A stretch of DNA of 64,000 nucleotides. Source: a virus. Both the position numbers and the translations under genes were made by a program. How positions within the stretch are numbered: the stretch's first letter is position 1; every line of letters starts with the position of its first letter. Of this stretch, positions 1-64,000 are shown one piece after another. The notes under the pieces were generated by a model. The model had not been told where the DNA came from, ran no database searches, and was given only the letters and a program-made list of their open reading frames with translations. Where the stretch lies: IMG/VR virus record IMGVR_UViG_3300027686_001029. One strand, 5' to 3'.

Positions 1-1157
1 GTTGCTGAAGCTTCAATACCATCTAATCTAGTTTTTAAAGCATTTGTAAAGTTATTTTGTGTTAATCCACCATCACCTACACTTGCCAAGTTACTTGTTA
101 AAGCAATTGTACCAGTTGCGTTTGGTAATGTATATGTCACATCTGCACCTGCAACTACTGATAAAAGAGTAGCATCATGTCCATCTGCGGCAGTACCTTC
201 GAATACAACACCATTTGATGTTGAAACTGTTGTTACGTTGTTTGTAGTTGTTGTTCCAGTTACTGTTAAATCACCTGGTATGGTAATTGTATCTGAACTA
301 TTACCTATATTTGCTGAACCGCCTAATGAAGCATTTAATGCTGTTTTTACATTAGCTGTATCTGTTACATCTGCACTTGATTCAATTGCATCTAATTTTG
401 TTTTATCTCCACTTGCAAATGCTCCTTCTGATGGTTTAACTTGTAGTGTTGAGATTGTTACACCCTTGATACCCGCTAAATCGGTTAACTCACTATCCAT
501 TAATGCACCTGCTGAAGTTACATTAGTTGCATCTGTTACATCTGCTCCATTTTCAACATTTAATGCAGTTCTAACTTCAGCTGCTGTTAAACCTTCTACT
601 TCTGCTCCATTGATTCTTAAAAAATCATCATCTGCAACTACATCGTTAGCAGTTAAAACATTTCCATCAGAGATACCTTGTGTTAAACCTTTTACTAATG
701 AAAGGTTACTTACCTCACTATCCATTAATGCACCTGCTGAAGTTACATTAGTTGTATCAGTTGCATCTGCACTAGCTTCAATACCATCTAATTTTGTTTT
801 ATCTCCATTTGCAAATCCTCCTTCAGAAAGATGTAGTTGTACTGTTGTACCTTCTACTGCTAATACTCCTGCTGATACTCTAGTTACTGTAGTATCGGTT
901 GCATGACCTAATTCAATTCCTGTAAATTGAGGACTATCGTCAGTTTGGAGACCTAAATCTACTGCTGACGCTGCTACACCATTAGTTGTAAGTTTTGCTT
1001 GTCCTTGTGCTGCGGATGATAGAACTGGTGCTGTGTATGAAGCTCCGGTTGCATCTCCTACAAAGGAGCCTGTGAATGATCCTGTAAAATTCGAATCAGC
1101 TACTACTGCACCTGCTTGGAATTCGAGTTTGGATACTTGTGGATTATCTATTCTCAT
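1..1157 (-). CDS. Tail fibre-like structural protein, truncated by the window edge (absent from the ORF track)
   Basis: Hand translation from ATG at 1157: MRIDNPQVSKLEFQAGAVVADSNFTGSF..., open to the edge. Contains KLDGIEASADxTDxTNVTSAGALMDSE repeats and a QGQAKLTTNGVAASAV module shared with neighbouring fibre-like genes. Confidence 0.8.
   Translation of the reverse strand, partial: MRIDNPQVSKLEFQAGAVVADSNFTGSFTGSFVGDATGASYTAPVLSSAAQGQAKLTTNGVAASAVDLGLQTDDSPQFTGIELGHATDTTVTRVSAGVLAVEGTTVQLHLSEGGFANGDKTKLDGIEASADATDTTNVTSAGALMDSEVSNLSLVKGLTQGISDGNVLTANDVVADDDFLRINGAEVEGLTAAEVRTALNVENGADVTDATNVTSAGALMDSELTDLAGIKGVTISTLQVKPSEGAFASGDKTKLDAIESSADVTDTANVKTALNASLGGSANIGNSSDTITIPGDLTVTGTTTTNNVTTVSTSNGVVFEGTAADGHDATLLSVVAGADVTYTLPNATGTIALTSNLASVGDGGLTQNNFTNALKTRLDGIEASA
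489..754. repeat. 41-bp perfect direct repeat (489-529 and 714-754), 225-bp period
   Basis: ctcactatccattaatgcacctgctgaagttacattagttg occurs twice; encodes TNVTSAGALMDSE. Confidence 0.9.
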
Positions 1158-1191
1158 TTTTAATATTGTTTTTGGTCAGAGTTATCTTTAA

Positions 1192-1199
1192 TATAAATA
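1192..1199 (-). promoter_or_regulatory. Candidate late promoter box TATTTATA
   Basis: Recurrent intergenic 8-mer on the coding strand, about 35 nt upstream of ATG 1157. Confidence 0.65.
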
Positions 1200-1264
1200 T
1201 GTAATATTTTCAGATAACACTATTTTTATTTATTAATTTTTACCTATTTTTTCTTCTATAACTA

Positions 1265-2053
1265 TCACTTTTTTACTACAACAGTACCGCTAAACGTAGA
1301 AGTAAAAGTAATATCTAATGCATTTGCTGATGTTGTTGTTATTTCTGACGGTATAACTTGTGCTCTACTACTACTATATACTTGAACTATAGGATAATCT
1401 TCTGATAAGCTATGTGTGACTGCATAAGAGGAAGCACCTGTAATACTTTGTCTGTATGTTGGTGTTGAACCGGATACTATATGACCGCCTTTTGCCACTA
1501 CTACTCTACCTGATGTACTTGAATCGTATGTTGTAGTTACTATATTAGTATCTGTCGTAGTTACTGATGCAGGTATAATTTGTGCATCATTAGAATCATA
1601 AACGGTAACTAGTACATTTTTAGTATCAAAATTATGAGACGTTGCTACTGATGTTTGGCTTGAGAAAGTATCCGTTATTGTAGCAGTTTGAGCTACGTTT
1701 ACACCAGATACTATATGTCCTCCCTTTGCCACTACTACTCTACCCGATGTAGAAGAGTCGAATGTTATGGTTGCTCTAGTAACAGAAGTTAATGTAACAG
1801 ATGCAGGGATTACCTGTGCATTGTTATCATCGAAGGTTTGTATAATAACATTCCTTGTATTGAAGTTATGGTCTACTGCTACTGATGTTTGGTTTGAAAA
1901 TGTCTGTGATAATGTAGCAGTCTGAGCTACGGTTATACCTGTTAATGCTGATCCATCTCCTAAGTAGGCAGATGCAGTTACGGCATTAGTGACATTAAGA
2001 TTACTTAGAGTGGCTGCAGAGCCGCTAGTAATTAATTTTTTCCAATTAGGCAT
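1265..2053 (-). CDS. Fibre-associated structural protein with three beta-rich HNFxTxNV repeats
   Basis: N-terminus MPNWKKLITSGS; two near-identical 78-aa repeats (234-bp period) plus one degenerate copy. Confidence 0.6.
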   Translation of the reverse strand: MPNWKKLITSGSAATLSNLNVTNAVTASAYLGDGSALTGITVAQTATLSQTFSNQTSVAVDHNFNTRNVIIQTFDDNNAQVIPASVTLTSVTRATITFDSSTSGRVVVAKGGHIVSGVNVAQTATITDTFSSQTSVATSHNFDTKNVLVTVYDSNDAQIIPASVTTTDTNIVTTTYDSSTSGRVVVAKGGHIVSGSTPTYRQSITGASSYAVTHSLSEDYPIVQVYSSSRAQVIPSEITTTSANALDITFTSTFSGTVVVKK

Positions 2054-2121
2054 TTTACTTATTATTATGGTTGGTTACTCAATGAGCCCACTTCCTCTTA
2101 CGAGGCCGATAATAGCTTTAA

Positions 2122-2157
2122 TATAAATATTACGAAAATATCTTTAACTTAACAACT
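2122..2157 (-). promoter_or_regulatory. Composite promoter: AGTTG-N20-TAATATTT overlapping a TATTTATA box
   Basis: AGTTG at 2157-2153, 20-nt spacer, -7-like box 2132-2125, late box 2129-2122. Confidence 0.55.
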
Positions 2158-2164
2158 TTAAATA

Positions 2165-2186
2165 AAAAAAAGGCCCGAAGGCCTTT
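2165..2186 (-). terminator. Rho-independent terminator with cUUCGg tetraloop
   Basis: Minus strand AAAGGCC-TTCG-GGCCTTT followed by a T run, just after the stop at 2189. Confidence 0.9.
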
Positions 2187-2188
2187 AA

Positions 2189-2464
2189 TTATTTTAATTT
2201 GGTTAACTTTACAAAGACTTTATAAAAAGTTTCAAATTCATGACCGCTATAAGTAGCTTCTCGGAGTTTAACTAGACAAAAATCTATTTCATCTGCAGTG
2301 AGATGATCTTTACCTATATCTTTCGAAGCTTTAGCTAGTTGCTCTGCCACAACCTTGTTATCCGATTTGAGTTCTGCTCCTTTTGGAGCAGTTCTCTCTT
2401 TTACTATTCGTTTACCATTAGTTATAAGACCCATTCTAGTAAGAAATTTTATGAATATATCCAT
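2189..2464 (-). CDS. Small hypothetical protein (possible fibre chaperone); start may be 2434
   Basis: ORF directly follows a fibre-like gene and precedes the terminator. Confidence 0.55.
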   Translation of the reverse strand: MDIFIKFLTRMGLITNGKRIVKERTAPKGAELKSDNKVVAEQLAKASKDIGKDHLTADEIDFCLVKLREATYSGHEFETFYKVFVKLTKLK

Positions 2465-3942
2465 ATTACACCGCTATCGGTTTTAATGTTTCCATTTTTC
2501 TGATATTGAGGGACATCTGTATGTCCTGCATCTACATCTACTACTGCTGAAGCAAAAGCATCTGGTGTAGCTGATGTTGCATTGTGTGCTAATGAACTTG
2601 TAAATCCAAATCTTACTGAAGAGTTATTATAGACAAATGCATGTCCTTTTCTTGAACCTTCATCTATTACAAGACCACCTGGTCCAGCTGATGTTGATCC
2701 TGAGGAAAGTAATATGTACTTATCTTTGATCATTAAGTTAGTAGAGTTTACTGTTGTTGTATCCCCATTTACTACTAAATCTCCTGATAAGGTTAAACTT
2801 GTACCTGCTGCTGCTCCTGTTAAGGTTAAACCAGCGAATGATGGTCCGTCTGCTGCTTGTAATCCAGTATTAGCATTAGTTGTTACTCCGTTAGAAACTA
2901 CTCTGATAACACCCTGTGAAGGTGAAGAGAGAACTGATGAGGAAACAAAGGTACCAATTGCTTGAACTTGTGCTGAAGAGGAAAGAATTCCACTTGGCAG
3001 TTGAGTTGAAGATGATACAATACCTGAAGGTAGTTGGATGGATGATGATACTACACCTGCTGGCAAAAACGTCTTAGTTTGAGCTGAAGAAGATATAATA
3101 TTAGCAGGAATGGCTAATAAGTTAGCATAAGGAATTGATCCTGATACTACATGTCCACCTTTTCCTATAATTACTCTACCAGTTGTACTTGAATCAAAAG
3201 TTACTGTTACAACATTAGTATTAGTGGTTACAACAGAAGCAGGTATGATTTGGGCATCGTTATTATCGTATACTGTAGCCATTACATTCTTCGTACCGAA
3301 GTTGTGAGTAGTGGCAACCGATGTTTGACTTGTAAAGTCAGTTATCACAGTAGCTGCTTGAGCAACAGTTAAGCCAGTTAACCCTGAACCGTCTCCTTTA
3401 AAAGCAGAAGCTGATACGGGTTTATTACCGAAGTTTGTTGCTTGATTAAGTAAGCTTGCTACTACCTGAGTAGATCCAGAGATAATTCCGTCTCCAGCTC
3501 CATCAAGAAAGCCTAATGCTGATATTTGTGCTGCACCAGAAATTATATTTGCTGCATGGTTAACTGCTGTTACACCTCCTGTAAATGTTGAAGATGCAGT
3601 TGCTAATTCAATATTATCAGCATTTGCAACAATACCGTTGTTGGCTGATTCTACATTTAATGTTCTAGTTGCTGCTATTGTTCCACCTCCAGTTAATCCT
3701 GTACCTGCAGTTACTGTTACTGATGAGTGGTCTATATTTTCATTTGCTACATATCCGGTAGTATTGTGGATATCAATTTGTCCTGAGCCAGAGACTACTG
3801 TCTTCGATGCAAATGTTAAAGAATCACCATTACCTATAAAGTTAGCTCCCTTTATGTTTGCTGAACTGGTAATGTGTCCTGTGGTTGTTAAAGCGCCTAA
3901 TTCTGCAGAGGAGCCGCTTACTATTATCTTTTTCCAGGCCAT
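2449..3942 (-). CDS. Tail fibre-like structural protein
   Basis: MAWKKIIVSGSSAEL N-terminus; Ser/Gly/Thr-rich; one HNFGTKNV domain; 12-aa SSS repeats; LTLSGDLVVNGDTTTVNSTNL module. Confidence 0.65.
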   Translation of the reverse strand: MAWKKIIVSGSSAELGALTTTGHITSSANIKGANFIGNGDSLTFASKTVVSGSGQIDIHNTTGYVANENIDHSSVTVTAGTGLTGGGTIAATRTLNVESANNGIVANADNIELATASSTFTGGVTAVNHAANIISGAAQISALGFLDGAGDGIISGSTQVVASLLNQATNFGNKPVSASAFKGDGSGLTGLTVAQAATVITDFTSQTSVATTHNFGTKNVMATVYDNNDAQIIPASVVTTNTNVVTVTFDSSTTGRVIIGKGGHVVSGSIPYANLLAIPANIISSSAQTKTFLPAGVVSSSIQLPSGIVSSSTQLPSGILSSSAQVQAIGTFVSSSVLSSPSQGVIRVVSNGVTTNANTGLQAADGPSFAGLTLTGAAAGTSLTLSGDLVVNGDTTTVNSTNLMIKDKYILLSSGSTSAGPGGLVIDEGSRKGHAFVYNNSSVRFGFTSSLAHNATSATPDAFASAVVDVDAGHTDVPQYQKNGNIKTDSGVIWIYS

Positions 3943-4032
3943 GGTTTATATTTTAATTTTTATTTGAGTAAGTATTTGGGGCCAGTTAAGACCCCTTATA
4001 CTATATTCTCGATTAATTTAGCTTGTTACCTA

Positions 4033-5592
4033 TTAAACGTAAATGAAAATATTATCACTACCGTCTACTTGTATATTTCCTCTCTTAGCTGTTAAAACAT
4101 CATCTGTGGCTTGTCCTGCTCCTGAGTCAATAACTAAAGAAGCATAAGCTGATGGAGTTAATGCTGTAGCATTCCATGCTGCTGACTTAGCATAAGAAAG
4201 TCTATTTGATGTTGAATCAAAGAAGAATGCTGCTCCTGAGTTTCCGCTAGATCCAGATGCGAATACAAATCCTGCATCAGCTGCTGAAGATGATCCAGAG
4301 TTAAGTAAGATAAATGAATCTTCTACATTTAAGTTAGCAGTATTGATAGTTGTTGTATCACCATTTACTACTAAGTTACCAGAAAGTGTTAAATCTGTTC
4401 CTTGTGATGGAGATGTTAAAGTTACACCAGCGAATTGAGGTTTATCACCTGTTGCTGTCCCTAAACCTACTGCCGATGCAGCTACTCCGTTAGTTGTTAA
4501 CTGTGCTGTACCTTGAGCTGTTTTAGCAATAGACGATCCAGATACTACTCCGTTAGCTATACTAATTGTTACTTTATTAGCTGATACTACTGTAGAAATT
4601 GAATTGTCTCCTTCAATGGTAAGTGTTTCACCGCCATCTATGGCATTAGCTGTTCCACTATCACCTGCAATTGTAAATGAAGTTGATATAGCTTGTAAAG
4701 AAGCTGAAGTAATACGACCTTGAGCATCAATAGTTAATGCTGGGATAGAAGTAGTTGTACCAAATGTACCTGCTACTCCATTACCGTCTGTAAATACTTG
4801 ATCAAGTTCTGTTGCTCCTATTACGCTTGATGCGATAGAAAGTACTCCATTTGAAGCTAGTGTAGCGTCACCTGATATAGCAACTGATGCTATGTCTGTT
4901 CCGGATCCTACTAAAATTTGTCCAGAAGCTTTAGCATCTAAGTCTGTTGGTGCGTTACTGTTACCACCTACTTTTATACTACCTCTAGTTATATTTGCTA
5001 ATTTAGCATTTGTTACTGCATCATTTGCTATCGTAACTGCTCCATCTGCTCCTAGTGTAACGTCTCCTGATACTGCTACTGAAGCAACATCTGTTCCGTT
5101 TCCTACTAAAATTTGTCCAGAAGCTTTAGCAACTAAGTCTGTTGGAGCATCTGCGCTACCACCTACTTTTATACTACCTCTAGTTATATTTGCTAATTGT
5201 GTGTTAGTAACACCGTCATCAGCAATTTTTATACCTGATCCTCCTACTGTTAGAGTAGAGCCATCTGTGTCAACGGATATTGCTACTGCTCCTGAACCGT
5301 TAAAGGTAAAGTCATTTATACCATTACCGTCTGTTAATGCATTAGCTACAGTATCTGCGCCAATGCCTGTGATTCCTGCTCCGTCACCTTTGAAAGAACC
5401 AGTGAATTGTCCTGAGTTGAACTTTACACCAGTTGCTCCTGAAGTACCTAATATATTTCCAGTACCGTTTATAGCAGTTGTGGTAAGGTTGCCTGAAGCT
5501 CCTGTTACTACGCCTGATGATAAACCTGTAACTTTTACATTAGCTAATTCGGCAGTTGATCCGGATACGATCACTTTTTTCCATGTTGCCAT
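4033..5592 (-). CDS. Tail fibre-like structural protein with a 65-aa internal duplication
   Basis: MATWKKVIVSGSTAEL N-terminus; duplicated LANITRGSIKVGG...KASGQILVG unit; C-terminal module shared with 2449-3942. Confidence 0.65.
   Translation of the reverse strand: MATWKKVIVSGSTAELANVKVTGLSSGVVTGASGNLTTTAINGTGNILGTSGATGVKFNSGQFTGSFKGDGAGITGIGADTVANALTDGNGINDFTFNGSGAVAISVDTDGSTLTVGGSGIKIADDGVTNTQLANITRGSIKVGGSADAPTDLVAKASGQILVGNGTDVASVAVSGDVTLGADGAVTIANDAVTNAKLANITRGSIKVGGNSNAPTDLDAKASGQILVGSGTDIASVAISGDATLASNGVLSIASSVIGATELDQVFTDGNGVAGTFGTTTSIPALTIDAQGRITSASLQAISTSFTIAGDSGTANAIDGGETLTIEGDNSISTVVSANKVTISIANGVVSGSSIAKTAQGTAQLTTNGVAASAVGLGTATGDKPQFAGVTLTSPSQGTDLTLSGNLVVNGDTTTINTANLNVEDSFILLNSGSSSAADAGFVFASGSSGNSGAAFFFDSTSNRLSYAKSAAWNATALTPSAYASLVIDSGAGQATDDVLTAKRGNIQVDGSDNIFIYV
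4860..5240. repeat. Tandem 195-bp intragenic duplication
   Basis: ctaaaatttgtccagaagctttagca starts at 4911 and at 5106. Confidence 0.85.
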
Positions 5593-5639
5593 AATTTAAT
5601 CGAGTTTAGTTGTTATATTATTGTTATTAAAGTCTTTCA

Positions 5640-5647
5640 TATAAATA
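5640..5647 (-). promoter_or_regulatory. Candidate late promoter box TATTTATA
   Basis: About 48 nt upstream of ATG 5592. Confidence 0.65.
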
Positions 5648-5664
5648 TGCTAGATTATTCATTA

Positions 5665-6459
5665 TTATAAACTTCCAATGAAAAAAGATCCAGAAGTATC
5701 AACATACATTCCTCCAACTCTAGCTGTTGGAATTGCTGATTGAGTCACAAATTGGACTGTGCCTTCATTATCTATTTTAAATAGGGATTTTGAACCTGAT
5801 AAAACATCAAAAGTATTTGTACTTCCCTCTAGATTTATTGTTAGAGAACCTGTTACTTGTATATTGTTTGTTGTAGATTTATAAGATCCTGTTGTTTGGA
5901 AAATACTTAAATCTACTACACCGTTAATAAAATGGTTAGATGAAGTCTGTATATTAACACCACCGGATACTCCTATTCCATTGCCTGCATCAACGTTTAA
6001 TGTTACGTTACCGTTAGATCCACCTCCGGCCATTCCGTCTCCAGCAAAAACTGCTGTTATATCACCAGATCCTCCACCACCTCCTCCAGAACCAAAGCCT
6101 GCTGCTGCTGCAGATGCTGATGTCAAGAATCCTGATCCTGCTATTTGAGTAGAAGATGATACTGTACCTGCTGGTACTGTTCCTGAAGATGCAGAGGGAA
6201 AATAAAATTCGTCAAAAGAGGCTGAGTTAGTAAACCCTGAATATCCTGGAGTACTGAATGCTTCAAACTTACTAGTAACATATGTCTTATTTGTGTGTTG
6301 GACATACACTACTTGACCGTCTTTTACTCTTGATTCGTTTAATGCAAGCATATTGGAAGCAGAAGGCACAGATATCCATCCACCCTGTACGTACTCTACG
6401 GCTGTAAATGCTCCTGTGGTTCCTGACCTTACATATATGTCTCCTGCTGTTGTTGCCAT
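5665..6459 (-). CDS. Fibre-associated structural protein
   Basis: GGWISV...R...GQVVYV N-terminal motif reminiscent of trimerisation-type fibre domains; FLTSASAAAAGFGSGGG module shared with the 1815-aa protein. Confidence 0.5.
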   Translation of the reverse strand: MATTAGDIYVRSGTTGAFTAVEYVQGGWISVPSASNMLALNESRVKDGQVVYVQHTNKTYVTSKFEAFSTPGYSGFTNSASFDEFYFPSASSGTVPAGTVSSSTQIAGSGFLTSASAAAAGFGSGGGGGGSGDITAVFAGDGMAGGGSNGNVTLNVDAGNGIGVSGGVNIQTSSNHFINGVVDLSIFQTTGSYKSTTNNIQVTGSLTINLEGSTNTFDVLSGSKSLFKIDNEGTVQFVTQSAIPTARVGGMYVDTSGSFFIGSL

Positions 6460-6470
6460 GCCTTATCTTA

Positions 6471-9400
6471 TTATGGTGCTGATGCTGAATCTGGCATCAG
6501 GTAATATTTTGAATTATTTGTATTTTTTCCTTCTCCAAAAACCATTCCCCATCTTGATACTCCATCTATTGCGTCTGTTGTATCAAAATAATATACTCCT
6601 GATCCCATAGTTCCAGGAATTGATGCGTTTTTAGCGTAAGTATAATATTCTTTTGCTGTACCTGTACTATCAGGAGGAACTCCATCGTACATACTTCTCG
6701 GTTTACCTTTAACTAAACTAGAACTAGCAAATATAATTATTACATGCTGAGCTCCTCCGCTAAAGTTAAAGTATCCTAATTGAGATGTACCCGTATTACT
6801 AGAATCTGATAGATCTGTTAAGGATGCTGTCCTAATTAATGTTAAAGTAGCAGGTGCTCCGTAAGAAGTCCCGAATGTAGAACCTATACCTCCTGATTGG
6901 AAGTGTGAAACTACTGATCCTGATACTACTGCTGTTTCATCTGCACCGGCATCTCCTGCTGTTGCTATAAACTGTGCTTCTGATGATGGATTAGCTGCCC
7001 ATGAGAGTCCATATGCAAATGTTTTAGGCTGTGCTGCTACCAAAGTTAGTGACCTACCTGTGTAACTTGTATTTTTACCAAATGAATCATGTACTGTTAC
7101 GTTATAGTCTATTACTTCAGCTCCTAAAGTACTTGCTGCCTGTATAAATGCTGATGATGAATCTGCATTGTTGTAACTAAACTTTAATTTTGCTGCATCT
7201 GTACCAGATAAGCTAGCACTAAAAGGTGTATTGCTTTCTGTATCTTGAATACTCATACTAACTAAGTTAGTTCCTGCGGATACAGAAGCTGTAAAGTTAG
7301 ACGGTACGTCGGTAAATGATACTACTGTAGGTGCTGTATTAGCTGTTACTGCTATTGATATGCTTCCTGATCCAATAGTATTGTATTGGTCTTGAAAAGT
7401 AATATTAGACGATATAGTTGCTCCAGAACCAGTAGCTGAACCGCTTAAGTTAAGGTTTAATGTTATATCTCCTGTAGTACCAATTGATATAGCTGAATTA
7501 GATGATGTATAGTTCTGAACTGCAGCACTATTAAACTGTGGATTATAAGAAACTGATAAACTACCTGTTGTTCCTGTACGTCCATTGCTGTTTGTTACTA
7601 CAGGTTGATAATTTGTAGCTGATTCTATTACATAAAAGGTTCCGTTTGTGCCTAAAGTACCTGCATTAGAGCCTGTAACTGCAATTGAATGATGTTCTGT
7701 ATTAGTATGAAAGTTATTCGATATACTAGCAGTAACAACATATGTATTAGCTGTTAGATTAGCTGTTGGTCTTATTATTCTAGTAGTTCCTGCTGTTACT
7801 GCTGTCAAATTAGCTCCTCCATATGCTAATGTTATAGAAGTATAGTCTATACTGTCGTCTTCTGTATCAGTAAAGGATAGAGTTGTTAAATTATTACCCG
7901 GTCTTGCACCATTAGTATTATGATTAGCTGTAGTATCGCTAAATACTATGTCTGGTGGGTTATTTTTAGTTACGTTTACTGCTATTGCTGTAGAATCTGT
8001 ATTACTGTATTGATCTGTCCAAGATATAGTAGAAGCTATTGTTGATCCACTAACATTTGATGATCCTGATATATTTTGTGCAGCTGTAAGTACCCCAGAT
8101 GTAGGATGTACGTTGATTAAAGCATTGCTAGAACTAAAACTAGTAGCAACCTGTGAAGCATAGTTAGGAGAGTAGGCAACACTTACTGCTCCTTGTGTTC
8201 CTGTACGTCCATTAGCACTAGTAACTACATTAGATGATGAAGTTGCTGATTCTATTATATAGTAGGTACCGTTATTAGATAAAGTACCGTCATCTGCTTG
8301 TGCTATAGTAAATGATCTACCATTATATGAATTACTCTTATTAAAGTTATCAGTTACTGTTACATTATACGTATAAGTTGCTGCTGGTAAGTTATTTACT
8401 GCTCTTATCTCCCAAGAACTTGATATTCCGTTAGTTGGTACTGCAGACATTGATGCTGCATTAGCTCCTGACAGTGTTATCGCATAAGGACTATCACTTT
8501 CTATATCGGTTATAGCTACTGATACTAAATTAGCATTAGATACAGCTTGATTAGTATTGTATATCGATGTTTGATTAGTAAATGATGCAGTAGGTACATG
8601 ATTAGTAGTAACTGCAACAGATATATTCTCTGACCCTATGTTATTATACTGATCTTGGTAAGATATAGTAGAAGCTATAGTTGCTCCTGAAGAAGTTGCT
8701 GATCCGCTTAAATTTACATTAATACTAAGTAATCCAGCATTAGTTATTGCTATTGCTGAGTTGGAAGATGTGAATGCTGTTGCTCCTGCACTATTAAATT
8801 GTGGAGAGTAAGTAATACTAGCAGAAGCTTGATTACCTGTACGTCCATTTACGTTATTAACTATGTTATTAGTTGTTACTGCTGATTCTATTATATAAAA
8901 CGCACCAGATCCTGTTAAAGAACCTGTTGGTGCTTGTGTTATACTGAATTCTGTTTTATTAGTTACCGTATCAAAGCCTCCTACATCAGTTATAGATGCT
9001 GTAAAGTTATAAGTTCCTGCTGTTAGATTAGAAGTAGGTGAAACTGATACTTGACCGCCTGCTTTAGATGATGAAAGGTTAGTTCCACTAAAAGTAAATT
9101 GATTTAGGTCTACATTATCTCCTTCTGGATCAGAAAACGTTAGTACATATAGGTTATTACTTGGTCTAGCACCGTTTGTGTTAAGATTCGCAGTAGTTGG
9201 TGTAGCAGATATAGTAGGTCCGCTATTATTTGTTATTGATACCGTAAAGGCATCATGAGTCTTTGTTGCAAATGCATTAGATGCTGTTACTGAACCGGTT
9301 ATGCTTGTTCCTCCTACTGCTGATCCTGATATATTACTATTTACCGTAATATTACCTGCTGAACTGATAGAGAATCTATTAGTTGGGTTAACATTAAAGG

Positions 9401-11918
9401 TAACTGATTGATTAGCGTTATAATCGGCTACTGTTCCTGCTATTCCTGATGTAGCTGTAGTTACTGATGAGCCAGATAGTGCTGATTCAATAATATAGAA
9501 GGTTGCGTTGTTAGATAGTGTGGCTGGAGTATCATCTGCTACTGGAATTGTAACAGTTGCTGAAGTCTTAACGTTATATGCATCATTTACTGAAGCTGAG
9601 TATATATAAGAGTTAATTAGGTCACTATTAAGGAATACTCCTGCTTTTCTAGTAACTACTCCTGTTGAAGACATTTGAAATGGATCTTCATGTGGGTTAG
9701 TCAGCTGTGAGCCACCGGTATAGGTACCTGTAGAAACACTACTGCCATCTATTTTAAGTCCTCCTAAAGTAAAAGAGGTGAATGTTATAGTATCTCCGTT
9801 AACATCTGTTGCTGATACTGATCCTGCTGATGTTCCGTCACTGCTATTTTCATTTACACCAGAAATACTTTGATTATTAAGTACAGGTCCTGGGTTATCT
9901 ACTACATTTATAGTAATAGGCATTCTAACAATAGAATCTACATCTCCATTCCCGTAATGTTCATCAGAAGCTGATACAGAAAAGTTATAAGTTTGAGTAC
10001 CTTCATAGTTTAATGAAGAAGTTACTTGGTTTACTGCTACATAAGTAGAATACTTTACTATATTAAAGTCTCCTGATGCATGAGATTGTGATGTTATGGT
10101 AATAGTATCACTTTCTGCATCCGAGAAGTATATTTTGGTTATTTCTCCTGCACCATTGCTTTCACTTACATTAGCTGCATAAGAAGTTATAATGTTACCT
10201 GATACAGAAGTCTCTCTAAACTTAGGAGCTGCGTTTGGGGTAACAGTTATGTATATTGTTTTTGATGCTACTGCTGCGAATGTATCTGTTGCAGTAACAA
10301 TAACGGGATGAGCATCATTTCCATCTCCCCTATCTGTAGTATTCATTGATGCAGTAGCTAAAGCATTCCAAGTCATTGCACCATTAGATGCTACTTTAAC
10401 AAAATTATCCGTATATCCTGCTCCTACACCGAAAGTAAGTGCTTGTCCTTCAGCATCTGTTGCTGCTACAGTTACTATACTTGATCCTGATGCCGTAAAT
10501 TCTTCCTGAACTTGATTACCTGTAGATATAGAAGGTGTAGTGTTAGGGAAAAATACTTTATCTAAAAATTCTGTTATACTTCCACTAGTTCCTGCATTAA
10601 ATGAAGCACTAAATAGACCTGGTAGGTTAGTTTGACTAACAATTCTATTACCATTATAAGCTACTGCTACTCCTGAACCAAATCCAGCAGAAGCTGCAGA
10701 AGCTGATGTTAGAAATCCTGCTGTTGATACTTGTGTAGATGATGATAATATCCCAGCAGGGAGTTGTGTTGAGCTACTTACAAGTCCTGATGGCAATTGT
10801 GCCGATGAGGAGATAGTACCTGCAGGTGTGCTTGTTAAGTACCCTAAACTTGTTATTTGAGTTGAAGAAGATATTATGTTACTTGGTAATTGTGCTGATG
10901 AGGAGATTATTCCTGCCTCTAGAGCTGCTACCCTAGCATTAGTTAAAGTATAGCTCCCTCCACCACTACCGAAGCCGGTTGCTGCTGCTGAAGCAGAAGT
11001 TAAGTACCCTAAGGTGGATATTTGAGCGGATGATGATACAGTACCTGCCGTTGAAGAATTTATATTTATTGCATTCCCAGATCCGTCAATCGTTGCTGAT
11101 GCTACTGTGGAAACTATTGATCCTGTAGAGTCAATGAAGTCTATAGAGGATGTACCTATTACCAGATTACCTATTTTAATACCGTTATTAACACTTGTCA
11201 GCTTAGAGATTACTACTCCGTCTTTAACGAAGTTTAATGATGCTGTTGTTATGTATAGGTCTCTAAATGGATCACTTGCTGATCCTAAATCATATGTACC
11301 GTTATTACTTCCATCAGATTGAGGAAGTATATGGCCTGTTATGAATTGATTTCCACTAAAGTGATTAGATCCTGTAGTAGCATATGACCCTGTCTTAGCA
11401 TTAAGATCAGAAACAGCAGCCGTTGAAGAGGTTACATACCCTAATGTCGAGATTTGGGCTGAAGATGAAATTGTACCGGCTGCTACGTCTGTTATAAATC
11501 CTAAACTAGTTACTTGTGTGGATGATGATAATATACCAGAAGGTAGTTGTATCGATGATGATACTATCCCGCTAGGTAGTTGAGCAGATGAAGAAACTGT
11601 ACCTGCTGGTGTTGTTGTCAAGTACGAACTTGTTGCTGCTTGTAAAGCATTAACTTGAGTTTGTATTGAACCTGTAAATGTATTGAGGGATCCTGAATGT
11701 GTATTTAAAGGACCTAAGGATGCAGAAGTATTTACACCGGCTTCTAATGAGCCAATACGGGCCATAACATCAGTACCGTTAAACGTAAGTTGTGAACCGG
11801 TTATATTAAATGAACCGGATACAGATACTCCTGTTCCGCTTGGTCTAATACTCGATTCATTGGAACCGCTTCTAAATATTAATGAACCGGATAATTCGGT
11901 TATAAACTGTTGTGACAT
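6471..11918 (-). CDS. Giant (1815 aa) virion adhesin/fibre with cadherin-like Ig repeats
   Basis: Cadherin-type motifs: VNENSSDGTSAGSVSATDVNGD, EEFTASGSSIVTVAATDAEG, DNPGP/NxxP linkers; four FYIIESA...NGRTG units at about 600-636 bp spacing; N-terminal SSS repeats. Confidence 0.7.
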   Translation of the reverse strand: MSQQFITELSGSLIFRSGSNESSIRPSGTGVSVSGSFNITGSQLTFNGTDVMARIGSLEAGVNTSASLGPLNTHSGSLNTFTGSIQTQVNALQAATSSYLTTTPAGTVSSSAQLPSGIVSSSIQLPSGILSSSTQVTSLGFITDVAAGTISSSAQISTLGYVTSSTAAVSDLNAKTGSYATTGSNHFSGNQFITGHILPQSDGSNNGTYDLGSASDPFRDLYITTASLNFVKDGVVISKLTSVNNGIKIGNLVIGTSSIDFIDSTGSIVSTVASATIDGSGNAININSSTAGTVSSSAQISTLGYLTSASAAATGFGSGGGSYTLTNARVAALEAGIISSSAQLPSNIISSSTQITSLGYLTSTPAGTISSSAQLPSGLVSSSTQLPAGILSSSTQVSTAGFLTSASAASAGFGSGVAVAYNGNRIVSQTNLPGLFSASFNAGTSGSITEFLDKVFFPNTTPSISTGNQVQEEFTASGSSIVTVAATDAEGQALTFGVGAGYTDNFVKVASNGAMTWNALATASMNTTDRGDGNDAHPVIVTATDTFAAVASKTIYITVTPNAAPKFRETSVSGNIITSYAANVSESNGAGEITKIYFSDAESDTITITSQSHASGDFNIVKYSTYVAVNQVTSSLNYEGTQTYNFSVSASDEHYGNGDVDSIVRMPITINVVDNPGPVLNNQSISGVNENSSDGTSAGSVSATDVNGDTITFTSFTLGGLKIDGSSVSTGTYTGGSQLTNPHEDPFQMSSTGVVTRKAGVFLNSDLINSYIYSASVNDAYNVKTSATVTIPVADDTPATLSNNATFYIIESALSGSSVTTATSGIAGTVADYNANQSVTFNVNPTNRFSISSAGNITVNSNISGSAVGGTSITGSVTASNAFATKTHDAFTVSITNNSGPTISATPTTANLNTNGARPSNNLYVLTFSDPEGDNVDLNQFTFSGTNLSSSKAGGQVSVSPTSNLTAGTYNFTASITDVGGFDTVTNKTEFSITQAPTGSLTGSGAFYIIESAVTTNNIVNNVNGRTGNQASASITYSPQFNSAGATAFTSSNSAIAITNAGLLSINVNLSGSATSSGATIASTISYQDQYNNIGSENISVAVTTNHVPTASFTNQTSIYNTNQAVSNANLVSVAITDIESDSPYAITLSGANAASMSAVPTNGISSSWEIRAVNNLPAATYTYNVTVTDNFNKSNSYNGRSFTIAQADDGTLSNNGTYYIIESATSSSNVVTSANGRTGTQGAVSVAYSPNYASQVATSFSSSNALINVHPTSGVLTAAQNISGSSNVSGSTIASTISWTDQYSNTDSTAIAVNVTKNNPPDIVFSDTTANHNTNGARPGNNLTTLSFTDTEDDSIDYTSITLAYGGANLTAVTAGTTRIIRPTANLTANTYVVTASISNNFHTNTEHHSIAVTGSNAGTLGTNGTFYVIESATNYQPVVTNSNGRTGTTGSLSVSYNPQFNSAAVQNYTSSNSAISIGTTGDITLNLNLSGSATGSGATISSNITFQDQYNTIGSGSISIAVTANTAPTVVSFTDVPSNFTASVSAGTNLVSMSIQDTESNTPFSASLSGTDAAKLKFSYNNADSSSAFIQAASTLGAEVIDYNVTVHDSFGKNTSYTGRSLTLVAAQPKTFAYGLSWAANPSSEAQFIATAGDAGADETAVVSGSVVSHFQSGGIGSTFGTSYGAPATLTLIRTASLTDLSDSSNTGTSQLGYFNFSGGAQHVIIIFASSSLVKGKPRSMYDGVPPDSTGTAKEYYTYAKNASIPGTMGSGVYYFDTTDAIDGVSRWGMVFGEGKNTNNSKYYLMPDSASAP

Positions 11919-11962
11919 GTATGCTCTTTTATTTTAAGCATAACCTTTGTGTAACTCTCTTA

Positions 11963-11970
11963 TATAAATA
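11963..11970 (-). promoter_or_regulatory. Candidate late promoter box TATTTATA
   Basis: About 45 nt upstream of ATG 11918. Confidence 0.65.
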
Positions 11971-11976
11971 TCACTT

Positions 11977-12834
11977 TTATAGTTTACCTTCTGTTTCTAA
12001 ACCAAATTTTACTGAAGATTTAGAGAAAAATTTACTTGCATTAAATGTCTGTGCATTAATACTATCAGGAACTAGGTGTCCTAAAAGGTTTATCTGGAAA
12101 TCTGTCTTATTAATACGTTCGTTTCCTTGAGAAACTTCTGTAACTGTATTATACGAATCGATCATTGCTCTAAAACTAAATCTATTAGGTTCTCCCCAAT
12201 ATGCATCTGAGGCATAGTTGACTGATTCTATTATTTTATTGTTTTGTTCTAAGTAGTCTGTAAATATAATACAAGAGTATGTAATATTAACATAATCAGG
12301 TATAGATACTGCATAGTATTCTTTTTCAGGTACTCTATTATTTAGTATGTCAAACTTATCATATACGTTTTTTTTACTAAATTTCTTTTCAAAGATACCG
12401 TAGTTATGTGGACTGTTACCGTCTAGCTTATTACCGAGTGATCTATTTTTTTCTATACTGTCTCTCTTAAACATAATGATAGGTGCTTGCATCTTACCAT
12501 TTTTATCTCTATAGAAACCGTCTTTTTGTACTGAAGCCCATCTTTCTGGTGATCCGTACACTAGTGGTACATTTAAAGTTTTACCGTTTTGAACTACTGA
12601 AGGTCTAATTACTTCGTTAAAGTAGTAGTGGATAGCTTCATCTATATCTTTTACGCCTATAGTAAAGTTTCTAACCTTATCGTTATCTCTTCTTATTTGA
12701 TTCTCTCTATTCTTAGCTGTACTTAAAGGAGCTTTATCTTGAATAGGAGAATCAGTATCTGGGTTCTTATAGTTTGATATAAGATCTTGGGATAACTGTT
12801 CTTGTGATTTAGGTGTTGGTTTATTTCCAGCCAT
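11977..12834 (-). CDS. Tail completion/terminator protein, T4 gp15-like
   Basis: IDEAIHYYF...NVPLVYGSPERW motif; position after neck genes. Confidence 0.65.
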   Translation of the reverse strand: MAGNKPTPKSQEQLSQDLISNYKNPDTDSPIQDKAPLSTAKNRENQIRRDNDKVRNFTIGVKDIDEAIHYYFNEVIRPSVVQNGKTLNVPLVYGSPERWASVQKDGFYRDKNGKMQAPIIMFKRDSIEKNRSLGNKLDGNSPHNYGIFEKKFSKKNVYDKFDILNNRVPEKEYYAVSIPDYVNITYSCIIFTDYLEQNNKIIESVNYASDAYWGEPNRFSFRAMIDSYNTVTEVSQGNERINKTDFQINLLGHLVPDSINAQTFNASKFFSKSSVKFGLETEGKL

Positions 12835-12836
12835 AA

Positions 12837-13322
12837 TTATCTAATTTCATCTATTCCTAATCTATCTCCTCTTGTTAAATGACAATCAGCTATAATAGAT
12901 AATGAAGATCCGAATCCACTAGTGCTGTTAGTTAGGTTATAACTACTGTCTCTTCCTAAGAATAACTGGTTCTCTCTAACTGTATCTACTTCATAATAGT
13001 CATTGTGCCAAGCAATAATATCGCCTATCTCCGGTACTACTATAGAGTCTGTTAAATCAGGTCTTAAAAAAGCAAAAGATGCTTCTCTCCCTAAATCAGG
13101 GCCGAACTCTTGGATATCTACTACTTGATCACCTCTAGTAATTAAACAATTAAGTTTAACTGCATTGTTATAAAATTTTTCAAGTGCTTCTCCGTATATA
13201 TTAGCTTGAGTATCTTCTAAAGATAACTTATAGTACAGAATTTCTTGTTCTATAATATCAGCTAGTACTTCTCTATTGATGTTGACTAGTAAATCGAAAT
13301 CTCTGTTGGATCCAAATAGCAT
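12837..13322 (-). CDS. Neck/head-closure protein, gp14-like
   Basis: Position after the gp13-like gene; PEIGDIIAW...YYEVD head-tail connector-like motif. Confidence 0.55.
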   Translation of the reverse strand: MLFGSNRDFDLLVNINREVLADIIEQEILYYKLSLEDTQANIYGEALEKFYNNAVKLNCLITRGDQVVDIQEFGPDLGREASFAFLRPDLTDSIVVPEIGDIIAWHNDYYEVDTVRENQLFLGRDSSYNLTNSTSGFGSSLSIIADCHLTRGDRLGIDEIR

Positions 13323-13621
13323 TATTTTTCTTCTATTGTGTTATCACCTATCTCTACATCTTTGACTGGTGGGTATTTACTTATTGCATTTTGTTTTAGT
13401 GCTTGAAAAGCTTCTTGACCTTGTTTTTGAGTAATTAACTTTACCTTAAGAGTAACTTTACTAGTTTCTTCATCTGTACTTGCTATTGTAACTGTAGTAA
13501 CACCTGGTAATGCTCTTATTAGATCTCCTATTTCATTGGCATCGCTATCTTCATAAACGATTTGTACCATACCTTCGTATGTCATGAATTCTACTTCTGA
13601 TAGTATTTGTGTTAACTTCAT
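13322..13621 (-). CDS. Small protein with N-terminal MKLTQILSE tag
   Basis: ORF coupled to both neighbours; ferredoxin-like beta-alpha pattern (DLIRALPGVTTV). Confidence 0.6.
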   Translation of the reverse strand: MKLTQILSEVEFMTYEGMVQIVYEDSDANEIGDLIRALPGVTTVTIASTDEETSKVTLKVKLITQKQGQEAFQALKQNAISKYPPVKDVEIGDNTIEEK

Positions 13622-14763
13622 TACCCTATATAAATTACATTAGGTATATCGTTTTGGATAGTCCTTAAGTTATCTGACTCGCTAGCTCTTCTTTCTAGTT
13701 GAGATTGTCTAGAAGTTTGTTCTAACATCTCTCTTAAATTCTCTACCAATGCATCTTTTTCTGACCTTGCATCTGCAAGTAAATCACTCTGGTTTAATGT
13801 AGCTTCAGACCCAGGAACTGGTATGGTTTGATATTTTCCTCTTACATATGCTAATAACTCTTTTGCTAATGCTAAACTATACTTGAATACCCATTGTCTA
13901 CCGACACTATTAAATTGTGAGTATACAGGATTGGTATATGGTACTTCTCCTACATTAGTAATTAGGTCTCTAGCTGTATTTGGGGTGACATTCCTTTTAT
14001 CATCTACCCTATAGTACTCAAATCTTAAATTATGAGCTAAAGTAGGGACTGGGAATAATGTAAGGTTGTTATTAATTAATTTAAATGAATAGGCTGATCT
14101 TCTTATTTGATCATTAAATTCAATTGCTTGTACTTTAAGTATATCATATGAAGCCGGCATTAATAAGAAGTTAACTCCTGGACTAAATGATCCAAAATCA
14201 AAAGCATCCATTAATGACTGTACTCCTGTACCTGTTCCTGCATAAGGATCGAAGTAGCGCATGATAGCTGGTGGAGCTTCATAAAAAACTCTTCTTACTT
14301 CAATACTACCTGTAATTCCTGCTGAGGTTGCCCAAGCATCCATATTGTACTCTTGTACAGAGGCTGATACTTTTAGAGATCCTGTATACATTGTTACATT
14401 ACCTCCTACTTCTGCTTCTACCCCGTAAGAATCGCCTATACCTACTACTCTTTCAAGTGTTGGTTCAACTAATTGATTATTTAATGCACTGCCTGTAGTG
14501 CTTCCTTCAAGACTTAAGTAGTTCTCTCTAATTTTATATTGAAATACTTCATTTCCGTAAGTAGTTACTGCTTCTTCAAAGCATGCAAAAAAAGATCCTG
14601 ATTGTAGTTCGACATCCATTAGAGGAAATCCTAATCTGGTTCCACAAAATTTAGATACTTTAACTGCATCAGATTGAAAATCTGTATCTGCATCGTAGAA
14701 TCCAAATGGAGTCATTCCAACTGCAAATGTTGCACTACCGTCCCATATTGATACATTAGCCAT
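13621..14763 (-). CDS. Neck protein, gp13-like
   Basis: LGFPLMDVEL...FEEAV and WVFKYSLALAKELLAYVRGKY...GSEATLN motifs typical of T4-like gp13. Confidence 0.75.
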   Translation of the reverse strand: MANVSIWDGSATFAVGMTPFGFYDADTDFQSDAVKVSKFCGTRLGFPLMDVELQSGSFFACFEEAVTTYGNEVFQYKIRENYLSLEGSTTGSALNNQLVEPTLERVVGIGDSYGVEAEVGGNVTMYTGSLKVSASVQEYNMDAWATSAGITGSIEVRRVFYEAPPAIMRYFDPYAGTGTGVQSLMDAFDFGSFSPGVNFLLMPASYDILKVQAIEFNDQIRRSAYSFKLINNNLTLFPVPTLAHNLRFEYYRVDDKRNVTPNTARDLITNVGEVPYTNPVYSQFNSVGRQWVFKYSLALAKELLAYVRGKYQTIPVPGSEATLNQSDLLADARSEKDALVENLREMLEQTSRQSQLERRASESDNLRTIQNDIPNVIYIG

Positions 14764-14777
14764 TTAATAAAGTTTAT

Positions 14778-14785
14778 TATAAATA
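14778..14785 (-). promoter_or_regulatory. Candidate late promoter box TATTTATA
   Basis: About 15 nt upstream of ATG 14763. Confidence 0.65.
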
Positions 14786-14789
14786 GTGA

Positions 14790-15476
14790 TTAATCTCTGA
14801 AGGTTTGATATACTTGTAGAATAGGTGAAACTATAGTATGTCTATGGTTTAACTGTAGACTATGGGTAGCAAAACCTTCTACTTGTTCTTCTATCCTAGC
14901 TAAAAAAGAAAATCCTGTTTCCCTCTTATCTTTTAGATCTATTTGAGCCATATCTCCACATATAACCATTTTAGAATTTTTTCCTAGACGTCCTATTACT
15001 GTTTCCATTTGGTTATGGGTAACATTTTGAGCTTCATCTACTATTACAAGAGAGTTTAAAAATGTTCTACCTCTTAAGAAAGCAAATGGAACTATTTCGA
15101 TTGTTTCATCGTCTAATAGCTTCTGTACTTTTTCTTTACTGTACAACATAAATAAATTGTGATAAATTGGTGCTAACCAAGGGTCCATCTTCTCCTTAAT
15201 GTTTCCTGGTAAGAACCCTATATCTTCTTTAGACACCGTAGGTCTTGTGATAACAACCTTATCTATCTGTTTAGTAAATAATAGGTCTAATGCTACCTGT
15301 GTTGCAACTAAAGTTTTACCTGAACCTGCCATTCCTTTTAAAACTGTTATAGGATATTGAAGTATCTTTGCTTTAGCTTCTTTTTGTTCGTCATTTAATT
15401 GAACGTTAAACTTAATAGGTCTTTTAGGTCTCTTCTTTTGAACGAATACATCGTCCGTATGGTGTTTTGAAGGCAT
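14790..15476 (-). CDS. phoH: PhoH-family ATPase
   Basis: GMAGSGKT Walker A, ITRPTV, GFLPG, FLRGRTF, IVDEAQN, GD-x-x-Q-I-D motifs. Confidence 0.95.
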   Translation of the reverse strand: MPSKHHTDDVFVQKKRPKRPIKFNVQLNDEQKEAKAKILQYPITVLKGMAGSGKTLVATQVALDLLFTKQIDKVVITRPTVSKEDIGFLPGNIKEKMDPWLAPIYHNLFMLYSKEKVQKLLDDETIEIVPFAFLRGRTFLNSLVIVDEAQNVTHNQMETVIGRLGKNSKMVICGDMAQIDLKDKRETGFSFLARIEEQVEGFATHSLQLNHRHTIVSPILQVYQTFRD

Positions 15477-15501
15477 GTATAATAACGTTTTAGTTTGTTA
15501 T

Positions 15502-15536
15502 TATAAATATCCGAACTATATACTTTAGATCCTACA
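15502..15536 (-). promoter_or_regulatory. TATTTATA box with an overlapping weak TGTAG-N20-GATATTTA element
   Basis: Box at 15502-15509, 26 nt upstream of the phoH ATG and downstream of the capsid terminator. Confidence 0.55.
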
Positions 15537-15543
15537 TATAAAC

Positions 15544-15569
15544 AAAAAAAAAGAGCCCCGAAGGGCTCT
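15544..15569 (-). terminator. Rho-independent terminator with UUCG loop after the major capsid gene
   Basis: AGAGCCC-TTCG-GGGCTCT followed by a long T run on the minus strand. Confidence 0.92.
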
Positions 15570-15600
15570 CTTAATTTACTACTTAATTAAATTAAATCAA

Positions 15601-17205
15601 TTAGATTTGGTTTAAGTCAGCGATAAAGATCTTCCCGTAAAATTCTGGGCGAATCATTTTCTTAGCATAACGAGTCATTAAACCTTTTCTTGGAGTGAAG
15701 GTTTCAGGATCGTATACTAATGGAGTCATCAATAATGGAACGTAAGGAGCATATACTGCACCTGTTTCCAAGAATTGAGATCCTCTATATCCAGTTAGGA
15801 TTATATTCTCAGTCATGTAAGGATTTTTGTAAACTTTAAAGCGGTTAGCTAAGTTTCCAACTTTCTGTACACCCATTGAGAATTCTTGCTGATCACCATC
15901 AGTTGAAGCTGCATATCCAGGAATAGATTCTAGGATTGTAGCTACAGTTGGAGAACATACTAGGAAGTTTGCACCACCTCTTAATGTTTTCTGGTGAATC
16001 TTGTTAGATACTTTTTGGATTTTAGTTCCTAATGTTTGGAACCATTGTCCTTGAGTATTGTAAAAATCAGAAGTAGAAGTGATCCAGTTTCCTGCAGCGC
16101 TCATTACTTTGTTGTTTTCAGCAGACCATTTTTCAGTAGTTGCAGCATCTAAGATAAGCATGTCTAACAATTCAAGATCGATTTCCATTGAAATGTATTC
16201 ACTTAAAAGTGAAGTCAATTCAGCTTCAGCATCGATTGAATGGTAAGCATTTAAATCTTGTGCAAATTCTGGAGTCCATTGAGCTTTAAGTTTTCTTGTT
16301 TTAGCAACAATCGCCTCAGAGCTTAATTTTACGTCTACTTCAGGAATCTTGATAGAAGTATCAACAGCTACAGTTGAATCAGCTTCAAAGTCTCCTCTGT
16401 CGTTGTCTACTGGTGCTTTTACTGTCTTGATAGAACCTGTCATGTTAGCAGGTAGTCCAGCTGATACTGATTTAGATATTACGAAAGTTACTGTTGGAGT
16501 ACTTGCGTTAGCGTCTACTGTAGTAAGTGCTGGGTGAGATGTTACGTCTACTGCTCCAGAATAAATTCTAAATGCTCTTACTGCTTCTACGTCAATTGCA
16601 TCACCAGATGCGAATGTATGAGCGAAAGTAAAGAAGTCAGTTGGAGGTGCATCAGTTTGGTATGCAATAGAAGCACTAGTTGCTGCTCCTGGTACTGCTT
16701 GTGCAGCTACAGATGCAGTGTTAATAGAGTATCCGAATTTTCCAGCGCCGTAAAGACCTCCAGAAGGATCAACATCTTTTCCAATTTTTGAACCAGCTGT
16801 AGATACGTTACCGTACATGTTATCTCCTGCAGCACGTCCACCTGTTGAAGTTCCGTATTTGAAATCTAGATAAAATACTAGACCAGAAGGAAGATTCATT
16901 GGTTGTACTGAAACGAAGTCTTTTGCTACGATTTGAGCAAATACTTTACGTACTAGTGGTAAAGCTACACCTGCCCACTGCTCACCTTGACCAGCTGTAA
17001 ATGTTGCACCACCTGAGTTAGTACTGTTTCCTTCAGCTACGATTTGTTTAGCTTGGTTTTCAAGAATCATTGCCATGTTAGTAGCCTCTTTTTCTCCTAA
17101 ACCTTCTAACAAACCAGAAGCTTGCCATTTGTCCGCTAATTTAACGGCGTCTGCTTGAACGTTTTTATACCCGTTCGAGCTTTCTAATAGGTTGTTAATT
17201 TCCAT
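15601..17205 (-). CDS. gp23: Major capsid protein, T4 gp23-like
   Basis: LPLVRKVF, VSVQPMNLPSGLVFYL, AKTRKLKAQWTPEFAQDLNAYHSIDAEAEL, GAVYAPYVPL, MTRYA motifs. Confidence 0.97.
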   Translation of the reverse strand: MEINNLLESSNGYKNVQADAVKLADKWQASGLLEGLGEKEATNMAMILENQAKQIVAEGNSTNSGGATFTAGQGEQWAGVALPLVRKVFAQIVAKDFVSVQPMNLPSGLVFYLDFKYGTSTGGRAAGDNMYGNVSTAGSKIGKDVDPSGGLYGAGKFGYSINTASVAAQAVPGAATSASIAYQTDAPPTDFFTFAHTFASGDAIDVEAVRAFRIYSGAVDVTSHPALTTVDANASTPTVTFVISKSVSAGLPANMTGSIKTVKAPVDNDRGDFEADSTVAVDTSIKIPEVDVKLSSEAIVAKTRKLKAQWTPEFAQDLNAYHSIDAEAELTSLLSEYISMEIDLELLDMLILDAATTEKWSAENNKVMSAAGNWITSTSDFYNTQGQWFQTLGTKIQKVSNKIHQKTLRGGANFLVCSPTVATILESIPGYAASTDGDQQEFSMGVQKVGNLANRFKVYKNPYMTENIILTGYRGSQFLETGAVYAPYVPLLMTPLVYDPETFTPRKGLMTRYAKKMIRPEFYGKIFIADLNQI

Positions 17206-17226
17206 TTTTGTTTATGAATTTTTAAA

Positions 17227-18306
17227 TTAAATTATACCGGCTAATTTCTGCATTCTACGAACTGCATCAGATACCTCATTAATTACTTCAGTACTTTGTT
17301 TAGTACTTCCAGTAGTTTTTGAAGCGCTTCCGAATGATTCTTTAATGCTAGCCTTTTTACTTTTTACTATAACGTTTTCACTTACAGTTTCGAAGACTAA
17401 TTTTACTTCTTTAACTGTTTCTGCTTTATCAAAAGCAGCAATAACGTTTACTTTTTGAGACTCAGATAAATCGTTTGCCTTAAAGATCTTATTAACGTAA
17501 AGTAATTTTGCGTTAAGAATATTAACTTCGTTAAGTTCTGATTTAAGAGTTTCGATAGTTTCTAAAGCTTCTTTTAAAGTATGGTTAACATTTTTGGTTT
17601 TAGTATCTGCTACTTCTTCCATTGTGTCTTCCTCTTTATCCTTTTTAGGAGCTTCATCCATATCTTCGTCCTCTTTAGGAGCTTCTGATAATGAGTCAAG
17701 TTCTTTAAGTAATTCATCAAGGTCAATCTCGTCAGCATCTCCTTCTAAATCATCCATTGCGTCAATTTCAGTGTCTGGTTCATCACCAAGTCCTTCAATA
17801 TCTCCAGCGTCTAATTCAGCTCCAAGATCGTCGCCAGCTTCTCCAGCTCCAACTTCTTGTGAGATAATGTCTCTAATCATGTCCTTAAATTGGTCAACAG
17901 AGAGGTCAGATAAATCTGCATCTCCATCAACTTCTTCTTCGTGAGCCTCATCATCGTGAGCCTCAGCGTCGATTTCGTCGTCTGTAATTTCTTCAGCGTC
18001 GTCAGCAGTTTCTTCTGCGTCATCCTCGGCTTCGTCAACTTCTACTAAACCTTCATCTGTGTCGTCTTTAGCATGTGCTTCGTCTTTGTCGTCTTTATGA
18101 TGAGCTTCTTCAACTTCCTCTTCGACTTCGTTTACTACTTCTTCTTCAGTCGATGAATCTTCCATCTCTTGAAGTTTAGCAGCTAACATGTCTTTTAAAT
18201 GAGGAGTCAATGACTCTTCTAAAGCTTCCTTAGCGTTAGCAATAGCGGCTTCACGTACAGACTTAGCTTCAGCAATAGCTTGCTTGAATAAATCTTTGTT
18301 TGCCAT
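17227..18306 (-). CDS. Prohead core scaffold protein, gp22-like
   Basis: Very acidic coiled-coil protein immediately upstream of the capsid gene; multiple L/I-x-E sites. Confidence 0.8.
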   Translation of the reverse strand: MANKDLFKQAIAEAKSVREAAIANAKEALEESLTPHLKDMLAAKLQEMEDSSTEEEVVNEVEEEVEEAHHKDDKDEAHAKDDTDEGLVEVDEAEDDAEETADDAEEITDDEIDAEAHDDEAHEEEVDGDADLSDLSVDQFKDMIRDIISQEVGAGEAGDDLGAELDAGDIEGLGDEPDTEIDAMDDLEGDADEIDLDELLKELDSLSEAPKEDEDMDEAPKKDKEEDTMEEVADTKTKNVNHTLKEALETIETLKSELNEVNILNAKLLYVNKIFKANDLSESQKVNVIAAFDKAETVKEVKLVFETVSENVIVKSKKASIKESFGSASKTTGSTKQSTEVINEVSDAVRRMQKLAGII

Positions 18307-18397
18307 TTTTAAAAAATTTGTGGGTTTCTACGATTATTTAGAATCGTAATATGAAATTATTGTATATTGATGCAATATAAGGATTGCATATTCTTTA

Positions 18398-18405
18398 TAT
18401 AAATA
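18398..18405 (-). promoter_or_regulatory. Candidate late promoter box TATTTATA for the scaffold-capsid unit
   Basis: About 92 nt upstream of ATG 18306, with two hairpins in between. Confidence 0.65.
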
Positions 18406-18428
18406 TATACGGTTTATAAAAACAAGTA

Positions 18429-19163
18429 CTAAAAGTACATTTTATTATTTTTCATACAATCTATTGCATAATCAGCAAAGTCTCTATTTCCTTTTGGTGA
18501 CCAATGTCCATCTGGATATTCACCTTTGCTAGCTTCCCATATAGTTTCAAACTTATCTCTAATTCCATCTACCCAGTAGTATATTTTAGTATGTGGGTTA
18601 GCTTTGTTTAAGGTTCTTATGAGGTCTAAAAAGATATTATTCCAGTATAAATCAAAGTCTTTTTTAAAAGGAATTATAAATTCTTCATGGTAATCTAAGA
18701 AACAATTTGCAGAGTTAAGAGAATCACCTGATCTTTTAACCATAGTCTGTATTTCCTGTGTATGAATGGTTATTAACTGATGATTAAATCTATCTTTATA
18801 TTCTTTAAGTTTTCTAGGATTAGTTTTATTTAATAGGGTTGCGCTATTTAATTGTCTTAGACCATCTGTTCTTTGTATAATGATAGTATCTCTAGATTCC
18901 CATTCATTAGCTGTCGCTAATATCTGCTGCAATATAAGGTTGTTACTTGTACCAGACAGTGCATAACATTTAAACTTATTAAAATTGAGTTCGTTATAAA
19001 TCCTATTATACCAAGATGCAGCTACTCCAGGGTTATCAACATCAATATCTGTAGGGAACCAAGGGTTACTATAGTCCTGTGGGGTGTCTGTGATCTTATT
19101 AACATAGTCTTCTAAATGGTTATGAGCACTATGGCTGCAACCGTATATAAAAAGATTTGACAT
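18429..19163 (-). CDS. SGNH/GDSL-like hydrolase (moron)
   Basis: Block I FIYGCSHS, block II ALSGTSN, block V DGHWSPKGN. Confidence 0.6.
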   Translation of the reverse strand: MSNLFIYGCSHSAHNHLEDYVNKITDTPQDYSNPWFPTDIDVDNPGVAASWYNRIYNELNFNKFKCYALSGTSNNLILQQILATANEWESRDTIIIQRTDGLRQLNSATLLNKTNPRKLKEYKDRFNHQLITIHTQEIQTMVKRSGDSLNSANCFLDYHEEFIIPFKKDFDLYWNNIFLDLIRTLNKANPHTKIYYWVDGIRDKFETIWEASKGEYPDGHWSPKGNRDFADYAIDCMKNNKMYF

Positions 19164-19172
19164 TAAGACCTA

Positions 19173-19259
19173 TTATTTATTATTAATTTTATATAGTTGC
19201 CAGCATATTAACAGACATACTAAATAGAATAGTCCCTGTAAGTAAGGAGTAAGTTCCAC
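19173..19259 (-). CDS. Putative 28-aa single-pass membrane peptide (not in the ORF track)
   Basis: GTG start 4 nt after the protease stop: MELTPYLQGLFYLVCLLICWQLYKINNK*, filling the intergenic gap. Confidence 0.5.
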   Translation of the reverse strand: MELTPYLQGLFYLVCLLICWQLYKINNK

Positions 19260-19263
19260 TAAA

Positions 19264-19842
19264 TTACGCTCTTAGTATATCGTTGAGTATTGAATCTAGA
19301 TTTAAGTAAGGAGATACTTGAGATTTACCTTCTTGTAGTGTTATAGGATTCATAAATGCTCCATGAGTAGAAGGATTAGATACAAAGTCCCAACATACTA
19401 ATTCAAAGTCTGGTTGTACTTCTAAATGTCCTTCATTAGTTTGATTAACTGAGCCTGTTCCTCTAGAAGAGATACCAATAGTATGACCTGCTTTTATAAT
19501 CTCCTTAACAATATTACCTGATGGAGTATTAAGTAGTTCTACTTTACCCATAAGATCATCTCCTTTCCACCATAAGTCTTTAACTACGTGGGAAGCATTT
19601 TTTAAAGATACGATTGGAGATTCTGGGTGATCTAGTTCTCCAAAAGCATTTCCTCTTTTAACGAATTCATCTACATACTTCTTAGCTTCTCTCATGAGAA
19701 TCTCTTTTTTGTAAACTCTACCGTTTTGATTTTCTGCTTTAGCTCTTTGCATAACACCCTCTACTTCATAAACTCCAGGTCTCCCTTTCGCTTCTTTTAG
19801 TACGGACTTAAATGGCGTAACATCTACTAGTAATTGTGTCAT
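19264..19842 (-). CDS. gp21: Prohead protease, T4 gp21-like
   Basis: NQNGRVY, AFGELDHP, NASH, IGISSRGTGS, WDFVSNPS motifs. Confidence 0.95.
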   Translation of the reverse strand: MTQLLVDVTPFKSVLKEAKGRPGVYEVEGVMQRAKAENQNGRVYKKEILMREAKKYVDEFVKRGNAFGELDHPESPIVSLKNASHVVKDLWWKGDDLMGKVELLNTPSGNIVKEIIKAGHTIGISSRGTGSVNQTNEGHLEVQPDFELVCWDFVSNPSTHGAFMNPITLQEGKSQVSPYLNLDSILNDILRA

Positions 19843-19848
19843 GTGGTT

Positions 19849-21534
19849 CTATTTATTTTCCTTTAAGAATTTTCTAAGGTCGAAATTAGTGTTGTTTTCT
19901 CTTAATGTTCCGTTTACAGTTGGAGCAAATAAAGATTCTTTTTCTTCTATAGGAGCTTCTTGCATTTGTTGAGCATCAATTTCTGCTTTAGAGATTGTTC
20001 TAACTTTAGGTAGAGATACTTTAGAAGTGTATCCTCCTTTTATTACCGGTCTTAAATCCTGCTTAAAGGCAGCTTCTAAGGATGGAGAAATAAATGCACC
20101 TATCTTTAAACCTTCTTCGTTTCTAAATTCAGATGTTTTAGCAAATGCACCTGCAATTTTTTCTGCCATCTTATCATGAAATTGCTCTATTTCTGTTACA
20201 ATATTTTCTAATTCATTAACTACTGGTTTAACGCCTGGAAAATTATCGTAGCCTTTTCCCCAATCTGATAGTTTGGCTGTAGCAGCTTCGTTAATAAGTG
20301 TTTTCTTGATAATGGATTTAATAGCTTCTTTAAGTTGCTCATCTTTACCCATTGCTTTTTTAATAGCTTTATCTTTAGCATGCATATAATCATCTCCATC
20401 GATGTCTCCATCTCCGTCGTGATCTTTACCTTTCTTTTCTGCTACTTCTTCAGATTCGTTTTTGTGGTGATGCTCTTCCATTGATACAACGTTCAGCTCA
20501 TTAACAGAAAGGTTCTTAACAATCTTATTACTGTTCTTAAAGAATACATCATAATGAGTAACTTCTCCCTTTCCAGGTGCTGTTTCTACTAAAGTATGAC
20601 GTCCATGTAGACATATACCGGGTCCTAGCTTTTCATGAAGTACGTGAGATGCACAATCATGTGTTAGAGTGGTAGAGTCTGAGTCAGTATCCATAGTGGA
20701 TTGCTTTTCTTGTATTTTCATTTGGTAATTAGCATCAATGAATTGATTAAACTCCTCTAATGGATCTTCTCCTCTAGCTAAGTCACTATGATGCATTTTA
20801 ATAAACTCTTGAATTATATCATTTAATTCATTACCAGGAAATACGTCTTTATAATGGTCTTTTATGTGTTTAATAATGTTCTCCAAGTTTTCTTTAACTA
20901 GTTTTAATCCTCTTGGAAGTCTTTTCTTTTCTAATTTTAAATCCTTAGGTACTCCGTTGTCTGATTCATCATCTGCTATATGAGCAGTAACATCTATTCC
21001 ATCTCCAAACCCTTCTTTTAAGGTTGCTTTTTTAAGTCCGTTAAAAGTATCAACGTGATTGTTAGTAGTAACTTCTACTGCTTTATCATGTTTGTCTACT
21101 TTATCGGAATTTCCTGATATTAGATCTAGGTAGTGATTACAATTTTTGTCTAAATTAGCTTTAGCTTTTTTATATGCTGCATTATAGTCATCTTCTGTGA
21201 TATGATCTACAGGAAGATTTACACCTGCAGTTTCTAATTCTACTCTTATTCCTCTATCTAAAGTATCTAAAGAGTAGTTAATAGGTTGTTCTCCCTTTTT
21301 GCTATAATTCTCTTCTGCAAGTACTTCTACCTTAGCTTTCTTAGCTTCTACTTTGACAGTTGAAGTTTCAAATAATAGACCTCTATTCTTTAATATTTGA
21401 ACAGTATCGTCGTAGCCATTAAATTGACTGATATGTTGTGGGTGAGTTAAACGCATTTGTCTTACAAATTCTTTAGGAGACATTGCTCCTTCGTTTACAG
21501 CTCTATATTTTTCTGTTGTTGTTACTGTTCTCAT
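19849..21534 (-). CDS. Modular head-associated protein with many L/I/V-x-E sites and an EF-hand-like motif
   Basis: DHDGDGDIDGDDY loop; His-rich module; C-terminal NFDLRKFLKENK. Confidence 0.55.
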   Translation of the reverse strand: MRTVTTTEKYRAVNEGAMSPKEFVRQMRLTHPQHISQFNGYDDTVQILKNRGLLFETSTVKVEAKKAKVEVLAEENYSKKGEQPINYSLDTLDRGIRVELETAGVNLPVDHITEDDYNAAYKKAKANLDKNCNHYLDLISGNSDKVDKHDKAVEVTTNNHVDTFNGLKKATLKEGFGDGIDVTAHIADDESDNGVPKDLKLEKKRLPRGLKLVKENLENIIKHIKDHYKDVFPGNELNDIIQEFIKMHHSDLARGEDPLEEFNQFIDANYQMKIQEKQSTMDTDSDSTTLTHDCASHVLHEKLGPGICLHGRHTLVETAPGKGEVTHYDVFFKNSNKIVKNLSVNELNVVSMEEHHHKNESEEVAEKKGKDHDGDGDIDGDDYMHAKDKAIKKAMGKDEQLKEAIKSIIKKTLINEAATAKLSDWGKGYDNFPGVKPVVNELENIVTEIEQFHDKMAEKIAGAFAKTSEFRNEEGLKIGAFISPSLEAAFKQDLRPVIKGGYTSKVSLPKVRTISKAEIDAQQMQEAPIEEKESLFAPTVNGTLRENNTNFDLRKFLKENK

Positions 21535-21768
21535 TTATATATAATCTATAAGTTTAGTGCTTGTGGGCCTTTTAGGTCTCTTAACTACTTTTAAACCGTC
21601 TTTCTTTGATGATTTAGTTGCTTTATTTTTTGTTTCATCTGTACCGAATGCTCCTACATGTCCTTTAGCAGATCCTTGACCTGCTTTCATTGTAGCTCCT
21701 CCCGTATTTGTGGTACTAGTTTCTGTTAATACTTCTCTTACTAATTGTATTAGAATAGATCTTTTCAT
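21535..21768 (-). CDS. Small tagged head-associated protein
   Basis: MKRSILIQLVREVLTE followed by a Gly/Lys-rich peptide. Confidence 0.55.
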   Translation of the reverse strand: MKRSILIQLVREVLTETSTTNTGGATMKAGQGSAKGHVGAFGTDETKNKATKSSKKDGLKVVKRPKRPTSTKLIDYI

Positions 21769-21769
21769 A

Positions 21770-22624
21770 TTAGAATGTTTTTAGTTCATTAACTAAATCA
21801 TAATATTGCATAAGATTAACTAAATGACTATCTTTAATTTTCTCTTTAGCACTTACTGGTTTGATAGATTTAGAAATTTCATCTAATTTAATCTTTACTA
21901 CTTCGTCTTTAATTTTAGCTCCGTACTTATTGATTATATCGCTAATCTTAATAAGTTCCTCATTAACTATTTTACGTAAAGCAGAAGTAGATTCAACTGA
22001 TGTAATAAAGAGTTTTAATATATTCTTCTGTTCAGGAAGGAGTTCTTTATAGTTATCGTTGAATTTTTCTAATAGTATTTTAAATGTTAATAATCTTAAA
22101 TCTTTGTCGTATTTAGAATACTCCTCGATTAAACTTTCTTTAACATCATCTTTATCCTGTATAGTGGAAGTAAGGTGTTCTAAAATTGTAGTTTTATTAT
22201 TTACTAAATCTGAAGGAGATACTATTGTTTTAGCATTCTGTCCTTCTAGTAAACAGTAAAGGGAAGCAAGTGCTTTATAGTCTCTAACTTGAATAGCAAA
22301 AAAATCATCTATATTATACGATTTCTTTATTTCAGCTACAAGAGCATACTTCTGTTTTTTAAGTTGCGACTGATCTAGTTTTCGAGATACCTCAGTTATA
22401 GTAGAAAGTATAGTTTCAGCTTTGTGCCTGTCTACTCCTCTATTCTTTAATATAAATTCATATAATTTGAATTCTCTTACTAGCGATGTTCTTCCTCCGA
22501 AGTGGTTCTTTAGTATACCTACAGCCTTACTATCCTTATTGTTAAGTGTATCAGCAGCTATCTGCTTTACTAACAATTCGAAGATAAGACCAGTATTACG
22601 TAATTTTGAGTGTTTTATTTTCAT
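21770..22624 (-). CDS. Hypothetical helical protein between portal and protease
   Basis: 284-aa ORF with its own TATTTATA box at 22641-22648. Confidence 0.65.
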   Translation of the reverse strand: MKIKHSKLRNTGLIFELLVKQIAADTLNNKDSKAVGILKNHFGGRTSLVREFKLYEFILKNRGVDRHKAETILSTITEVSRKLDQSQLKKQKYALVAEIKKSYNIDDFFAIQVRDYKALASLYCLLEGQNAKTIVSPSDLVNNKTTILEHLTSTIQDKDDVKESLIEEYSKYDKDLRLLTFKILLEKFNDNYKELLPEQKNILKLFITSVESTSALRKIVNEELIKISDIINKYGAKIKDEVVKIKLDEISKSIKPVSAKEKIKDSHLVNLMQYYDLVNELKTF

Positions 22625-22640
22625 TCTACACGTTTACTAT

Positions 22641-22648
22641 TATAAATA
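22641..22648 (-). promoter_or_regulatory. Candidate late promoter box TATTTATA
   Basis: About 17 nt upstream of ATG 22624. Confidence 0.65.
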
Positions 22649-22652
22649 TGGG

Positions 22653-24548
22653 TTAGTTTCCTAAATCTCTAATGTTATCCTCTTTTAACATTTCTGATTC
22701 TTTCACCGTATCTTTCTTAAAGACAATATCTTTGAGCATATCTTTATTTTTATGGTAAACTGTTTTAGTTGTTAGGCCTTCCATAACATTGTCATTGTCT
22801 GAAGGAAAGCCTCCATGCATGCCATGTGTCCCTAGAGGATCACGTCCTCCTAAGCCTTTATTAGTACCGTATATAGATGCCTTCTCAGTTGGTCTTCCTC
22901 CTTCTGGGCCTGGTTCTCCCCATTCAGGTGTTTCTTCTACTTCGGAATATCCAGGAGGTAAATCATCTGGTCCTCCGCCTTTCGGTGTTGAAGTAGAACG
23001 TCTACCGTACATAGAAGCAAGATCATGTGGTGTACCGTAAGAAGTACCTGATTTAGCAGGATCGTTTCCTTCACCTTCTATCTGTGCTATTCTGAATAGT
23101 CGTTTACTATCTTCTCTAACTAAGTCTCTCATTTCCATGTAAGCATCTTCTGATAGATCGAATATATTTTCATATATGTAGTCTGAAGAGAATAGTTTAG
23201 TGTCTTTCATTTGGTTTGCAAGATCTACCTTCTCTTTTAATAGAGCTATTTTCTCTTGTTCAAATATAATAGATGGAGTAGTTAACTTTAATTCAAAGTT
23301 AGTTAAACTCTCACCTGTAAATCCTTGAGTATATAAATGTACTAAAGCTATCTTAGTTAACTCTGATTCTATAATTCTTTGTATTCTCTCTACTGTACGA
23401 GCAAATCTAATATCTTCTGCTGCTAGAGTAGCTTTCCCGCTTAAATCACCTTCATATCCAAAGTATGCCTTAGGTATCTTTAATGCAGCAAATAACTTAG
23501 CTTGTAAGTACTGTACATCGTTTGTTCCATCGTACTCTAATCCTTTAGTAGTCTCAATACGAGTAGAAGTATCTCCTCCTCTAACAGGTAGATAGAAATC
23601 TTCCATCATATTCTGCATATTGAACTTTAAGTTATATTGACCATCAGATCCTACATAAGGAGTCTTTTTCATCTGTGTAATAGTCTTCTGCATAAAGTTC
23701 TCTACTTCATTAGGAGGTATATTACCTACATTAACGTAGAACATTCTTTTCTCAGGAGCTCTCATTATACGGTGTATTAACATCGCATCCTCCATAAGAG
23801 TAACTTGTTTATATATCTTTCTTGCTGGTTCTAAGTAAGAACGGCCGTAAGGTAGGTAGTTAGTATCTGATAGTAATCTAAAATGTGCTATTTCGTAGTT
23901 ATCAAATTGTATTGTTTTAGCATCTCTTTTAGGTATATAATTAGGATCTTGAGAAGAAGCTAATCCATCAGGATCTAATTGAAAAGTTACACCTTGAGGT
24001 TTTTCAGGATCTAATCCTTCAAATCTTACCATATTATATACGGTATAAGGAATAACATTATAAACACCAAATTTCTCTGCTATCTCTAACTTTAAGAAAA
24101 AGTCACCGTGCTTACACATATTACGTGTCCAGCTCCATAAGTTAAATTCTATGTTAAGTACATCGTAGAATAAATTATATAGTACTCTTTGTATATTCTC
24201 ATCTGATGATTTAATTCCTAGTACTTCATTCTTATCACTCTTTACAGTAGCTTCATCTGCTAGAATATCTAAAGCTGATGCTATGATAGGATCAGTATCC
24301 ATTGCCTCATAATCAGAATAGAGTTGAATCCTTAATGTCTGATAATTTACATTAGGGTTAAATATATTTTTATTGTTGTATATATAAAGACGGCTAAATT
24401 TGTCCATCAGTGAGTTAGTCTGGTATTTACCAGTACTCTGTATATTGTTAGTATCAACTATCTTTAATTGATCCCCTCCGATATTTCTTACTATTACATC
24501 GGATGAAAATAATCTTGACAGTCTACTAAATAATGAGCGGTTCGCCAT
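22653..24548 (-). CDS. gp20: Portal protein, T4 gp20-like
   Basis: EDAMLIHRIMRAPEKRMFYVNVGNIP, MEDFYLPVRGG...T-I-E-T, LFAALKIPK motifs. Confidence 0.95.
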   Translation of the reverse strand: MANRSLFSRLSRLFSSDVIVRNIGGDQLKIVDTNNIQSTGKYQTNSLMDKFSRLYIYNNKNIFNPNVNYQTLRIQLYSDYEAMDTDPIIASALDILADEATVKSDKNEVLGIKSSDENIQRVLYNLFYDVLNIEFNLWSWTRNMCKHGDFFLKLEIAEKFGVYNVIPYTVYNMVRFEGLDPEKPQGVTFQLDPDGLASSQDPNYIPKRDAKTIQFDNYEIAHFRLLSDTNYLPYGRSYLEPARKIYKQVTLMEDAMLIHRIMRAPEKRMFYVNVGNIPPNEVENFMQKTITQMKKTPYVGSDGQYNLKFNMQNMMEDFYLPVRGGDTSTRIETTKGLEYDGTNDVQYLQAKLFAALKIPKAYFGYEGDLSGKATLAAEDIRFARTVERIQRIIESELTKIALVHLYTQGFTGESLTNFELKLTTPSIIFEQEKIALLKEKVDLANQMKDTKLFSSDYIYENIFDLSEDAYMEMRDLVREDSKRLFRIAQIEGEGNDPAKSGTSYGTPHDLASMYGRRSTSTPKGGGPDDLPPGYSEVEETPEWGEPGPEGGRPTEKASIYGTNKGLGGRDPLGTHGMHGGFPSDNDNVMEGLTTKTVYHKNKDMLKDIVFKKDTVKESEMLKEDNIRDLGN

Positions 24549-24566
24549 ATTAATGTGTTTGTATTA

Positions 24567-24574
24567 TATAAATA
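24567..24574 (-). promoter_or_regulatory. Candidate late promoter box TATTTATA
   Basis: About 19 nt upstream of the portal ATG. Confidence 0.65.
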
Positions 24575-24580
24575 GTTAAA

Positions 24581-26155
24581 CTAAAATAACCAGCGTAAAT
24601 CTTCTTTCTCGCCGTTGTTAGTATCCATAAGATAAGGATTATCTAGCTGACTACCAACATTTTGTATAATAGCTTTGTTTTTTGAATTTAAATTAGTAAA
24701 AGAAGAGAGGGATGCTCGTGCTAGATCCATTCCTTGTTGTCTCAACTTTAATGCAGTATCTCTAACGTAGAGTGCGGTTGCGAAAGCAATAACTAAATCA
24801 TCATTATATCTTGTTTGTGCTTGAGGTTTTCCGTTCTTCCAAACAAATACTCTCATTTCTCCGAGTAAACGTTTAGATTGTATTGTTGCTGATTTATCTC
24901 TTATATATTCTATTGCTTTAGCAATAACAAGAGGTCTAGTACGAACAGACATTGTAAAGCCAGGTACTAGCTTATCTCTCTCATACTTAGACATATAAGA
25001 TTCAACTGTCTCCATATTAGAAGTAGTACTGTAGTAGAGGTTCTTATATTGACGTTCTAGTGCTTGTTCTATAGTAGCCCACCCAATATTAGCATTCTCT
25101 ATAACTAATAGTGCATCATTATATTCTGATGCTATTCCTACTAGTACATTACCGAAATCTTTAGGTGATAGTTTACCTTTATATTCTGCTACCTGTACGC
25201 AATTTTCTACATCAAATATATGAAATGCAGAATAATCCTGTCCATCTCCTCGAGCTACATCTGCTACAACCATATACGATTTACCGTAATCAGCTGCCTC
25301 CCAAACCCATAGGTTACCGTCTGCTCCTCTTCTTTCCATTGGTTCAGATAAAGTAGTCTGTTCTATGAATAGCATATCATCTGGCTCAAATACTGTTTCA
25401 CCAGAAGCTAAGAAGTCACAGTCACATTCTTGTCCTGCCATACGAGGACCTAAGTCTTTAGTCTGTTGTTCTCTCCATTCCTCGTTTCTTTCAGGATGTA
25501 CTGTCCAGGGTAGTCTAATAGGTACAAATGAATTCTCTCCTGATTCTGCTTTCTCCCATGTCTGATGGAACCAATTACCTATGCCGTTAGGAGTAGATAA
25601 GGCCATACATTGCCCACCGGTAGCAAGTGTCTGTTGTGCAGCAGCAAAGGTTTCATCAATGTTATCTACAAAGGCTGCTTCATCAATTAATAGTAATGAT
25701 ACTGCTTCTGATCTTGCTGCATCTGCATTAGATGATTTTGCTTGTACTTTAGAGCCGTTCTTTAATCTAAGAGATAGTTTGTTTTTCTCTAATGCCGGTA
25801 ATCTAAGCCATTTAGGTAGTTGATCGTACATAAAGATAACCTTAGTAACTAGGTTACGTGCGGTTGCTTGAGTTGTAGCTAAAGCTAAAACATTCTTATC
25901 TTTATGAAATGTCATTAACCATAAGGAGTATGCTGAAGCTAATGTTGATATACCTAACTGTCTTGATTTAAGAGTGATAAGGTATTGATTGTCTCTAAAT
26001 AAATGTAGTACTTTTTCCTGAAAAGGGTATAGAGAGAATAAGATACGACCACGAGTAGGGTGTTGTATATAACAGTACTTTTTCATAAAGTACGCCGGGT
26101 CTTTAGCACACTTAATATATTCTTGTGCTATTATCTTTTTTATGTCTTGTGCCAT
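24581..26155 (-). CDS. terL: Terminase large subunit, T4 gp17-like
   Basis: LKSRQLGIST Walker A, LLLIDEAAF Walker B, STPNG, RNase H-like VADVARGDGQDYSA and DDLV. Confidence 0.96.
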   Translation of the reverse strand: MAQDIKKIIAQEYIKCAKDPAYFMKKYCYIQHPTRGRILFSLYPFQEKVLHLFRDNQYLITLKSRQLGISTLASAYSLWLMTFHKDKNVLALATTQATARNLVTKVIFMYDQLPKWLRLPALEKNKLSLRLKNGSKVQAKSSNADAARSEAVSLLLIDEAAFVDNIDETFAAAQQTLATGGQCMALSTPNGIGNWFHQTWEKAESGENSFVPIRLPWTVHPERNEEWREQQTKDLGPRMAGQECDCDFLASGETVFEPDDMLFIEQTTLSEPMERRGADGNLWVWEAADYGKSYMVVADVARGDGQDYSAFHIFDVENCVQVAEYKGKLSPKDFGNVLVGIASEYNDALLVIENANIGWATIEQALERQYKNLYYSTTSNMETVESYMSKYERDKLVPGFTMSVRTRPLVIAKAIEYIRDKSATIQSKRLLGEMRVFVWKNGKPQAQTRYNDDLVIAFATALYVRDTALKLRQQGMDLARASLSSFTNLNSKNKAIIQNVGSQLDNPYLMDTNNGEKEDLRWLF

Positions 26156-26165
26156 AACTTGTTTT

Positions 26166-27695
26166 TTAATCTATCTTAGAGATATTCTGTATCTCAATAG
26201 TACCTTGTGTATTCCCATTACTCCTTGCATTAACAGCAACCGAATATGGAACACCTCCTTGGGTAATTTTAAAAAACAACTTTAATCCTCCAAAGGTAGT
26301 ACTATCTTGTACTTCTATAGGGTCTTTCTTGTCTTCGTTATCACCGTATAAATCTATAACCTCTCCTCTTGCGAAAACAGATAACTTAGCTTTACCTCCT
26401 GATGATTGGCCTTCTACTTTAAAGAATGCAGGATTAACTCCAGTTAATGACATTGCAAAACCAGCTATTGCTACTATTGCATCATCTACTTTACTGTCTG
26501 CAAACTTCCTAAATAAAAATTCAATAGACTTTAAAGCTGCATACTTACCTCTTAACCATTTTGATGGGTCTTTTATTTGAGAAGTAGGTTCGGAAGGTAG
26601 TTCACCGGTATCTACATTATATATTATGTTAGGATTACCTCCTACTAAACCTTCTACTTTCTTACGTAGTCTTTTAATACCTTTTTGGTATTTAACAATG
26701 TCGTAATCTATTTCGTCACTAGTTAGGTTGTAGTCATCTTTGACTTTAGAAAATGCACTGAGTAGTGCCTTAGCTTTTCCTCCTTGAGCATTTTGCTGTT
26801 TAAGAGATATAGCTGTTAAAGGTCTTTTTGTACTGCTCCATTCTTCATTAAATAGGCCGTTGAGATTTTCCACGGATTGTATACTTTCTAAACCACTTAC
26901 TTCACCTGTCTGAATATATACGTCTCCTGGGCACCATTTGTCTGCTGGTAAGCTAGTAAGATTAATTGCTTTCTTTCTGATATCGTCGAATAAACCTGTT
27001 CTAATTAAATTAGCTCCTGGGTATCCTTCTTTCAGTGTCAATGCACTTGAGAGTGGTTGGTTGATAAATTTAATATACGCATTAGAACTACCAATACTTT
27101 CTAAATAACTTGCTACCTTAGCACTTGCTTCAGAACTCTCTCCTGGGATGCCATTCTTAGTTAAACTTAGTAAGTTATTTGCTCTTGACTCTATATTATC
27201 TTTAGTAAATGGTGTAGTAATGTCACTTACATAGAATAAAGAAACTAATGCTTCCTTAATATCAGTATCTGCTTTATCTGCAGTAGGAGTTCCTTTAAGA
27301 GAAATCTTATACTCTTTACCTCTAAAAGTAATAGTACAGAAACCAACTGATGAATTACCAGCATTACTGTATTTATAGGAAGTTATTTCGTTTTCTTCTC
27401 TAGCTAAATTTTCTATTTCATCAAACACACTCTTACGTAAATCTGTAGATTGTCCTCCTGTTGAAGGTATATCGGAAAAAGTTAAAGTAAGTGAAGTACT
27501 ACCTTTACTTGTTATATCACCGTAACCGTCTATATTACTTGTAATAAAATTTACTAGGTCTACGTTTTCATTCAATAAGGGATTAAAACCAAACATAGAT
27601 TCAAACAAAGCCATATCCTCTTGACTATTAATGTCAGGATATCCTTTAGTGGTCTTATATGACCATTCTAATAATACTTTGTCTATAAGATTCAT
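26166..27695 (-). CDS. Putative PD-(D/E)XK nuclease with a tagged N-terminus
   Basis: DIKE...DKWCPGDVY...AISLK pattern of restriction-like nucleases; N-terminus MNLIDKVLLEWSY. Confidence 0.55.
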   Translation of the reverse strand: MNLIDKVLLEWSYKTTKGYPDINSQEDMALFESMFGFNPLLNENVDLVNFITSNIDGYGDITSKGSTSLTLTFSDIPSTGGQSTDLRKSVFDEIENLAREENEITSYKYSNAGNSSVGFCTITFRGKEYKISLKGTPTADKADTDIKEALVSLFYVSDITTPFTKDNIESRANNLLSLTKNGIPGESSEASAKVASYLESIGSSNAYIKFINQPLSSALTLKEGYPGANLIRTGLFDDIRKKAINLTSLPADKWCPGDVYIQTGEVSGLESIQSVENLNGLFNEEWSSTKRPLTAISLKQQNAQGGKAKALLSAFSKVKDDYNLTSDEIDYDIVKYQKGIKRLRKKVEGLVGGNPNIIYNVDTGELPSEPTSQIKDPSKWLRGKYAALKSIEFLFRKFADSKVDDAIVAIAGFAMSLTGVNPAFFKVEGQSSGGKAKLSVFARGEVIDLYGDNEDKKDPIEVQDSTTFGGLKLFFKITQGGVPYSVAVNARSNGNTQGTIEIQNISKID

Positions 27696-27980
27696 TTAAT
27701 TACCTAATACTGTTTTTAAAGCATCTTCTGCTGATGTTTTCGGTTGTTCATCCATAAATGCGATTGCAGCTCTAGCAATATCTATTACTCTCTGCTCTTG
27801 TTTTGCATTTTTACCCATGCTAACTTGAAGAACTTTAGGATCTACTTTTGCAGTAGGTACTCCTCCTCCTTTTTCTATGTGTTTAGCAAAGTCGGATTCA
27901 TAACCCCATGCTTCATTTTTAGAACTTGGAGTAAGTTTATTCTCTGTTAAGAAATTTCTAAGGTCAAAATTGTTTTTCAT
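27696..27980 (-). CDS. Small tagged protein
   Basis: MKNNFDLRNFLTENK matches the C-terminal motif of 19849-21534. Confidence 0.6.
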   Translation of the reverse strand: MKNNFDLRNFLTENKLTPSSKNEAWGYESDFAKHIEKGGGVPTAKVDPKVLQVSMGKNAKQEQRVIDIARAAIAFMDEQPKTSAEDALKTVLGN

Positions 27981-27990
27981 ATTATTATTA

Positions 27991-29211
27991 TTATGCTTCT
28001 GGTTCTTCTCCGTCTTCGAAGTCTATTGGTTCTCCACTTAAATCTGCTCCTCCTGTATCTCCTCCTCCATCGTCAGGTGCTCCTGCGTCACCTCCGGTAG
28101 CTCCACCATCTTCTCCTGGAAAGTCTCCTCCTCCGGTATCTGCTGAATCTACACCGTCAGCATCTGCTGCTTCTTCTCCTGCTCCTTTCATGGGTGATTC
28201 TTTATACAGTATAGCTAATTTATCTAAGGCCTGCTGGTAATCTGCAATATTATTTATATAATATCTTTTTCCTAGTATATTTGCTTCAAATGTTTTACCT
28301 GTCCATTTAAGGAGATAGTCTTGACCATTCTTTAGATTAATTCTAAAAGAAGAAGGTCTAGGTGATATCCAATCTATAGAAGTAACAAATTGTTTAAAAT
28401 CTTCTGTTTGTAATTTAACTAACGCTGCTCTTACAGTTGGAAATTTAGCTAGTATGGTATCAGTTGAATCTTCTAATACTGTTTCTTTAGGAGCATCAGT
28501 ATCTGGTAACTCTTCTGGTGTTGGTTCTTCATCTTCTACTTCATCTAAAAGAGATTCTTGTAAATTTACATTCTTAGGTCCTCTAAGTTTTAGAAGTACT
28601 TGATCTATTTTATTTAATACTGTTCCATATTTATCTGCTATAGGACCTCCTTCTGGTTCAGCTTCCTGCTCCATATCTCTCATTACTTGATCTCTCTTTC
28701 TTTCAAGGTCTTTTATTTTAGCAGCTCTTTCTATATTGTTTTGTTTACCTACAGCAAATTTAGTGTCAGGATGTTTAGCTTGAGCTGCTCTATTTTTAGC
28801 TGCTCTCGTTTTCATAAGAACTGGATCGTTCATATCCATTTCTTGAAGTTCGTCATCTATACTAGTTTCATCGATTATGATACCATTTTGCTGTAATTCT
28901 TCTACTGCATCATGCATATCACCATTATCGGCATTATGAATGTATATGGTATCTGGATCGTTTAATTCAAACTTAACTATACTGTCTTCAAAAGCATTTT
29001 CTAAAATACCTAATGCTTCTATGAATTCAGTTCTTTCTACCCTAATATAATGTACACCATCTGGTGCTTCTATTACATTAGCTCTTTGCTTATCAGCATA
29101 GGTAGGTTCGTCTTCATCGTCACTAGTATCTCCAAAATAACCTTCATTAAGCTCTACCAATACTTCATTATATGATTCCAGAATTAAATTACGTAAGTCT
29201 TTTCCTTTCAT
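27991..29211 (-). CDS. Modular acidic head-associated protein
   Basis: MKGKDLRNLILE tag; modules separated by LxE sites; globular WISPRPSSFRINLKNG domain; Gly/Asp tail. Confidence 0.6.
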   Translation of the reverse strand: MKGKDLRNLILESYNEVLVELNEGYFGDTSDDEDEPTYADKQRANVIEAPDGVHYIRVERTEFIEALGILENAFEDSIVKFELNDPDTIYIHNADNGDMHDAVEELQQNGIIIDETSIDDELQEMDMNDPVLMKTRAAKNRAAQAKHPDTKFAVGKQNNIERAAKIKDLERKRDQVMRDMEQEAEPEGGPIADKYGTVLNKIDQVLLKLRGPKNVNLQESLLDEVEDEEPTPEELPDTDAPKETVLEDSTDTILAKFPTVRAALVKLQTEDFKQFVTSIDWISPRPSSFRINLKNGQDYLLKWTGKTFEANILGKRYYINNIADYQQALDKLAILYKESPMKGAGEEAADADGVDSADTGGGDFPGEDGGATGGDAGAPDDGGGDTGGADLSGEPIDFEDGEEPEA

Positions 29212-29215
29212 ATTA

Positions 29216-31396
29216 TTATATTTCAGTTACTTCTTGATCTACTCCGGTTCCTGCAACATCTTTATCTAACATTGCTTCTAATTTCTTTTTAGTAGCTGTT
29301 AATGATTTAAGTTGGTCAACTACTGATTTATCACCTGCCTTATATTTCTTAGCAAGGTCTTTCATTATAGTAACAACTTGGTCGTGAGCTTTTTTAGTTT
29401 TAGCAACTCCTTCATCTAAATCATCCATATCATCATCTTCAGCAGCCAATTCAATATCTTCTATTAAAGATTCTAATGTTTTATCGTATCTATTAGAACT
29501 TGAACCAAAACTAAATACATCATAAGCTTCACCTGCACTCAATTCTCTAGGAAAATGATCTTTAACTATCTCTCTAGCCTCGTCTCCTAAATTAGCTGCT
29601 TGATCTAATACGTTCTGTAAGTCCATTAGGGCTTCTCTTTGATCTCCTGTTAGTTCTTCTTGTAAGGTTTCTTCTTTTAGTTTACCTGAGCTACGGGCTA
29701 CTAGTTCTTTTGCATACTTATTTCTACCACTTCTTCTTAAGTAGTCTATATAGTCTTGATCTTCTTCTTTAGGGGTTTGAGGTTTTTTGTTTTTACCAAA
29801 GTTATTTCCTAGCCAATGTAGTGTTTTTTCTTCTGACCAATTCCAGTTACCCATTATGTAATCAACTAACTCTTGACCTTTAATTGCTTTTTCATTACCT
29901 TCTCCTTCTTCTAGACTATCTCCTAATCTACCAAATTCAAAGTTTATCTCGTAGTATTCTCCGATAGCTTCCATTACTTCCATTGCCTCTTCTTGTACAG
30001 TAAATCCTGATTCAGCTGCTTTATCAGTAATAAGGTCGACAATTCTTTCCATATCGCCTCTGCCTTCTTTAACAACGCTTTCTAGTGCTAATTGGTCTAA
30101 GGCTGGTTGTTTCTCTTCTGAGTCTAAATAATGGTACGCTGCTGACATATAATCTCTAGCTAAGATTAGCTTCTTTTGCCACCAGTTAGGAAAATCTACT
30201 TCTCCGTCATGTTGGTCATATCTCTGTAGTTTCTTATATAATTTAGCTGCATATTCTGCTGTCTCTAGTGCTGAAGCTCCTAACATGCTAGGTTCATCGT
30301 CTTGATGACCTACATCTACATCTTCATCTTTTCTTGGATTGTCATGCCATCCAGCTTCGTAATCAGCATCATTTTTAGCATCTTCTTCTGCGTCTTCGTT
30401 TTTAGGGGCTGAGTATTTATGTATAGCTTTCTTAATACTGTCTATACTTATATCTCCGTTTCCATCTCCTAGTTTTTCTACTGCTTGATATGCAGTATAA
30501 CCTGTAGCCATAAGGGCAGCAAACTGACCAATTATATCTATATAGGATGGATCTTCATATAATTTATCTTTCTTTTTCTTCTTTCCAAAAGCATTTGGAG
30601 TAAGGTATGCACCTACAGCTCCTGAAGTGTTAGCTTCATCTTCTGTTTCTCCTAAGCTCTTTTCTTTTCCGAGTAAGGCCTGTATCTTTTTGATGGTATC
30701 ACTCTCTGGGTGCTTTTCTAATCTGGCAGCTTCTCTGCTCTTTTCAAATTCTTTATCTTTTGATCTCATATCTTCTTTCATATCTGATTCAAAGTGCTTT
30801 ATTAAAGCTGCTTCTATTATTTCTGTGTGTATTTGTATTTCTCCAGAAGGAAGAAATCCTACTGCTCCTAACTCTTTGCCTTGTAGACTTAAAATACCGT
30901 CTTTAATAGCAAACTTAAAATCATCACTTTTATCTGATGCTTTATATTCTACGTAGATGTCAAAGTAATTAGTATCATTAGTAGGGTTAAAGTTTCTAGC
31001 TTTCATAGTATCTAACTCATCGCCTACTTTTCGTAGAGAATTAGCTAACGCTTTACCTACTTTTTTAGCAATTTCTTGATTCTGTTCAACTGTGATTTCT
31101 TCTTCTTTTATAGTTTCACCTTTAGCTGTTTTAATACCTATAATATCTGTATCTTTCTTAAGTTTGTCAGCTTCTTTTTTATCTAAAGTAACAACTTCGT
31201 CATCTCCTCCTTTAGTCTTAACGAACATAGTCTGCTCTCGCTCTTTTAAGGTAATGAGTTTTTTCTGTAGAGACTCTTTAATTATTTCAAGTTGAGCTTG
31301 GGTTTTGACGGGGGCTAAGTCTATTTTACCGCTTTTCAATTTATTGAGAGCAGTTTGTACTTTTGTTAGCCTATCATTAACTTCTTTATATGTCAT
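29216..31396 (-). CDS. Modular 726-aa head-associated polyprotein-like protein
   Basis: Discrete modules (EANTSGAVGAYLTPNAF; DVGHQDDEPSM...WWQKKLILARDY...YL) separated by LxE/VxE sites. Confidence 0.6.
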   Translation of the reverse strand: MTYKEVNDRLTKVQTALNKLKSGKIDLAPVKTQAQLEIIKESLQKKLITLKEREQTMFVKTKGGDDEVVTLDKKEADKLKKDTDIIGIKTAKGETIKEEEITVEQNQEIAKKVGKALANSLRKVGDELDTMKARNFNPTNDTNYFDIYVEYKASDKSDDFKFAIKDGILSLQGKELGAVGFLPSGEIQIHTEIIEAALIKHFESDMKEDMRSKDKEFEKSREAARLEKHPESDTIKKIQALLGKEKSLGETEDEANTSGAVGAYLTPNAFGKKKKKDKLYEDPSYIDIIGQFAALMATGYTAYQAVEKLGDGNGDISIDSIKKAIHKYSAPKNEDAEEDAKNDADYEAGWHDNPRKDEDVDVGHQDDEPSMLGASALETAEYAAKLYKKLQRYDQHDGEVDFPNWWQKKLILARDYMSAAYHYLDSEEKQPALDQLALESVVKEGRGDMERIVDLITDKAAESGFTVQEEAMEVMEAIGEYYEINFEFGRLGDSLEEGEGNEKAIKGQELVDYIMGNWNWSEEKTLHWLGNNFGKNKKPQTPKEEDQDYIDYLRRSGRNKYAKELVARSSGKLKEETLQEELTGDQREALMDLQNVLDQAANLGDEAREIVKDHFPRELSAGEAYDVFSFGSSSNRYDKTLESLIEDIELAAEDDDMDDLDEGVAKTKKAHDQVVTIMKDLAKKYKAGDKSVVDQLKSLTATKKKLEAMLDKDVAGTGVDQEVTEI

Positions 31397-31426
31397 CTTT
31401 ATTTAACTTTTTATGGAGGTATCTTA

Positions 31427-31434
31427 TATAAATA
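31427..31434 (-). promoter_or_regulatory. Candidate late promoter box TATTTATA
   Basis: About 31 nt upstream of ATG 31396. Confidence 0.65.
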
Positions 31435-31436
31435 GA

Positions 31437-32066
31437 TTAGTTATCCCAAATAATATTCTTAAACTTCTCAGGTTCTGTACCAAAGAATTCTGTTCGCCAA
31501 AGGGACTGTTCGAAAAAGTCGAGATTAATCCACTCATCTTTCCTTCCCCACAATTCTTTTGCTGCATGATCCCAGTCTAAGTTAAGAACTAATCTCTCAA
31601 TTTCCAACTTTTTTTCAAGTACTTTATCGTACTCAAAAGAATCCCATTCGTAGTGAAATACTTCAAATACTGCATCTGGAGATACATAATCTATAGAGAT
31701 ATCTATACCCCATTTTGGTTTCATTTTAATAAGTTTATAGAGCATTGGATTATAATCTTCTGCAAATATCTCTAATTGCTGTAATGCTTGATCTTTAAAT
31801 CCTTTTCTTTCAAATAAGTCTGAGTGATTTATATGAGCTCCTGATTTCTTATCCCATGTAATCCAGTCGTGTCTAAGACAGTCCTCATGACGTCTTTCTA
31901 TAGCTTCAAATCCATTACGTGATAAGTATGCTTGTTCAGCTTTTGTTAAGTGGTAGCCGTTTTGATCGAATAAATCAACACAGTTAGGGTCTTTGAGTAT
32001 AGACGGGTCTTCTATAGCATCTAGAAAGTACCCTTGAGGAGTTAGTTTACTATCGCTTAATTTCAT
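31437..32066 (-). CDS. Hypothetical protein (Trp/Asp-rich)
   Basis: 209-aa ORF coupled to the upstream gene. Confidence 0.6.
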   Translation of the reverse strand: MKLSDSKLTPQGYFLDAIEDPSILKDPNCVDLFDQNGYHLTKAEQAYLSRNGFEAIERRHEDCLRHDWITWDKKSGAHINHSDLFERKGFKDQALQQLEIFAEDYNPMLYKLIKMKPKWGIDISIDYVSPDAVFEVFHYEWDSFEYDKVLEKKLEIERLVLNLDWDHAAKELWGRKDEWINLDFFEQSLWRTEFFGTEPEKFKNIIWDN

Positions 32067-32389
32067 TTTTTACCGCCTTTCATATTAGCACACCAATGGT
32101 ACATTTTAGCTTTCTCGCCTGAAGCGTTCTTAGCCTTTCTGCGAAGGTCAGTTACAGAACCATTACAGCTAGCACCAGATTTTTTTACTCTACCTGGTTT
32201 TGACTTACCTTTCTTTTTACCGTCCTTAAAGTTCTCTAAAGCATGAGGGGTATTATTATGTCCACATTTATGACACATATATAAATCATCACCTCCGTCT
32301 TCTTTGTTCCAGCTCCAACCGCAATTATCACAAATGATTTTACTATCAGTTATGATCTCTCCTATAAGTTGTGCTAGAGTTAATTTCAT
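32063..32389 (-). CDS. Zinc-ribbon plus basic-domain protein with tag
   Basis: CDNC...CHKC; Lys-rich C-terminal domain with two Cys; MKLTLAQLIGE. Confidence 0.65.
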   Translation of the reverse strand: MKLTLAQLIGEIITDSKIICDNCGWSWNKEDGGDDLYMCHKCGHNNTPHALENFKDGKKKGKSKPGRVKKSGASCNGSVTDLRRKAKNASGEKAKMYHWCANMKGGKK

Positions 32390-33471
32390 TTTAATTTATT
32401 ATCAGCTTTTCTTTTAGCTTTTTGAGCTGCTACGTCTGCATCTTTTCTATCTTTAGTAGCTTTAGACATAGGCCATTTGTAATTTGAACCTTGATGTTCT
32501 GTTTCTTTTAGTTTATTACCTGCTTTAACTGCATCTTTATGTGCATTAGAATTACCATGAGAAGATTTCTTACCTGCTTTTTTCTTAGCATTAATATTAG
32601 CCCAAAGACCTTCTTCGGTCGTATCTTCTGCTACTACATCTTTATAGTGCTCATACATCTCTCTTCTAAACTCTTCTAATTCTTGATCATTTAATTTTCT
32701 ATAAACGTTCTCTCTTAAATGAGCAATAATATCTCTAGCGTATGTATACCCTTTACCGAGGTCATCTTCGTTATACTGTGTGGCTTTAGGTACTTTAGAT
32801 CTTGTCTTATCTTTTGGATCTGATTTACGAGCTCCTCTTTCTTTAGCATCTGCAGACATAGTTCCTTTTACAAGGTTGCCAGATTTAGTGAAGTAATGTC
32901 CTGATGGTGCTCCTTTAGTCTCAGATTTATTAATCTTCTCACCAGCTTTAACTGCATCTTTATGTGCATTAGAATTTTTATGGGCAGGTTTTGCACCTCT
33001 AGCCTTTTTAGCTCTTATGTTAGCCCAAAGACCTGGTTTTCCTTCTGCTAATACTTCTATAATTTCTTCATAAGTCTTTTCTTCCATTACCCTTCTCATT
33101 TTCATAAGTTCGTATTGCTCCGGTCTTTCGTTCCTGAGGTATGTTTGTAGTTGTCTATAAGTAGTTTTTATTATATCGAATAACTGTCTAGCATCTTTAT
33201 CGCCTGCTATTTCTTGATTCTTTGCAAGATATTTAACACTCCCGACCAATTTAGAGTATATTAAGTACATACTTTCAAAAGAAGGCATATTAATAGGTCT
33301 ATGGGTTACGCTACCTGTTGTTTTATTTTCACCGTCAAATTTAAAATAAGTCTTTTTATCTCCAGATAGAAAATCTTGAGGGTGTACTTCACCATATCTA
33401 TCTGCTAACTTTTTTTGATATTTAGCAGGTAAAGTGCTTACTCTTATAGTATCTTTATTAGTTTCTTTCAT
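32386..33471 (-). CDS. Modular basic protein with two GLWANIxAKK...NSNAHKDAVKAG repeats
   Basis: DNA-level repeat at about 32518-32600 and 32945-33030; LxE-delimited modules. Confidence 0.6.
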   Translation of the reverse strand: MKETNKDTIRVSTLPAKYQKKLADRYGEVHPQDFLSGDKKTYFKFDGENKTTGSVTHRPINMPSFESMYLIYSKLVGSVKYLAKNQEIAGDKDARQLFDIIKTTYRQLQTYLRNERPEQYELMKMRRVMEEKTYEEIIEVLAEGKPGLWANIRAKKARGAKPAHKNSNAHKDAVKAGEKINKSETKGAPSGHYFTKSGNLVKGTMSADAKERGARKSDPKDKTRSKVPKATQYNEDDLGKGYTYARDIIAHLRENVYRKLNDQELEEFRREMYEHYKDVVAEDTTEEGLWANINAKKKAGKKSSHGNSNAHKDAVKAGNKLKETEHQGSNYKWPMSKATKDRKDADVAAQKAKRKADNKLK

Positions 33472-33833
33472 TATAAATTTATTTTATCTGAGTGCATCAT
33501 TAACATTCTTATAATAATAGATGCTAATGCACCGAAAATAATCCACAAAGCTTTAGTTGTAGCTGATTTCCATTGTTTTAATTCTTTAATGTCAGACATA
33601 TGGTATTGAAACTTTTCTTCACCTTCTTCCATTTTACGTCGAAAGTCTGAGTTTTTATTAGTTTTTACGATGATACCGTCTTCTGGGTTCATTAACATAT
33701 ATTTCATATCCGATATATCCTCCTTTAAATCATGCAAGTCCGCTTGGATAATTTTCATTTCACCATTTGGCATATGTGTCTTAATATGCCTTATCTCTTT
33801 TAATAGCGAATCTAGTGTCTCTTTTTGAGTCAT
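33471..33833 (-). CDS. Coiled-coil protein with a C-terminal TM helix (holin/XhlA-like topology)
   Basis: TKALWIIFGALASIIIRMLMM hydrophobic segment. Confidence 0.5.
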   Translation of the reverse strand: MTQKETLDSLLKEIRHIKTHMPNGEMKIIQADLHDLKEDISDMKYMLMNPEDGIIVKTNKNSDFRRKMEEGEEKFQYHMSDIKELKQWKSATTKALWIIFGALASIIIRMLMMHSDKINL

Positions 33834-33856
33834 TCTAACGTTAATTAATTATATAT

Positions 33857-33864
33857 TATAAATA
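33857..33864 (-). promoter_or_regulatory. Candidate late promoter box TATTTATA
   Basis: About 24 nt upstream of ATG 33833. Confidence 0.65.
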
Positions 33865-33867
33865 TAA

Positions 33868-34449
33868 CTATACTATGTGTTTATTTAGAATATCTAAATA
33901 ATCTTTTACGTTCTTTATAACTTGTTTTTTAGCACTGCTATTAGAGTTCCAGTCTTCTATTACTCCGTCCTCTGTTACTACATCTTGACTCTCGTTAACA
34001 AAGTCAACTGACCAGTCTTGTATATCTTGTGCAAATGCTCTCATATTACCTTGCATCATTCTTTTTTCATACTGATCGTATAATCCGGCTTTCTTTAAAG
34101 CTTGTTCATTTTCTACAGTACAGTTAAAACACACACCGTGTATCTTATACATTTTTTTTGCTAACCAATGAGTCATTTTTCCTTTGCATTGAGGACAAGC
34201 TAATGGAATTCGTATAGCTTTTTTTGCTGCATCTAATTTAGTAATGTTTTGCTTTAAACCATTTTTAATCGTCCAGCTCTTACCTCCTTCATTCCATATG
34301 TCTCCTTCAATACGTCTAACGTATGATTTTTGATATCCTGTTTGTGTTTTAGTAGAGCCTGTAAAGTCCTTATTTACTAGGTTCCTTGCTCTTTGTAAAT
34401 CACTTTCTTTGAATTCTTTTTTTAATAACGATTCTTTTTCATCACGCAT
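33868..34449 (-). CDS. Hypothetical Zn-finger protein
   Basis: CPQC...H...CFNC. Confidence 0.6.
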   Translation of the reverse strand: MRDEKESLLKKEFKESDLQRARNLVNKDFTGSTKTQTGYQKSYVRRIEGDIWNEGGKSWTIKNGLKQNITKLDAAKKAIRIPLACPQCKGKMTHWLAKKMYKIHGVCFNCTVENEQALKKAGLYDQYEKRMMQGNMRAFAQDIQDWSVDFVNESQDVVTEDGVIEDWNSNSSAKKQVIKNVKDYLDILNKHIV

Positions 34450-34990
34450 AACCTAACTCTTTTAATTTATTTATAACATGGTTAGTATCTCCGTCTTTAC
34501 ATCTTATTGCAATTCCGCCTTTAGCTGCCCATTCATTTATATTAGACGGTTTATCGTCTATTAATATACTATTCTCATTTGCATACCTCTGTTTATCTTT
34601 AGAGTACGCAAGTATTACTTTTGGCTTCGGACTTAAGTTATTCTTAGCCCATAACTGTTTACCTAGTCTTGAACTATTATCTCTAGAAGGAGAAGTTAAT
34701 AGGTCTGGTTGATATTGTTTAATAAAATTCCATAATTCTTGACCTTGTGGCATCCAGCCCATACCTATCCAAAACTTTATTCCTACCTCTACATCTATTA
34801 AGTTCCAAAACTTCTGGAGTCCATATTGTTTTTCATATACTTGAGGATGTTTACCTGTATAGTGTTCAAATCTTGATTCGAAATCTGTTAGTACTCCATC
34901 CATATCACAGTATATTTTATACGGTGGTACTTCTTTTTGTTCTGGCAGAGGGTATCCTTCTGCTAATAGTTCACTTATTTTTTGTTTCAT
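34442..34990 (-). CDS. HAD-family 5'(3')-nucleotidase-like phosphatase
   Basis: IYCDMDGVLTDF motif I, LLTSP motif II, K, ILIDDK motif IV; start revised to ATG 34990 (ATGA overlap), giving tag MKQKISELLAE. Confidence 0.85.
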   Translation of the reverse strand: MKQKISELLAEGYPLPEQKEVPPYKIYCDMDGVLTDFESRFEHYTGKHPQVYEKQYGLQKFWNLIDVEVGIKFWIGMGWMPQGQELWNFIKQYQPDLLTSPSRDNSSRLGKQLWAKNNLSPKPKVILAYSKDKQRYANENSILIDDKPSNINEWAAKGGIAIRCKDGDTNHVINKLKELGYA

Positions 34991-36834
34991 AACCTTTGTT
35001 TTATTCCTAAAGCAGGTAAACGTCGATTCCAAAGAGCTTTTATAATAGGTCTTTCTTCTCGTGTTACTTTAGCCTTGTTAAAATAATCATCAACTACATC
35101 TACAAATGGAGTTTTAGATTTTTTAGCTTTAAAGTACATACCTTGAATCATTGCATCTACTTCTTTAGGAAGTTTATAATATTCATCTTTATCTAATAGT
35201 CCAGCATCAATTAGAGCTCTTAAGTCTCCATCATCTGGAATGTATTTACCTTGTTTAAGGTTTTCACCATCTTGGGTGAGGTGTTCTACTTCGTGTCTTA
35301 TTACGTCTTTTAAATCAAAAGATAACTCCTTTAGGTCAATATTAGTTGGTACTTGAAATACTATATTGATAAAAGGGTCTATATCGTCTCCATCGTCATC
35401 ATACCCTGCATTTGCTCCTCCGTCTACAGAGTAGATATCATCTGTTACTTTAATAATAGCTTGAACGTCAAAGCTCATTTTATGTTTTATATCTGCATCT
35501 TCCTGTGGACCGATAGTAATATTAAACTCTCCATCTTCTCCTTTTACTATTGCTTCTTTAAATGAATCAAATATAGTAGAAGAAATACGATTCGTAAGTG
35601 TATCGTAACTACCTTCTGCAACTTGTTCTTTAGGGTTTTTAACTGAATCTTCCCAGTTTCTAAAAGTAATATTGCCCTTTAAGTATGCTTCTTTTTCTAT
35701 TTCTAGCAAGTCATTATCTTCATTAGTATTACTAGTAGATATACCTCCAAGCCTTTTTTCCATATTTTGCATATGGTGAACCATTTCATGAGTAAAGGAC
35801 CTCATTACATCTTTTGGATGTCTTCCTTCTGTATATAAGACAACTTCTTTTATGTTAGGATCATAGTAAGCAGTCTTTCCAAAGAAATTAGAAGCTTCAT
35901 CAATATCTTTTTTAAGTTTAATTTCAGGTAAAGGAGTAATTTTCATTCCCTCATTTAACATATACTCTAATAGGGAAGCCATGTGAGGAGTATAGTCAAA
36001 TGAACTTCTATCTGAGTCATTCTTTAAGCTAACTTCTATTCTATCTTGTTTAAAATTTACTAATACTAATTCAGTGTTGAGTACTGTACGGAGTTTATTA
36101 TATATTTTAACAAGATCTGCTCTATCTTCTGATCTCATTACTCCGTGAGTATTAATTGTATGTTGATTTCTTCTTGGTTTTTCATTTGAAGCAAAACCGT
36201 TAAAGATCTCTTCAATGGTTATGTTCATTTGCTCTGCAATTATACTGTCTTTTAACATGTTAGTAATTTTTAACATTTCTTCTCTTGATAATTCTTTAGG
36301 AAAGAAATCTAAAGTATCATCTAAGTTTCCTGATATTAGCTTATTTCTAAAGTTTGTTGCTCTAATAGCAAGATTTTCTCCTGAAGGTACTAAAGCTAAT
36401 CCCTCTACATTAGTTAGGTTTTTAAATGTTGATATACGTTTTAAATCAATTAAATCTTCTTCTCCTCTTATTCCTGTAACAGCATAAAAGTTTTCTGTTG
36501 GTCTGTCTTTAGCATATACCTTAGCATTTAACATAGGGTTAGGAACTCTATCGTATATTACTACTTCTCCTGGTAAATATTTAGCGTATATTTCCCATAT
36601 TGCCTTAGATTTATCTGCTCCTAAACCATTACGATCTTTTCCTCCTATGAATATAACAACTTTATTTATTGGTTCTGCCTTAGAGTCTTCTCCTTCTAAA
36701 GCCTTTATACCTGCTTCTTTATAATCATCAAGGCCATATAGCTTTCCAGTGAAGGAACCGTTAAGTAGACTCTTAACGACTTCAAAATGACCTCTATGAG
36801 GTGGTTTAAATGCTCCTGGGTATAATGCTATCAT
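34987..36834 (-). CDS. HIGH-superfamily nucleotidyltransferase fused to two zincin-like metallopeptidase domains
   Basis: ALYPGAFKPPHRGH (PPAT/NMNAT-like) and IRATNFR; HEMVH...EKEAY and HEVEH...KEVDA. Confidence 0.75.
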   Translation of the reverse strand: MIALYPGAFKPPHRGHFEVVKSLLNGSFTGKLYGLDDYKEAGIKALEGEDSKAEPINKVVIFIGGKDRNGLGADKSKAIWEIYAKYLPGEVVIYDRVPNPMLNAKVYAKDRPTENFYAVTGIRGEEDLIDLKRISTFKNLTNVEGLALVPSGENLAIRATNFRNKLISGNLDDTLDFFPKELSREEMLKITNMLKDSIIAEQMNITIEEIFNGFASNEKPRRNQHTINTHGVMRSEDRADLVKIYNKLRTVLNTELVLVNFKQDRIEVSLKNDSDRSSFDYTPHMASLLEYMLNEGMKITPLPEIKLKKDIDEASNFFGKTAYYDPNIKEVVLYTEGRHPKDVMRSFTHEMVHHMQNMEKRLGGISTSNTNEDNDLLEIEKEAYLKGNITFRNWEDSVKNPKEQVAEGSYDTLTNRISSTIFDSFKEAIVKGEDGEFNITIGPQEDADIKHKMSFDVQAIIKVTDDIYSVDGGANAGYDDDGDDIDPFINIVFQVPTNIDLKELSFDLKDVIRHEVEHLTQDGENLKQGKYIPDDGDLRALIDAGLLDKDEYYKLPKEVDAMIQGMYFKAKKSKTPFVDVVDDYFNKAKVTREERPIIKALWNRRLPALGIKQRL

Positions 36835-37769
36835 GCTAAGAATGATTGTACTTTAGTATCTATTTCTTTAGGTGTTGAATGTTTTAGTAGTTCTTGAAAT
36901 TCAGGTGAATATATCATGTCAGCGATACTGGTTAGTACTGCATCGCTTTTTTCTTTTTCGCCAACACTTTTATCTTTATATTTTTTTACCGTGTCTTTAA
37001 GTTTATCCTCACCTGGTCCAGTACCTATTTTTTGATAAGACTTAAGGAAGGCTGTTTTTAAAGCTTTATCTTCTGATCTGTTATCTTTATTCCAATCGAC
37101 GTTTACTACAGCTTTATTAAATTCTTGTTCCTCTTCTGAAGACATTACTACTGGTTTAAAGAAAGAGCTTTTCCCTGCTCCTGTCTTTTCGTTATATGCA
37201 GCTAAGTAGTCTTTAATACCGTTAATGCCGTTTTTAGCAGCAGTATTAAATGCCTCTACTTCATTAGTAAATTTACCTCCGTGATCGTTTACAAATATTG
37301 AAAGATTACCTTTAGTCTTCTTTTGAAACTCACCAATTTTTTGATAAGCGTTTCTCCAAGTTGAGAAAACTGATGCTGCAGGTATATTTCTACCTCTAGA
37401 GAAGTTAGAGATATAAGAAATCATAGGGTGACTATATACTAGTATCATATATATATCATAACCTAATGAAATTAACTTATTTAATGTTTCATCAAATCTA
37501 ACTCCCGATGCTGTTGTATCCCATAAAAAACTCATTTTATCATCTGCAGCGGCATTTACGTCTTTATTTATTTGGTTTGATGCAGCTCCTAGGTTATTAT
37601 GGTAGGGATGATCTGGATCTTCAACGTATTTGTCTGGATTAAAAGAAGTTAGTCCTTCTATACCGAGTTGGTTAAGTAGATATGTTTTCCCAGAGCCTGC
37701 TCCTCCTGCCATTATTACAGCTTTAGGTTTATTACTATCTTCGGTTAATATGTGCATTAATTTAATCAT
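36831..37769 (-). CDS. P-loop kinase, zeta-toxin/AAA_33-like
   Basis: AVIMAGGAGSGKT, FNPDKY, FLWDTT, RGRNIP lid; tag MIKLMHILTE. Confidence 0.8.
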   Translation of the reverse strand: MIKLMHILTEDSNKPKAVIMAGGAGSGKTYLLNQLGIEGLTSFNPDKYVEDPDHPYHNNLGAASNQINKDVNAAADDKMSFLWDTTASGVRFDETLNKLISLGYDIYMILVYSHPMISYISNFSRGRNIPAASVFSTWRNAYQKIGEFQKKTKGNLSIFVNDHGGKFTNEVEAFNTAAKNGINGIKDYLAAYNEKTGAGKSSFFKPVVMSSEEEQEFNKAVVNVDWNKDNRSEDKALKTAFLKSYQKIGTGPGEDKLKDTVKKYKDKSVGEKEKSDAVLTSIADMIYSPEFQELLKHSTPKEIDTKVQSFLA

Positions 37770-38650
37770 TGTTGCTTTCTTCCGTTATTAGATGTAGACT
37801 TATTATTACTTCTAGTAGGAGTATTACTACTATTAGAACTACTTCTTCTAGGAGTAGAGGTTCTTTGAACTTCTTGTCTCCTTATTTGATTAGACCTACT
37901 ATTATTATTATTATAAATAGTACGTCTATTATTGGTTCTAGTCAGCTGTATATTATTATTTCTACGTCTTATTACAGTAGGTACACTGTTAGGACTTAGA
38001 TATACTCTTACTTCTTTATTTTTTTCTCTCAATTTATTAACCATACGGTCGATTGTAGAAGCGGGTTGTTGGTTAACTAGGGTATTACCTGCTGTTGCTG
38101 ATCTTGGATTAACACTGCTACTTCCTCTTCTACCTCTATTGTAAGATATGTTTCTATTTTTAGGTTGATTATAATACAAGTTATTCCATGTATATCGATT
38201 ACCCCTTCTGTTATATGGATCATACCAGCTATTACCGTATCCCCAATTATTATAACCGTTACTTCCATACATTGAATTAAACCCAAAAGGGTCTCTCCAG
38301 TTATAATTAAAGTTATTAAATGGGTAATCAAATGCCCAATTCATCCAAAAGTTATTACTGTTAGCGTACATATCGAACCTACTATATGGATTCCACATGT
38401 TATACCTATTAAGTGTGCGGTTATTAAAGTACCAGCTGTAAGGCTGATTCATTGCATATTCAGCAAAATTATATCTAAATTGAAAATCGTCTCTTAGCTT
38501 TCTATTTAATTCCCATTGAGTATTAATTACACCTACTTCAATTTCATCTCCTGTTGGTCCGTATATAGGATCATAGTTATGAGTCGAGAGTTTAAAAGTA
38601 GAACAGCCTATTAAAATAAGAATAGATAAGGTAAGTAGTAATTTTCGCAT
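37766..38650 (-). CDS. Lipoprotein with W/Y/N-rich repeats and an R/S-rich tail
   Basis: Signal MRKLLLTLSILILIG-C16; low-complexity NSWYDPY/WNNLYY region typical of Bacteroidota lipoproteins. Confidence 0.7.
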   Translation of the reverse strand: MRKLLLTLSILILIGCSTFKLSTHNYDPIYGPTGDEIEVGVINTQWELNRKLRDDFQFRYNFAEYAMNQPYSWYFNNRTLNRYNMWNPYSRFDMYANSNNFWMNWAFDYPFNNFNYNWRDPFGFNSMYGSNGYNNWGYGNSWYDPYNRRGNRYTWNNLYYNQPKNRNISYNRGRRGSSSVNPRSATAGNTLVNQQPASTIDRMVNKLREKNKEVRVYLSPNSVPTVIRRRNNNIQLTRTNNRRTIYNNNNSRSNQIRRQEVQRTSTPRRSSSNSSNTPTRSNNKSTSNNGRKQQ

Positions 38651-38653
38651 ATA

Positions 38654-39436
38654 TTATAGTTTAAGTGTAGTAGGGTAACTATTATAAATAGGTTCAACTA
38701 CGGGATGTTCTAATCCGTATAGTCTATATATAAGTTGAAATAGTTCAAAGTTCTCTTCAATTTTGTCTATTTGTAATACTTTCCATCCTTTACCCTGTAT
38801 TACATTTTTCTGTTTAGAGGGTCCTCTACTTTGAGCTTTAAGCCAAATGATACCTGTCCTATCAATTTTCTGGTTTTTAGATTCTTCTAACGCTTTTGCA
38901 TATGAAGCTAACTGAAGATCAAAAGACTTGTGTACTGAGTTGGATGTTTTGATGTCTAGTAACCATATTTCTCCATTCATTTTACATACAATGTCTGCTG
39001 TACCTGCATACTTATGTTTATCTGACCATACAAATTCTTCTGCAGAAATAAGTTCTGGTTTATGAGTTGTCCAGAAGTCATGAAACTTTAATATCATTTC
39101 CCATACAAGTTGGCTATATTTAGCTCTACCGTAATCATCCATCCATGTTACTTCATTTCCTAGTATCAACTGTTCTGCAGCTTCATGTACTTGTGTACCT
39201 TCTTTACCTGCTCTACGCATAATAAGATCAGCGTTATGCCCAACATCCTTCATCCACGATTCGAAGAACTTATTCTTGGGCATATATTGGAGTATTGTAG
39301 TTACGGACGGGTAATATACTCCTTCGCCTCTCTTATAGACTCTACGGTCTAAAAAGTTTATTTGCTTTAATTTAGGGTTAAAGTCTAATTTCTTTTTTTC
39401 ATTCTGTTCTAGAATGTTCATACCTTGTTTTATCAT
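38654..39436 (-). CDS. PD-(D/E)XK exonuclease (Cas4/YqaJ-like)
   Basis: YPSVTTIL, GTQVH, YAGTAD, WLLDIKTS, LQLASYA. Confidence 0.85.
   Translation of the reverse strand: MIKQGMNILEQNEKKKLDFNPKLKQINFLDRRVYKRGEGVYYPSVTTILQYMPKNKFFESWMKDVGHNADLIMRRAGKEGTQVHEAAEQLILGNEVTWMDDYGRAKYSQLVWEMILKFHDFWTTHKPELISAEEFVWSDKHKYAGTADIVCKMNGEIWLLDIKTSNSVHKSFDLQLASYAKALEESKNQKIDRTGIIWLKAQSRGPSKQKNVIQGKGWKVLQIDKIEENFELFQLIYRLYGLEHPVVEPIYNSYPTTLKL
38683..38690 (-). promoter_or_regulatory. TATTTATA box embedded in the 3' end of the exonuclease gene
   Basis: About 33 nt upstream of lipoprotein ATG 38650. Confidence 0.45.
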
Positions 39437-40356
39437 AAATCTAGCTTATGCATCATTAGACTGCTAAGGTCTAATTCTTCTGCTGTTTTAATTAAATCTG
39501 TAAATGACTTAAAGCCCATGTTAGATGGGTCTTTTTCTTTCATATCAATTAAGAATACTCTTTTACCGAGGTTTAAGAATTGTTCTGATATTTGTAATGC
39601 TTTTGTTTTAGCATCATTATCTAATGCAATGTATATATCTTCAAGAGGGCTTATAAGAATCTTTTTGTATAGAGCTGTAGAGATTGACTTTCCTAGTATG
39701 GGTATGACATTACGTTTTATAGCTATAGCATCAAATACACCTTCACATAGTATGATAGGCATATTCCAATTAATTAAGTTCTCAAAGAATATTATATCTT
39801 TTGAAGTTTCAGGGTTCTTGTATTTAAAGTAATCCCCCTGGTAACTTCGTGCAACAAAGAAATTGAGTTGATTGGATCTAGAATAACTTGGAATAATAAC
39901 TCTTCCTCCATACTCTCCACTTGCTGCGTATCCAATACCATATTTAATAAAATCTGTTGAGCTAAGTCCTCTTGCATATAGGTATTTTTTAATTAAGTTA
40001 GCTGTAACTGATGTTGTTGTTGCATTTTGAAGCAATTGAAACTCTTTTGGTAGTTCTAATATAGATAGGTGTTTGTATTCCACCTCATTCCCTTTCGGTA
40101 CAAACTTAAGAATATCTACTGCTTGATCACGAGGTGTTTGCAACTGTCTTAATAGGGACCTAATCGTAGTCCCTCTAGTTTGACAAACCCAACATTCCCA
40201 GTAGTTCTTACCTTCTTCGTTAGTAAACATATTAATTTCTAACTTAGGTTTGCGGTGATTGCAAAAAGGGCATGAGAAAGCATAATTATCTCTAGCTCTC
40301 TTATGACTCTTACCTAGTATATTCTCTATACTTCCTAAAAGAAAAGCGTAATCCAT
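39433..40356 (-). CDS. DNA primase (Zn finger plus TOPRIM), gp61/DnaG-like
   Basis: CPFC-H...CWVC; GRVIIP; ILCEGVFDA; IALDNDA; KDPS. Confidence 0.92.
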   Translation of the reverse strand: MDYAFLLGSIENILGKSHKRARDNYAFSCPFCNHRKPKLEINMFTNEEGKNYWECWVCQTRGTTIRSLLRQLQTPRDQAVDILKFVPKGNEVEYKHLSILELPKEFQLLQNATTTSVTANLIKKYLYARGLSSTDFIKYGIGYAASGEYGGRVIIPSYSRSNQLNFFVARSYQGDYFKYKNPETSKDIIFFENLINWNMPIILCEGVFDAIAIKRNVIPILGKSISTALYKKILISPLEDIYIALDNDAKTKALQISEQFLNLGKRVFLIDMKEKDPSNMGFKSFTDLIKTAEELDLSSLMMHKLDL

Positions 40357-40377
40357 ATAACCGTCCGTATCTTATAG

Positions 40378-40410
40378 TAAAGATAAGAACTTTTATTCAG
40401 ACGGCAAACT
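40378..40410 (-). promoter_or_regulatory. Host-type (Bacteroidota -33/-7) promoter for primase-exonuclease
   Basis: TTTG-N19-TATCTTTA versus the established TTTG-N19-21-TAnnTTTG consensus. Confidence 0.7.
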
Positions 40411-40416
40411 TTTATA

Positions 40417-40611
40417 TTATTTGTTTTGGAGCAGTTCGTTAATAGCAGTTGCTACTGTAATCCTTATAAGGTCTCTGTTGCCTGTGTCTAGGAATTCTTC
40501 TAGTTGATTTGTTATAGATTCAGTTAGTTTATTGATATCATCATTAGACATATCTACTTCTGTTCTTGCTACAATAGTTTTATCTTCTAGTATAATTTTG
40601 GATAGTTTCAT
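40417..40611 (-). CDS. Small tagged protein (MKLSKIILE)
   Basis: ORF track plus shared N-terminal tag. Confidence 0.65.
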   Translation of the reverse strand: MKLSKIILEDKTIVARTEVDMSNDDINKLTESITNQLEEFLDTGNRDLIRITVATAINELLQNK

Positions 40612-40952
40612 TTTACATCGCTTTGTGAAAACTCGAATTGTATTCTAGGATAGTAATATCTATCCCCATCATCATCATAGTAATTAGCTTCTGATGTTAC
40701 ATTATATTTTCTGGTTTTAAGGAACGCTACTACTTGTCTAAATGTGTCATCTGGAAGTGCTTCTTCAACTTTAAATTCAACTGATCCATATCCTTTCCCT
40801 GCATTAGGTCCGTCCTCAACATAATGCCCCATACTAACCATTGGATTATAATCACCGTATCCAACAGTAAGCTCTTTTGTTATATCGAGAGCTACATGCT
40901 TATATTTATCATAGTCATGTCCTTCTGTTAAGATAATATCTGATAGTTTCAT
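40608..40952 (-). CDS. Small tagged protein (MKLSDIILTE)
   Basis: ORF track plus shared N-terminal tag. Confidence 0.7.
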   Translation of the reverse strand: MKLSDIILTEGHDYDKYKHVALDITKELTVGYGDYNPMVSMGHYVEDGPNAGKGYGSVEFKVEEALPDDTFRQVVAFLKTRKYNVTSEANYYDDDGDRYYYPRIQFEFSQSDVK

Positions 40953-40962
40953 TTAAGTTATT

Positions 40963-41229
40963 TTATAGTTTCCAAACTTTGAGAGTTATATCACCTGTTC
41001 CTTTTATAAGTCTGTGGTAAGTCTCTTTAGGTATAAATAGTTTACTATTACCGAACTCCACAGGTACTGTATTGTCTAGTTGTAGCTTCCAATCAGAATA
41101 ATTAATAGGCTGTACGTACCTATCTTCTTTATCTCTATGCCAAACATATTCAAGTGATGAGGTACTCTGTAAAAACTCTCTCACAGAATACTCCTTACCT
41201 AATGTTTCTTTGTAGGGTTTATTATTCAC
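40963..41229 (-). CDS. Cupin-like small protein
   Basis: WHRD...W...IPKETYHRLIKG pattern resembles a cupin barrel; start codon uncertain. Confidence 0.55.
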   Translation of the reverse strand: MNNKPYKETLGKEYSVREFLQSTSSLEYVWHRDKEDRYVQPINYSDWKLQLDNTVPVEFGNSKLFIPKETYHRLIKGTGDITLKVWKL

Positions 41230-41314
41230 TTGGTAAACAAGCAGATGGTGCGATTTGATAATCGTTTAGTGGTAGTAGTAATAACTTTTTCATTAAGGTG
41301 AAAATTTAAAATAA

Positions 41315-41632
41315 TTATCCGTGTTTAATAATTAACTCTCCTAGAACCTCTAACCTCCCCATTTCTTTTTGAAACGCCGTCTGGCTCATAGTAGAACTAA
41401 TTTTTTTGTGAGTCTCTTCAAACTCTTTTTGAGCTGCTTCTAGATTAAATTTTCCGTCAGCTGCTTTTTTATAATAAGAAAGCTTTACGTTAAAGTGTTC
41501 ATAAGTTAATAATGAATCACCTCCTTTTTCTTTAGCAGATGAAGCAATTTTACTTGCTCCTTTTTCTCTACCTTCAGCAAAGTCATCGAAAGTTTCTTTT
41601 GTATCCTCTAATATAAGTTTAATTAATTTCAT
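41315..41632 (-). CDS. Small tagged protein (MKLIKLILE)
   Basis: ORF track plus shared N-terminal tag. Confidence 0.7.
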   Translation of the reverse strand: MKLIKLILEDTKETFDDFAEGREKGASKIASSAKEKGGDSLLTYEHFNVKLSYYKKAADGKFNLEAAQKEFEETHKKISSTMSQTAFQKEMGRLEVLGELIIKHG

Positions 41633-41635
41633 ATC

Positions 41636-42421
41636 CTACCAATATCCTGAAAAGTTAGCGCTGCCGCCTAATGATTTCCAATAGCGACCTATATTACAGG
41701 ACCAGTACCCTGCTTTTGTTTTGTCTTTCTTAGTAGCACATTTATGTCGTGCTGCAAAAGATGCTCTTGCTCCTTTTTGTTTAAACTTAACTGATAAGTT
41801 AGTATCTCCAAAAGATACTTTTTTTACATTACCTTTTTTAGATTTAACATATACGTAGAATTTTTTAGAGCCTCCACGTTTAGGTTTGTTAAGTTTTACT
41901 TTTTTACCTTTATATTCTAGCTCATTCATATATCCGACTGAGGCTTTTATCATGTCAAATCCAGAATAGTCAAATGATTCATTTTGAATACTAACTGCTT
42001 TCCTAAATTTATCCATATTAATATTTGCTCCAATTGATTCTACTAGCTCTTTTATTAAATCAAAATCTATCATTTGCTCGATAGTAGAGGCTTCGTCGAT
42101 TGTGTCCTCGTTTTCAATCATATCGTCAATTAGACAGCCAATTTCAAATAGTGGGTTATATTTTGCAGAGACCATTGGTAAGTCTAAAGGTACCCTCATA
42201 CCATTATAATCTGCGTATTCTCCTATGTCAGTTGTTTCTAAGAGCTCTCTATCTGTTTCGTTTAACTCAATAGCTTCGTCTCTAAGAGCTTCTCTTGCTT
42301 CATTAAACAATTGTATAAAGGCTTTAGAGTTATAACGGTAGACATGCTCATGCAATGAGAGCTTATTGTCTATATGGTAAGCTAGAGATGGGTATCCTAA
42401 TATATCTTTTATTCTTATCAT
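41636..42421 (-). CDS. Two-part protein with a basic C-terminal domain
   Basis: EYKGKKVKLNKPKRGGSKKFYVYV...FAARHKC...YWSC basic domain after an acidic N-terminal half. Confidence 0.65.
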   Translation of the reverse strand: MIRIKDILGYPSLAYHIDNKLSLHEHVYRYNSKAFIQLFNEAREALRDEAIELNETDRELLETTDIGEYADYNGMRVPLDLPMVSAKYNPLFEIGCLIDDMIENEDTIDEASTIEQMIDFDLIKELVESIGANINMDKFRKAVSIQNESFDYSGFDMIKASVGYMNELEYKGKKVKLNKPKRGGSKKFYVYVKSKKGNVKKVSFGDTNLSVKFKQKGARASFAARHKCATKKDKTKAGYWSCNIGRYWKSLGGSANFSGYW

Positions 42422-42422
42422 A

Positions 42423-42728
42423 TTATTTCATTTCTGGGTGAAACATAAATTTTATTATTTTTGCATCTTTAGATACTTCTACACCGTCTATCTCTATTCC
42501 TATAGGATAAGGCTTAGTCTTATCGTCTGCCCAGTATGCTACATCGTAACTTTTATCTTTATTGCTAGTTACTAGTAATCCTCTATTATATGTATCCTCC
42601 TCTGCTTGGAGTACAACCATTTTATCAGTAGGAAGAATCATATCACCCATTAGTTTGATATCTCCTTCGTCGTAACCGTCGTCGTTGTACCTGTTATCTT
42701 CTTTTAGAATTATATCTGCTAGTTTCAT
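42423..42728 (-). CDS. Small tagged protein (MKLADIILKE)
   Basis: ORF track plus shared N-terminal tag. Confidence 0.7.
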   Translation of the reverse strand: MKLADIILKEDNRYNDDGYDEGDIKLMGDMILPTDKMVVLQAEEDTYNRGLLVTSNKDKSYDVAYWADDKTKPYPIGIEIDGVEVSKDAKIIKFMFHPEMK

Positions 42729-43219
42729 ACTTTAAAGTCTTTACGGTAAAATTTACCGAGTACGTTATCATTTATATGAGAACTGTATTCATCCTCTAAT
42801 ACGTTATTAATAAATAGGTGTTTAGTCTCATAATAGGTTAACAGCTTTTTATTAGGTACAAATTCAAGGATTCTTTTTTCCCAATTCTCTTGAGCATTAT
42901 CTTTTTTAGATATAGCTAATATTTCTTTTTGAGAACCATAATAAGATTTCCAATCTGATTCTGTTACTACTTTTTGCTTAAGTGGAGTCCTACCGCCTAT
43001 TCCTTTTGCCTTTCTATCTAATCTTAATTCCTCTAAAGCTCTTTTACCTAGTCTTTTATTACGTTCAAAGTAGAGAACTTTTTTTCCTATGTATCTAGTA
43101 TCAGTTGGTTTATGAATTACTTCATATATAAACCCATAGGTACCTTTTGGCATATCTGAAATGTCAGTAATTAACCTCCCCTGGTGTGACCAGGTAGGTT
43201 GTGTTGGCATGTTTTTCAT
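42725..43219 (-). CDS. GIY-YIG endonuclease
   Basis: GFIY-10aa-YIGKK; ESDWKSYYGS; ETK. Confidence 0.8.
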   Translation of the reverse strand: MKNMPTQPTWSHQGRLITDISDMPKGTYGFIYEVIHKPTDTRYIGKKVLYFERNKRLGKRALEELRLDRKAKGIGGRTPLKQKVVTESDWKSYYGSQKEILAISKKDNAQENWEKRILEFVPNKKLLTYYETKHLFINNVLEDEYSSHINDNVLGKFYRKDFKV

Positions 43220-43234
43220 GATTAGTTCTGGTCG

Positions 43235-45763
43235 CTAGAGTTTAGATTTCAGCTCATCAATTTGACCTTGCTGATCTTTTATAGCTTCAATTAATAACGC
43301 GACAATTTTTTCATAACGTACAGCTTTATAGCCGTTATCTCTATCTACTACTATTTCTGGAAGTATGGCTTCTATTTCTTGAGCAATAACTCCAACATCG
43401 TGTCCTTCATGGTTTGATTTAGAATTCCAATCAAATTCATATCCCCCTATAGATTTTAATTTCTCTATCGGGTTTGATATAGGAGTAACATTATCTTTTA
43501 ACCTTTCATCCGAAGAGTAGTATGCTGTTATATCTCCTGTAGCTCTTATATCCCCTGCTACATCTAATTTTGCAGCAGGAGCACTAGTCCCTATACCAAC
43601 ATTACCGTTAGCTGCAATTCTCATGCGCTCGGTATTGTTGTAAGTAGCAAATGCCATACCCGTATCAGCACCACTTGCAATCTCTGCTTTCATAGACACA
43701 GAACCTCTAAGCACTGCTCCTGGTGCTGTTGTATCTGCTGAGAAAAAGTCTAGTGAACCTATAGTGTTTCCTACAGCCCACGTTCCATCCTTTGTGCATC
43801 CCAATCTAATTCTAGCTGTATCAACATTAGAACTTTCTATATTTAAAAGTGCATCAGGAGTAGTTGTTCCTATACCAACGTTGCCGCCGTTAAAGTAAGT
43901 ATTATTGTTTGCTTGAATTTCAACTTTTACAGTAGCATCTGACTTCATTAAAAGACGAGCATCATTAGTGGCATTTGTTGTAAACTCAAAAGTTTGTTTA
44001 CCATCTGTATTCGGAGCAATAACAACCACTCCATTTACGTCTAATTTTGCGTTAGGCGAATCAGTCCCGATACCAATGTTACCGTCAGAATCTATACGTG
44101 CCTTTTCTGTGCCATCTGTTTTGAATATAACATTTGAACTTCCTCCTGTATATGAGCCATCTTCATCAGCACCTAATGTTAGGTTTTTTTGAGAATGAAT
44201 TTCAATTCCTCCTGTTACTTGTTTTATAACTCCAGCTTCTCCTTGTGTATCTCTTGAAATAAGTATAGCATTAGTTGTTCCTGCAGATGGTGTATTTACA
44301 TTTAATGTTGCAAGTTTTGCATTACTTCCTGTTATCTTAAGGCCTGTTATGTTACCATTAATATTAATTCCACCCGAGCCTGATATGATGCGAGAATTTA
44401 TATCTAAATTTCCTCCTAGTTTTGGAGCATTATCGTCCACTATATTTGTTGAACCGCCACTTGCTGCTGATATTGAAGAAGAAACATTAGTAATACCCGG
44501 TATGGCAAATGTTCCAGAAGTTACAGTCACTGTCGAACCGTTGTCTGTTATATTACTACCTGTTAAATGGCCGGTACCTGTTCCTTTTTGAATTTGATTT
44601 GCTAAAGGATATATCGGAGTTCCTTTAGTAGGGTAAGACGGTCCAAATATTACTACCTTATGATCATCTGCTCCACCTTCATATTCTTGGAACCAATCGT
44701 TAGTTGATCCATCAAACTGTAGTGATGCTGTTACATTAGACGATCCTGAGTCTATTACTTTTATCCCTGCATACCTAGCAGTTGGAGTATTATTATTAAG
44801 TATAAGAAATGCATCTCCTATTATTTTAGCTGACCCGGTAATTGTTTGAACGTAACCAAATGAACCTGTACCGTTGACTTGTAAGTTACCAGCAACTTGT
44901 AAGTTACTGCTTACTACTCCTGATCCGGTAACTTTAAGGTTACCTGTAAGTTGAGTTTCACCTGTCCTTGTAAGTAGTCCAGTTTGAGTGACTCCTCCTG
45001 TTAGAGTAACATTACCTGTTGAGTTTATAGATATTGAACCTGAATGTGTAAGGCTTCCAGTATGAAGTATGCTTCCATTTATAGTAGTGTTTCCTGTTTG
45101 ATTTACATTACCAACATGAGTTACATTACCAGTTACTGTGTGAGTAGATCCTGAAAGAATAGTGTTACCTGTTGATTGTAGTACTCCTGTCAAGTTAGTA
45201 TTTCCAATTCTAGTAGTATTACCTAAGTGTAAGTTACTTCCAGTAAGTTCTAATTTACCTACTGTTGTATTGTTTCCTGTTTGAGTATAATTTCCAATTA
45301 ATGCTCCACTTCCTGTTGTACTTACGCTACCTGTAAAATCGTGAAAATCGTCTAATGAGTCTCCAAACTTAGTTGATCCTGAGTCGAATATAATAGACGA
45401 ACTAATTAGTTCTGTTTTAAACTCTTGTGCAAATACTGTTCCTCCTACAGTAAGGTCTCCCGTAATGTTTCCTGATCCGGTTACAATAAGTTTCTTTTGG
45501 TTATAGTTCCATAAGAAGTAGCTTGACCCTGTTGCAATAGATCCTGTACCTAATGCTTCGGATCCAGATTTAACCTGTATTGAGTATTTAGATCCTCTTG
45601 CTTGGTTAACAGGAAGGATTGTCTCTGCATTTAGAGATTTAGATTTAAATAAACTTATAGAATGAGAGGTATAAGAACTTGAATAATATAGTTCTCTAAA
45701 GTTAGTATCTAACTCTGTATGAGTTAAAGCTCTTCCTAATCCGTCTCTAAATGTTAGTGCCAT
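43235..45763 (-). CDS. Tail fibre with a C-terminal peptidase S74 intramolecular chaperone
   Basis: GNVGIGTxxP repeats; SDERLKDN...GVIAQE...VRYEKIVALLIEAIK. Confidence 0.9.
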   Translation of the reverse strand: MALTFRDGLGRALTHTELDTNFRELYYSSSYTSHSISLFKSKSLNAETILPVNQARGSKYSIQVKSGSEALGTGSIATGSSYFLWNYNQKKLIVTGSGNITGDLTVGGTVFAQEFKTELISSSIIFDSGSTKFGDSLDDFHDFTGSVSTTGSGALIGNYTQTGNNTTVGKLELTGSNLHLGNTTRIGNTNLTGVLQSTGNTILSGSTHTVTGNVTHVGNVNQTGNTTINGSILHTGSLTHSGSISINSTGNVTLTGGVTQTGLLTRTGETQLTGNLKVTGSGVVSSNLQVAGNLQVNGTGSFGYVQTITGSAKIIGDAFLILNNNTPTARYAGIKVIDSGSSNVTASLQFDGSTNDWFQEYEGGADDHKVVIFGPSYPTKGTPIYPLANQIQKGTGTGHLTGSNITDNGSTVTVTSGTFAIPGITNVSSSISAASGGSTNIVDDNAPKLGGNLDINSRIISGSGGININGNITGLKITGSNAKLATLNVNTPSAGTTNAILISRDTQGEAGVIKQVTGGIEIHSQKNLTLGADEDGSYTGGSSNVIFKTDGTEKARIDSDGNIGIGTDSPNAKLDVNGVVVIAPNTDGKQTFEFTTNATNDARLLMKSDATVKVEIQANNNTYFNGGNVGIGTTTPDALLNIESSNVDTARIRLGCTKDGTWAVGNTIGSLDFFSADTTAPGAVLRGSVSMKAEIASGADTGMAFATYNNTERMRIAANGNVGIGTSAPAAKLDVAGDIRATGDITAYYSSDERLKDNVTPISNPIEKLKSIGGYEFDWNSKSNHEGHDVGVIAQEIEAILPEIVVDRDNGYKAVRYEKIVALLIEAIKDQQGQIDELKSKL

Positions 45764-45765
45764 TG

Positions 45766-46407
45766 TTATTTATTTTTTAACTCGTCTACTTGTTCCTGTA
45801 GGTCCTTTATTGCTTCTATCAAGTATGGTACTATACCACTATAGTTAACTCCAAGATAGCCTTTTTTATCTTCATAGACAACTTCCGGAATAACTTTCTG
45901 TATTTCTTGGGCAATTACACCTGGATTGGTATCACCTGAATCTTTCCAGTCAAAATTAACTCCTCTCAAGTGTAGTACTTTTTCTATACCGTCTTCTATA
46001 TCAACAATGTTTTCTTTTAACCTTTCATCTGATCCTTGTATTACTGTAGCTGATGCTTTTATACTACCGGATACTTCTAATGCGTAAGTTAAAGGAACAT
46101 CACCTGTTTCGTTTAATCCTATTCCAACTTTACCGCTGTGTACGATAAATCCTGGGGTTGTTGTAAGAGCTGCGCTACTTGTAAAGTAAGGTATTCTCAT
46201 ATTAGAACCTGCGGTTCCGATACCCTTTGTTAATGGTACAGCAATAGTTGCTTGATTCATACTTGCTGCTGCACTACTTGTGTAGTGTAGGTCTAGCTGT
46301 TGTCCATTGTTAGAAGTCGATGCTGAGTAAATGTAACTACCTAAGTTGGTATCCATTTCTGCATACGATAATGCTTGTCCTTTTTGTGCTCTAAATGTTA
46401 TAGCCAT
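45766..46407 (-). CDS. Short fibre with an S74 chaperone domain
   Basis: TFRAQKGQALSYAEMDTNL anchor; SDERLKEN...GVIAQE...VNYSGIVPYLIEAIK. Confidence 0.88.
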   Translation of the reverse strand: MAITFRAQKGQALSYAEMDTNLGSYIYSASTSNNGQQLDLHYTSSAAASMNQATIAVPLTKGIGTAGSNMRIPYFTSSAALTTTPGFIVHSGKVGIGLNETGDVPLTYALEVSGSIKASATVIQGSDERLKENIVDIEDGIEKVLHLRGVNFDWKDSGDTNPGVIAQEIQKVIPEVVYEDKKGYLGVNYSGIVPYLIEAIKDLQEQVDELKNK

Positions 46408-46408
46408 T

Positions 46409-47452
46409 TTATATGTCTAATTTTACTATAAATGTTGTATCAACTTCTTCCGGTTTCGGAATTGGTTTATTTGTTTTTGCTACTGCAATTAATTCATTTG
46501 CATCGTTATATAATCCTATTGAGGTTATATATGGGCTAAAATCACTACCTGTGATATTATTCCTCAGTACCCCGTTTGAACCTGATGTAGCTGATGGATT
46601 TTGTGAGAAATTAAACTCTGAATCTTTTATTCTACAGTATACGTTATACGTATAAATAGGTTGGTTTGATTTCCATCGTAAATTATGTCTGCTAAAGGTA
46701 CTTAAATATCTTGCTACATCTGTATCTGTGATAATAAGCATTCCTTCATTATATATTATATCTCCTACTACTCTCAGAGGCTTTGTATAATCTAAATTAG
46801 AGTAAGCAGTAACTAATCTTCCTTCCCCATCATCAATGATTTGTATACTCTGTTGACTTCTATTAATATCTACGTACAGTCCATTTGATTCTGTAACATA
46901 CGTAGCTGAAGAGCTAATATAAGGTGTATTACTTAAAGGCTCACTATCATACCAGTATCCTATATCTTCTGTATACTGGTTCGTTCCATCAAACTTATCA
47001 ATAATATACCCGTCTGTTAGGTACTTATCTTTTGATGCTGATTCAGGAGAAAATAATAAAGAGTGCGGAACGATATTAGTTCCGTATACCTTTCTTGGTA
47101 TACTTATGATACCTACTTCGGTTTTAAGGTCTCGTGAACGAGATAAAGTTAATGTGGATTGGTAGTGTAGGTCGTATGCAGATCCTGATTTTTCATATAT
47201 AGATCCACTGTACCCTAAGGAACCGGAAGTGCCTCTATAGTATAGTTGGTCGACACTTCTAAAGTTCAGTTCTTCATGTCTCCCTTTATATAAATCATGC
47301 GGGTAGTGTCTGTCGGTTACAGATCCGCTAAAACCTCTTAGTGTTTCTAGACCATAACTACCAGTTAGGCTACCTGAGGCATGCCATGATTTACGGGCGG
47401 GGTAGGTTGTAACAAATACATCCTGATGGTTTAGTTTTTTCCAAGCGCTCAT
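46409..47452 (-). CDS. Baseplate/tail-collar-like structural protein
   Basis: C-terminal YITSIGLYNDANELIAVAK motif. Confidence 0.6.
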   Translation of the reverse strand: MSAWKKLNHQDVFVTTYPARKSWHASGSLTGSYGLETLRGFSGSVTDRHYPHDLYKGRHEELNFRSVDQLYYRGTSGSLGYSGSIYEKSGSAYDLHYQSTLTLSRSRDLKTEVGIISIPRKVYGTNIVPHSLLFSPESASKDKYLTDGYIIDKFDGTNQYTEDIGYWYDSEPLSNTPYISSSATYVTESNGLYVDINRSQQSIQIIDDGEGRLVTAYSNLDYTKPLRVVGDIIYNEGMLIITDTDVARYLSTFSRHNLRWKSNQPIYTYNVYCRIKDSEFNFSQNPSATSGSNGVLRNNITGSDFSPYITSIGLYNDANELIAVAKTNKPIPKPEEVDTTFIVKLDI

Positions 47453-47455
47453 TCA

Positions 47456-48484
47456 TTAATAGTCTAACTTAATTCTTATAAGAGACTCTTTTGTAAAATC
47501 TTTCAAAAGAGGTCTTGATAGTTTTGCTACTGCTAGTAGATCATTATTATCGTTATATAGTCCCACTGCTGTTACAAAGGTCTGTGGTGAGTCAATTAAT
47601 ACGTTATGTATTAACTCTCCTGACCCTGTTGTTATAGAAGGATTTGTAGTATAGTTAAATTCACTGTTACGAGCTCTAACGAATATGAAGTTAGAAGAAA
47701 TAGTTTCTTCACCTTGCATTCTAAAGTTAGATCCCCATCTGATTAGTTCAAAGAATTGTTTTTTATTATTATCACCAATAGCATTGTTACCTCGGCTGCT
47801 AGTATAGTTTAATCCTCCAGCACTAACAGGTGTTTTTAATGCATTAGCATTAATTAATATTACTCCAATATCCGGTAGTAATTTTCCATATGATCCTGAG
47901 TTGGTAGTATAGCCGTTCGATTCTTTTTTACCTGATGAAAGAACTCCTTTTGAACCGCTGATCAGTTCGTATACTCTACCTGAATCTGCAAATGTTGTAG
48001 TTGGAACAGTTATACTGTTATCAGTTAAATGTATTACATGTCCACTTCCTGATTTAGTCAACGCTAAATCCATTGTACCAGGTAAAAGCTTTTCTTTATA
48101 TCTTGCTCTATCTACATTTATGACATAGAAGTTATCTGAGGTTACTCCTCCAAAGTTAAATGAAGCTTCTTCGTCTCCTAGTATTAAGTTTCTATATTGG
48201 CCGTATATTGTAGAAGAAGGTGACTTACCTGTTACTCCAGCATTAAATAATACTGATCCGCTTCCTTTTTCATCTGCATATGCTATAGAAAATTGTACTT
48301 TCGCTCCTGTTAAGTTAGAAGCAGTCTGGTAAATATCATAATAATATTCTCCTGATGTTGCTCCTGTCTGTGTAGAGGAGGTAAAAAAAGTAGTAAGTGT
48401 TGTTGTATCACCTGACCATATTGGAGAAGTTATCGACTCAGCGCTAACTACTACATCTTCGGTATCAAATCTTTTATATGACAT
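47456..48484 (-). CDS. Baseplate/tail-collar-like structural protein (paralog of 46409-47452)
   Basis: RARNSEFNYTTNP...FVTAVGLYNDNNDLLAVAKL. Confidence 0.6.
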   Translation of the reverse strand: MSYKRFDTEDVVVSAESITSPIWSGDTTTLTTFFTSSTQTGATSGEYYYDIYQTASNLTGAKVQFSIAYADEKGSGSVLFNAGVTGKSPSSTIYGQYRNLILGDEEASFNFGGVTSDNFYVINVDRARYKEKLLPGTMDLALTKSGSGHVIHLTDNSITVPTTTFADSGRVYELISGSKGVLSSGKKESNGYTTNSGSYGKLLPDIGVILINANALKTPVSAGGLNYTSSRGNNAIGDNNKKQFFELIRWGSNFRMQGEETISSNFIFVRARNSEFNYTTNPSITTGSGELIHNVLIDSPQTFVTAVGLYNDNNDLLAVAKLSRPLLKDFTKESLIRIKLDY

Positions 48485-48485
48485 T

Positions 48486-49142
48486 TTAGTTAGTTTTAAT
48501 TATTGTTACTGGAATCGTTAACCTTGCACCTGAGTCTCTACCTATTATTGTTACTGTAGTAGATAACTGTGTATTTGTGCCGAATAAAGTATTAACTGTA
48601 GTGGCGGTTAAGTTTACAGATGTACCTATTACCGTCTTAGATACATTTGTACCTAATGTAGTGTTAGCATTTAAAGCTTCTGCAGCATCTGTATTGACTC
48701 CTACTCCTGTAAATGAATTAAGTACTCTTGTATCTGCTATTGTTGCAGTATACCCGCCTGCTTCGAAAATTGAAGTAGCACCTAAGTAGTTTAGTGTTTG
48801 AGGGGTGATTGCTAATGAAGCTCCTTGTTTAAGAGTAATAGTAGCAAATCCTAAATCTAGTACTGGAAGTTTAGAAGTACCTCGAGGAAGAGTAGTTAAC
48901 TTATACTTCAAGATTTGGTTTTCGTCTGGGAATGCTTCTAGTAGAGGCATATTTTCTATAGCCTCTCCGTATAATGCTGATCCAGATGGATGTGCAGGAT
49001 TATATAATGTATAATCGATCTCATCATCCCCTAAAGCAAATTGTGTTATTTTAAAAGAACCATCTCCTCGGGCTAATAGCTCTCTTCCTTTTTTTGTTAG
49101 GATAGCATCCACTGTTACTATCGCATTATCTAAGTATCCCAT
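48486..49142 (-). CDS. Baseplate/tail-collar-like protein
   Basis: AILTKKGRELLA...ITQFALGD motif resembling the N-terminus of collar-fibre (DUF3751-like) domains. Confidence 0.6.
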   Translation of the reverse strand: MGYLDNAIVTVDAILTKKGRELLARGDGSFKITQFALGDDEIDYTLYNPAHPSGSALYGEAIENMPLLEAFPDENQILKYKLTTLPRGTSKLPVLDLGFATITLKQGASLAITPQTLNYLGATSIFEAGGYTATIADTRVLNSFTGVGVNTDAAEALNANTTLGTNVSKTVIGTSVNLTATTVNTLFGTNTQLSTTVTIIGRDSGARLTIPVTIIKTN

Positions 49143-49160
49143 TTTGTTATTGTTATTTTA

Positions 49161-49168
49161 TATAAATA
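49161..49168 (-). promoter_or_regulatory. Candidate late promoter box TATTTATA
   Basis: About 19 nt upstream of ATG 49142. Confidence 0.65.
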
Positions 49169-49183
49169 TATGAAAATTTTATT

Positions 49184-50098
49184 TTACTCTATACTAGTTA
49201 CTATACCATTTAAGTCTACGTTGTATACCTCGTCTGTATCGATTGAATATACTCGAGATGTTACTATTCTGTTAAATACATTTCCTTCTGGTGTAAATAC
49301 TATACTAGAAGAAGCTGGAAAATTTTGAACTGACATTATAGAGGCTGATTTTATTGTTCTTGCATTAAAAAATATCTCTTCTATCTCTCTATCAGCAAAT
49401 AGCTGTGCTTTTATAGTCACTACGGTAGCGTCTTCACTATATATACTGCCTTCAAAAGACCTTAGTGCAAGAGCAGGATCATTACCTACTACGCTTCCGC
49501 TGTTTAATTTAGTTCCTTCATACCTAGCTCTTACTATTCCAGCTATAGTATAGTTGCTATCTTGTACTTGAGCAAATGCAGCTGATTGAGAAATAATTGC
49601 AGATAGGTTAGAAGGATTAGCAATTCCTGTATTTCTGTCTACCTGCTGTCTAACCGTATTTTTCTTCTCTACTGTTGAATTTCCTTGTAGAGGGTAAAAT
49701 TCACTATTTTCAAATCCTTTAGCAACATAAGGCTCAAATATTAATGGAGAAAGAAGTTCTCTTGGATTACCTGCATCATCATCAACTGGTAAACTTGTTG
49801 CTACCGTATCTCTCAGCCTAAAGTAGTAGTGTGTATTTTGCTGCTGTCTACCTACTATATCTGAGGTGTATACTGTGCCACCGTATGCATAGGATACGTT
49901 ATTCATTTCAGTTAAAGCAGACCTAATAGAAGTTCCATCTTGTGATCTAAAAGGTATAGTCATACCCTGTATAACAAAGGGAGCTATATTAATAGAAGCA
50001 GATACACTGCTGCTTACAAGTAAGTTTATATTACCTACTCCTCCAGTATAGTTAGAAAATGCTGCAGGATTTAACGCTATGAATTCATCTATTATCAT
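49184..50098 (-). CDS. Hypothetical baseplate-region protein
   Basis: 304-aa ORF in the baseplate operon. Confidence 0.55.
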   Translation of the reverse strand: MIIDEFIALNPAAFSNYTGGVGNINLLVSSSVSASINIAPFVIQGMTIPFRSQDGTSIRSALTEMNNVSYAYGGTVYTSDIVGRQQQNTHYYFRLRDTVATSLPVDDDAGNPRELLSPLIFEPYVAKGFENSEFYPLQGNSTVEKKNTVRQQVDRNTGIANPSNLSAIISQSAAFAQVQDSNYTIAGIVRARYEGTKLNSGSVVGNDPALALRSFEGSIYSEDATVVTIKAQLFADREIEEIFFNARTIKSASIMSVQNFPASSSIVFTPEGNVFNRIVTSRVYSIDTDEVYNVDLNGIVTSIE

Positions 50099-50100
50099 CT

Positions 50101-53010
50101 TTAATTAAATATTGCGTATATGTTATTACCGTATACAGGTTCGAATGTTTCGTATACACTTAAGGTTGTATCGGTAGAAATTAAGTTACCTGAGCTTGAG
50201 GTAGGTGCTTTATACCACCCCCTAAATGTTCTTGGATATGTGGCTGTTTGAGTTAAAGTAAAGAACTCATAGTCATCATAATTTTGAGCTATATTAATAC
50301 TGGCTGCTTCTGTAACAGCAACTGGGTAACTGGATCCAACTTTTCCTGTTGTTGCAGCTGACCCTGTAGCAAATATACTAAAGTAATCACCTGCATAAGT
50401 AACCTGTAAAGAAATATTACATGAAGCAGGAATTGGATCAGATAAGAATAGAGTAGTAAGGTCCATTAGTACTTGAGGCTGTGCAGCTGATTTATATGGA
50501 TTACTAGCATTCAGTTCTCCAGTCGTAACTATAGTTAGTGAACCTTTAAATTCTCCTGTATACTTAGGAGCTTCATCTGTAACGTTCCTTGGAGCTGATC
50601 CTAGTGGTGTATTTATAGTGCCGGTATAGTTTGTTGTATACGCTGTACTTGCTGAAACTGGAAAAGATCCTGCATCTCCTGCTGAGGCTGTTACAATTGC
50701 TATTGATGCTGTATGTATAGTGTTTTCGGCTGTTGCTTTAGGGGCTTTAGCTTTACTTCTATTCATCAAGTGGGGTTCAATAATAAGGCCTGTTGCTACA
50801 GTTGCCCTAGCTGGAACAAAGTTTTTAATCATCTTAAATAAAGAATTATCAAAAAACTTTAATAGTCTTATAAATGCTTTAGGTGATTTTTCCCAGTATT
50901 GTTCTGAGTTCCATATTGCGTTGTTTTCGTTCCATTTACCAGATGCTTCATCCCAAGTGGCAGTTAAGTTCATTAAGCTACTTGCTAGAGTGTTTAAAGC
51001 ATCATAACTTCCTGACTGCTCTAAGCTAGGGTCTCCTATATACTGGTCAATGTTAAATGAACCGGTAGTTCTACTTCTTAACTTATCGTTGTATTGGTTA
51101 TTTATATTGAATCCTACGTGTATCTCACTTGTATCTTGAGAATACTTTTTACTTGGTTTTTCTATAGATGTATAGTTAGAAACTACACTTTCACTAAGGT
51201 AGCTTCCTGTGGCGTCAGTTCTAATAGAATTTAAAGAGCCTGTTACGTTTACTTCGTATCCAAAATAATCATCAGATCCTATCTTAGCGCCTGCTCCTAA
51301 TTCTATAGAGAGGATACTATCAGGTATACCGAAGCATGCAGTTAGTGCCCTAAGCCCTCTTATAGTTCCTTTTCCTTTTGTTAGTAAGGGTAGATTATGG
51401 TATATTCGTTTATATACCTCTTGTTTATAGCTTTGCTTAGCCATAGGTTGTTGGTAAGCAAGGTTACTTCCAGAGGTTATTACTTTAATATAATTTATAT
51501 CTTCACTTCCAGTCTGATATGTTTCACCTACATAAGAAGAGAATAAATTATCTATATTTTCATTTCCATCGTATAGGTTAATACCAAAAGACTGTACTAC
51601 TTCTCTTACTATATCTTTACTTACACCAAAGTCTATCCTATTATCAGAGTCGTATTTATCTGTAACGGCTTTAGAGTATATCCATAAGTTATCAAAATGA
51701 TGTGCGATCATATGCACAAACATTAAGTAAGATGTATTGTTAGCATCTTCTCTTATAAAGTTAGGAATAGTGTTTATTAAAATATCAAAATTACTAAAGT
51801 CGTAGTTATTAGCAACTGCTATTTGACTATTAAACCAGGTTACAGCTTCTGAAGTACTACTAGCGTAATTAGTATATGGTTTAATACTATTAGATTTAGG
51901 CCAAGAAGAAGATCCACTACTAAAATATAGGTGTCTATCGTAATGATCAAAATTATCTACTATCCCCTCTATTAGTCCGTTATAGTATGCTTTACTTCCA
52001 GATATTCCTGTTCCTATATATGTGCCTGCTGTAGCTGTATCTAAACTAGTTCTATAAGAATTTACTAGGTCTAACTTGTATTTAAAGTTTCTTAACCTTT
52101 CTTCTGCTGAAGAGAAGTGTACAAAATTACTATAGTCCGAGTGGTTTATAGATACGTTTACGCTTTTTTCCTTGAGTAAAGAGTGTAACTCATAATTAGA
52201 ACCTGTTACTGGGTAGCTAAATAAGTCGTTGTAGTCTAAGTATTCTGTTGGACTATCTGAAGTTTCTGATATGGGAATGCTAAAGTTTGGTCCTCTAAGG
52301 TATTCAATAGATTCTTTTTCCTCTATAAAATCAGCTTCTATATTAAAAGCAATTGTGTTAGATACAATCTCTGATATAGTTACTTGGTCCTTACTTACAA
52401 CTGTGTTAGGAAGAGGTTTCATCAGTTTTATAACCACGGAGTAACCTTTAGGTACTTCTTCTGATGTTATATTTATACCTACTGAGGATGTATCATTACT
52501 TAAGTTTACGTAGAACTCAGAAAAGTATGCTTCTTGTTCTAGTTTACTTGTAAATGCTTCTGTATAGGTTTTAGTCTGTTCGTCAGTTAACCCTAATGCA
52601 AACAGTCTAATTTCTGTTCTATCAGGTGATATCTGGTCTATATAGAAGTTTCCTCCTGATCTATTATCCGTGTAGGGGTTATTTAGGAAGCTATATACTA
52701 CGTTAACGTCTCCTGCTTCATATCCATTTGCAATAATATCGTCTATAGGACTTAAAGTAATCTGACTAGCTCCTGATTGGCCTGCTGATACAGCGTTAAG
52801 GAGCTCACTATATCTTTTGTAATTTGAGTTAGAGAGTAAGAGAGTGTTCTGAATTGAGTATATTTCAAGTTTTAATTGATTCTTACTAGACTCAAAAAAC
52901 GTGTTAATAGAATAATCACTAACTATATCAGTTACTTTTTTATCTATTACCAACTCTTCTTTTATCTCTGAAGCTGAGGTGGGGTTCACTATGTAATTAA
53001 CCTCTTGCAT
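50101..53010 (-). CDS. Large baseplate wedge protein (gp7/P2 gpI-like)
   Basis: RIYHNLPLLTKGKGTIRGLRAL motif typical of tail-I-like wedge domains; context. Confidence 0.6.
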   Translation of the reverse strand: MQEVNYIVNPTSASEIKEELVIDKKVTDIVSDYSINTFFESSKNQLKLEIYSIQNTLLLSNSNYKRYSELLNAVSAGQSGASQITLSPIDDIIANGYEAGDVNVVYSFLNNPYTDNRSGGNFYIDQISPDRTEIRLFALGLTDEQTKTYTEAFTSKLEQEAYFSEFYVNLSNDTSSVGINITSEEVPKGYSVVIKLMKPLPNTVVSKDQVTISEIVSNTIAFNIEADFIEEKESIEYLRGPNFSIPISETSDSPTEYLDYNDLFSYPVTGSNYELHSLLKEKSVNVSINHSDYSNFVHFSSAEERLRNFKYKLDLVNSYRTSLDTATAGTYIGTGISGSKAYYNGLIEGIVDNFDHYDRHLYFSSGSSSWPKSNSIKPYTNYASSTSEAVTWFNSQIAVANNYDFSNFDILINTIPNFIREDANNTSYLMFVHMIAHHFDNLWIYSKAVTDKYDSDNRIDFGVSKDIVREVVQSFGINLYDGNENIDNLFSSYVGETYQTGSEDINYIKVITSGSNLAYQQPMAKQSYKQEVYKRIYHNLPLLTKGKGTIRGLRALTACFGIPDSILSIELGAGAKIGSDDYFGYEVNVTGSLNSIRTDATGSYLSESVVSNYTSIEKPSKKYSQDTSEIHVGFNINNQYNDKLRSRTTGSFNIDQYIGDPSLEQSGSYDALNTLASSLMNLTATWDEASGKWNENNAIWNSEQYWEKSPKAFIRLLKFFDNSLFKMIKNFVPARATVATGLIIEPHLMNRSKAKAPKATAENTIHTASIAIVTASAGDAGSFPVSASTAYTTNYTGTINTPLGSAPRNVTDEAPKYTGEFKGSLTIVTTGELNASNPYKSAAQPQVLMDLTTLFLSDPIPASCNISLQVTYAGDYFSIFATGSAATTGKVGSSYPVAVTEAASINIAQNYDDYEFFTLTQTATYPRTFRGWYKAPTSSSGNLISTDTTLSVYETFEPVYGNNIYAIFN

Positions 53011-53347
53011 CTGCTAATTTTGTATTTAGGTCAAGAATCTCTTGTTGATCCTTTAATATGTTTTCTCTCAAATTAGCTATCTCATCTAATAGAGGCTGTA
53101 TATCTTCTGTTTCTTTATCTATTCCTACTAGTTCATTACTTCTTCTAACTAAGTACTCATGAGATTCTTCAGGTCCATTCACTGTTATATCCATATAGAG
53201 TCTTTCGTATTCGTTGAAAAACTCGTCTACAGTTAATTCTACTACAGCAGGAGCAGGTTGAGCAAAGGTTTTAAAGTCTCTATCGACTACTTTGTCAAAT
53301 TCATCTTTTGTGTATACAGTTTTTTCAATCTTAATATCATTAGCCAT
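52997..53347 (-). CDS. Small baseplate-region protein with a coiled-coil C-terminus
   Basis: ORF coupled on both sides. Confidence 0.55.
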   Translation of the reverse strand: MANDIKIEKTVYTKDEFDKVVDRDFKTFAQPAPAVVELTVDEFFNEYERLYMDITVNGPEESHEYLVRRSNELVGIDKETEDIQPLLDEIANLRENILKDQQEILDLNTKLADARG

Positions 53348-54395
53348 TTCTTACAACTTTGAATATGTTTTTATTATCAATTACTAAGTCACTCCCGTTC
53401 AGAGTTGTTTTTATTAACAGCCTATAGTACCTTTCTGGTTGTAGTGTATCCATATATATATCGAAGAAACTTCCGCTACTATCGTAGGATACCTTAGTAT
53501 AGTTGGTATCAAAATCAATAATCATTTCTTCACTATATTCATCTCGTATGCCCCAATATGTAGTAGCTGGTAGTCTGTAGTTTGTCGTGTAGATAGAAGC
53601 TGTTACAAATGTTCTCGGTGGATATTTAGGTCGTGCCGCTAATCTAAATCTACTTTTATCTGAGTCTGTGTATTCTGCTTTAGCGTTCTTTATACTAATG
53701 GTTGCTATGTCTGTTGTAAGTTCAGTTAAAGAGCCAGCTGTTGAAGAGTCGTCCCATTTAAACTGTAAGTAAGGTGGAAATATAGTATTCGTATCAGATC
53801 CAAAGTACTTCAAGTGTATGCTTGCACTAGTGTACCCTTCGTATGCAGATTCCATTCTTAATAACCATCCATTATTAGCTATAGAACTGCTTGCAAATGC
53901 TTTAGTAGCAGATGTTACGTCCATATTAATATCATAAGTAGATGTCTTATCGAAAGCTTGCGAGCTTTGGGATACTGCTAAATAGTCTCCTCCTAGAGTA
54001 GTCCATTGAGTTGTTGCTGCATCCTTATATTTCCAGGTTGCTCCTGTTCTATTTACAGGATTATCTGCTTGTTTACCTACCCCTTCTGTCCAGGAGGAAG
54101 AAACTGGATTAGCGAAGACTGTAAAAGATGTTGGTATTTCTCCAGCTGTTGCTAGAGCTAGATTAATACTTGCAGAATAATTTCCTGATACTTTATCTGT
54201 TAAAGCAGAAGTTATGTCTGACTGTTTAAATTGTATTAGAGTCCTACTAGTTCTTCCTGTGAGTGGAAAACTAGGATCAGGATAGCCACCTATTTCTAAA
54301 ATCTCATCACGACCAGCATTTCCATATAGACCAGCAATAGTTGGTGTGCTAAATAGGAAGGTGTCTTTTTCTGGATATATTCTATATACTGCCAT
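53340..54395 (-). CDS. DNRLRE-like beta-sandwich structural protein
   Basis: EKDTFL...NAGRDEILEIG...SRTLIQF...WTEG...NNGWLL pattern. Confidence 0.6.
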   Translation of the reverse strand: MAVYRIYPEKDTFLFSTPTIAGLYGNAGRDEILEIGGYPDPSFPLTGRTSRTLIQFKQSDITSALTDKVSGNYSASINLALATAGEIPTSFTVFANPVSSSWTEGVGKQADNPVNRTGATWKYKDAATTQWTTLGGDYLAVSQSSQAFDKTSTYDINMDVTSATKAFASSSIANNGWLLRMESAYEGYTSASIHLKYFGSDTNTIFPPYLQFKWDDSSTAGSLTELTTDIATISIKNAKAEYTDSDKSRFRLAARPKYPPRTFVTASIYTTNYRLPATTYWGIRDEYSEEMIIDFDTNYTKVSYDSSGSFFDIYMDTLQPERYYRLLIKTTLNGSDLVIDNKNIFKVVRNG

Positions 54396-54398
54396 TGT

Positions 54399-56216
54399 TT
54401 ATAATGTTGTTACACGTCCTTCAATATCGGAATTTGGATATTTTATTTCAAATATACATGGATCATATGAAGGGTATACTATGTTATTTCTAGTAGCTCC
54501 TTTCACATCGTATGCGTATGTTGAATATTTACCGCCTGTTAAATTATCTACTTCTACTGTTTTTACTGTTTGTACTCCTTTTACTTTATCTAATAGTGTA
54601 TATATGCTAGATAAGTTAATAGGTTGGTTAATGTTCCATTTACTTATACTGAAATACTCTTTAAGTTCTTCTGTACAGGAAAGAAGTACGTCTCTAGAAG
54701 AAACATTTGGAAGAGCTACTATCTCAAACTTAACTTTTATATTAACTATGAATGCATCTTTAAGATTGATTGCATCAGTAAGCATTATATATTGAGAAAG
54801 GTATTTTTTAAGGTTAGCTTTTAAAGACGAACTAGTATTAACTAATTTTTTATTAATATCGTACCCTAACGTATACATGCTTAATGCTAAAGAATTAACA
54901 TCAGAATTTTGCTGTTCACTATTTAAAGTAGCTAATCCCTTACTTACATATACTTTAGCAACAGATCCGAATTGAGTAGGCATTGATAATGCTCTTACTG
55001 TGAAGTCGTTTTCTGTTACCATTCTTTGTTGCTCAGCAAATGAACGGAGAGAGTTTTGTCTAAGTTCATCAATTGAATCACCGTCTCCTCCTCCTGTAGC
55101 GGCTTCAACGTTATTAAATGCTAGTGTTGAGGTATAAGAGCTGTCTGTTGCTGATGTAGTTACTGTTCCGAGTGCTGTAATAGAGTTTGCTGGAGCATTT
55201 GATGCTACTCCTCCTCCTACTATATAGGTTATAGTTAATGTAGTATTTGTAGGTGATATACCATATGCACCTGTAAAGAGAAAATTAGAAGGATCATAAG
55301 CATAGTCTAATTTATTAACGTCTTGCTTAGTTCCTGTTATCTGTTCATTTGGGTTTGGAAGGAAAGAATCATTATCTGTCCCAGTTATACCGGACCCAAA
55401 TTGTATTTGTAATACTCCTTTTGATGTAAACCTAGTGACAAACCTTCTTGGTGCTTTAACTAAATTAAGGGTAGAGGGGACTAAGTTACTATCTGTTGCA
55501 CTATTTGTTACCTCTTGAAATACGGTATCTTGTCCTAAAAAAGGAACCTCTTTCCACTCATTGCCATCACTATCTACTATACTTTGTACTTTTACTATAT
55601 TAGTGTCTCCTAATTCTATAGTGGCAAATTTCTCTGCTGTTGTAAAGGTTGAGGTTGTAACTTTTGGTGCTCCTGAAGTAACTAGTACTTTTTTGGATAA
55701 TAAAAATTCAGCAGGTTGTCCTCCATCTAGTGAAAAGATAGTTACGTCTGTTGGATCGTAGGAACTAGAAAAACTAAAGTCAATTGGTTCAGAAGTTGTA
55801 AAAGTAGTTGAACCTGATACAGTTGATGTTACTGTGGCTCCTTCAGTGATTTTTAATGCTTGATTATAGTTAGGGGTGTAGGTTGAACCTTGTGCTGCTA
55901 CTCTCTGCGTAACTGTTAATACTGTGCTAGATACAGCTGAAACTTTAGGCCTATAGCCCATCATGTAGGCTAAAGAATATAGATTAGATGGGTTCTTCGC
56001 GTGTTGTAAGAAGGTTTCCTGAAGTTGTGTATCTTGGTAGAAGGATAGTACATCTCCTAGATATGAGGCCATTTCTATAAACATCATACCAGGTGATGTG
56101 GGTGAGAAGTCGTTATAGGCGTCGGGGAAATAGTTCTTAGCTAATTCTATCAGCCCTTGTCTGAAGTCTCCAAACTCCTTATTTACGTACTTTATGTCTC
56201 TTTCTTGTTGTGCCAT
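54399..56216 (-). CDS. gp6: Baseplate wedge subunit, T4 gp6-like
   Basis: DFSPTSPGMMFIEMASYLGDVLSFY; ATGGGDGDSIDELR; RMVTENDF. Confidence 0.9.
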   Translation of the reverse strand: MAQQERDIKYVNKEFGDFRQGLIELAKNYFPDAYNDFSPTSPGMMFIEMASYLGDVLSFYQDTQLQETFLQHAKNPSNLYSLAYMMGYRPKVSAVSSTVLTVTQRVAAQGSTYTPNYNQALKITEGATVTSTVSGSTTFTTSEPIDFSFSSSYDPTDVTIFSLDGGQPAEFLLSKKVLVTSGAPKVTTSTFTTAEKFATIELGDTNIVKVQSIVDSDGNEWKEVPFLGQDTVFQEVTNSATDSNLVPSTLNLVKAPRRFVTRFTSKGVLQIQFGSGITGTDNDSFLPNPNEQITGTKQDVNKLDYAYDPSNFLFTGAYGISPTNTTLTITYIVGGGVASNAPANSITALGTVTTSATDSSYTSTLAFNNVEAATGGGDGDSIDELRQNSLRSFAEQQRMVTENDFTVRALSMPTQFGSVAKVYVSKGLATLNSEQQNSDVNSLALSMYTLGYDINKKLVNTSSSLKANLKKYLSQYIMLTDAINLKDAFIVNIKVKFEIVALPNVSSRDVLLSCTEELKEYFSISKWNINQPINLSSIYTLLDKVKGVQTVKTVEVDNLTGGKYSTYAYDVKGATRNNIVYPSYDPCIFEIKYPNSDIEGRVTTL

Positions 56217-56626
56217 TATTGTTCGAAGTTAATAATTACTTCATCTTCTATGTTAGTATCTTGAACAGTGTACGACATTGCAAACTGAACTGTGTGTGTG
56301 TCTGGGTCTCCTACTGTAGTTAGGTTGATTATATTTACTCTAGGAAATAATACTTCCATATCTCTTTCTACAGTTGATTGAATTTGACTGACCTTTTCTT
56401 GTGTTAGATTATCAAAAAGTAAGTTTTGTAGTCTATTCCCAAAATTAGGATTCATAAAGCGTTCTCCTTTGGCTGTTAAGAAGTAATTGATTATATTGGT
56501 TTTAAGTGCATCTTTAGACGTGTAGGTAGAGTTAAAAACAGCTTTTCCAGAAAACGGAAGGGCTACCCCTACTGCTTTACTAGGTTGTGTGTCTATTACG
56601 CTAAGTCTTGTTACTTCAAATGCCAT
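56216..56626 (-). CDS. gp25: Baseplate wedge/sheath initiator, gp25-like
   Basis: LLT-KGER-MNP-FG pattern (FLTAKGERFMNPNFG); FPRV. Confidence 0.9.
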   Translation of the reverse strand: MAFEVTRLSVIDTQPSKAVGVALPFSGKAVFNSTYTSKDALKTNIINYFLTAKGERFMNPNFGNRLQNLLFDNLTQEKVSQIQSTVERDMEVLFPRVNIINLTTVGDPDTHTVQFAMSYTVQDTNIEDEVIINFEQ

Positions 56627-57072
56627 TATCTACGTCCTTTTTCTTTATCTTTTTCTATTGAGGCTTTATATATAGCGCCTGCATTTTTTAAAAATGGAAG
56701 TGTGGATAAATCAAGACCTGGTGCAGGACCTGTATTTTCTGTCATTCCCATTTGAGATGCTCCTCTTGAAGCAAAATTAGGTGCAATTGGACCTGAGGTT
56801 CCTGATATGTTTTTATATTCCTCGTTAGACATGGTGTTAGCAGTCTGATTTAACATTTCTTCTAACGTGGACGACTTACCTGATGTCCATTGTTGTTTTT
56901 TTAATTCTTTTTTCGGTGCTGACCAGCTTGTATTACCTGCTTCTGGGGCTGCAGTCATAGTTGTTGGAGCACTGGCTGCTTTAACAGCCTCGTTCATAAC
57001 TTCTTGTAGCTCTGCCTTTATAGCAGATCTAACCTCTTCTCGTATGATTTTTCTTAATTGATCGAGTTTCAT
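56626..57072 (-). CDS. Hypothetical protein with MKLDQLRKIIREE N-terminus
   Basis: ORF; TATTTATA box ends 1 nt before the ATG. Confidence 0.65.
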   Translation of the reverse strand: MKLDQLRKIIREEVRSAIKAELQEVMNEAVKAASAPTTMTAAPEAGNTSWSAPKKELKKQQWTSGKSSTLEEMLNQTANTMSNEEYKNISGTSGPIAPNFASRGASQMGMTENTGPAPGLDLSTLPFLKNAGAIYKASIEKDKEKGRR

Positions 57073-57073
57073 A

Positions 57074-57081
57074 TATATAAA
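57074..57081 (-). promoter_or_regulatory. TATTTATA box abutting a start codon
   Basis: Minus strand AAC-TATTTATA-T-ATG. Confidence 0.5.
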
Positions 57082-57089
57082 TAGTTGTA

Positions 57090-58139
57090 TTATGCAAGTT
57101 GATTATCTATTCTGAATTTAATTTCATCTATTAGTACAGTTTCAGAAGAACTGTAGGATTTAGCACCTCTTAGCACTACTATATTATTTAGGTTTTTAGC
57201 TACTGCGAACCTTTGAGGTGCTATAGTAGACCCTTCTACATCTAACTCTACATTTAACTTATATACAGTACCGTCTGGTCCTACATGTGAGTACTGTGTA
57301 TCTGACAGGTTACTCGTCTGTCTATCGGAAGTAGCTTGATATGTATCTATTAAATCTTTTAAACTATTTGAATCGTCGAGAGATGGAAGTAGCTCTATAG
57401 CGCTGCTAAGTACAGTTGCTGCTTCTGATTGAGCACTTAGTTCTTGTTGTTCGTTGTTATTAGGGTAGTACGTACTTCCGTCAGTATTAAATTGAGTAGT
57501 ACCAAGGAATATAGGTATAAGAGATGTGAATATATACTCTCCTTTATCATTTAGTAATCCTGCAGCTATTAACTGTTCTTCTGTTAGTTTGCCGTTTGCT
57601 ACTTCTTCTTTTAGTGCATTTTCTATTTTGCAAGCTATAACTGGTAGTTTAGCTGATTGTACTTTCTTGTTTATGTTATCTATAAAGAGTATAGACGGTG
57701 CTACCATAGTTTCAATAGAGCTTACATTTTCTTTTATAGCTGCAATCATTTCTAATAAAAGTATTAGCTGTTCTGTAAATTTATTAGTGATAGATATGGG
57801 TATACCTACACCAGGGGGCACTGCTTGTGGAATAGGTATGTTACCTATCACATTAATTGCTATTTCTAACCCTGTTAATGGGATGCCTAGTTTAGTAGCC
57901 ATCCTCTTAACCTTGTTGGTTTTTTTTGCAGTACTGTTTATAGTACGTTGCATTTGAGAGATTGTCCTTGAAACTTGATTTAGTTTTTGTAGATGCGGAC
58001 AGCCTTCTCTTCTAAAGTCGTCTATCACTTCAAATAGCTTACTTAAGACTTTTTGTTTAAGTATACCAAGAGTTTTACCTACTTGCGGGGCAAGGGCTGC
58101 TACTAATTCTTGTTTATTTGGAAATTTAATATATGGCAT
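57090..58139 (-). CDS. Hypothetical helical baseplate-region protein
   Basis: 349-aa ORF between gp5-like and gp25-like genes. Confidence 0.55.
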   Translation of the reverse strand: MPYIKFPNKQELVAALAPQVGKTLGILKQKVLSKLFEVIDDFRREGCPHLQKLNQVSRTISQMQRTINSTAKKTNKVKRMATKLGIPLTGLEIAINVIGNIPIPQAVPPGVGIPISITNKFTEQLILLLEMIAAIKENVSSIETMVAPSILFIDNINKKVQSAKLPVIACKIENALKEEVANGKLTEEQLIAAGLLNDKGEYIFTSLIPIFLGTTQFNTDGSTYYPNNNEQQELSAQSEAATVLSSAIELLPSLDDSNSLKDLIDTYQATSDRQTSNLSDTQYSHVGPDGTVYKLNVELDVEGSTIAPQRFAVAKNLNNIVVLRGAKSYSSSETVLIDEIKFRIDNQLA

Positions 58140-59329
58140 TACTCTGTAAATACTTTTTCAGACATTATTCTCCTAAGTTTATTCTTTAATAAGGGTATTG
58201 AAGGTTTTTGCATATTACCTAATACTACTAGTTTAGCAATTCCTGCTGGAGGAGCTGGTGGTAGAGTAGCAAGATTAGTATATATAGCGTCTAATTCATC
58301 TATTATTTCCTCTAACAAGTCTACTGTTCTCTTACCTAGTAGTACCGGTTCGTCTTCTAACCTTTTAGCTGCTTCACCTAAGTATATTTTATCAGCATCG
58401 AATGCTACATATTGTTCTCCGTCTACTGCTACTATGTTACTATTTAGGCCGATAGTTTCTTTAGCAGATATGAACGCTCCTTCATCTTTAGCGTTAAAAA
58501 ATAATCTTCCTCCGTTTACTATAACCTGCGAACCTTTATATTCTTCAGGAGTTATAGGAGGATCTATATATGCTTCTCTTTTATCATTAGCAGGTTCTAT
58601 TTCTACCTGATGGTCCGAGGTTAGGTATATTGAAGAAGGATCTTTATTAATATCTTCTTTTACCGGGTTAATTGAGTCTTCAGGCTCTGCCTGTCCATTA
58701 CTTATTAGAATTGTAGGTTTACCGTTATTATCTTCTACTACAATTGTATTAGACTCTGCTTTAGTTCCGTTAAGTCTAATAGATTGCCCAAACCTTCCCT
58801 CTATTATAGTATCACCGGGAAAAGCTCCAAGGGGTGCTATTGTTTTTTCTGGGTCAAAGTCCTCTCCGTATATGTATCCAGTAATGTCTTCGTTAGGCAT
58901 TACATTAGCATTAGGATGGTTCCAGCCTGCAACAATACCTGTCCAGTATGTTAAAAGTCCTTCTTTGGATCTATTAATGTTGGTCTTATCGTTTGGGGTA
59001 TTTTTTGTAAGTGTGTATACTGATGGGCGTCTTTCTATTACGACTATCTCTCCAGGTATTGGTATCCTTTTAAGAAAAGAGGCATCGCAGTAGGCAAAAC
59101 TGTTAGCTGTTTCATTATCACCATCGCCGTCTGTATAAGGAGTATAAAATACCCCATTTAGACCTTGTGATTTATTATAGTTTTCGTATTCCGGATGGGT
59201 TTCGTTTAGCAGTATATCTAAAACTATCCCAAAGGACATTCCGCCGGAGGATGAAGATTGGCCGGTTGAACCATTACTCATAAGGCTTCCACCTGAAAAG
59301 GTATTTAGACTATACGGATTGTTCGCCAT
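58139..59329 (-). CDS. Baseplate hub/central spike, gp5-like, no lysozyme domain seen
   Basis: N-terminal OB-like PIPGEIV; GDTIIEGRFGQSIRL; C-terminal beta-repeat region. Confidence 0.7.
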   Translation of the reverse strand: MANNPYSLNTFSGGSLMSNGSTGQSSSSGGMSFGIVLDILLNETHPEYENYNKSQGLNGVFYTPYTDGDGDNETANSFAYCDASFLKRIPIPGEIVVIERRPSVYTLTKNTPNDKTNINRSKEGLLTYWTGIVAGWNHPNANVMPNEDITGYIYGEDFDPEKTIAPLGAFPGDTIIEGRFGQSIRLNGTKAESNTIVVEDNNGKPTILISNGQAEPEDSINPVKEDINKDPSSIYLTSDHQVEIEPANDKREAYIDPPITPEEYKGSQVIVNGGRLFFNAKDEGAFISAKETIGLNSNIVAVDGEQYVAFDADKIYLGEAAKRLEDEPVLLGKRTVDLLEEIIDELDAIYTNLATLPPAPPAGIAKLVVLGNMQKPSIPLLKNKLRRIMSEKVFTE

Positions 59330-59687
59330 CTTTACTTTCTTCTATTTTTACTTGTGTTTCACTGTCTAGTGCTTCTTGCTCCTCTAATAAGTCCTGTAGT
59401 TCTGAGAGGTCAAACATCTCATCTCCTGATCCATTTGCATTTGCTGTTTCAATCCTCTGTACTATAGTAGCCAGTTTAATTAAAGCGTCATCGTTTTTTA
59501 CTTGAATTTCCATGTACTCTTTAATCATGGGTACAATTAAAGTAGCATCCCCTATATTCTCTATAAGAGGTTTTAATTCGTTTATTAGACTTTTTACCTG
59601 GTTCCTAGTAGTAGAAGAATTATCATGTATCTCCCCGAATAGGTCTGAAAGAGTTTTGCCGTTGAATATTTCTTTATCTAAACTCAT
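59310..59687 (-). CDS. Helical hypothetical protein (possible terminase small subunit)
   Basis: 125 aa, two long helices and an acidic tail; palindromic late-type box upstream. Confidence 0.4.
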   Translation of the reverse strand: MSLDKEIFNGKTLSDLFGEIHDNSSTTRNQVKSLINELKPLIENIGDATLIVPMIKEYMEIQVKNDDALIKLATIVQRIETANANGSGDEMFDLSELQDLLEEQEALDSETQVKIEESKDGEQSV

Positions 59688-59711
59688 GGTGTTTTATTTA
59701 TAATAAATAGA

Positions 59712-60413
59712 CTAGTAAGTTTTATCTGTAAGATATCCTTGGTCGTATAGTTTTTGGTACTTCCTTTTAAAGTCCTCTTTTAACACGTTAATTACCTTTG
59801 TAAGGTAGGGGGTGTCACAGTTAGTCATCTCTCTTATATAGATGTAAAGAGCTTTCTTTTTAAAAATATCTAAGTCTTGACGAGTTTTAAATAGAGTAAG
59901 AACAGCATCAGCAATCTGTAAATCTGATTCTTTTTCGAACATATTGTCAAGTACTTCATATACTTCCTTAACCCACATGTCTATAAATTGAGAGAGATTA
60001 ATATGACCTTCCTCTATACCTCTATCTTCAATAGATGAATCGTACATTTCATCAAAAGATCCAATCTGCTTTAGCTTTTTATAGTTCTTATTATTATAGT
60101 TTATTAACCACCTTTTTACTATTGTTCCGAAATACGAATATGCTTTTGCTCCATTATCGGGATCAAATTTCATAATCTTCTCTTCTAATAAAACAGAAAC
60201 AATCTCGTGTTTGAGATCTTCAATTTTATTTACATCCGTATAGTAGAACTTAAAAGTATGTATAATGTTCTCTGCAAGCTTGTAAAATGGTAAGTATATG
60301 TGATCTGTAAAGATCTTCTGTCGTTCAGCTACATCTGATGATCTGTTGTATACTTTTATGTAGGACTCTGTTTCTTGAGTAAAGTAATTAGCTTTCGCTT
60401 TCTTTCGTGCCAT
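59712..60413 (-). CDS. gp55: Late-transcription sigma factor, T4 gp55-like
   Basis: NYF...FYKLAENII...KFDPDNGAKAYSYFGTIVKRWLI aligns by eye with the gp55/sigma region 2 motif FDPxKxxNxxAYFT. Confidence 0.75.
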   Translation of the reverse strand: MARKKAKANYFTQETESYIKVYNRSSDVAERQKIFTDHIYLPFYKLAENIIHTFKFYYTDVNKIEDLKHEIVSVLLEEKIMKFDPDNGAKAYSYFGTIVKRWLINYNNKNYKKLKQIGSFDEMYDSSIEDRGIEEGHINLSQFIDMWVKEVYEVLDNMFEKESDLQIADAVLTLFKTRQDLDIFKKKALYIYIREMTNCDTPYLTKVINVLKEDFKRKYQKLYDQGYLTDKTY

Positions 60414-60696
60414 AGTTTTCTGGGAGCATGTATCTATTCAATTCCTCTTGTACTGCTTGCATTTGTTTGAAAAATGTTCCTACTTCATCGTCGCTTTGAA
60501 ATACCCCCTTTTCATCGAGATTTTGAAGATGTAGTTTTCCTTGAGTTATTGAATTAGATATATTCTGTAAATAATTTACTTGATCTTCTATTATATCTTC
60601 ATGTTTTTCTACTGCATTAAGTAGGTTATAAATAATATAAGAACTAAAAATCAAGCCGGCAACTAATATGGCAATTATTATTTGGTAAGTTAACAT
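60388..60696 (-). CDS. Small N-terminally membrane-anchored protein
   Basis: IIIAILVAGLIFSSYIIY TM helix followed by a coiled coil. Confidence 0.65.
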   Translation of the reverse strand: MLTYQIIIAILVAGLIFSSYIIYNLLNAVEKHEDIIEDQVNYLQNISNSITQGKLHLQNLDEKGVFQSDDEVGTFFKQMQAVQEELNRYMLPENYGTKESES

Positions 60697-60697
60697 T

Positions 60698-61432
60698 TTA
60701 TATATTTTTTAATATGTTAGATAATCCTTCTGAGCTTTTAACTGGTCTTCCAGTTGAAGCAGTAACTTTCCTAGAAGTAGGTTTAGAGCTACCTCCATCT
60801 CTTTTCCACATATCATATTCAACTTTAGAAGCTAAGAAATCTGCTGAGTGAAGTACTGATATAATAGAGGTCTTCTGTCTAGAACCCTCCTGGTGGCTAA
60901 AAAAATATGCTTCATTAGCTTTATCGAAAACTCCATCATGGCAACGTATAGCTAGGAATTCCCTATGTGTTACTTTAATTCCGTTGTTTTGAAGAATATA
61001 TAATGAGCGGTCTGGGATTAGCATAAAATCCAATTCTGAATTATTAGTATACATCTCTGAGAGTTTATCTTGTCTCCATTTATCAGTCTGAGGTATATAA
61101 TTTGGTGATACTCCATCTCCTATTTTTCCTAGGTCGTGAAATAAAGCAGAGAATACTAATTCTTCTTCTGTATAATCTATAGTACCTCCCATATCTTTAT
61201 AGAGTCTAGATTGCTTTACCGCATACTCTACAACTCTATTTACATGATCTACGTACCCTCCTGCAAAAGCATTATGATACCAAGTCTTTCCACTAGCAGG
61301 AGCCATAACATAATTATCTTCTAACGAAGAAAGTAAGGCTAGCACTTGATCTTTACGATTAGTAATGTAGGTCTCTACAATTTTTAAGTGCTTTTCATAG
61401 TTTGAGGCTATTTTTTCTGCTGTTATAGACAT
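60698..61432 (-). CDS. HD-domain hydrolase (YhaM-like)
   Basis: HNAFAGGYVDH...ALFHDLGKIG...AIRCHDG...LHSAD. Confidence 0.88.
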   Translation of the reverse strand: MSITAEKIASNYEKHLKIVETYITNRKDQVLALLSSLEDNYVMAPASGKTWYHNAFAGGYVDHVNRVVEYAVKQSRLYKDMGGTIDYTEEELVFSALFHDLGKIGDGVSPNYIPQTDKWRQDKLSEMYTNNSELDFMLIPDRSLYILQNNGIKVTHREFLAIRCHDGVFDKANEAYFFSHQEGSRQKTSIISVLHSADFLASKVEYDMWKRDGGSSKPTSRKVTASTGRPVKSSEGLSNILKNI

Positions 61433-61466
61433 ATGTTATTTATTTGATTAATTATTACTATATATA

Positions 61467-61515
61467 TATTTATATATTTATATATTTATATTACTTATTA
61501 AGTTTACTATTTATA
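61467..61515 (+). repeat. Three tandem TATTTATA 8-mers plus a fourth copy within an extremely AT-rich tract
   Basis: Copies at 61467-74, 61475-82, 61483-90 and 61508-15. Confidence 0.85.
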
Positions 61516-61547
61516 CTATTATATCTTATATACTAATTAATATATTT

Positions 61548-61580
61548 TTAAGATAATACTTCTAAGGCAGAATAGCAACT
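61548..61580 (-). promoter_or_regulatory. Host-type promoter AGTTG-N20-TATCTTAA
   Basis: Same spacing as the other copies. Confidence 0.65.
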
Positions 61581-62088
61581 ATTCTATAATAAACTTTAGA
61601 AAAACTTCCTCTTCTTTCCAATTATTACCTCCATCCCAATTAATATATCCACTAACATTTAAAGTATCTCCCTTTAAACCCTCTAAAACTGGGCCTATTA
61701 TCCGTTTAGTATACATCTTATTAGGTATTTTACCGTGATCGCGTAAGTATAAGCGAGTCTCCTGTACTAACGGTATAAATTCTGTTAACTCTCCGGTTTG
61801 AAGTGGTACCTGTACGAAAATATCTCCGGAAAATCCTGCTGTTACTACTGATTTACTGTTATAATGGTAGAATTCATCTGTTTTAGAAGCAATTACCTCA
61901 ATACTAAACCTAGGATCATACTGCCCATCGTAGTTTAACTTTAAATGGTAGTAACCATTCGCATCTTGTGGAGCATTTACCTTAAATGCAACGCTACAAT
62001 CCCCTCCTATACATAAGTCTGGAAGAATATCTTCCTTTTCACAAGAACTTAAGAAATAACCCAGTAAAAATAGTGAAATTAACCTCAT
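61579..62088 (-). CDS. Bacteroidota-type lipoprotein
   Basis: MRLISLFLLGYFLSS-C16-EKED: lipobox plus acidic export-signal-like residues. Confidence 0.75.
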   Translation of the reverse strand: MRLISLFLLGYFLSSCEKEDILPDLCIGGDCSVAFKVNAPQDANGYYHLKLNYDGQYDPRFSIEVIASKTDEFYHYNSKSVVTAGFSGDIFVQVPLQTGELTEFIPLVQETRLYLRDHGKIPNKMYTKRIIGPVLEGLKGDTLNVSGYINWDGGNNWKEEEVFLKFIIE

Positions 62089-62113
62089 AACCTTTATTTT
62101 TTTTTATTATACC

Positions 62114-62146
62114 TTAATATACGAACTATATCTTTGTTACGCAACT
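62114..62146 (-). promoter_or_regulatory. Host-type promoter AGTTG-N20-TATATTAA
   Basis: Intergenic; exact 20-nt spacer. Confidence 0.7.
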
Positions 62147-62149
62147 AAT

Positions 62150-62590
62150 TTAATACCTTTCTTCATTTATCTTCTGTACTGCTGCAATAGCTTGAGTAGA
62201 AGAAACATTAAAACCCTCTCTATTCTTACGTACTCTGAAATCTTTAAGGTATTCATGGGTTTTTTGCTCTAAATCATGTGCTTCTGCACACTCTAAATAC
62301 CAATCAGTCTCCCACTCTTCAATAACACCAGTTGCTGAGTTAATCTCCTTTAATCTCTGCTCAGGAGATGTAGTCGTAAATCCAACCTTTACTATTCCAG
62401 GCATAGATTTATTAGAAAGTACATATACATACTCTCCCCACTTAGAACTATACTCCTCTAAACGTTCTTTCATTCCATCTAATCTCCACTGACAATCTTC
62501 TGATAAACCAATATTACCCATAGCCAGGTAACTAGTTTTTCTATTCTGCATCTCTGCAATCTCCTCTTTTAACTCTTGAATCATTCCCAT
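62150..62590 (-). CDS. T5orf172/GIY-YIG domain protein
   Basis: YVYVLSNKSMPGIVKVGFT...RLKEINSATGV...LEQKTH...R...REGF. Confidence 0.85.
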   Translation of the reverse strand: MGMIQELKEEIAEMQNRKTSYLAMGNIGLSEDCQWRLDGMKERLEEYSSKWGEYVYVLSNKSMPGIVKVGFTTTSPEQRLKEINSATGVIEEWETDWYLECAEAHDLEQKTHEYLKDFRVRKNREGFNVSSTQAIAAVQKINEERY

Positions 62591-62615
62591 AACCTTTATT
62601 GTTTTTATATATACT

Positions 62616-62648
62616 TAAATATACGAATAATAACTCGGGTAGCCAACT
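62616..62648 (-). promoter_or_regulatory. Host-type promoter AGTTG-N20-TATATTTA
   Basis: Intergenic; exact 20-nt spacer. Confidence 0.7.
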
Positions 62649-62663
62649 AAATAACAGGTTCTT

Positions 62664-63107
62664 TTAAACTTTAGGTACCTCAAAATTCTTGAGTGCACCC
62701 TCATAGAGTATATCTTGACTTTTTTTAATGGTACTACATTTTTCATAGTATTCAATTCCCTCAAAATAATCTTTAAGTAAATCTAAAGCCTCATTAGTAC
62801 TTGCAAAATCAAATGAATCTGATATCTTATACGCCTCATTAATATCCTCCCAATCTATTCTCTCTAGATAACCCATAAGGTTAGTAAAATACTTATACCT
62901 AACCATCTTTGTATGTCTCTTATACTCTTCTGGGTATTTCTTAGAGTATAGTGCATCCATTAAATAGTAATTCTCTAAACCACGAATTACCATCCCCATT
63001 AGAACATATGGATTTTTAAGAACTCCCGTTACTCCATGCTCCTTGTACACCTCTTCATCGCTTACTTCAAACATAGCGAAAAGATTATCTTTCTGAATCT
63101 GCTTCAT
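62664..63107 (-). CDS. Hypothetical protein with a UVR-like C-terminal motif
   Basis: FEGIEYYEKCSTIK resembles the ExYExCxxI UVR motif. Confidence 0.6.
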   Translation of the reverse strand: MKQIQKDNLFAMFEVSDEEVYKEHGVTGVLKNPYVLMGMVIRGLENYYLMDALYSKKYPEEYKRHTKMVRYKYFTNLMGYLERIDWEDINEAYKISDSFDFASTNEALDLLKDYFEGIEYYEKCSTIKKSQDILYEGALKNFEVPKV

Positions 63108-63142
63108 ATAGATAAATATAGTGATAAGTTAATTACCAATCA

Positions 63143-63175
63143 AGTTGGAATCCTGATATGATATTCTTATATTGT
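63143..63175 (+). promoter_or_regulatory. Host-type promoter AGTTG-N20-TATATTG, plus strand
   Basis: AGTTG 63143-47, box 63168-75; points into the GC-rich element. Confidence 0.65.
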
Positions 63176-63180
63176 ATATA

Positions 63181-63318
63181 TGTGAAGAGCAGGAACCGTT
63201 AAAGGATCGCTTCGCTGGTGGAGGTGTGAGGGCTATAGGTAAATAAACAAGACGGCGAAGCCGTCGCGAGACGCGCACGAGTTGCACCGCAATTTTATAG
63301 TCCTTCCTCCTTGCCTAC
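63181..63318. other. GC-rich multi-hairpin non-coding element at the strand switch
   Basis: Closing helices GGAGG/CCTCC and GGGCTATAG/TTATAGTCC enclose hairpins at 63251-65, 63265-75 and 63280-94. Confidence 0.55.
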
Positions 63319-63337
63319 ATAACTAAATAAACAAGAT

Positions 63338-63481
63338 ATGATAGCGTTTTTAATATGTGTTATAATATTAGCTATAGTCCTCGAGGTAGTAGTATCTAAG
63401 TATGGCAACAATTCAAGTATGTCTATGTTAGATGGCAAAAAAGAAAAGAAGGCTACTAATAGAGATACTACTGAGTCATAA
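63338..63481 (+). CDS. 47-aa membrane-anchored peptide (not in the ORF track)
   Basis: MIAFLICVIILAIVLEVVVSKYGNNSSMSMLDGKKEKKATNRDTTES*. Confidence 0.55.
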   Translation: MIAFLICVIILAIVLEVVVSKYGNNSSMSMLDGKKEKKATNRDTTES

Positions 63482-63567
63482 GCTACTGGATCCACATATG
63501 GAAGTACTGAGGTATATATAAAAAGGGGTATATAGGGGAAAATTTGCCAAAAAATTTCTCTGTTATT

Positions 63568-63600
63568 AGTTGGAAACCCACCAAAAAGTTCATATATTAA
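63568..63600 (+). promoter_or_regulatory. Host-type promoter AGTTG-N20-TATATTAA, plus strand
   Basis: 22 nt upstream of ATG 63623. Confidence 0.7.
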
Positions 63601-63622
63601 TAATAGGTAGTAAAGTTAGAGA

Positions 63623-63784
63623 ATGAGAGTGGTATGGAGATTATGGGCTAAAGCATTAGGTGAGAAGCAAGGAAAGACAAATGAAGCGGATAGGGTCGCG
63701 TTTATTAGAACTCTTTTAATTATTCAAGCCGTGGTAACCAATGTTTTAATTTCTATCAATATTTTAATGCAATGGAAGAGTTAA
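63623..63784 (+). CDS. 53-aa small membrane protein
   Basis: MRVVWRLWAKALGEKQGKTNEADRVAFIRTLLIIQAVVTNVLISINILMQWKS*; the WRxWAKALGEK...EAD motif recalls small proteins of marine T4-like phages. Confidence 0.7.
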   Translation: MRVVWRLWAKALGEKQGKTNEADRVAFIRTLLIIQAVVTNVLISINILMQWKS

Positions 63785-63807
63785 ATTGAATCAAAGAATA
63801 CTCAGTA

Positions 63808-63963
63808 ATGATAAAGCTACAAGGAATAAAGACAGGTGACTATATACTTACAGGTAGGTTTAAGAATAAGAAGGTAAAGGTTAATTCTATAACATACGAT
63901 TTACATGGCATGCCTCTTATCAATGGACGTAATGCTTGTACTTTTAGAGCCTATAAAGACTGA
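63808..63963 (+). CDS. 51-aa small beta-domain protein
   Basis: MIKLQGIKTGDYILTGRFKNKKVKVNSITYDLHGMPLINGRNACTFRAYKD*. Confidence 0.65.
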   Translation: MIKLQGIKTGDYILTGRFKNKKVKVNSITYDLHGMPLINGRNACTFRAYKD

Positions 63964-63969
63964 AGCACT

Positions 63970-64000
63970 ATGGGAGAATTTAATTTGGTAGACGATTCAT
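63970..64000 (+). CDS. Probable 5' fragment of a CDS
   Basis: ATG 6 nt after the previous stop; MGEFNLVDDS..., open to the window end. Confidence 0.3.
   Translation, partial: MGEFNLVDDS

What the first reader, a model, noticed from the sequence alone, without database searches (positions are those of the whole stretch)
13322..57072. A portable N-terminal capsid-targeting-like tag on about 13 unrelated proteins: a putative packaged and injected cargo battery
N-termini: MKLTQILSE (13621), MKRSILIQLVREVLTE (21768), MNLIDKVLLE (27695), MKNNFDLRNFLTE (27980), MKGKDLRNLILE (29211), MKLTLAQLIGE (32389), MKQKISELLAE (34990), MIKLMHILTE (37769), MKLSKIILE (40611), MKLSDIILTE (40952), MKLIKLILE (41632), MKLADIILKE (42728), MKLDQLRKIIREE (57072). 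Downstream sequences are unrelated, and some tags are similar at DNA level (ATGAAACTATCAGATATTATC versus ATGAAACTAGCAGATATAATT). T4 internal proteins use a roughly 10-aa capsid-targeting sequence ending in Glu, removed by gp21, and are injected (IPI blocks GmrSD). Here the tag is also on a kinase, a HAD phosphatase and a nuclease-like protein. Inference: a zip-code cassette that recruits new enzymes into the head for delivery at infection, concentrated in 26-43 kb. It could also serve as a protein-delivery tool.
Basis: partly seen in the sequence, partly recalled or inferred. Interest (0 to 1): 0.8.

Follow-up and report, generated by a model that had tools for sequence, protein, structure and literature searches.

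The report
Capsid-address tags on phage cargo proteins
An uncultured marine T4-like phage puts a short N-terminal tag on about 15 unrelated proteins, including two enzymes; the tag ends in the cutting site of the phage's own head protease, so these proteins are most likely loaded into the capsid as phage T4 loads its internal proteins.

Summary
All 13 N-termini read as stated, and each ends in hydrophobic-[L/I]-x-Glu at residue 9-16. The motif occurs on 16 of 47 ORFs in window 13322-57072 against 6 of 188 elsewhere in the 177-kb genome (Fisher 2e-8).

The bodies behind the tags are unrelated by BLAST. Synonymous codons vary freely at the conserved positions.

The window holds a T4-type head module: portal gp20, an S77/gp21 prohead protease (37% identical to T4 gp21, catalytic motifs kept), an acidic scaffold and a gp23-type capsid protein. 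T4 gp21 cuts after L/I-x-E, and the T4 capsid targeting sequence is MKTYQEFIAE.

Orthologues of tagged proteins keep the site in 100% of cases. Orthologues of terminase, portal and untagged neighbours never have it.

More distant relatives of the tagged kinase family lack the tag and start at the P-loop strand. The gene upstream of terminase carries a conserved 43-residue leader on 8 unrelated bodies.

The best reading is T4-type capsid-targeting propeptides on a large, fast-changing cargo set. Packaging, cleavage and injection are inferred, not shown.

This is a new variant of a known mechanism. The scan has already noted the same kind of tag in other T4-like phages, on other DNA.

The parts
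19264..19842 (-). Prohead protease, S77/gp21 family. It is the enzyme proposed to remove the tags. Its own N-terminus is MTQLLVDVTPFKSVLKE.
   Evidence: Pfam PF03420 at E 8.7e-35. It is 37% identical to T4 gp21 and keeps GELDHP and GISSRG. The N-terminal [LI]xE is kept in 21 of 21 orthologues.
17227..18306 (-). Acidic scaffold in the gp22 position. It starts MANKDLFKQAIAE and ends RRMQKLAGII.
   Evidence: The sequence is. T4 gp22 starts MLKEQLIAE. The N-terminal site is kept in 6 of 6 orthologues. The same tail is seen in the relatives that hold the gene (23 ORFs; 8 distinct sequences).
15601..17205 (-). Major capsid protein, gp23 family. Its propeptide holds NLLE8, GLLE34, MILE49 and IVAE58. 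The predicted maturation cut is IVAE58|G.
   Evidence: Pfam PF07068 at E 5.9e-81. The alignment to T4 gp23 places IVAE roughly opposite the known SFLTE65|A cut, but the region is heavily gapped.
22653..24548 (-). Portal, gp20 family. It is untagged and serves as a negative control.
   Evidence: Pfam PF07230 at E 3e-67. None of 31 orthologues has the motif.
24581..26155 (-). Large terminase. It is untagged and serves as a negative control and as the anchor of the variable locus.
   Evidence: PHROG 2 and Pfam Terminase_6N. None of 27 orthologues has the motif.
21535..21768 (-). 77-residue basic head-core protein in the T4 gp67 position. The tag is MKRSILIQLVREVLTE|TSTTNTGGAT.
   Evidence: Residues 5-32 are 46% identical to the capsid protein's propeptide junction, residues 47-74. 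The site is kept in 6 of 6 orthologues.
21770..22624 (-). 284-residue protein next to the portal, with MKIKHSKLRNTGLIFE at its N-terminus.
   Evidence: The site is kept in 17 of 17 orthologues. The protein holds 8 matches to a wider pattern that also allows V at P3 (4 to the search pattern).
26166..27695 (-). 509-residue cargo with a 43-residue leader: MNLIDKVLLEWSYKTTKGYPD...FESMFGFNPLLNE|N. The body begins with a Pol-beta nucleotidyltransferase-like palm domain.
   Evidence: The leader is about 80% identical across 8 unrelated bodies at this locus. E43 and N44 are invariant in 40 homologues. In the AlphaFold model the leader is two helices followed by a disordered stretch (37-41) just before the cut. 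VIA gives Z 8-9.7 to TUT4/7, mtPAP, OASL and cGAS over residues 40-137.
27696..27980 (-). 94-residue protein with the class-B tag MKNNFDLRNFLTE|NKLT.
   Evidence: The same tag heads at least 17 body clusters in relatives and three proteins of phage immuto.
27991..29211 (-). 406-residue, very acidic protein (net charge -51). The tag is MKGKDLRNLILE.
   Evidence: Homologous C-terminal parts occur in relatives under the tags MHKLEKLILE and MKKSKFKKIILE.
32063..32389 (-). 108-residue basic protein with a zinc-ribbon-like motif. The tag is MKLTLAQLIGE.
   Evidence: The site is kept in 2 of 2 orthologues. Its C-terminal module also occurs on other tagged proteins of 79 and 417 residues.
33471..33833 (-). 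120-residue protein with the tag MTQKETLDSLLKE.
   Evidence: The site is kept in 12 of 12 orthologues.
34442..34990 (-). NT5C-type 5'-3' deoxyribonucleotidase (HAD family). The tag is MKQKISELLAE, with a second P-L-P-E site at residue 17.
   Evidence: PHROG 2643 at E 1e-23, starting at residue 23. In the orthologue N-termini listed from 120 hits, nearly all keep LL(x)E and a few have Asp at P1. All show about 27 residues before DMDGV.
36831..37769 (-). P-loop phosphotransferase of the polynucleotide-kinase / zeta-toxin class. The tag is MIKLMHILTE.
   Evidence: Pfam Zeta_toxin at E 2.9e-9. The AlphaFold model has pLDDT 94 overall but 48 over residues 1-10. Foldseek finds CthPnkp, zeta/PezT and PSTK. 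Across 50%-identity representatives, tagged members have the P-loop at residue 21-22 and untagged ones at 7-13.
40417..40611 (-). 64-residue protein with the tag MKLSKIILE.
   Evidence: The orthologue in G002 starts MKLSKVILEN.
40608..40952 (-). 114-residue protein with the tag MKLSDIILTE.
   Evidence: It is found in only 1 of 5 related records. That orthologue starts MKLRDIILEN.
41315..41632 (-). 105-residue protein with the tag MKLIKLILE.
   Evidence: The immuto orthologue starts MRLLELLRE.
42423..42728 (-). 101-residue protein with the tag MKLADIILKE. Its body is a mobile module.
   Evidence: It is 86% identical to residues 329-427 of a 557-residue nucleotidyltransferase fusion in relative G001, where the module is preceded by DISNLQE.
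56626..57072 (-). 148-residue protein among baseplate genes. The tag is MKLDQLRKIIRE.
   Evidence: The first 15 residues are identical in G001 and G002, while the bodies are 46-50% identical.
13322..13621 (-). 99-residue protein downstream of the head-completion gene, starting MKLTQILSE. This is the least secure tag.
   Evidence: The G001 orthologue starts MKLITIIEQ. The G002 ORF was called from an internal Met.

Best explanation
The tags are most likely T4-type capsid targeting sequences, that is, propeptides.

Proposed mechanism:
1. Late in infection each tagged protein docks through its short amphipathic N-terminal helix onto the scaffold core of the assembling prohead. The helix has hydrophobic residues at P7, P4 and P3.
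2. When the gp21-family protease is activated inside the prohead, it cuts after the Glu of hydrophobic-[L/I]-x-E. This frees the mature protein inside the head.
3. The protein stays in the head with the DNA and probably leaves with it at the next infection.

Longer leaders do the same job at a variable cargo locus. These are the 43-residue two-helix KGYPD leader upstream of terminase and the NFDLRKFLxENKLT leader.

What is shown:
- The motif exists, is enriched and is clustered.
- Its constraint acts at the amino-acid level.
- It is conserved in orthologues.
- It appears on unrelated bodies.
- The matching protease and head module are present.

What is inferred:
- The tags dock onto the core.
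- The protease cuts them.
- The proteins are packaged and injected.
- The cargo has some function in the host.
For: (1) A head module of T4 type with an S77 protease lies in the window. The protease is 37% identical to gp21 and keeps its catalytic His and Ser motifs.

(2) T4 gp21 cuts after L/I-x-E. The first 10 residues of IPIII suffice for packaging; residues 4 and 7 matter for targeting and 8 and 10 for processing (PMC9026906).
- T4 N-termini read directly: ipII/ipIII MKTYQEFIAE, gp22 MLKEQLIAE, gp24 MAKINELLRE, gp21 MNEPQLLIE.
- The window's tags keep P7 (11 of 13, p = 0.001), and keep P4, P3 and P1.

(3) Enrichment and clustering: 16 of 47 against 6 of 188 ORFs. The background in T4 itself is about 5%.

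(4) Orthologue test. The N-terminal [LI]xE is kept in 100% of distinct orthologue N-termini for:
- kinase 6/6
- NT5C 12/12
- 120-residue protein 12/12
- 284-residue protein 17/17
- 77-residue protein 6/6
- protease 21/21
- scaffold 6/6
- capsid protein 11/11
It is kept in 0% for terminase (0/27), portal (0/31), nucleotidyltransferase (0/8) and two untagged neighbours (0/9, 0/8).

(5) Portability:
- The kinase family has tagged members (P-loop at residue 21-22) and untagged members (P-loop at 7-13).
- A 38-residue leader that is 80% identical sits on 8 unrelated bodies.
- The class-B tag sits on at least 17 body clusters.
- A module 86% identical occurs as a tagged stand-alone gene here and inside a fusion protein in a relative.

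(6) Structure. In the kinase model the tag is a low-confidence helix (residues 4-10) outside a core with pLDDT 94. In the 509-residue model, invariant E43|N44 follows a disordered linker.

(7) The tag and junction of the 77-residue core protein resemble the capsid protein's own propeptide junction.

(8) Codons at the conserved positions follow the genome's synonymous usage.

(9) Phage immuto and two complete relatives show the same pattern on partly different proteins.
Against: - No virion proteome, N-terminal sequence or packaging assay exists for this clade. Two literature searches found none.
- Some cargo makes little obvious sense in a capsid. The dNMP nucleotidase and the kinase sit in an operon with an untagged nucleotidyltransferase, beside primase and exonuclease genes. 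The tagged genes are therefore not all in a purely structural block.
- A few NT5C orthologues have Asp instead of Glu at P1. In T4 that change blocks processing.
- In more distant homologues of the 509-residue family the first site (VILE10) is absent. Only the later sites are conserved.
- The residue after the cut varies here (D, G, N, S, T, W), whereas several T4 sites read here have Ala.
- At a background of 3-5%, about 2 of the 16 hits in the region could be chance.
Confidence: 0.75

Rival explanations
1. The N-terminal helix is a common handle for some other phage or host partner and has nothing to do with the capsid. The partner could be a chaperone, a degradation adaptor or a membrane or replication-factory anchor. 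The terminal Glu would then be part of that binding motif.
For: Several tagged proteins are enzymes encoded beside replication-type genes. The class-B tag stays conserved past the predicted cut (ENKLTxNS), which a pure protease site would not need.
Against: The same motif heads the phage's own scaffold, protease and capsid protein, whose T4 counterparts are known gp21 substrates. The conserved positions match those mapped for the T4 capsid targeting sequence. No alternative partner gene was found to co-vary with the tags.
Confidence: 0.12
2. The tag is a leader recognised by a modifying enzyme, as in RiPP systems, for example one of the genome's radical-SAM enzymes. An earlier scan note proposed this for a shared 16-17-residue tag in phage RB43.
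For: A precedent note is e1-127136.
Against: The tags here are short and degenerate and are defined by a protease-type site. They are shared with head proteins. They cluster by the head module, not by the radical-SAM island, which lies about 95 kb beyond the window's end.
Confidence: 0.04
3. The pattern comes from composition or from translation initiation. In an AT-rich genome without Shine-Dalgarno sites, starts rich in Lys, Leu and Ile codons arise anyway, and the match to L-x-E is chance.
For: Many ORFs begin with MK. The regex has a 3-5% background.
Against: There is a tenfold excess confined to one region (Fisher 2e-8) and shuffled N-termini never reach the observed count. The site is conserved in 100% of orthologues against 0% for controls. 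Synonymous codons vary at the conserved positions.
Confidence: 0.03
4. The tagged genes are diverged paralogues of one ancestral small gene, and the N-terminus is simply their best-conserved part.
For: Four small tagged genes lie together at 40417-42728, and two of their tags are similar at the DNA level.
Against: There is no body similarity at E < 1e-3. The bodies include a P-loop kinase, a HAD nucleotidase and a nucleotidyltransferase-like fold, which cannot be paralogues. Untagged kinase relatives exist.
Confidence: 0.03

Closest known systems
Capsid targeting sequence (CTS) of phage T4 internal proteins IPI, IPII, IPIII and of Alt, removed by prohead protease gp21 (Mullaney and Black 1996, cited in PMC5694885; reviews PMC3012670, PMC9026906)
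   Same: - An N-terminal propeptide of 9-16 residues that ends in [L/I]-x-Glu.
- Hydrophobic residues at the positions of IPIII Tyr4 and Phe7.
- A gp21-family protease and a T4-type scaffold, portal and capsid protein encoded alongside.
- The tag sits on unrelated proteins, including an enzyme; in T4 that is Alt, an ADP-ribosyltransferase.
- The phage's own scaffold, protease and capsid protein carry similar sites.
   Different: - The set is larger: about 15 tagged ORFs against about 10 known gp21 substrates in T4.
- The tag sequence family differs: MKLxx[IL]ILxE rather than MKTYQEFIAE.
- There are extra, longer leader classes: NFDLRKFLxENKLT and a 43-residue two-helix KGYPD leader.
- The cargo includes a polynucleotide-kinase/zeta-class kinase, an NT5C nucleotidase and a nucleotidyltransferase-like protein.
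- The host is probably a marine member of the Flavobacteriia.
- Nothing has been shown experimentally.
Variable internal-protein loci of T-even phages: diverse defence-countering proteins that share only a conserved CTS (PMC3012670, citing Repoila et al.)
   Same: A conserved leader sits on bodies that change between close relatives at fixed genome positions. Here the positions are upstream of terminase and upstream of primase.
   Different: The bodies here are large (370-509 residues) at the terminase-proximal locus. No counter-defence function has been shown or predicted for them.
Propeptide-bearing ejection and inner-body proteins of giant phages phiKZ, 201phi2-1 and SPN3US (PMC5694885, PMC9026906)
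   Same: Many head-internal proteins are processed after Glu by a gp21 homologue. The propeptides are proposed to target the proteins into the prohead.
   Different: Those phages use S/A-x-E sites and mostly propeptides longer than 100 residues. Here the sites are L/I-x-E and the tags are T4-length.

Membership tests
T4-type capsid targeting sequence / gp21-processed propeptide | Extreme N-terminal position, length about 10-20 residues | tested here: met
   The Glu lies at residue 9-16 in all 13 tags. One leader is longer, at 43 residues.
T4-type capsid targeting sequence / gp21-processed propeptide | The tag ends in the gp21 cleavage motif L/I-x-E | tested here: met
   13 of 13 tags end this way. 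The site is kept in 100% of orthologues of the tagged families tested. The motif itself is from PMC9026906.
T4-type capsid targeting sequence / gp21-processed propeptide | Hydrophobic residues at the targeting positions (IPIII residues 4 and 7, that is P7 and P4) | tested here: met
   P4 is hydrophobic in 13 of 13. P7 is hydrophobic in 11 of 13, against a 39% background (p = 0.001).
T4-type capsid targeting sequence / gp21-processed propeptide | A gp21-family (S77) prohead protease encoded by the same phage | tested here: met
   PF03420 at E 8.7e-35. It is 37% identical to gp21 with the His and Ser motifs kept.
T4-type capsid targeting sequence / gp21-processed propeptide | A T4-type prohead core: a gp22-like scaffold and gp67/68-position proteins that are themselves substrates | tested here: met
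   There is an acidic scaffold with MANKDLFKQAIAE, and a 77-residue and a 284-residue protein lie between portal and protease. Assignment is by position and composition only; no sequence family was matched.
T4-type capsid targeting sequence / gp21-processed propeptide | The tag is sufficient for packaging into the head and is removed there | not testable with these tools
   This needs virion mass spectrometry or a tag-reporter packaging assay.
T4-type capsid targeting sequence / gp21-processed propeptide | The mature protein is ejected into the host with the DNA | not testable with these tools
   This needs an infection assay.
Zeta-toxin / polynucleotide-kinase P-loop phosphotransferases (ORF 36831-37769) | Walker A P-loop and the fold of this kinase class | tested here: met
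   G22, G27 and K28 are invariant. Pfam Zeta_toxin at 37 bits, above the 22.3 cut-off. Foldseek finds CthPnkp and zeta/PezT at E 1e-5. The substrate is unknown.
Pol-beta-type nucleotidyltransferases (body of ORF 26166-27695) | Palm-domain fold together with the G[GS]...DxD catalytic carboxylates | tested here: inconclusive
   The fold matches at Z 8-9.7 over residues 40-137. Within that aligned palm stretch I saw no invariant G[GS]...DxD in alignment A1; an invariant D143 with near-invariant D145 lies just after it.

The most novel reading that the evidence does not exclude
This widespread marine phage clade uses several interchangeable address leaders to load a fast-evolving set of enzymes into the head. 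The set includes a kinase family that carries the tag in much of its known diversity and a hypervariable nucleotidyltransferase-like protein. The enzymes would be injected with the DNA and act before any phage gene is expressed. If so, the injected proteome of uncultured phages could be read from sequence alone.
Probability: 0.4. Interest if true: 0.75.

Novelty: new variant of a known kind. Interest (0 to 1): 0.58.

Why it matters
If the tags work as in T4, a simple sequence rule predicts which proteins an uncultured phage carries in its head and delivers at infection. The rule is an N-terminal amphipathic helix that ends in the head protease's own site.

Such proteins act before transcription starts, so they are prime candidates for counter-defence and host-takeover functions.

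Here the predicted set is larger than T4's. It turns over between close relatives at two fixed loci, and it includes enzymes with no known role in capsids.

The clade is abundant in marine metagenomes: about 600 terminase relatives were found in IMG/VR.

The principle and its use as a delivery tool are already established for T4. The gain is in breadth and in new leader types, not in a new mechanism.

Tried and rejected
- **Megablast** of 24 kb against the phage collection found no match. The relative was found through the capsid protein instead.
- **Pfam and PHROGs** gave nothing for most tagged bodies or for ten variant bodies of the terminase-proximal locus.
- **The ESM Atlas** gave only weak restriction-enzyme leads (0.87-0.88) for the 509-residue protein. 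I did not adopt them. Structure search points to a nucleotidyltransferase-like palm domain instead.
- **Complex prediction** of the scaffold with the 64-residue tagged protein gave no verdict (score 0.00). It is not used as evidence either way.
- **The idea that the class-B tag copies the C-terminus of the 561-residue head protein** was rejected. Relatives' orthologues end before it and are followed by a separate tagged gene, so the C-terminal copy in this genome is most likely a relic of a lost or fused gene.
- **The search for related loci** with the 114-residue protein found only a near-identical fragment.
- **Literature searches** for virion proteomics of this clade found none.
- **Upstream motifs.** A CTATTTATA motif precedes the portal, head-completion and sheath-like genes and the units that hold tagged genes. 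This fits late co-expression but is only a consensus match, so I give it little weight.
Full report
**What the window is.**
- All long ORFs lie on the minus strand.
- The window is part of a single 177-kb phage contig.
- Its closest cultured relative is Flavobacterium phage vB_FspM_immuto, with a capsid protein 68% identical.
- About 600 IMG/VR contigs encode a terminase; the best 80 are 83-99% identical.
- The window holds a T4-type head module:
  - large terminase (24581-26155)
  - gp20 portal (22653-24548, PF07230)
  - S77/gp21 prohead protease (19264-19842, PF03420, E 8.7e-35)
  - an acidic scaffold (17227-18306)
  - a gp23-type capsid protein (15601-17205, PF07068)
- The protease is 37% identical to T4 gp21 and keeps the GELDHP and GISSRG motifs.

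**Check of the observation.**
- The 13 N-termini are exactly as stated, and so are the quoted DNA strings.
- Each tag ends in hydrophobic-[L/I]-x-Glu at residue 9-16.
- With the regex [ILVFM][LI].E ending at residue 8-17, 22 of 235 ORFs match genome-wide.
  - 7.7 are expected from internal positions.
  - 8.4 +/- 2.7 are expected from shuffled N-termini.
- The hits are concentrated: 16 of 47 ORFs in window 13322-57072 against 6 of 188 elsewhere (Fisher 2e-8).
- The same procedure on T4 gives 18 of 271 ORFs. Five are known gp21 substrates, so the background is about 5%.
- P7, which was not part of the regex, is hydrophobic in 11 of 13 tags against 39% at internal matches (p = 0.001).
- The bodies show no BLAST similarity to each other.
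- Codons at the conserved Leu, Ile and Glu positions follow the genome's synonymous usage. The constraint therefore acts on the peptide, not on the DNA or RNA.

**Comparison with T4, read from the T4 record.**

| T4 protein | N-terminus |
|---|---|
| ipII, ipIII | MKTYQEFIAE |
| gp22 | MLKEQLIAE |
| gp24 | MAKINELLRE |
| gp21 | MNEPQLLIE |
| Alt | MELITE |
| gp67 | MEGLIE |

- The review PMC9026906 states that gp21 cuts after L/I-x-E and that the first 10 residues of IPIII suffice for packaging.
- It also states that residues 4 and 7 matter for targeting and residues 8 and 10 for processing.
- The tags here keep those four positions (P7, P4, P3, P1).
- The phage's own head proteins behave like their T4 counterparts:
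  - scaffold: MANKDLFKQAIAE
  - protease: ...SVLKE17
  - capsid protein: a propeptide with four sites. IVAE58|G lies roughly opposite the T4 gp23 cut SFLTE65|A, although the alignment is heavily gapped there.
- The 77-residue protein in the gp67 position has a tag and junction (REVLTE|TSTTNTGGAT) that is 46% identical to the capsid protein's junction.

**Conservation test.** I defined orthologues by body similarity only, in 80 related loci and two complete related genomes. I then asked whether [LI]xE occurs in the first 19 residues.

| Protein | Orthologues keeping the site |
|---|---|
| kinase | 6/6 |
| NT5C | 12/12 |
| 120-residue protein | 12/12 |
| 284-residue protein | 17/17 |
| 77-residue protein | 6/6 |
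| protease | 21/21 |
| scaffold | 6/6 |
| capsid protein | 11/11 |
| terminase | 0/27 |
| portal | 0/31 |
| nucleotidyltransferase fusion | 0/8 |
| untagged neighbour | 0/9 |
| untagged neighbour | 0/8 |

- ORF 13322-13621 is the least secure.

**Portability.**
- *Kinase family.* Among 50%-identity representatives of the family (184 hits), most full-length members carry M[IK]KLxx[IL]LxE plus a linker, with the P-loop at residue 21-22. A distinct subset starts directly at the first strand, with the P-loop at 7-13. Profile matches to solved kinases begin after the tag. In the AlphaFold model (pLDDT 94) residues 1-10 score 48 and lie outside the core.
- *NT5C.* The orthologue N-termini listed from 120 hits have about 27 residues before the DMDGV motif, nearly all with LL(x)E, followed by P[LI]xE.
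- *Gene upstream of terminase.* It has a leader, MNLID[KR]VILEWSYKTKKGYPD...FGFxLxE. Its first 38 residues are on average 80% identical across 37 proteins whose bodies fall into 8 unrelated clusters. In 40 homologues E43 and N44 are invariant. The model shows two leader helices and then a disordered stretch just before the cut.
- *Class-B tag.* NFDLRKFLxENKLT heads at least 17 body clusters in relatives and three proteins of immuto.
- *Mobile module.* The 101-residue ORF 42423-42728 is 86% identical to an internal module of a 557-residue fusion protein in relative G001. The window's own orthologue of that fusion lacks the module.
- *Relatives.* G001, G002 and immuto carry similar numbers of tags in the same two regions, partly on different proteins.

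**What the cargo is.**
- The kinase belongs to the polynucleotide-kinase / zeta-toxin / PSTK class. Its substrate is unknown.
- ORF 34442-34990 is an NT5C-type deoxyribonucleotidase.
- The mature 509-residue protein starts with a Pol-beta nucleotidyltransferase-like palm domain. VIA gives Z 8-9.7 and rmsd 2.4-3.2 over about 90 residues, and all listed hits have that fold. I saw no invariant catalytic carboxylates within the aligned stretch.
- No tagged protein looked like a nuclease.
- Mature charges range from net +11 (the 108-residue protein; the 77-residue one is +9) to net -51 (the 406-residue one).

**Interpretation.**
- The best explanation is a T4-type capsid-targeting and processing system with an enlarged, fast-changing cargo set and additional leader types.
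- Docking, cleavage, packaging and injection are inferred by analogy.
- The tagged enzymes sit beside primase, exonuclease and an untagged nucleotidyltransferase. A few NT5C orthologues have Asp at P1. Not every tagged protein therefore need be processed.
- The rival readings fit the data much less well. Each is set out with its evidence in the rival explanations.

**Novelty.**
- The mechanism is published for T4. So is the idea that T4-like phages use it to load varied proteins (PMC3012670, PMC9026906).
- The scan has also noted the same kind of tag in other T4-like phages, including one of aquatic Flavobacteria (e1-5732066).
- New here:
  - the size of the set in this clade
  - the leader classes
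  - the hypervariable locus upstream of terminase
  - the enzyme cargo, especially a kinase family that carries the tag in much of its diversity

Noticed in passing
window 19849-19900 (C-terminus of ORF 19849-21534): The 561-residue head-module protein ends ...NGTLRENNTNFDLRKFLKENK. Orthologues in relatives stop at ...NGTLRE(T)KKK and in several relatives are followed by a separate gene that starts M(K)NNFDLRKFL. This genome seems to have lost that gene and fused its tag to the upstream ORF.
   Followed up: partly
window 42423-42728 and L093:4835-6508: A 91-residue module is a tagged stand-alone gene here and an internal part of a nucleotidyltransferase-zincin fusion in relative G001 (86% identical). 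There it is preceded by DISNLQE, itself an L-x-E site. The fusion protein may therefore be cut into modules.
   Followed up: partly
window 18429-19163: A 244-residue ORF (MSNLFIYGCSHSAH...) sits between protease and scaffold. It has no orthologue in the related loci and no Pfam or PHROG match, so it looks like an insertion into the head module.
   Followed up: no
genome 172654-173037 (outside the window, about 90 kb beyond its start): A 127-residue ORF starts MKNIQTFVKKVINE|AAKINF. Its orthologues in G001 and G002 keep [LIV][IV]xE|AAK, so it may be a further tagged protein far from the head module.
   Followed up: partly
window 38654-39436: The PD-(D/E)XK exonuclease starts MIKQGMNILE, and its immuto orthologue starts MIQKGQNVLSE. 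This may be a weak tag or chance; 2 of 3 orthologues keep [LI]xE.
   Followed up: partly
L001:27676-28140 and L001:41627-42868 (phage immuto): The immuto scaffold ends ...RWQKLAGIIK, and a 154-residue immuto protein begins MKKQILSEQFRRMQKLAGIITE. The scaffold's conserved tail is thus reused as an N-terminal leader there. In the window's genome the motif occurs only at the scaffold's end.
   Followed up: partly
upstream of window ORF starts 57072, 38650, 33833, 31396, 24548, 22624, 15476, 14763: A motif (C)TATTTATA(ATA) precedes head, neck and sheath-like genes and the units that hold tagged genes. A different motif, TTCGTATATT...GGTATAAT, precedes small ORFs elsewhere. These are candidate late and early promoters.
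   Followed up: partly
window 1265-5592 and 43235-46407: Tail-fibre-like genes share N-terminal modules: MxxWKK.I.SGS on three ORFs and MA[IL]TFR on two. Two of them also share C-terminal similarity, and so do two adjacent ORFs at 46409-48484.
   Followed up: no
T4 record NC_000866, 18966-19130 (gene 61.1): T4 gp61.1 (54 residues) starts MKTFKEFIKE, close to the ipI start MKTFKEF and to the CTS MKTYQEFIAE. It came up in the calibration run.
   Followed up: no
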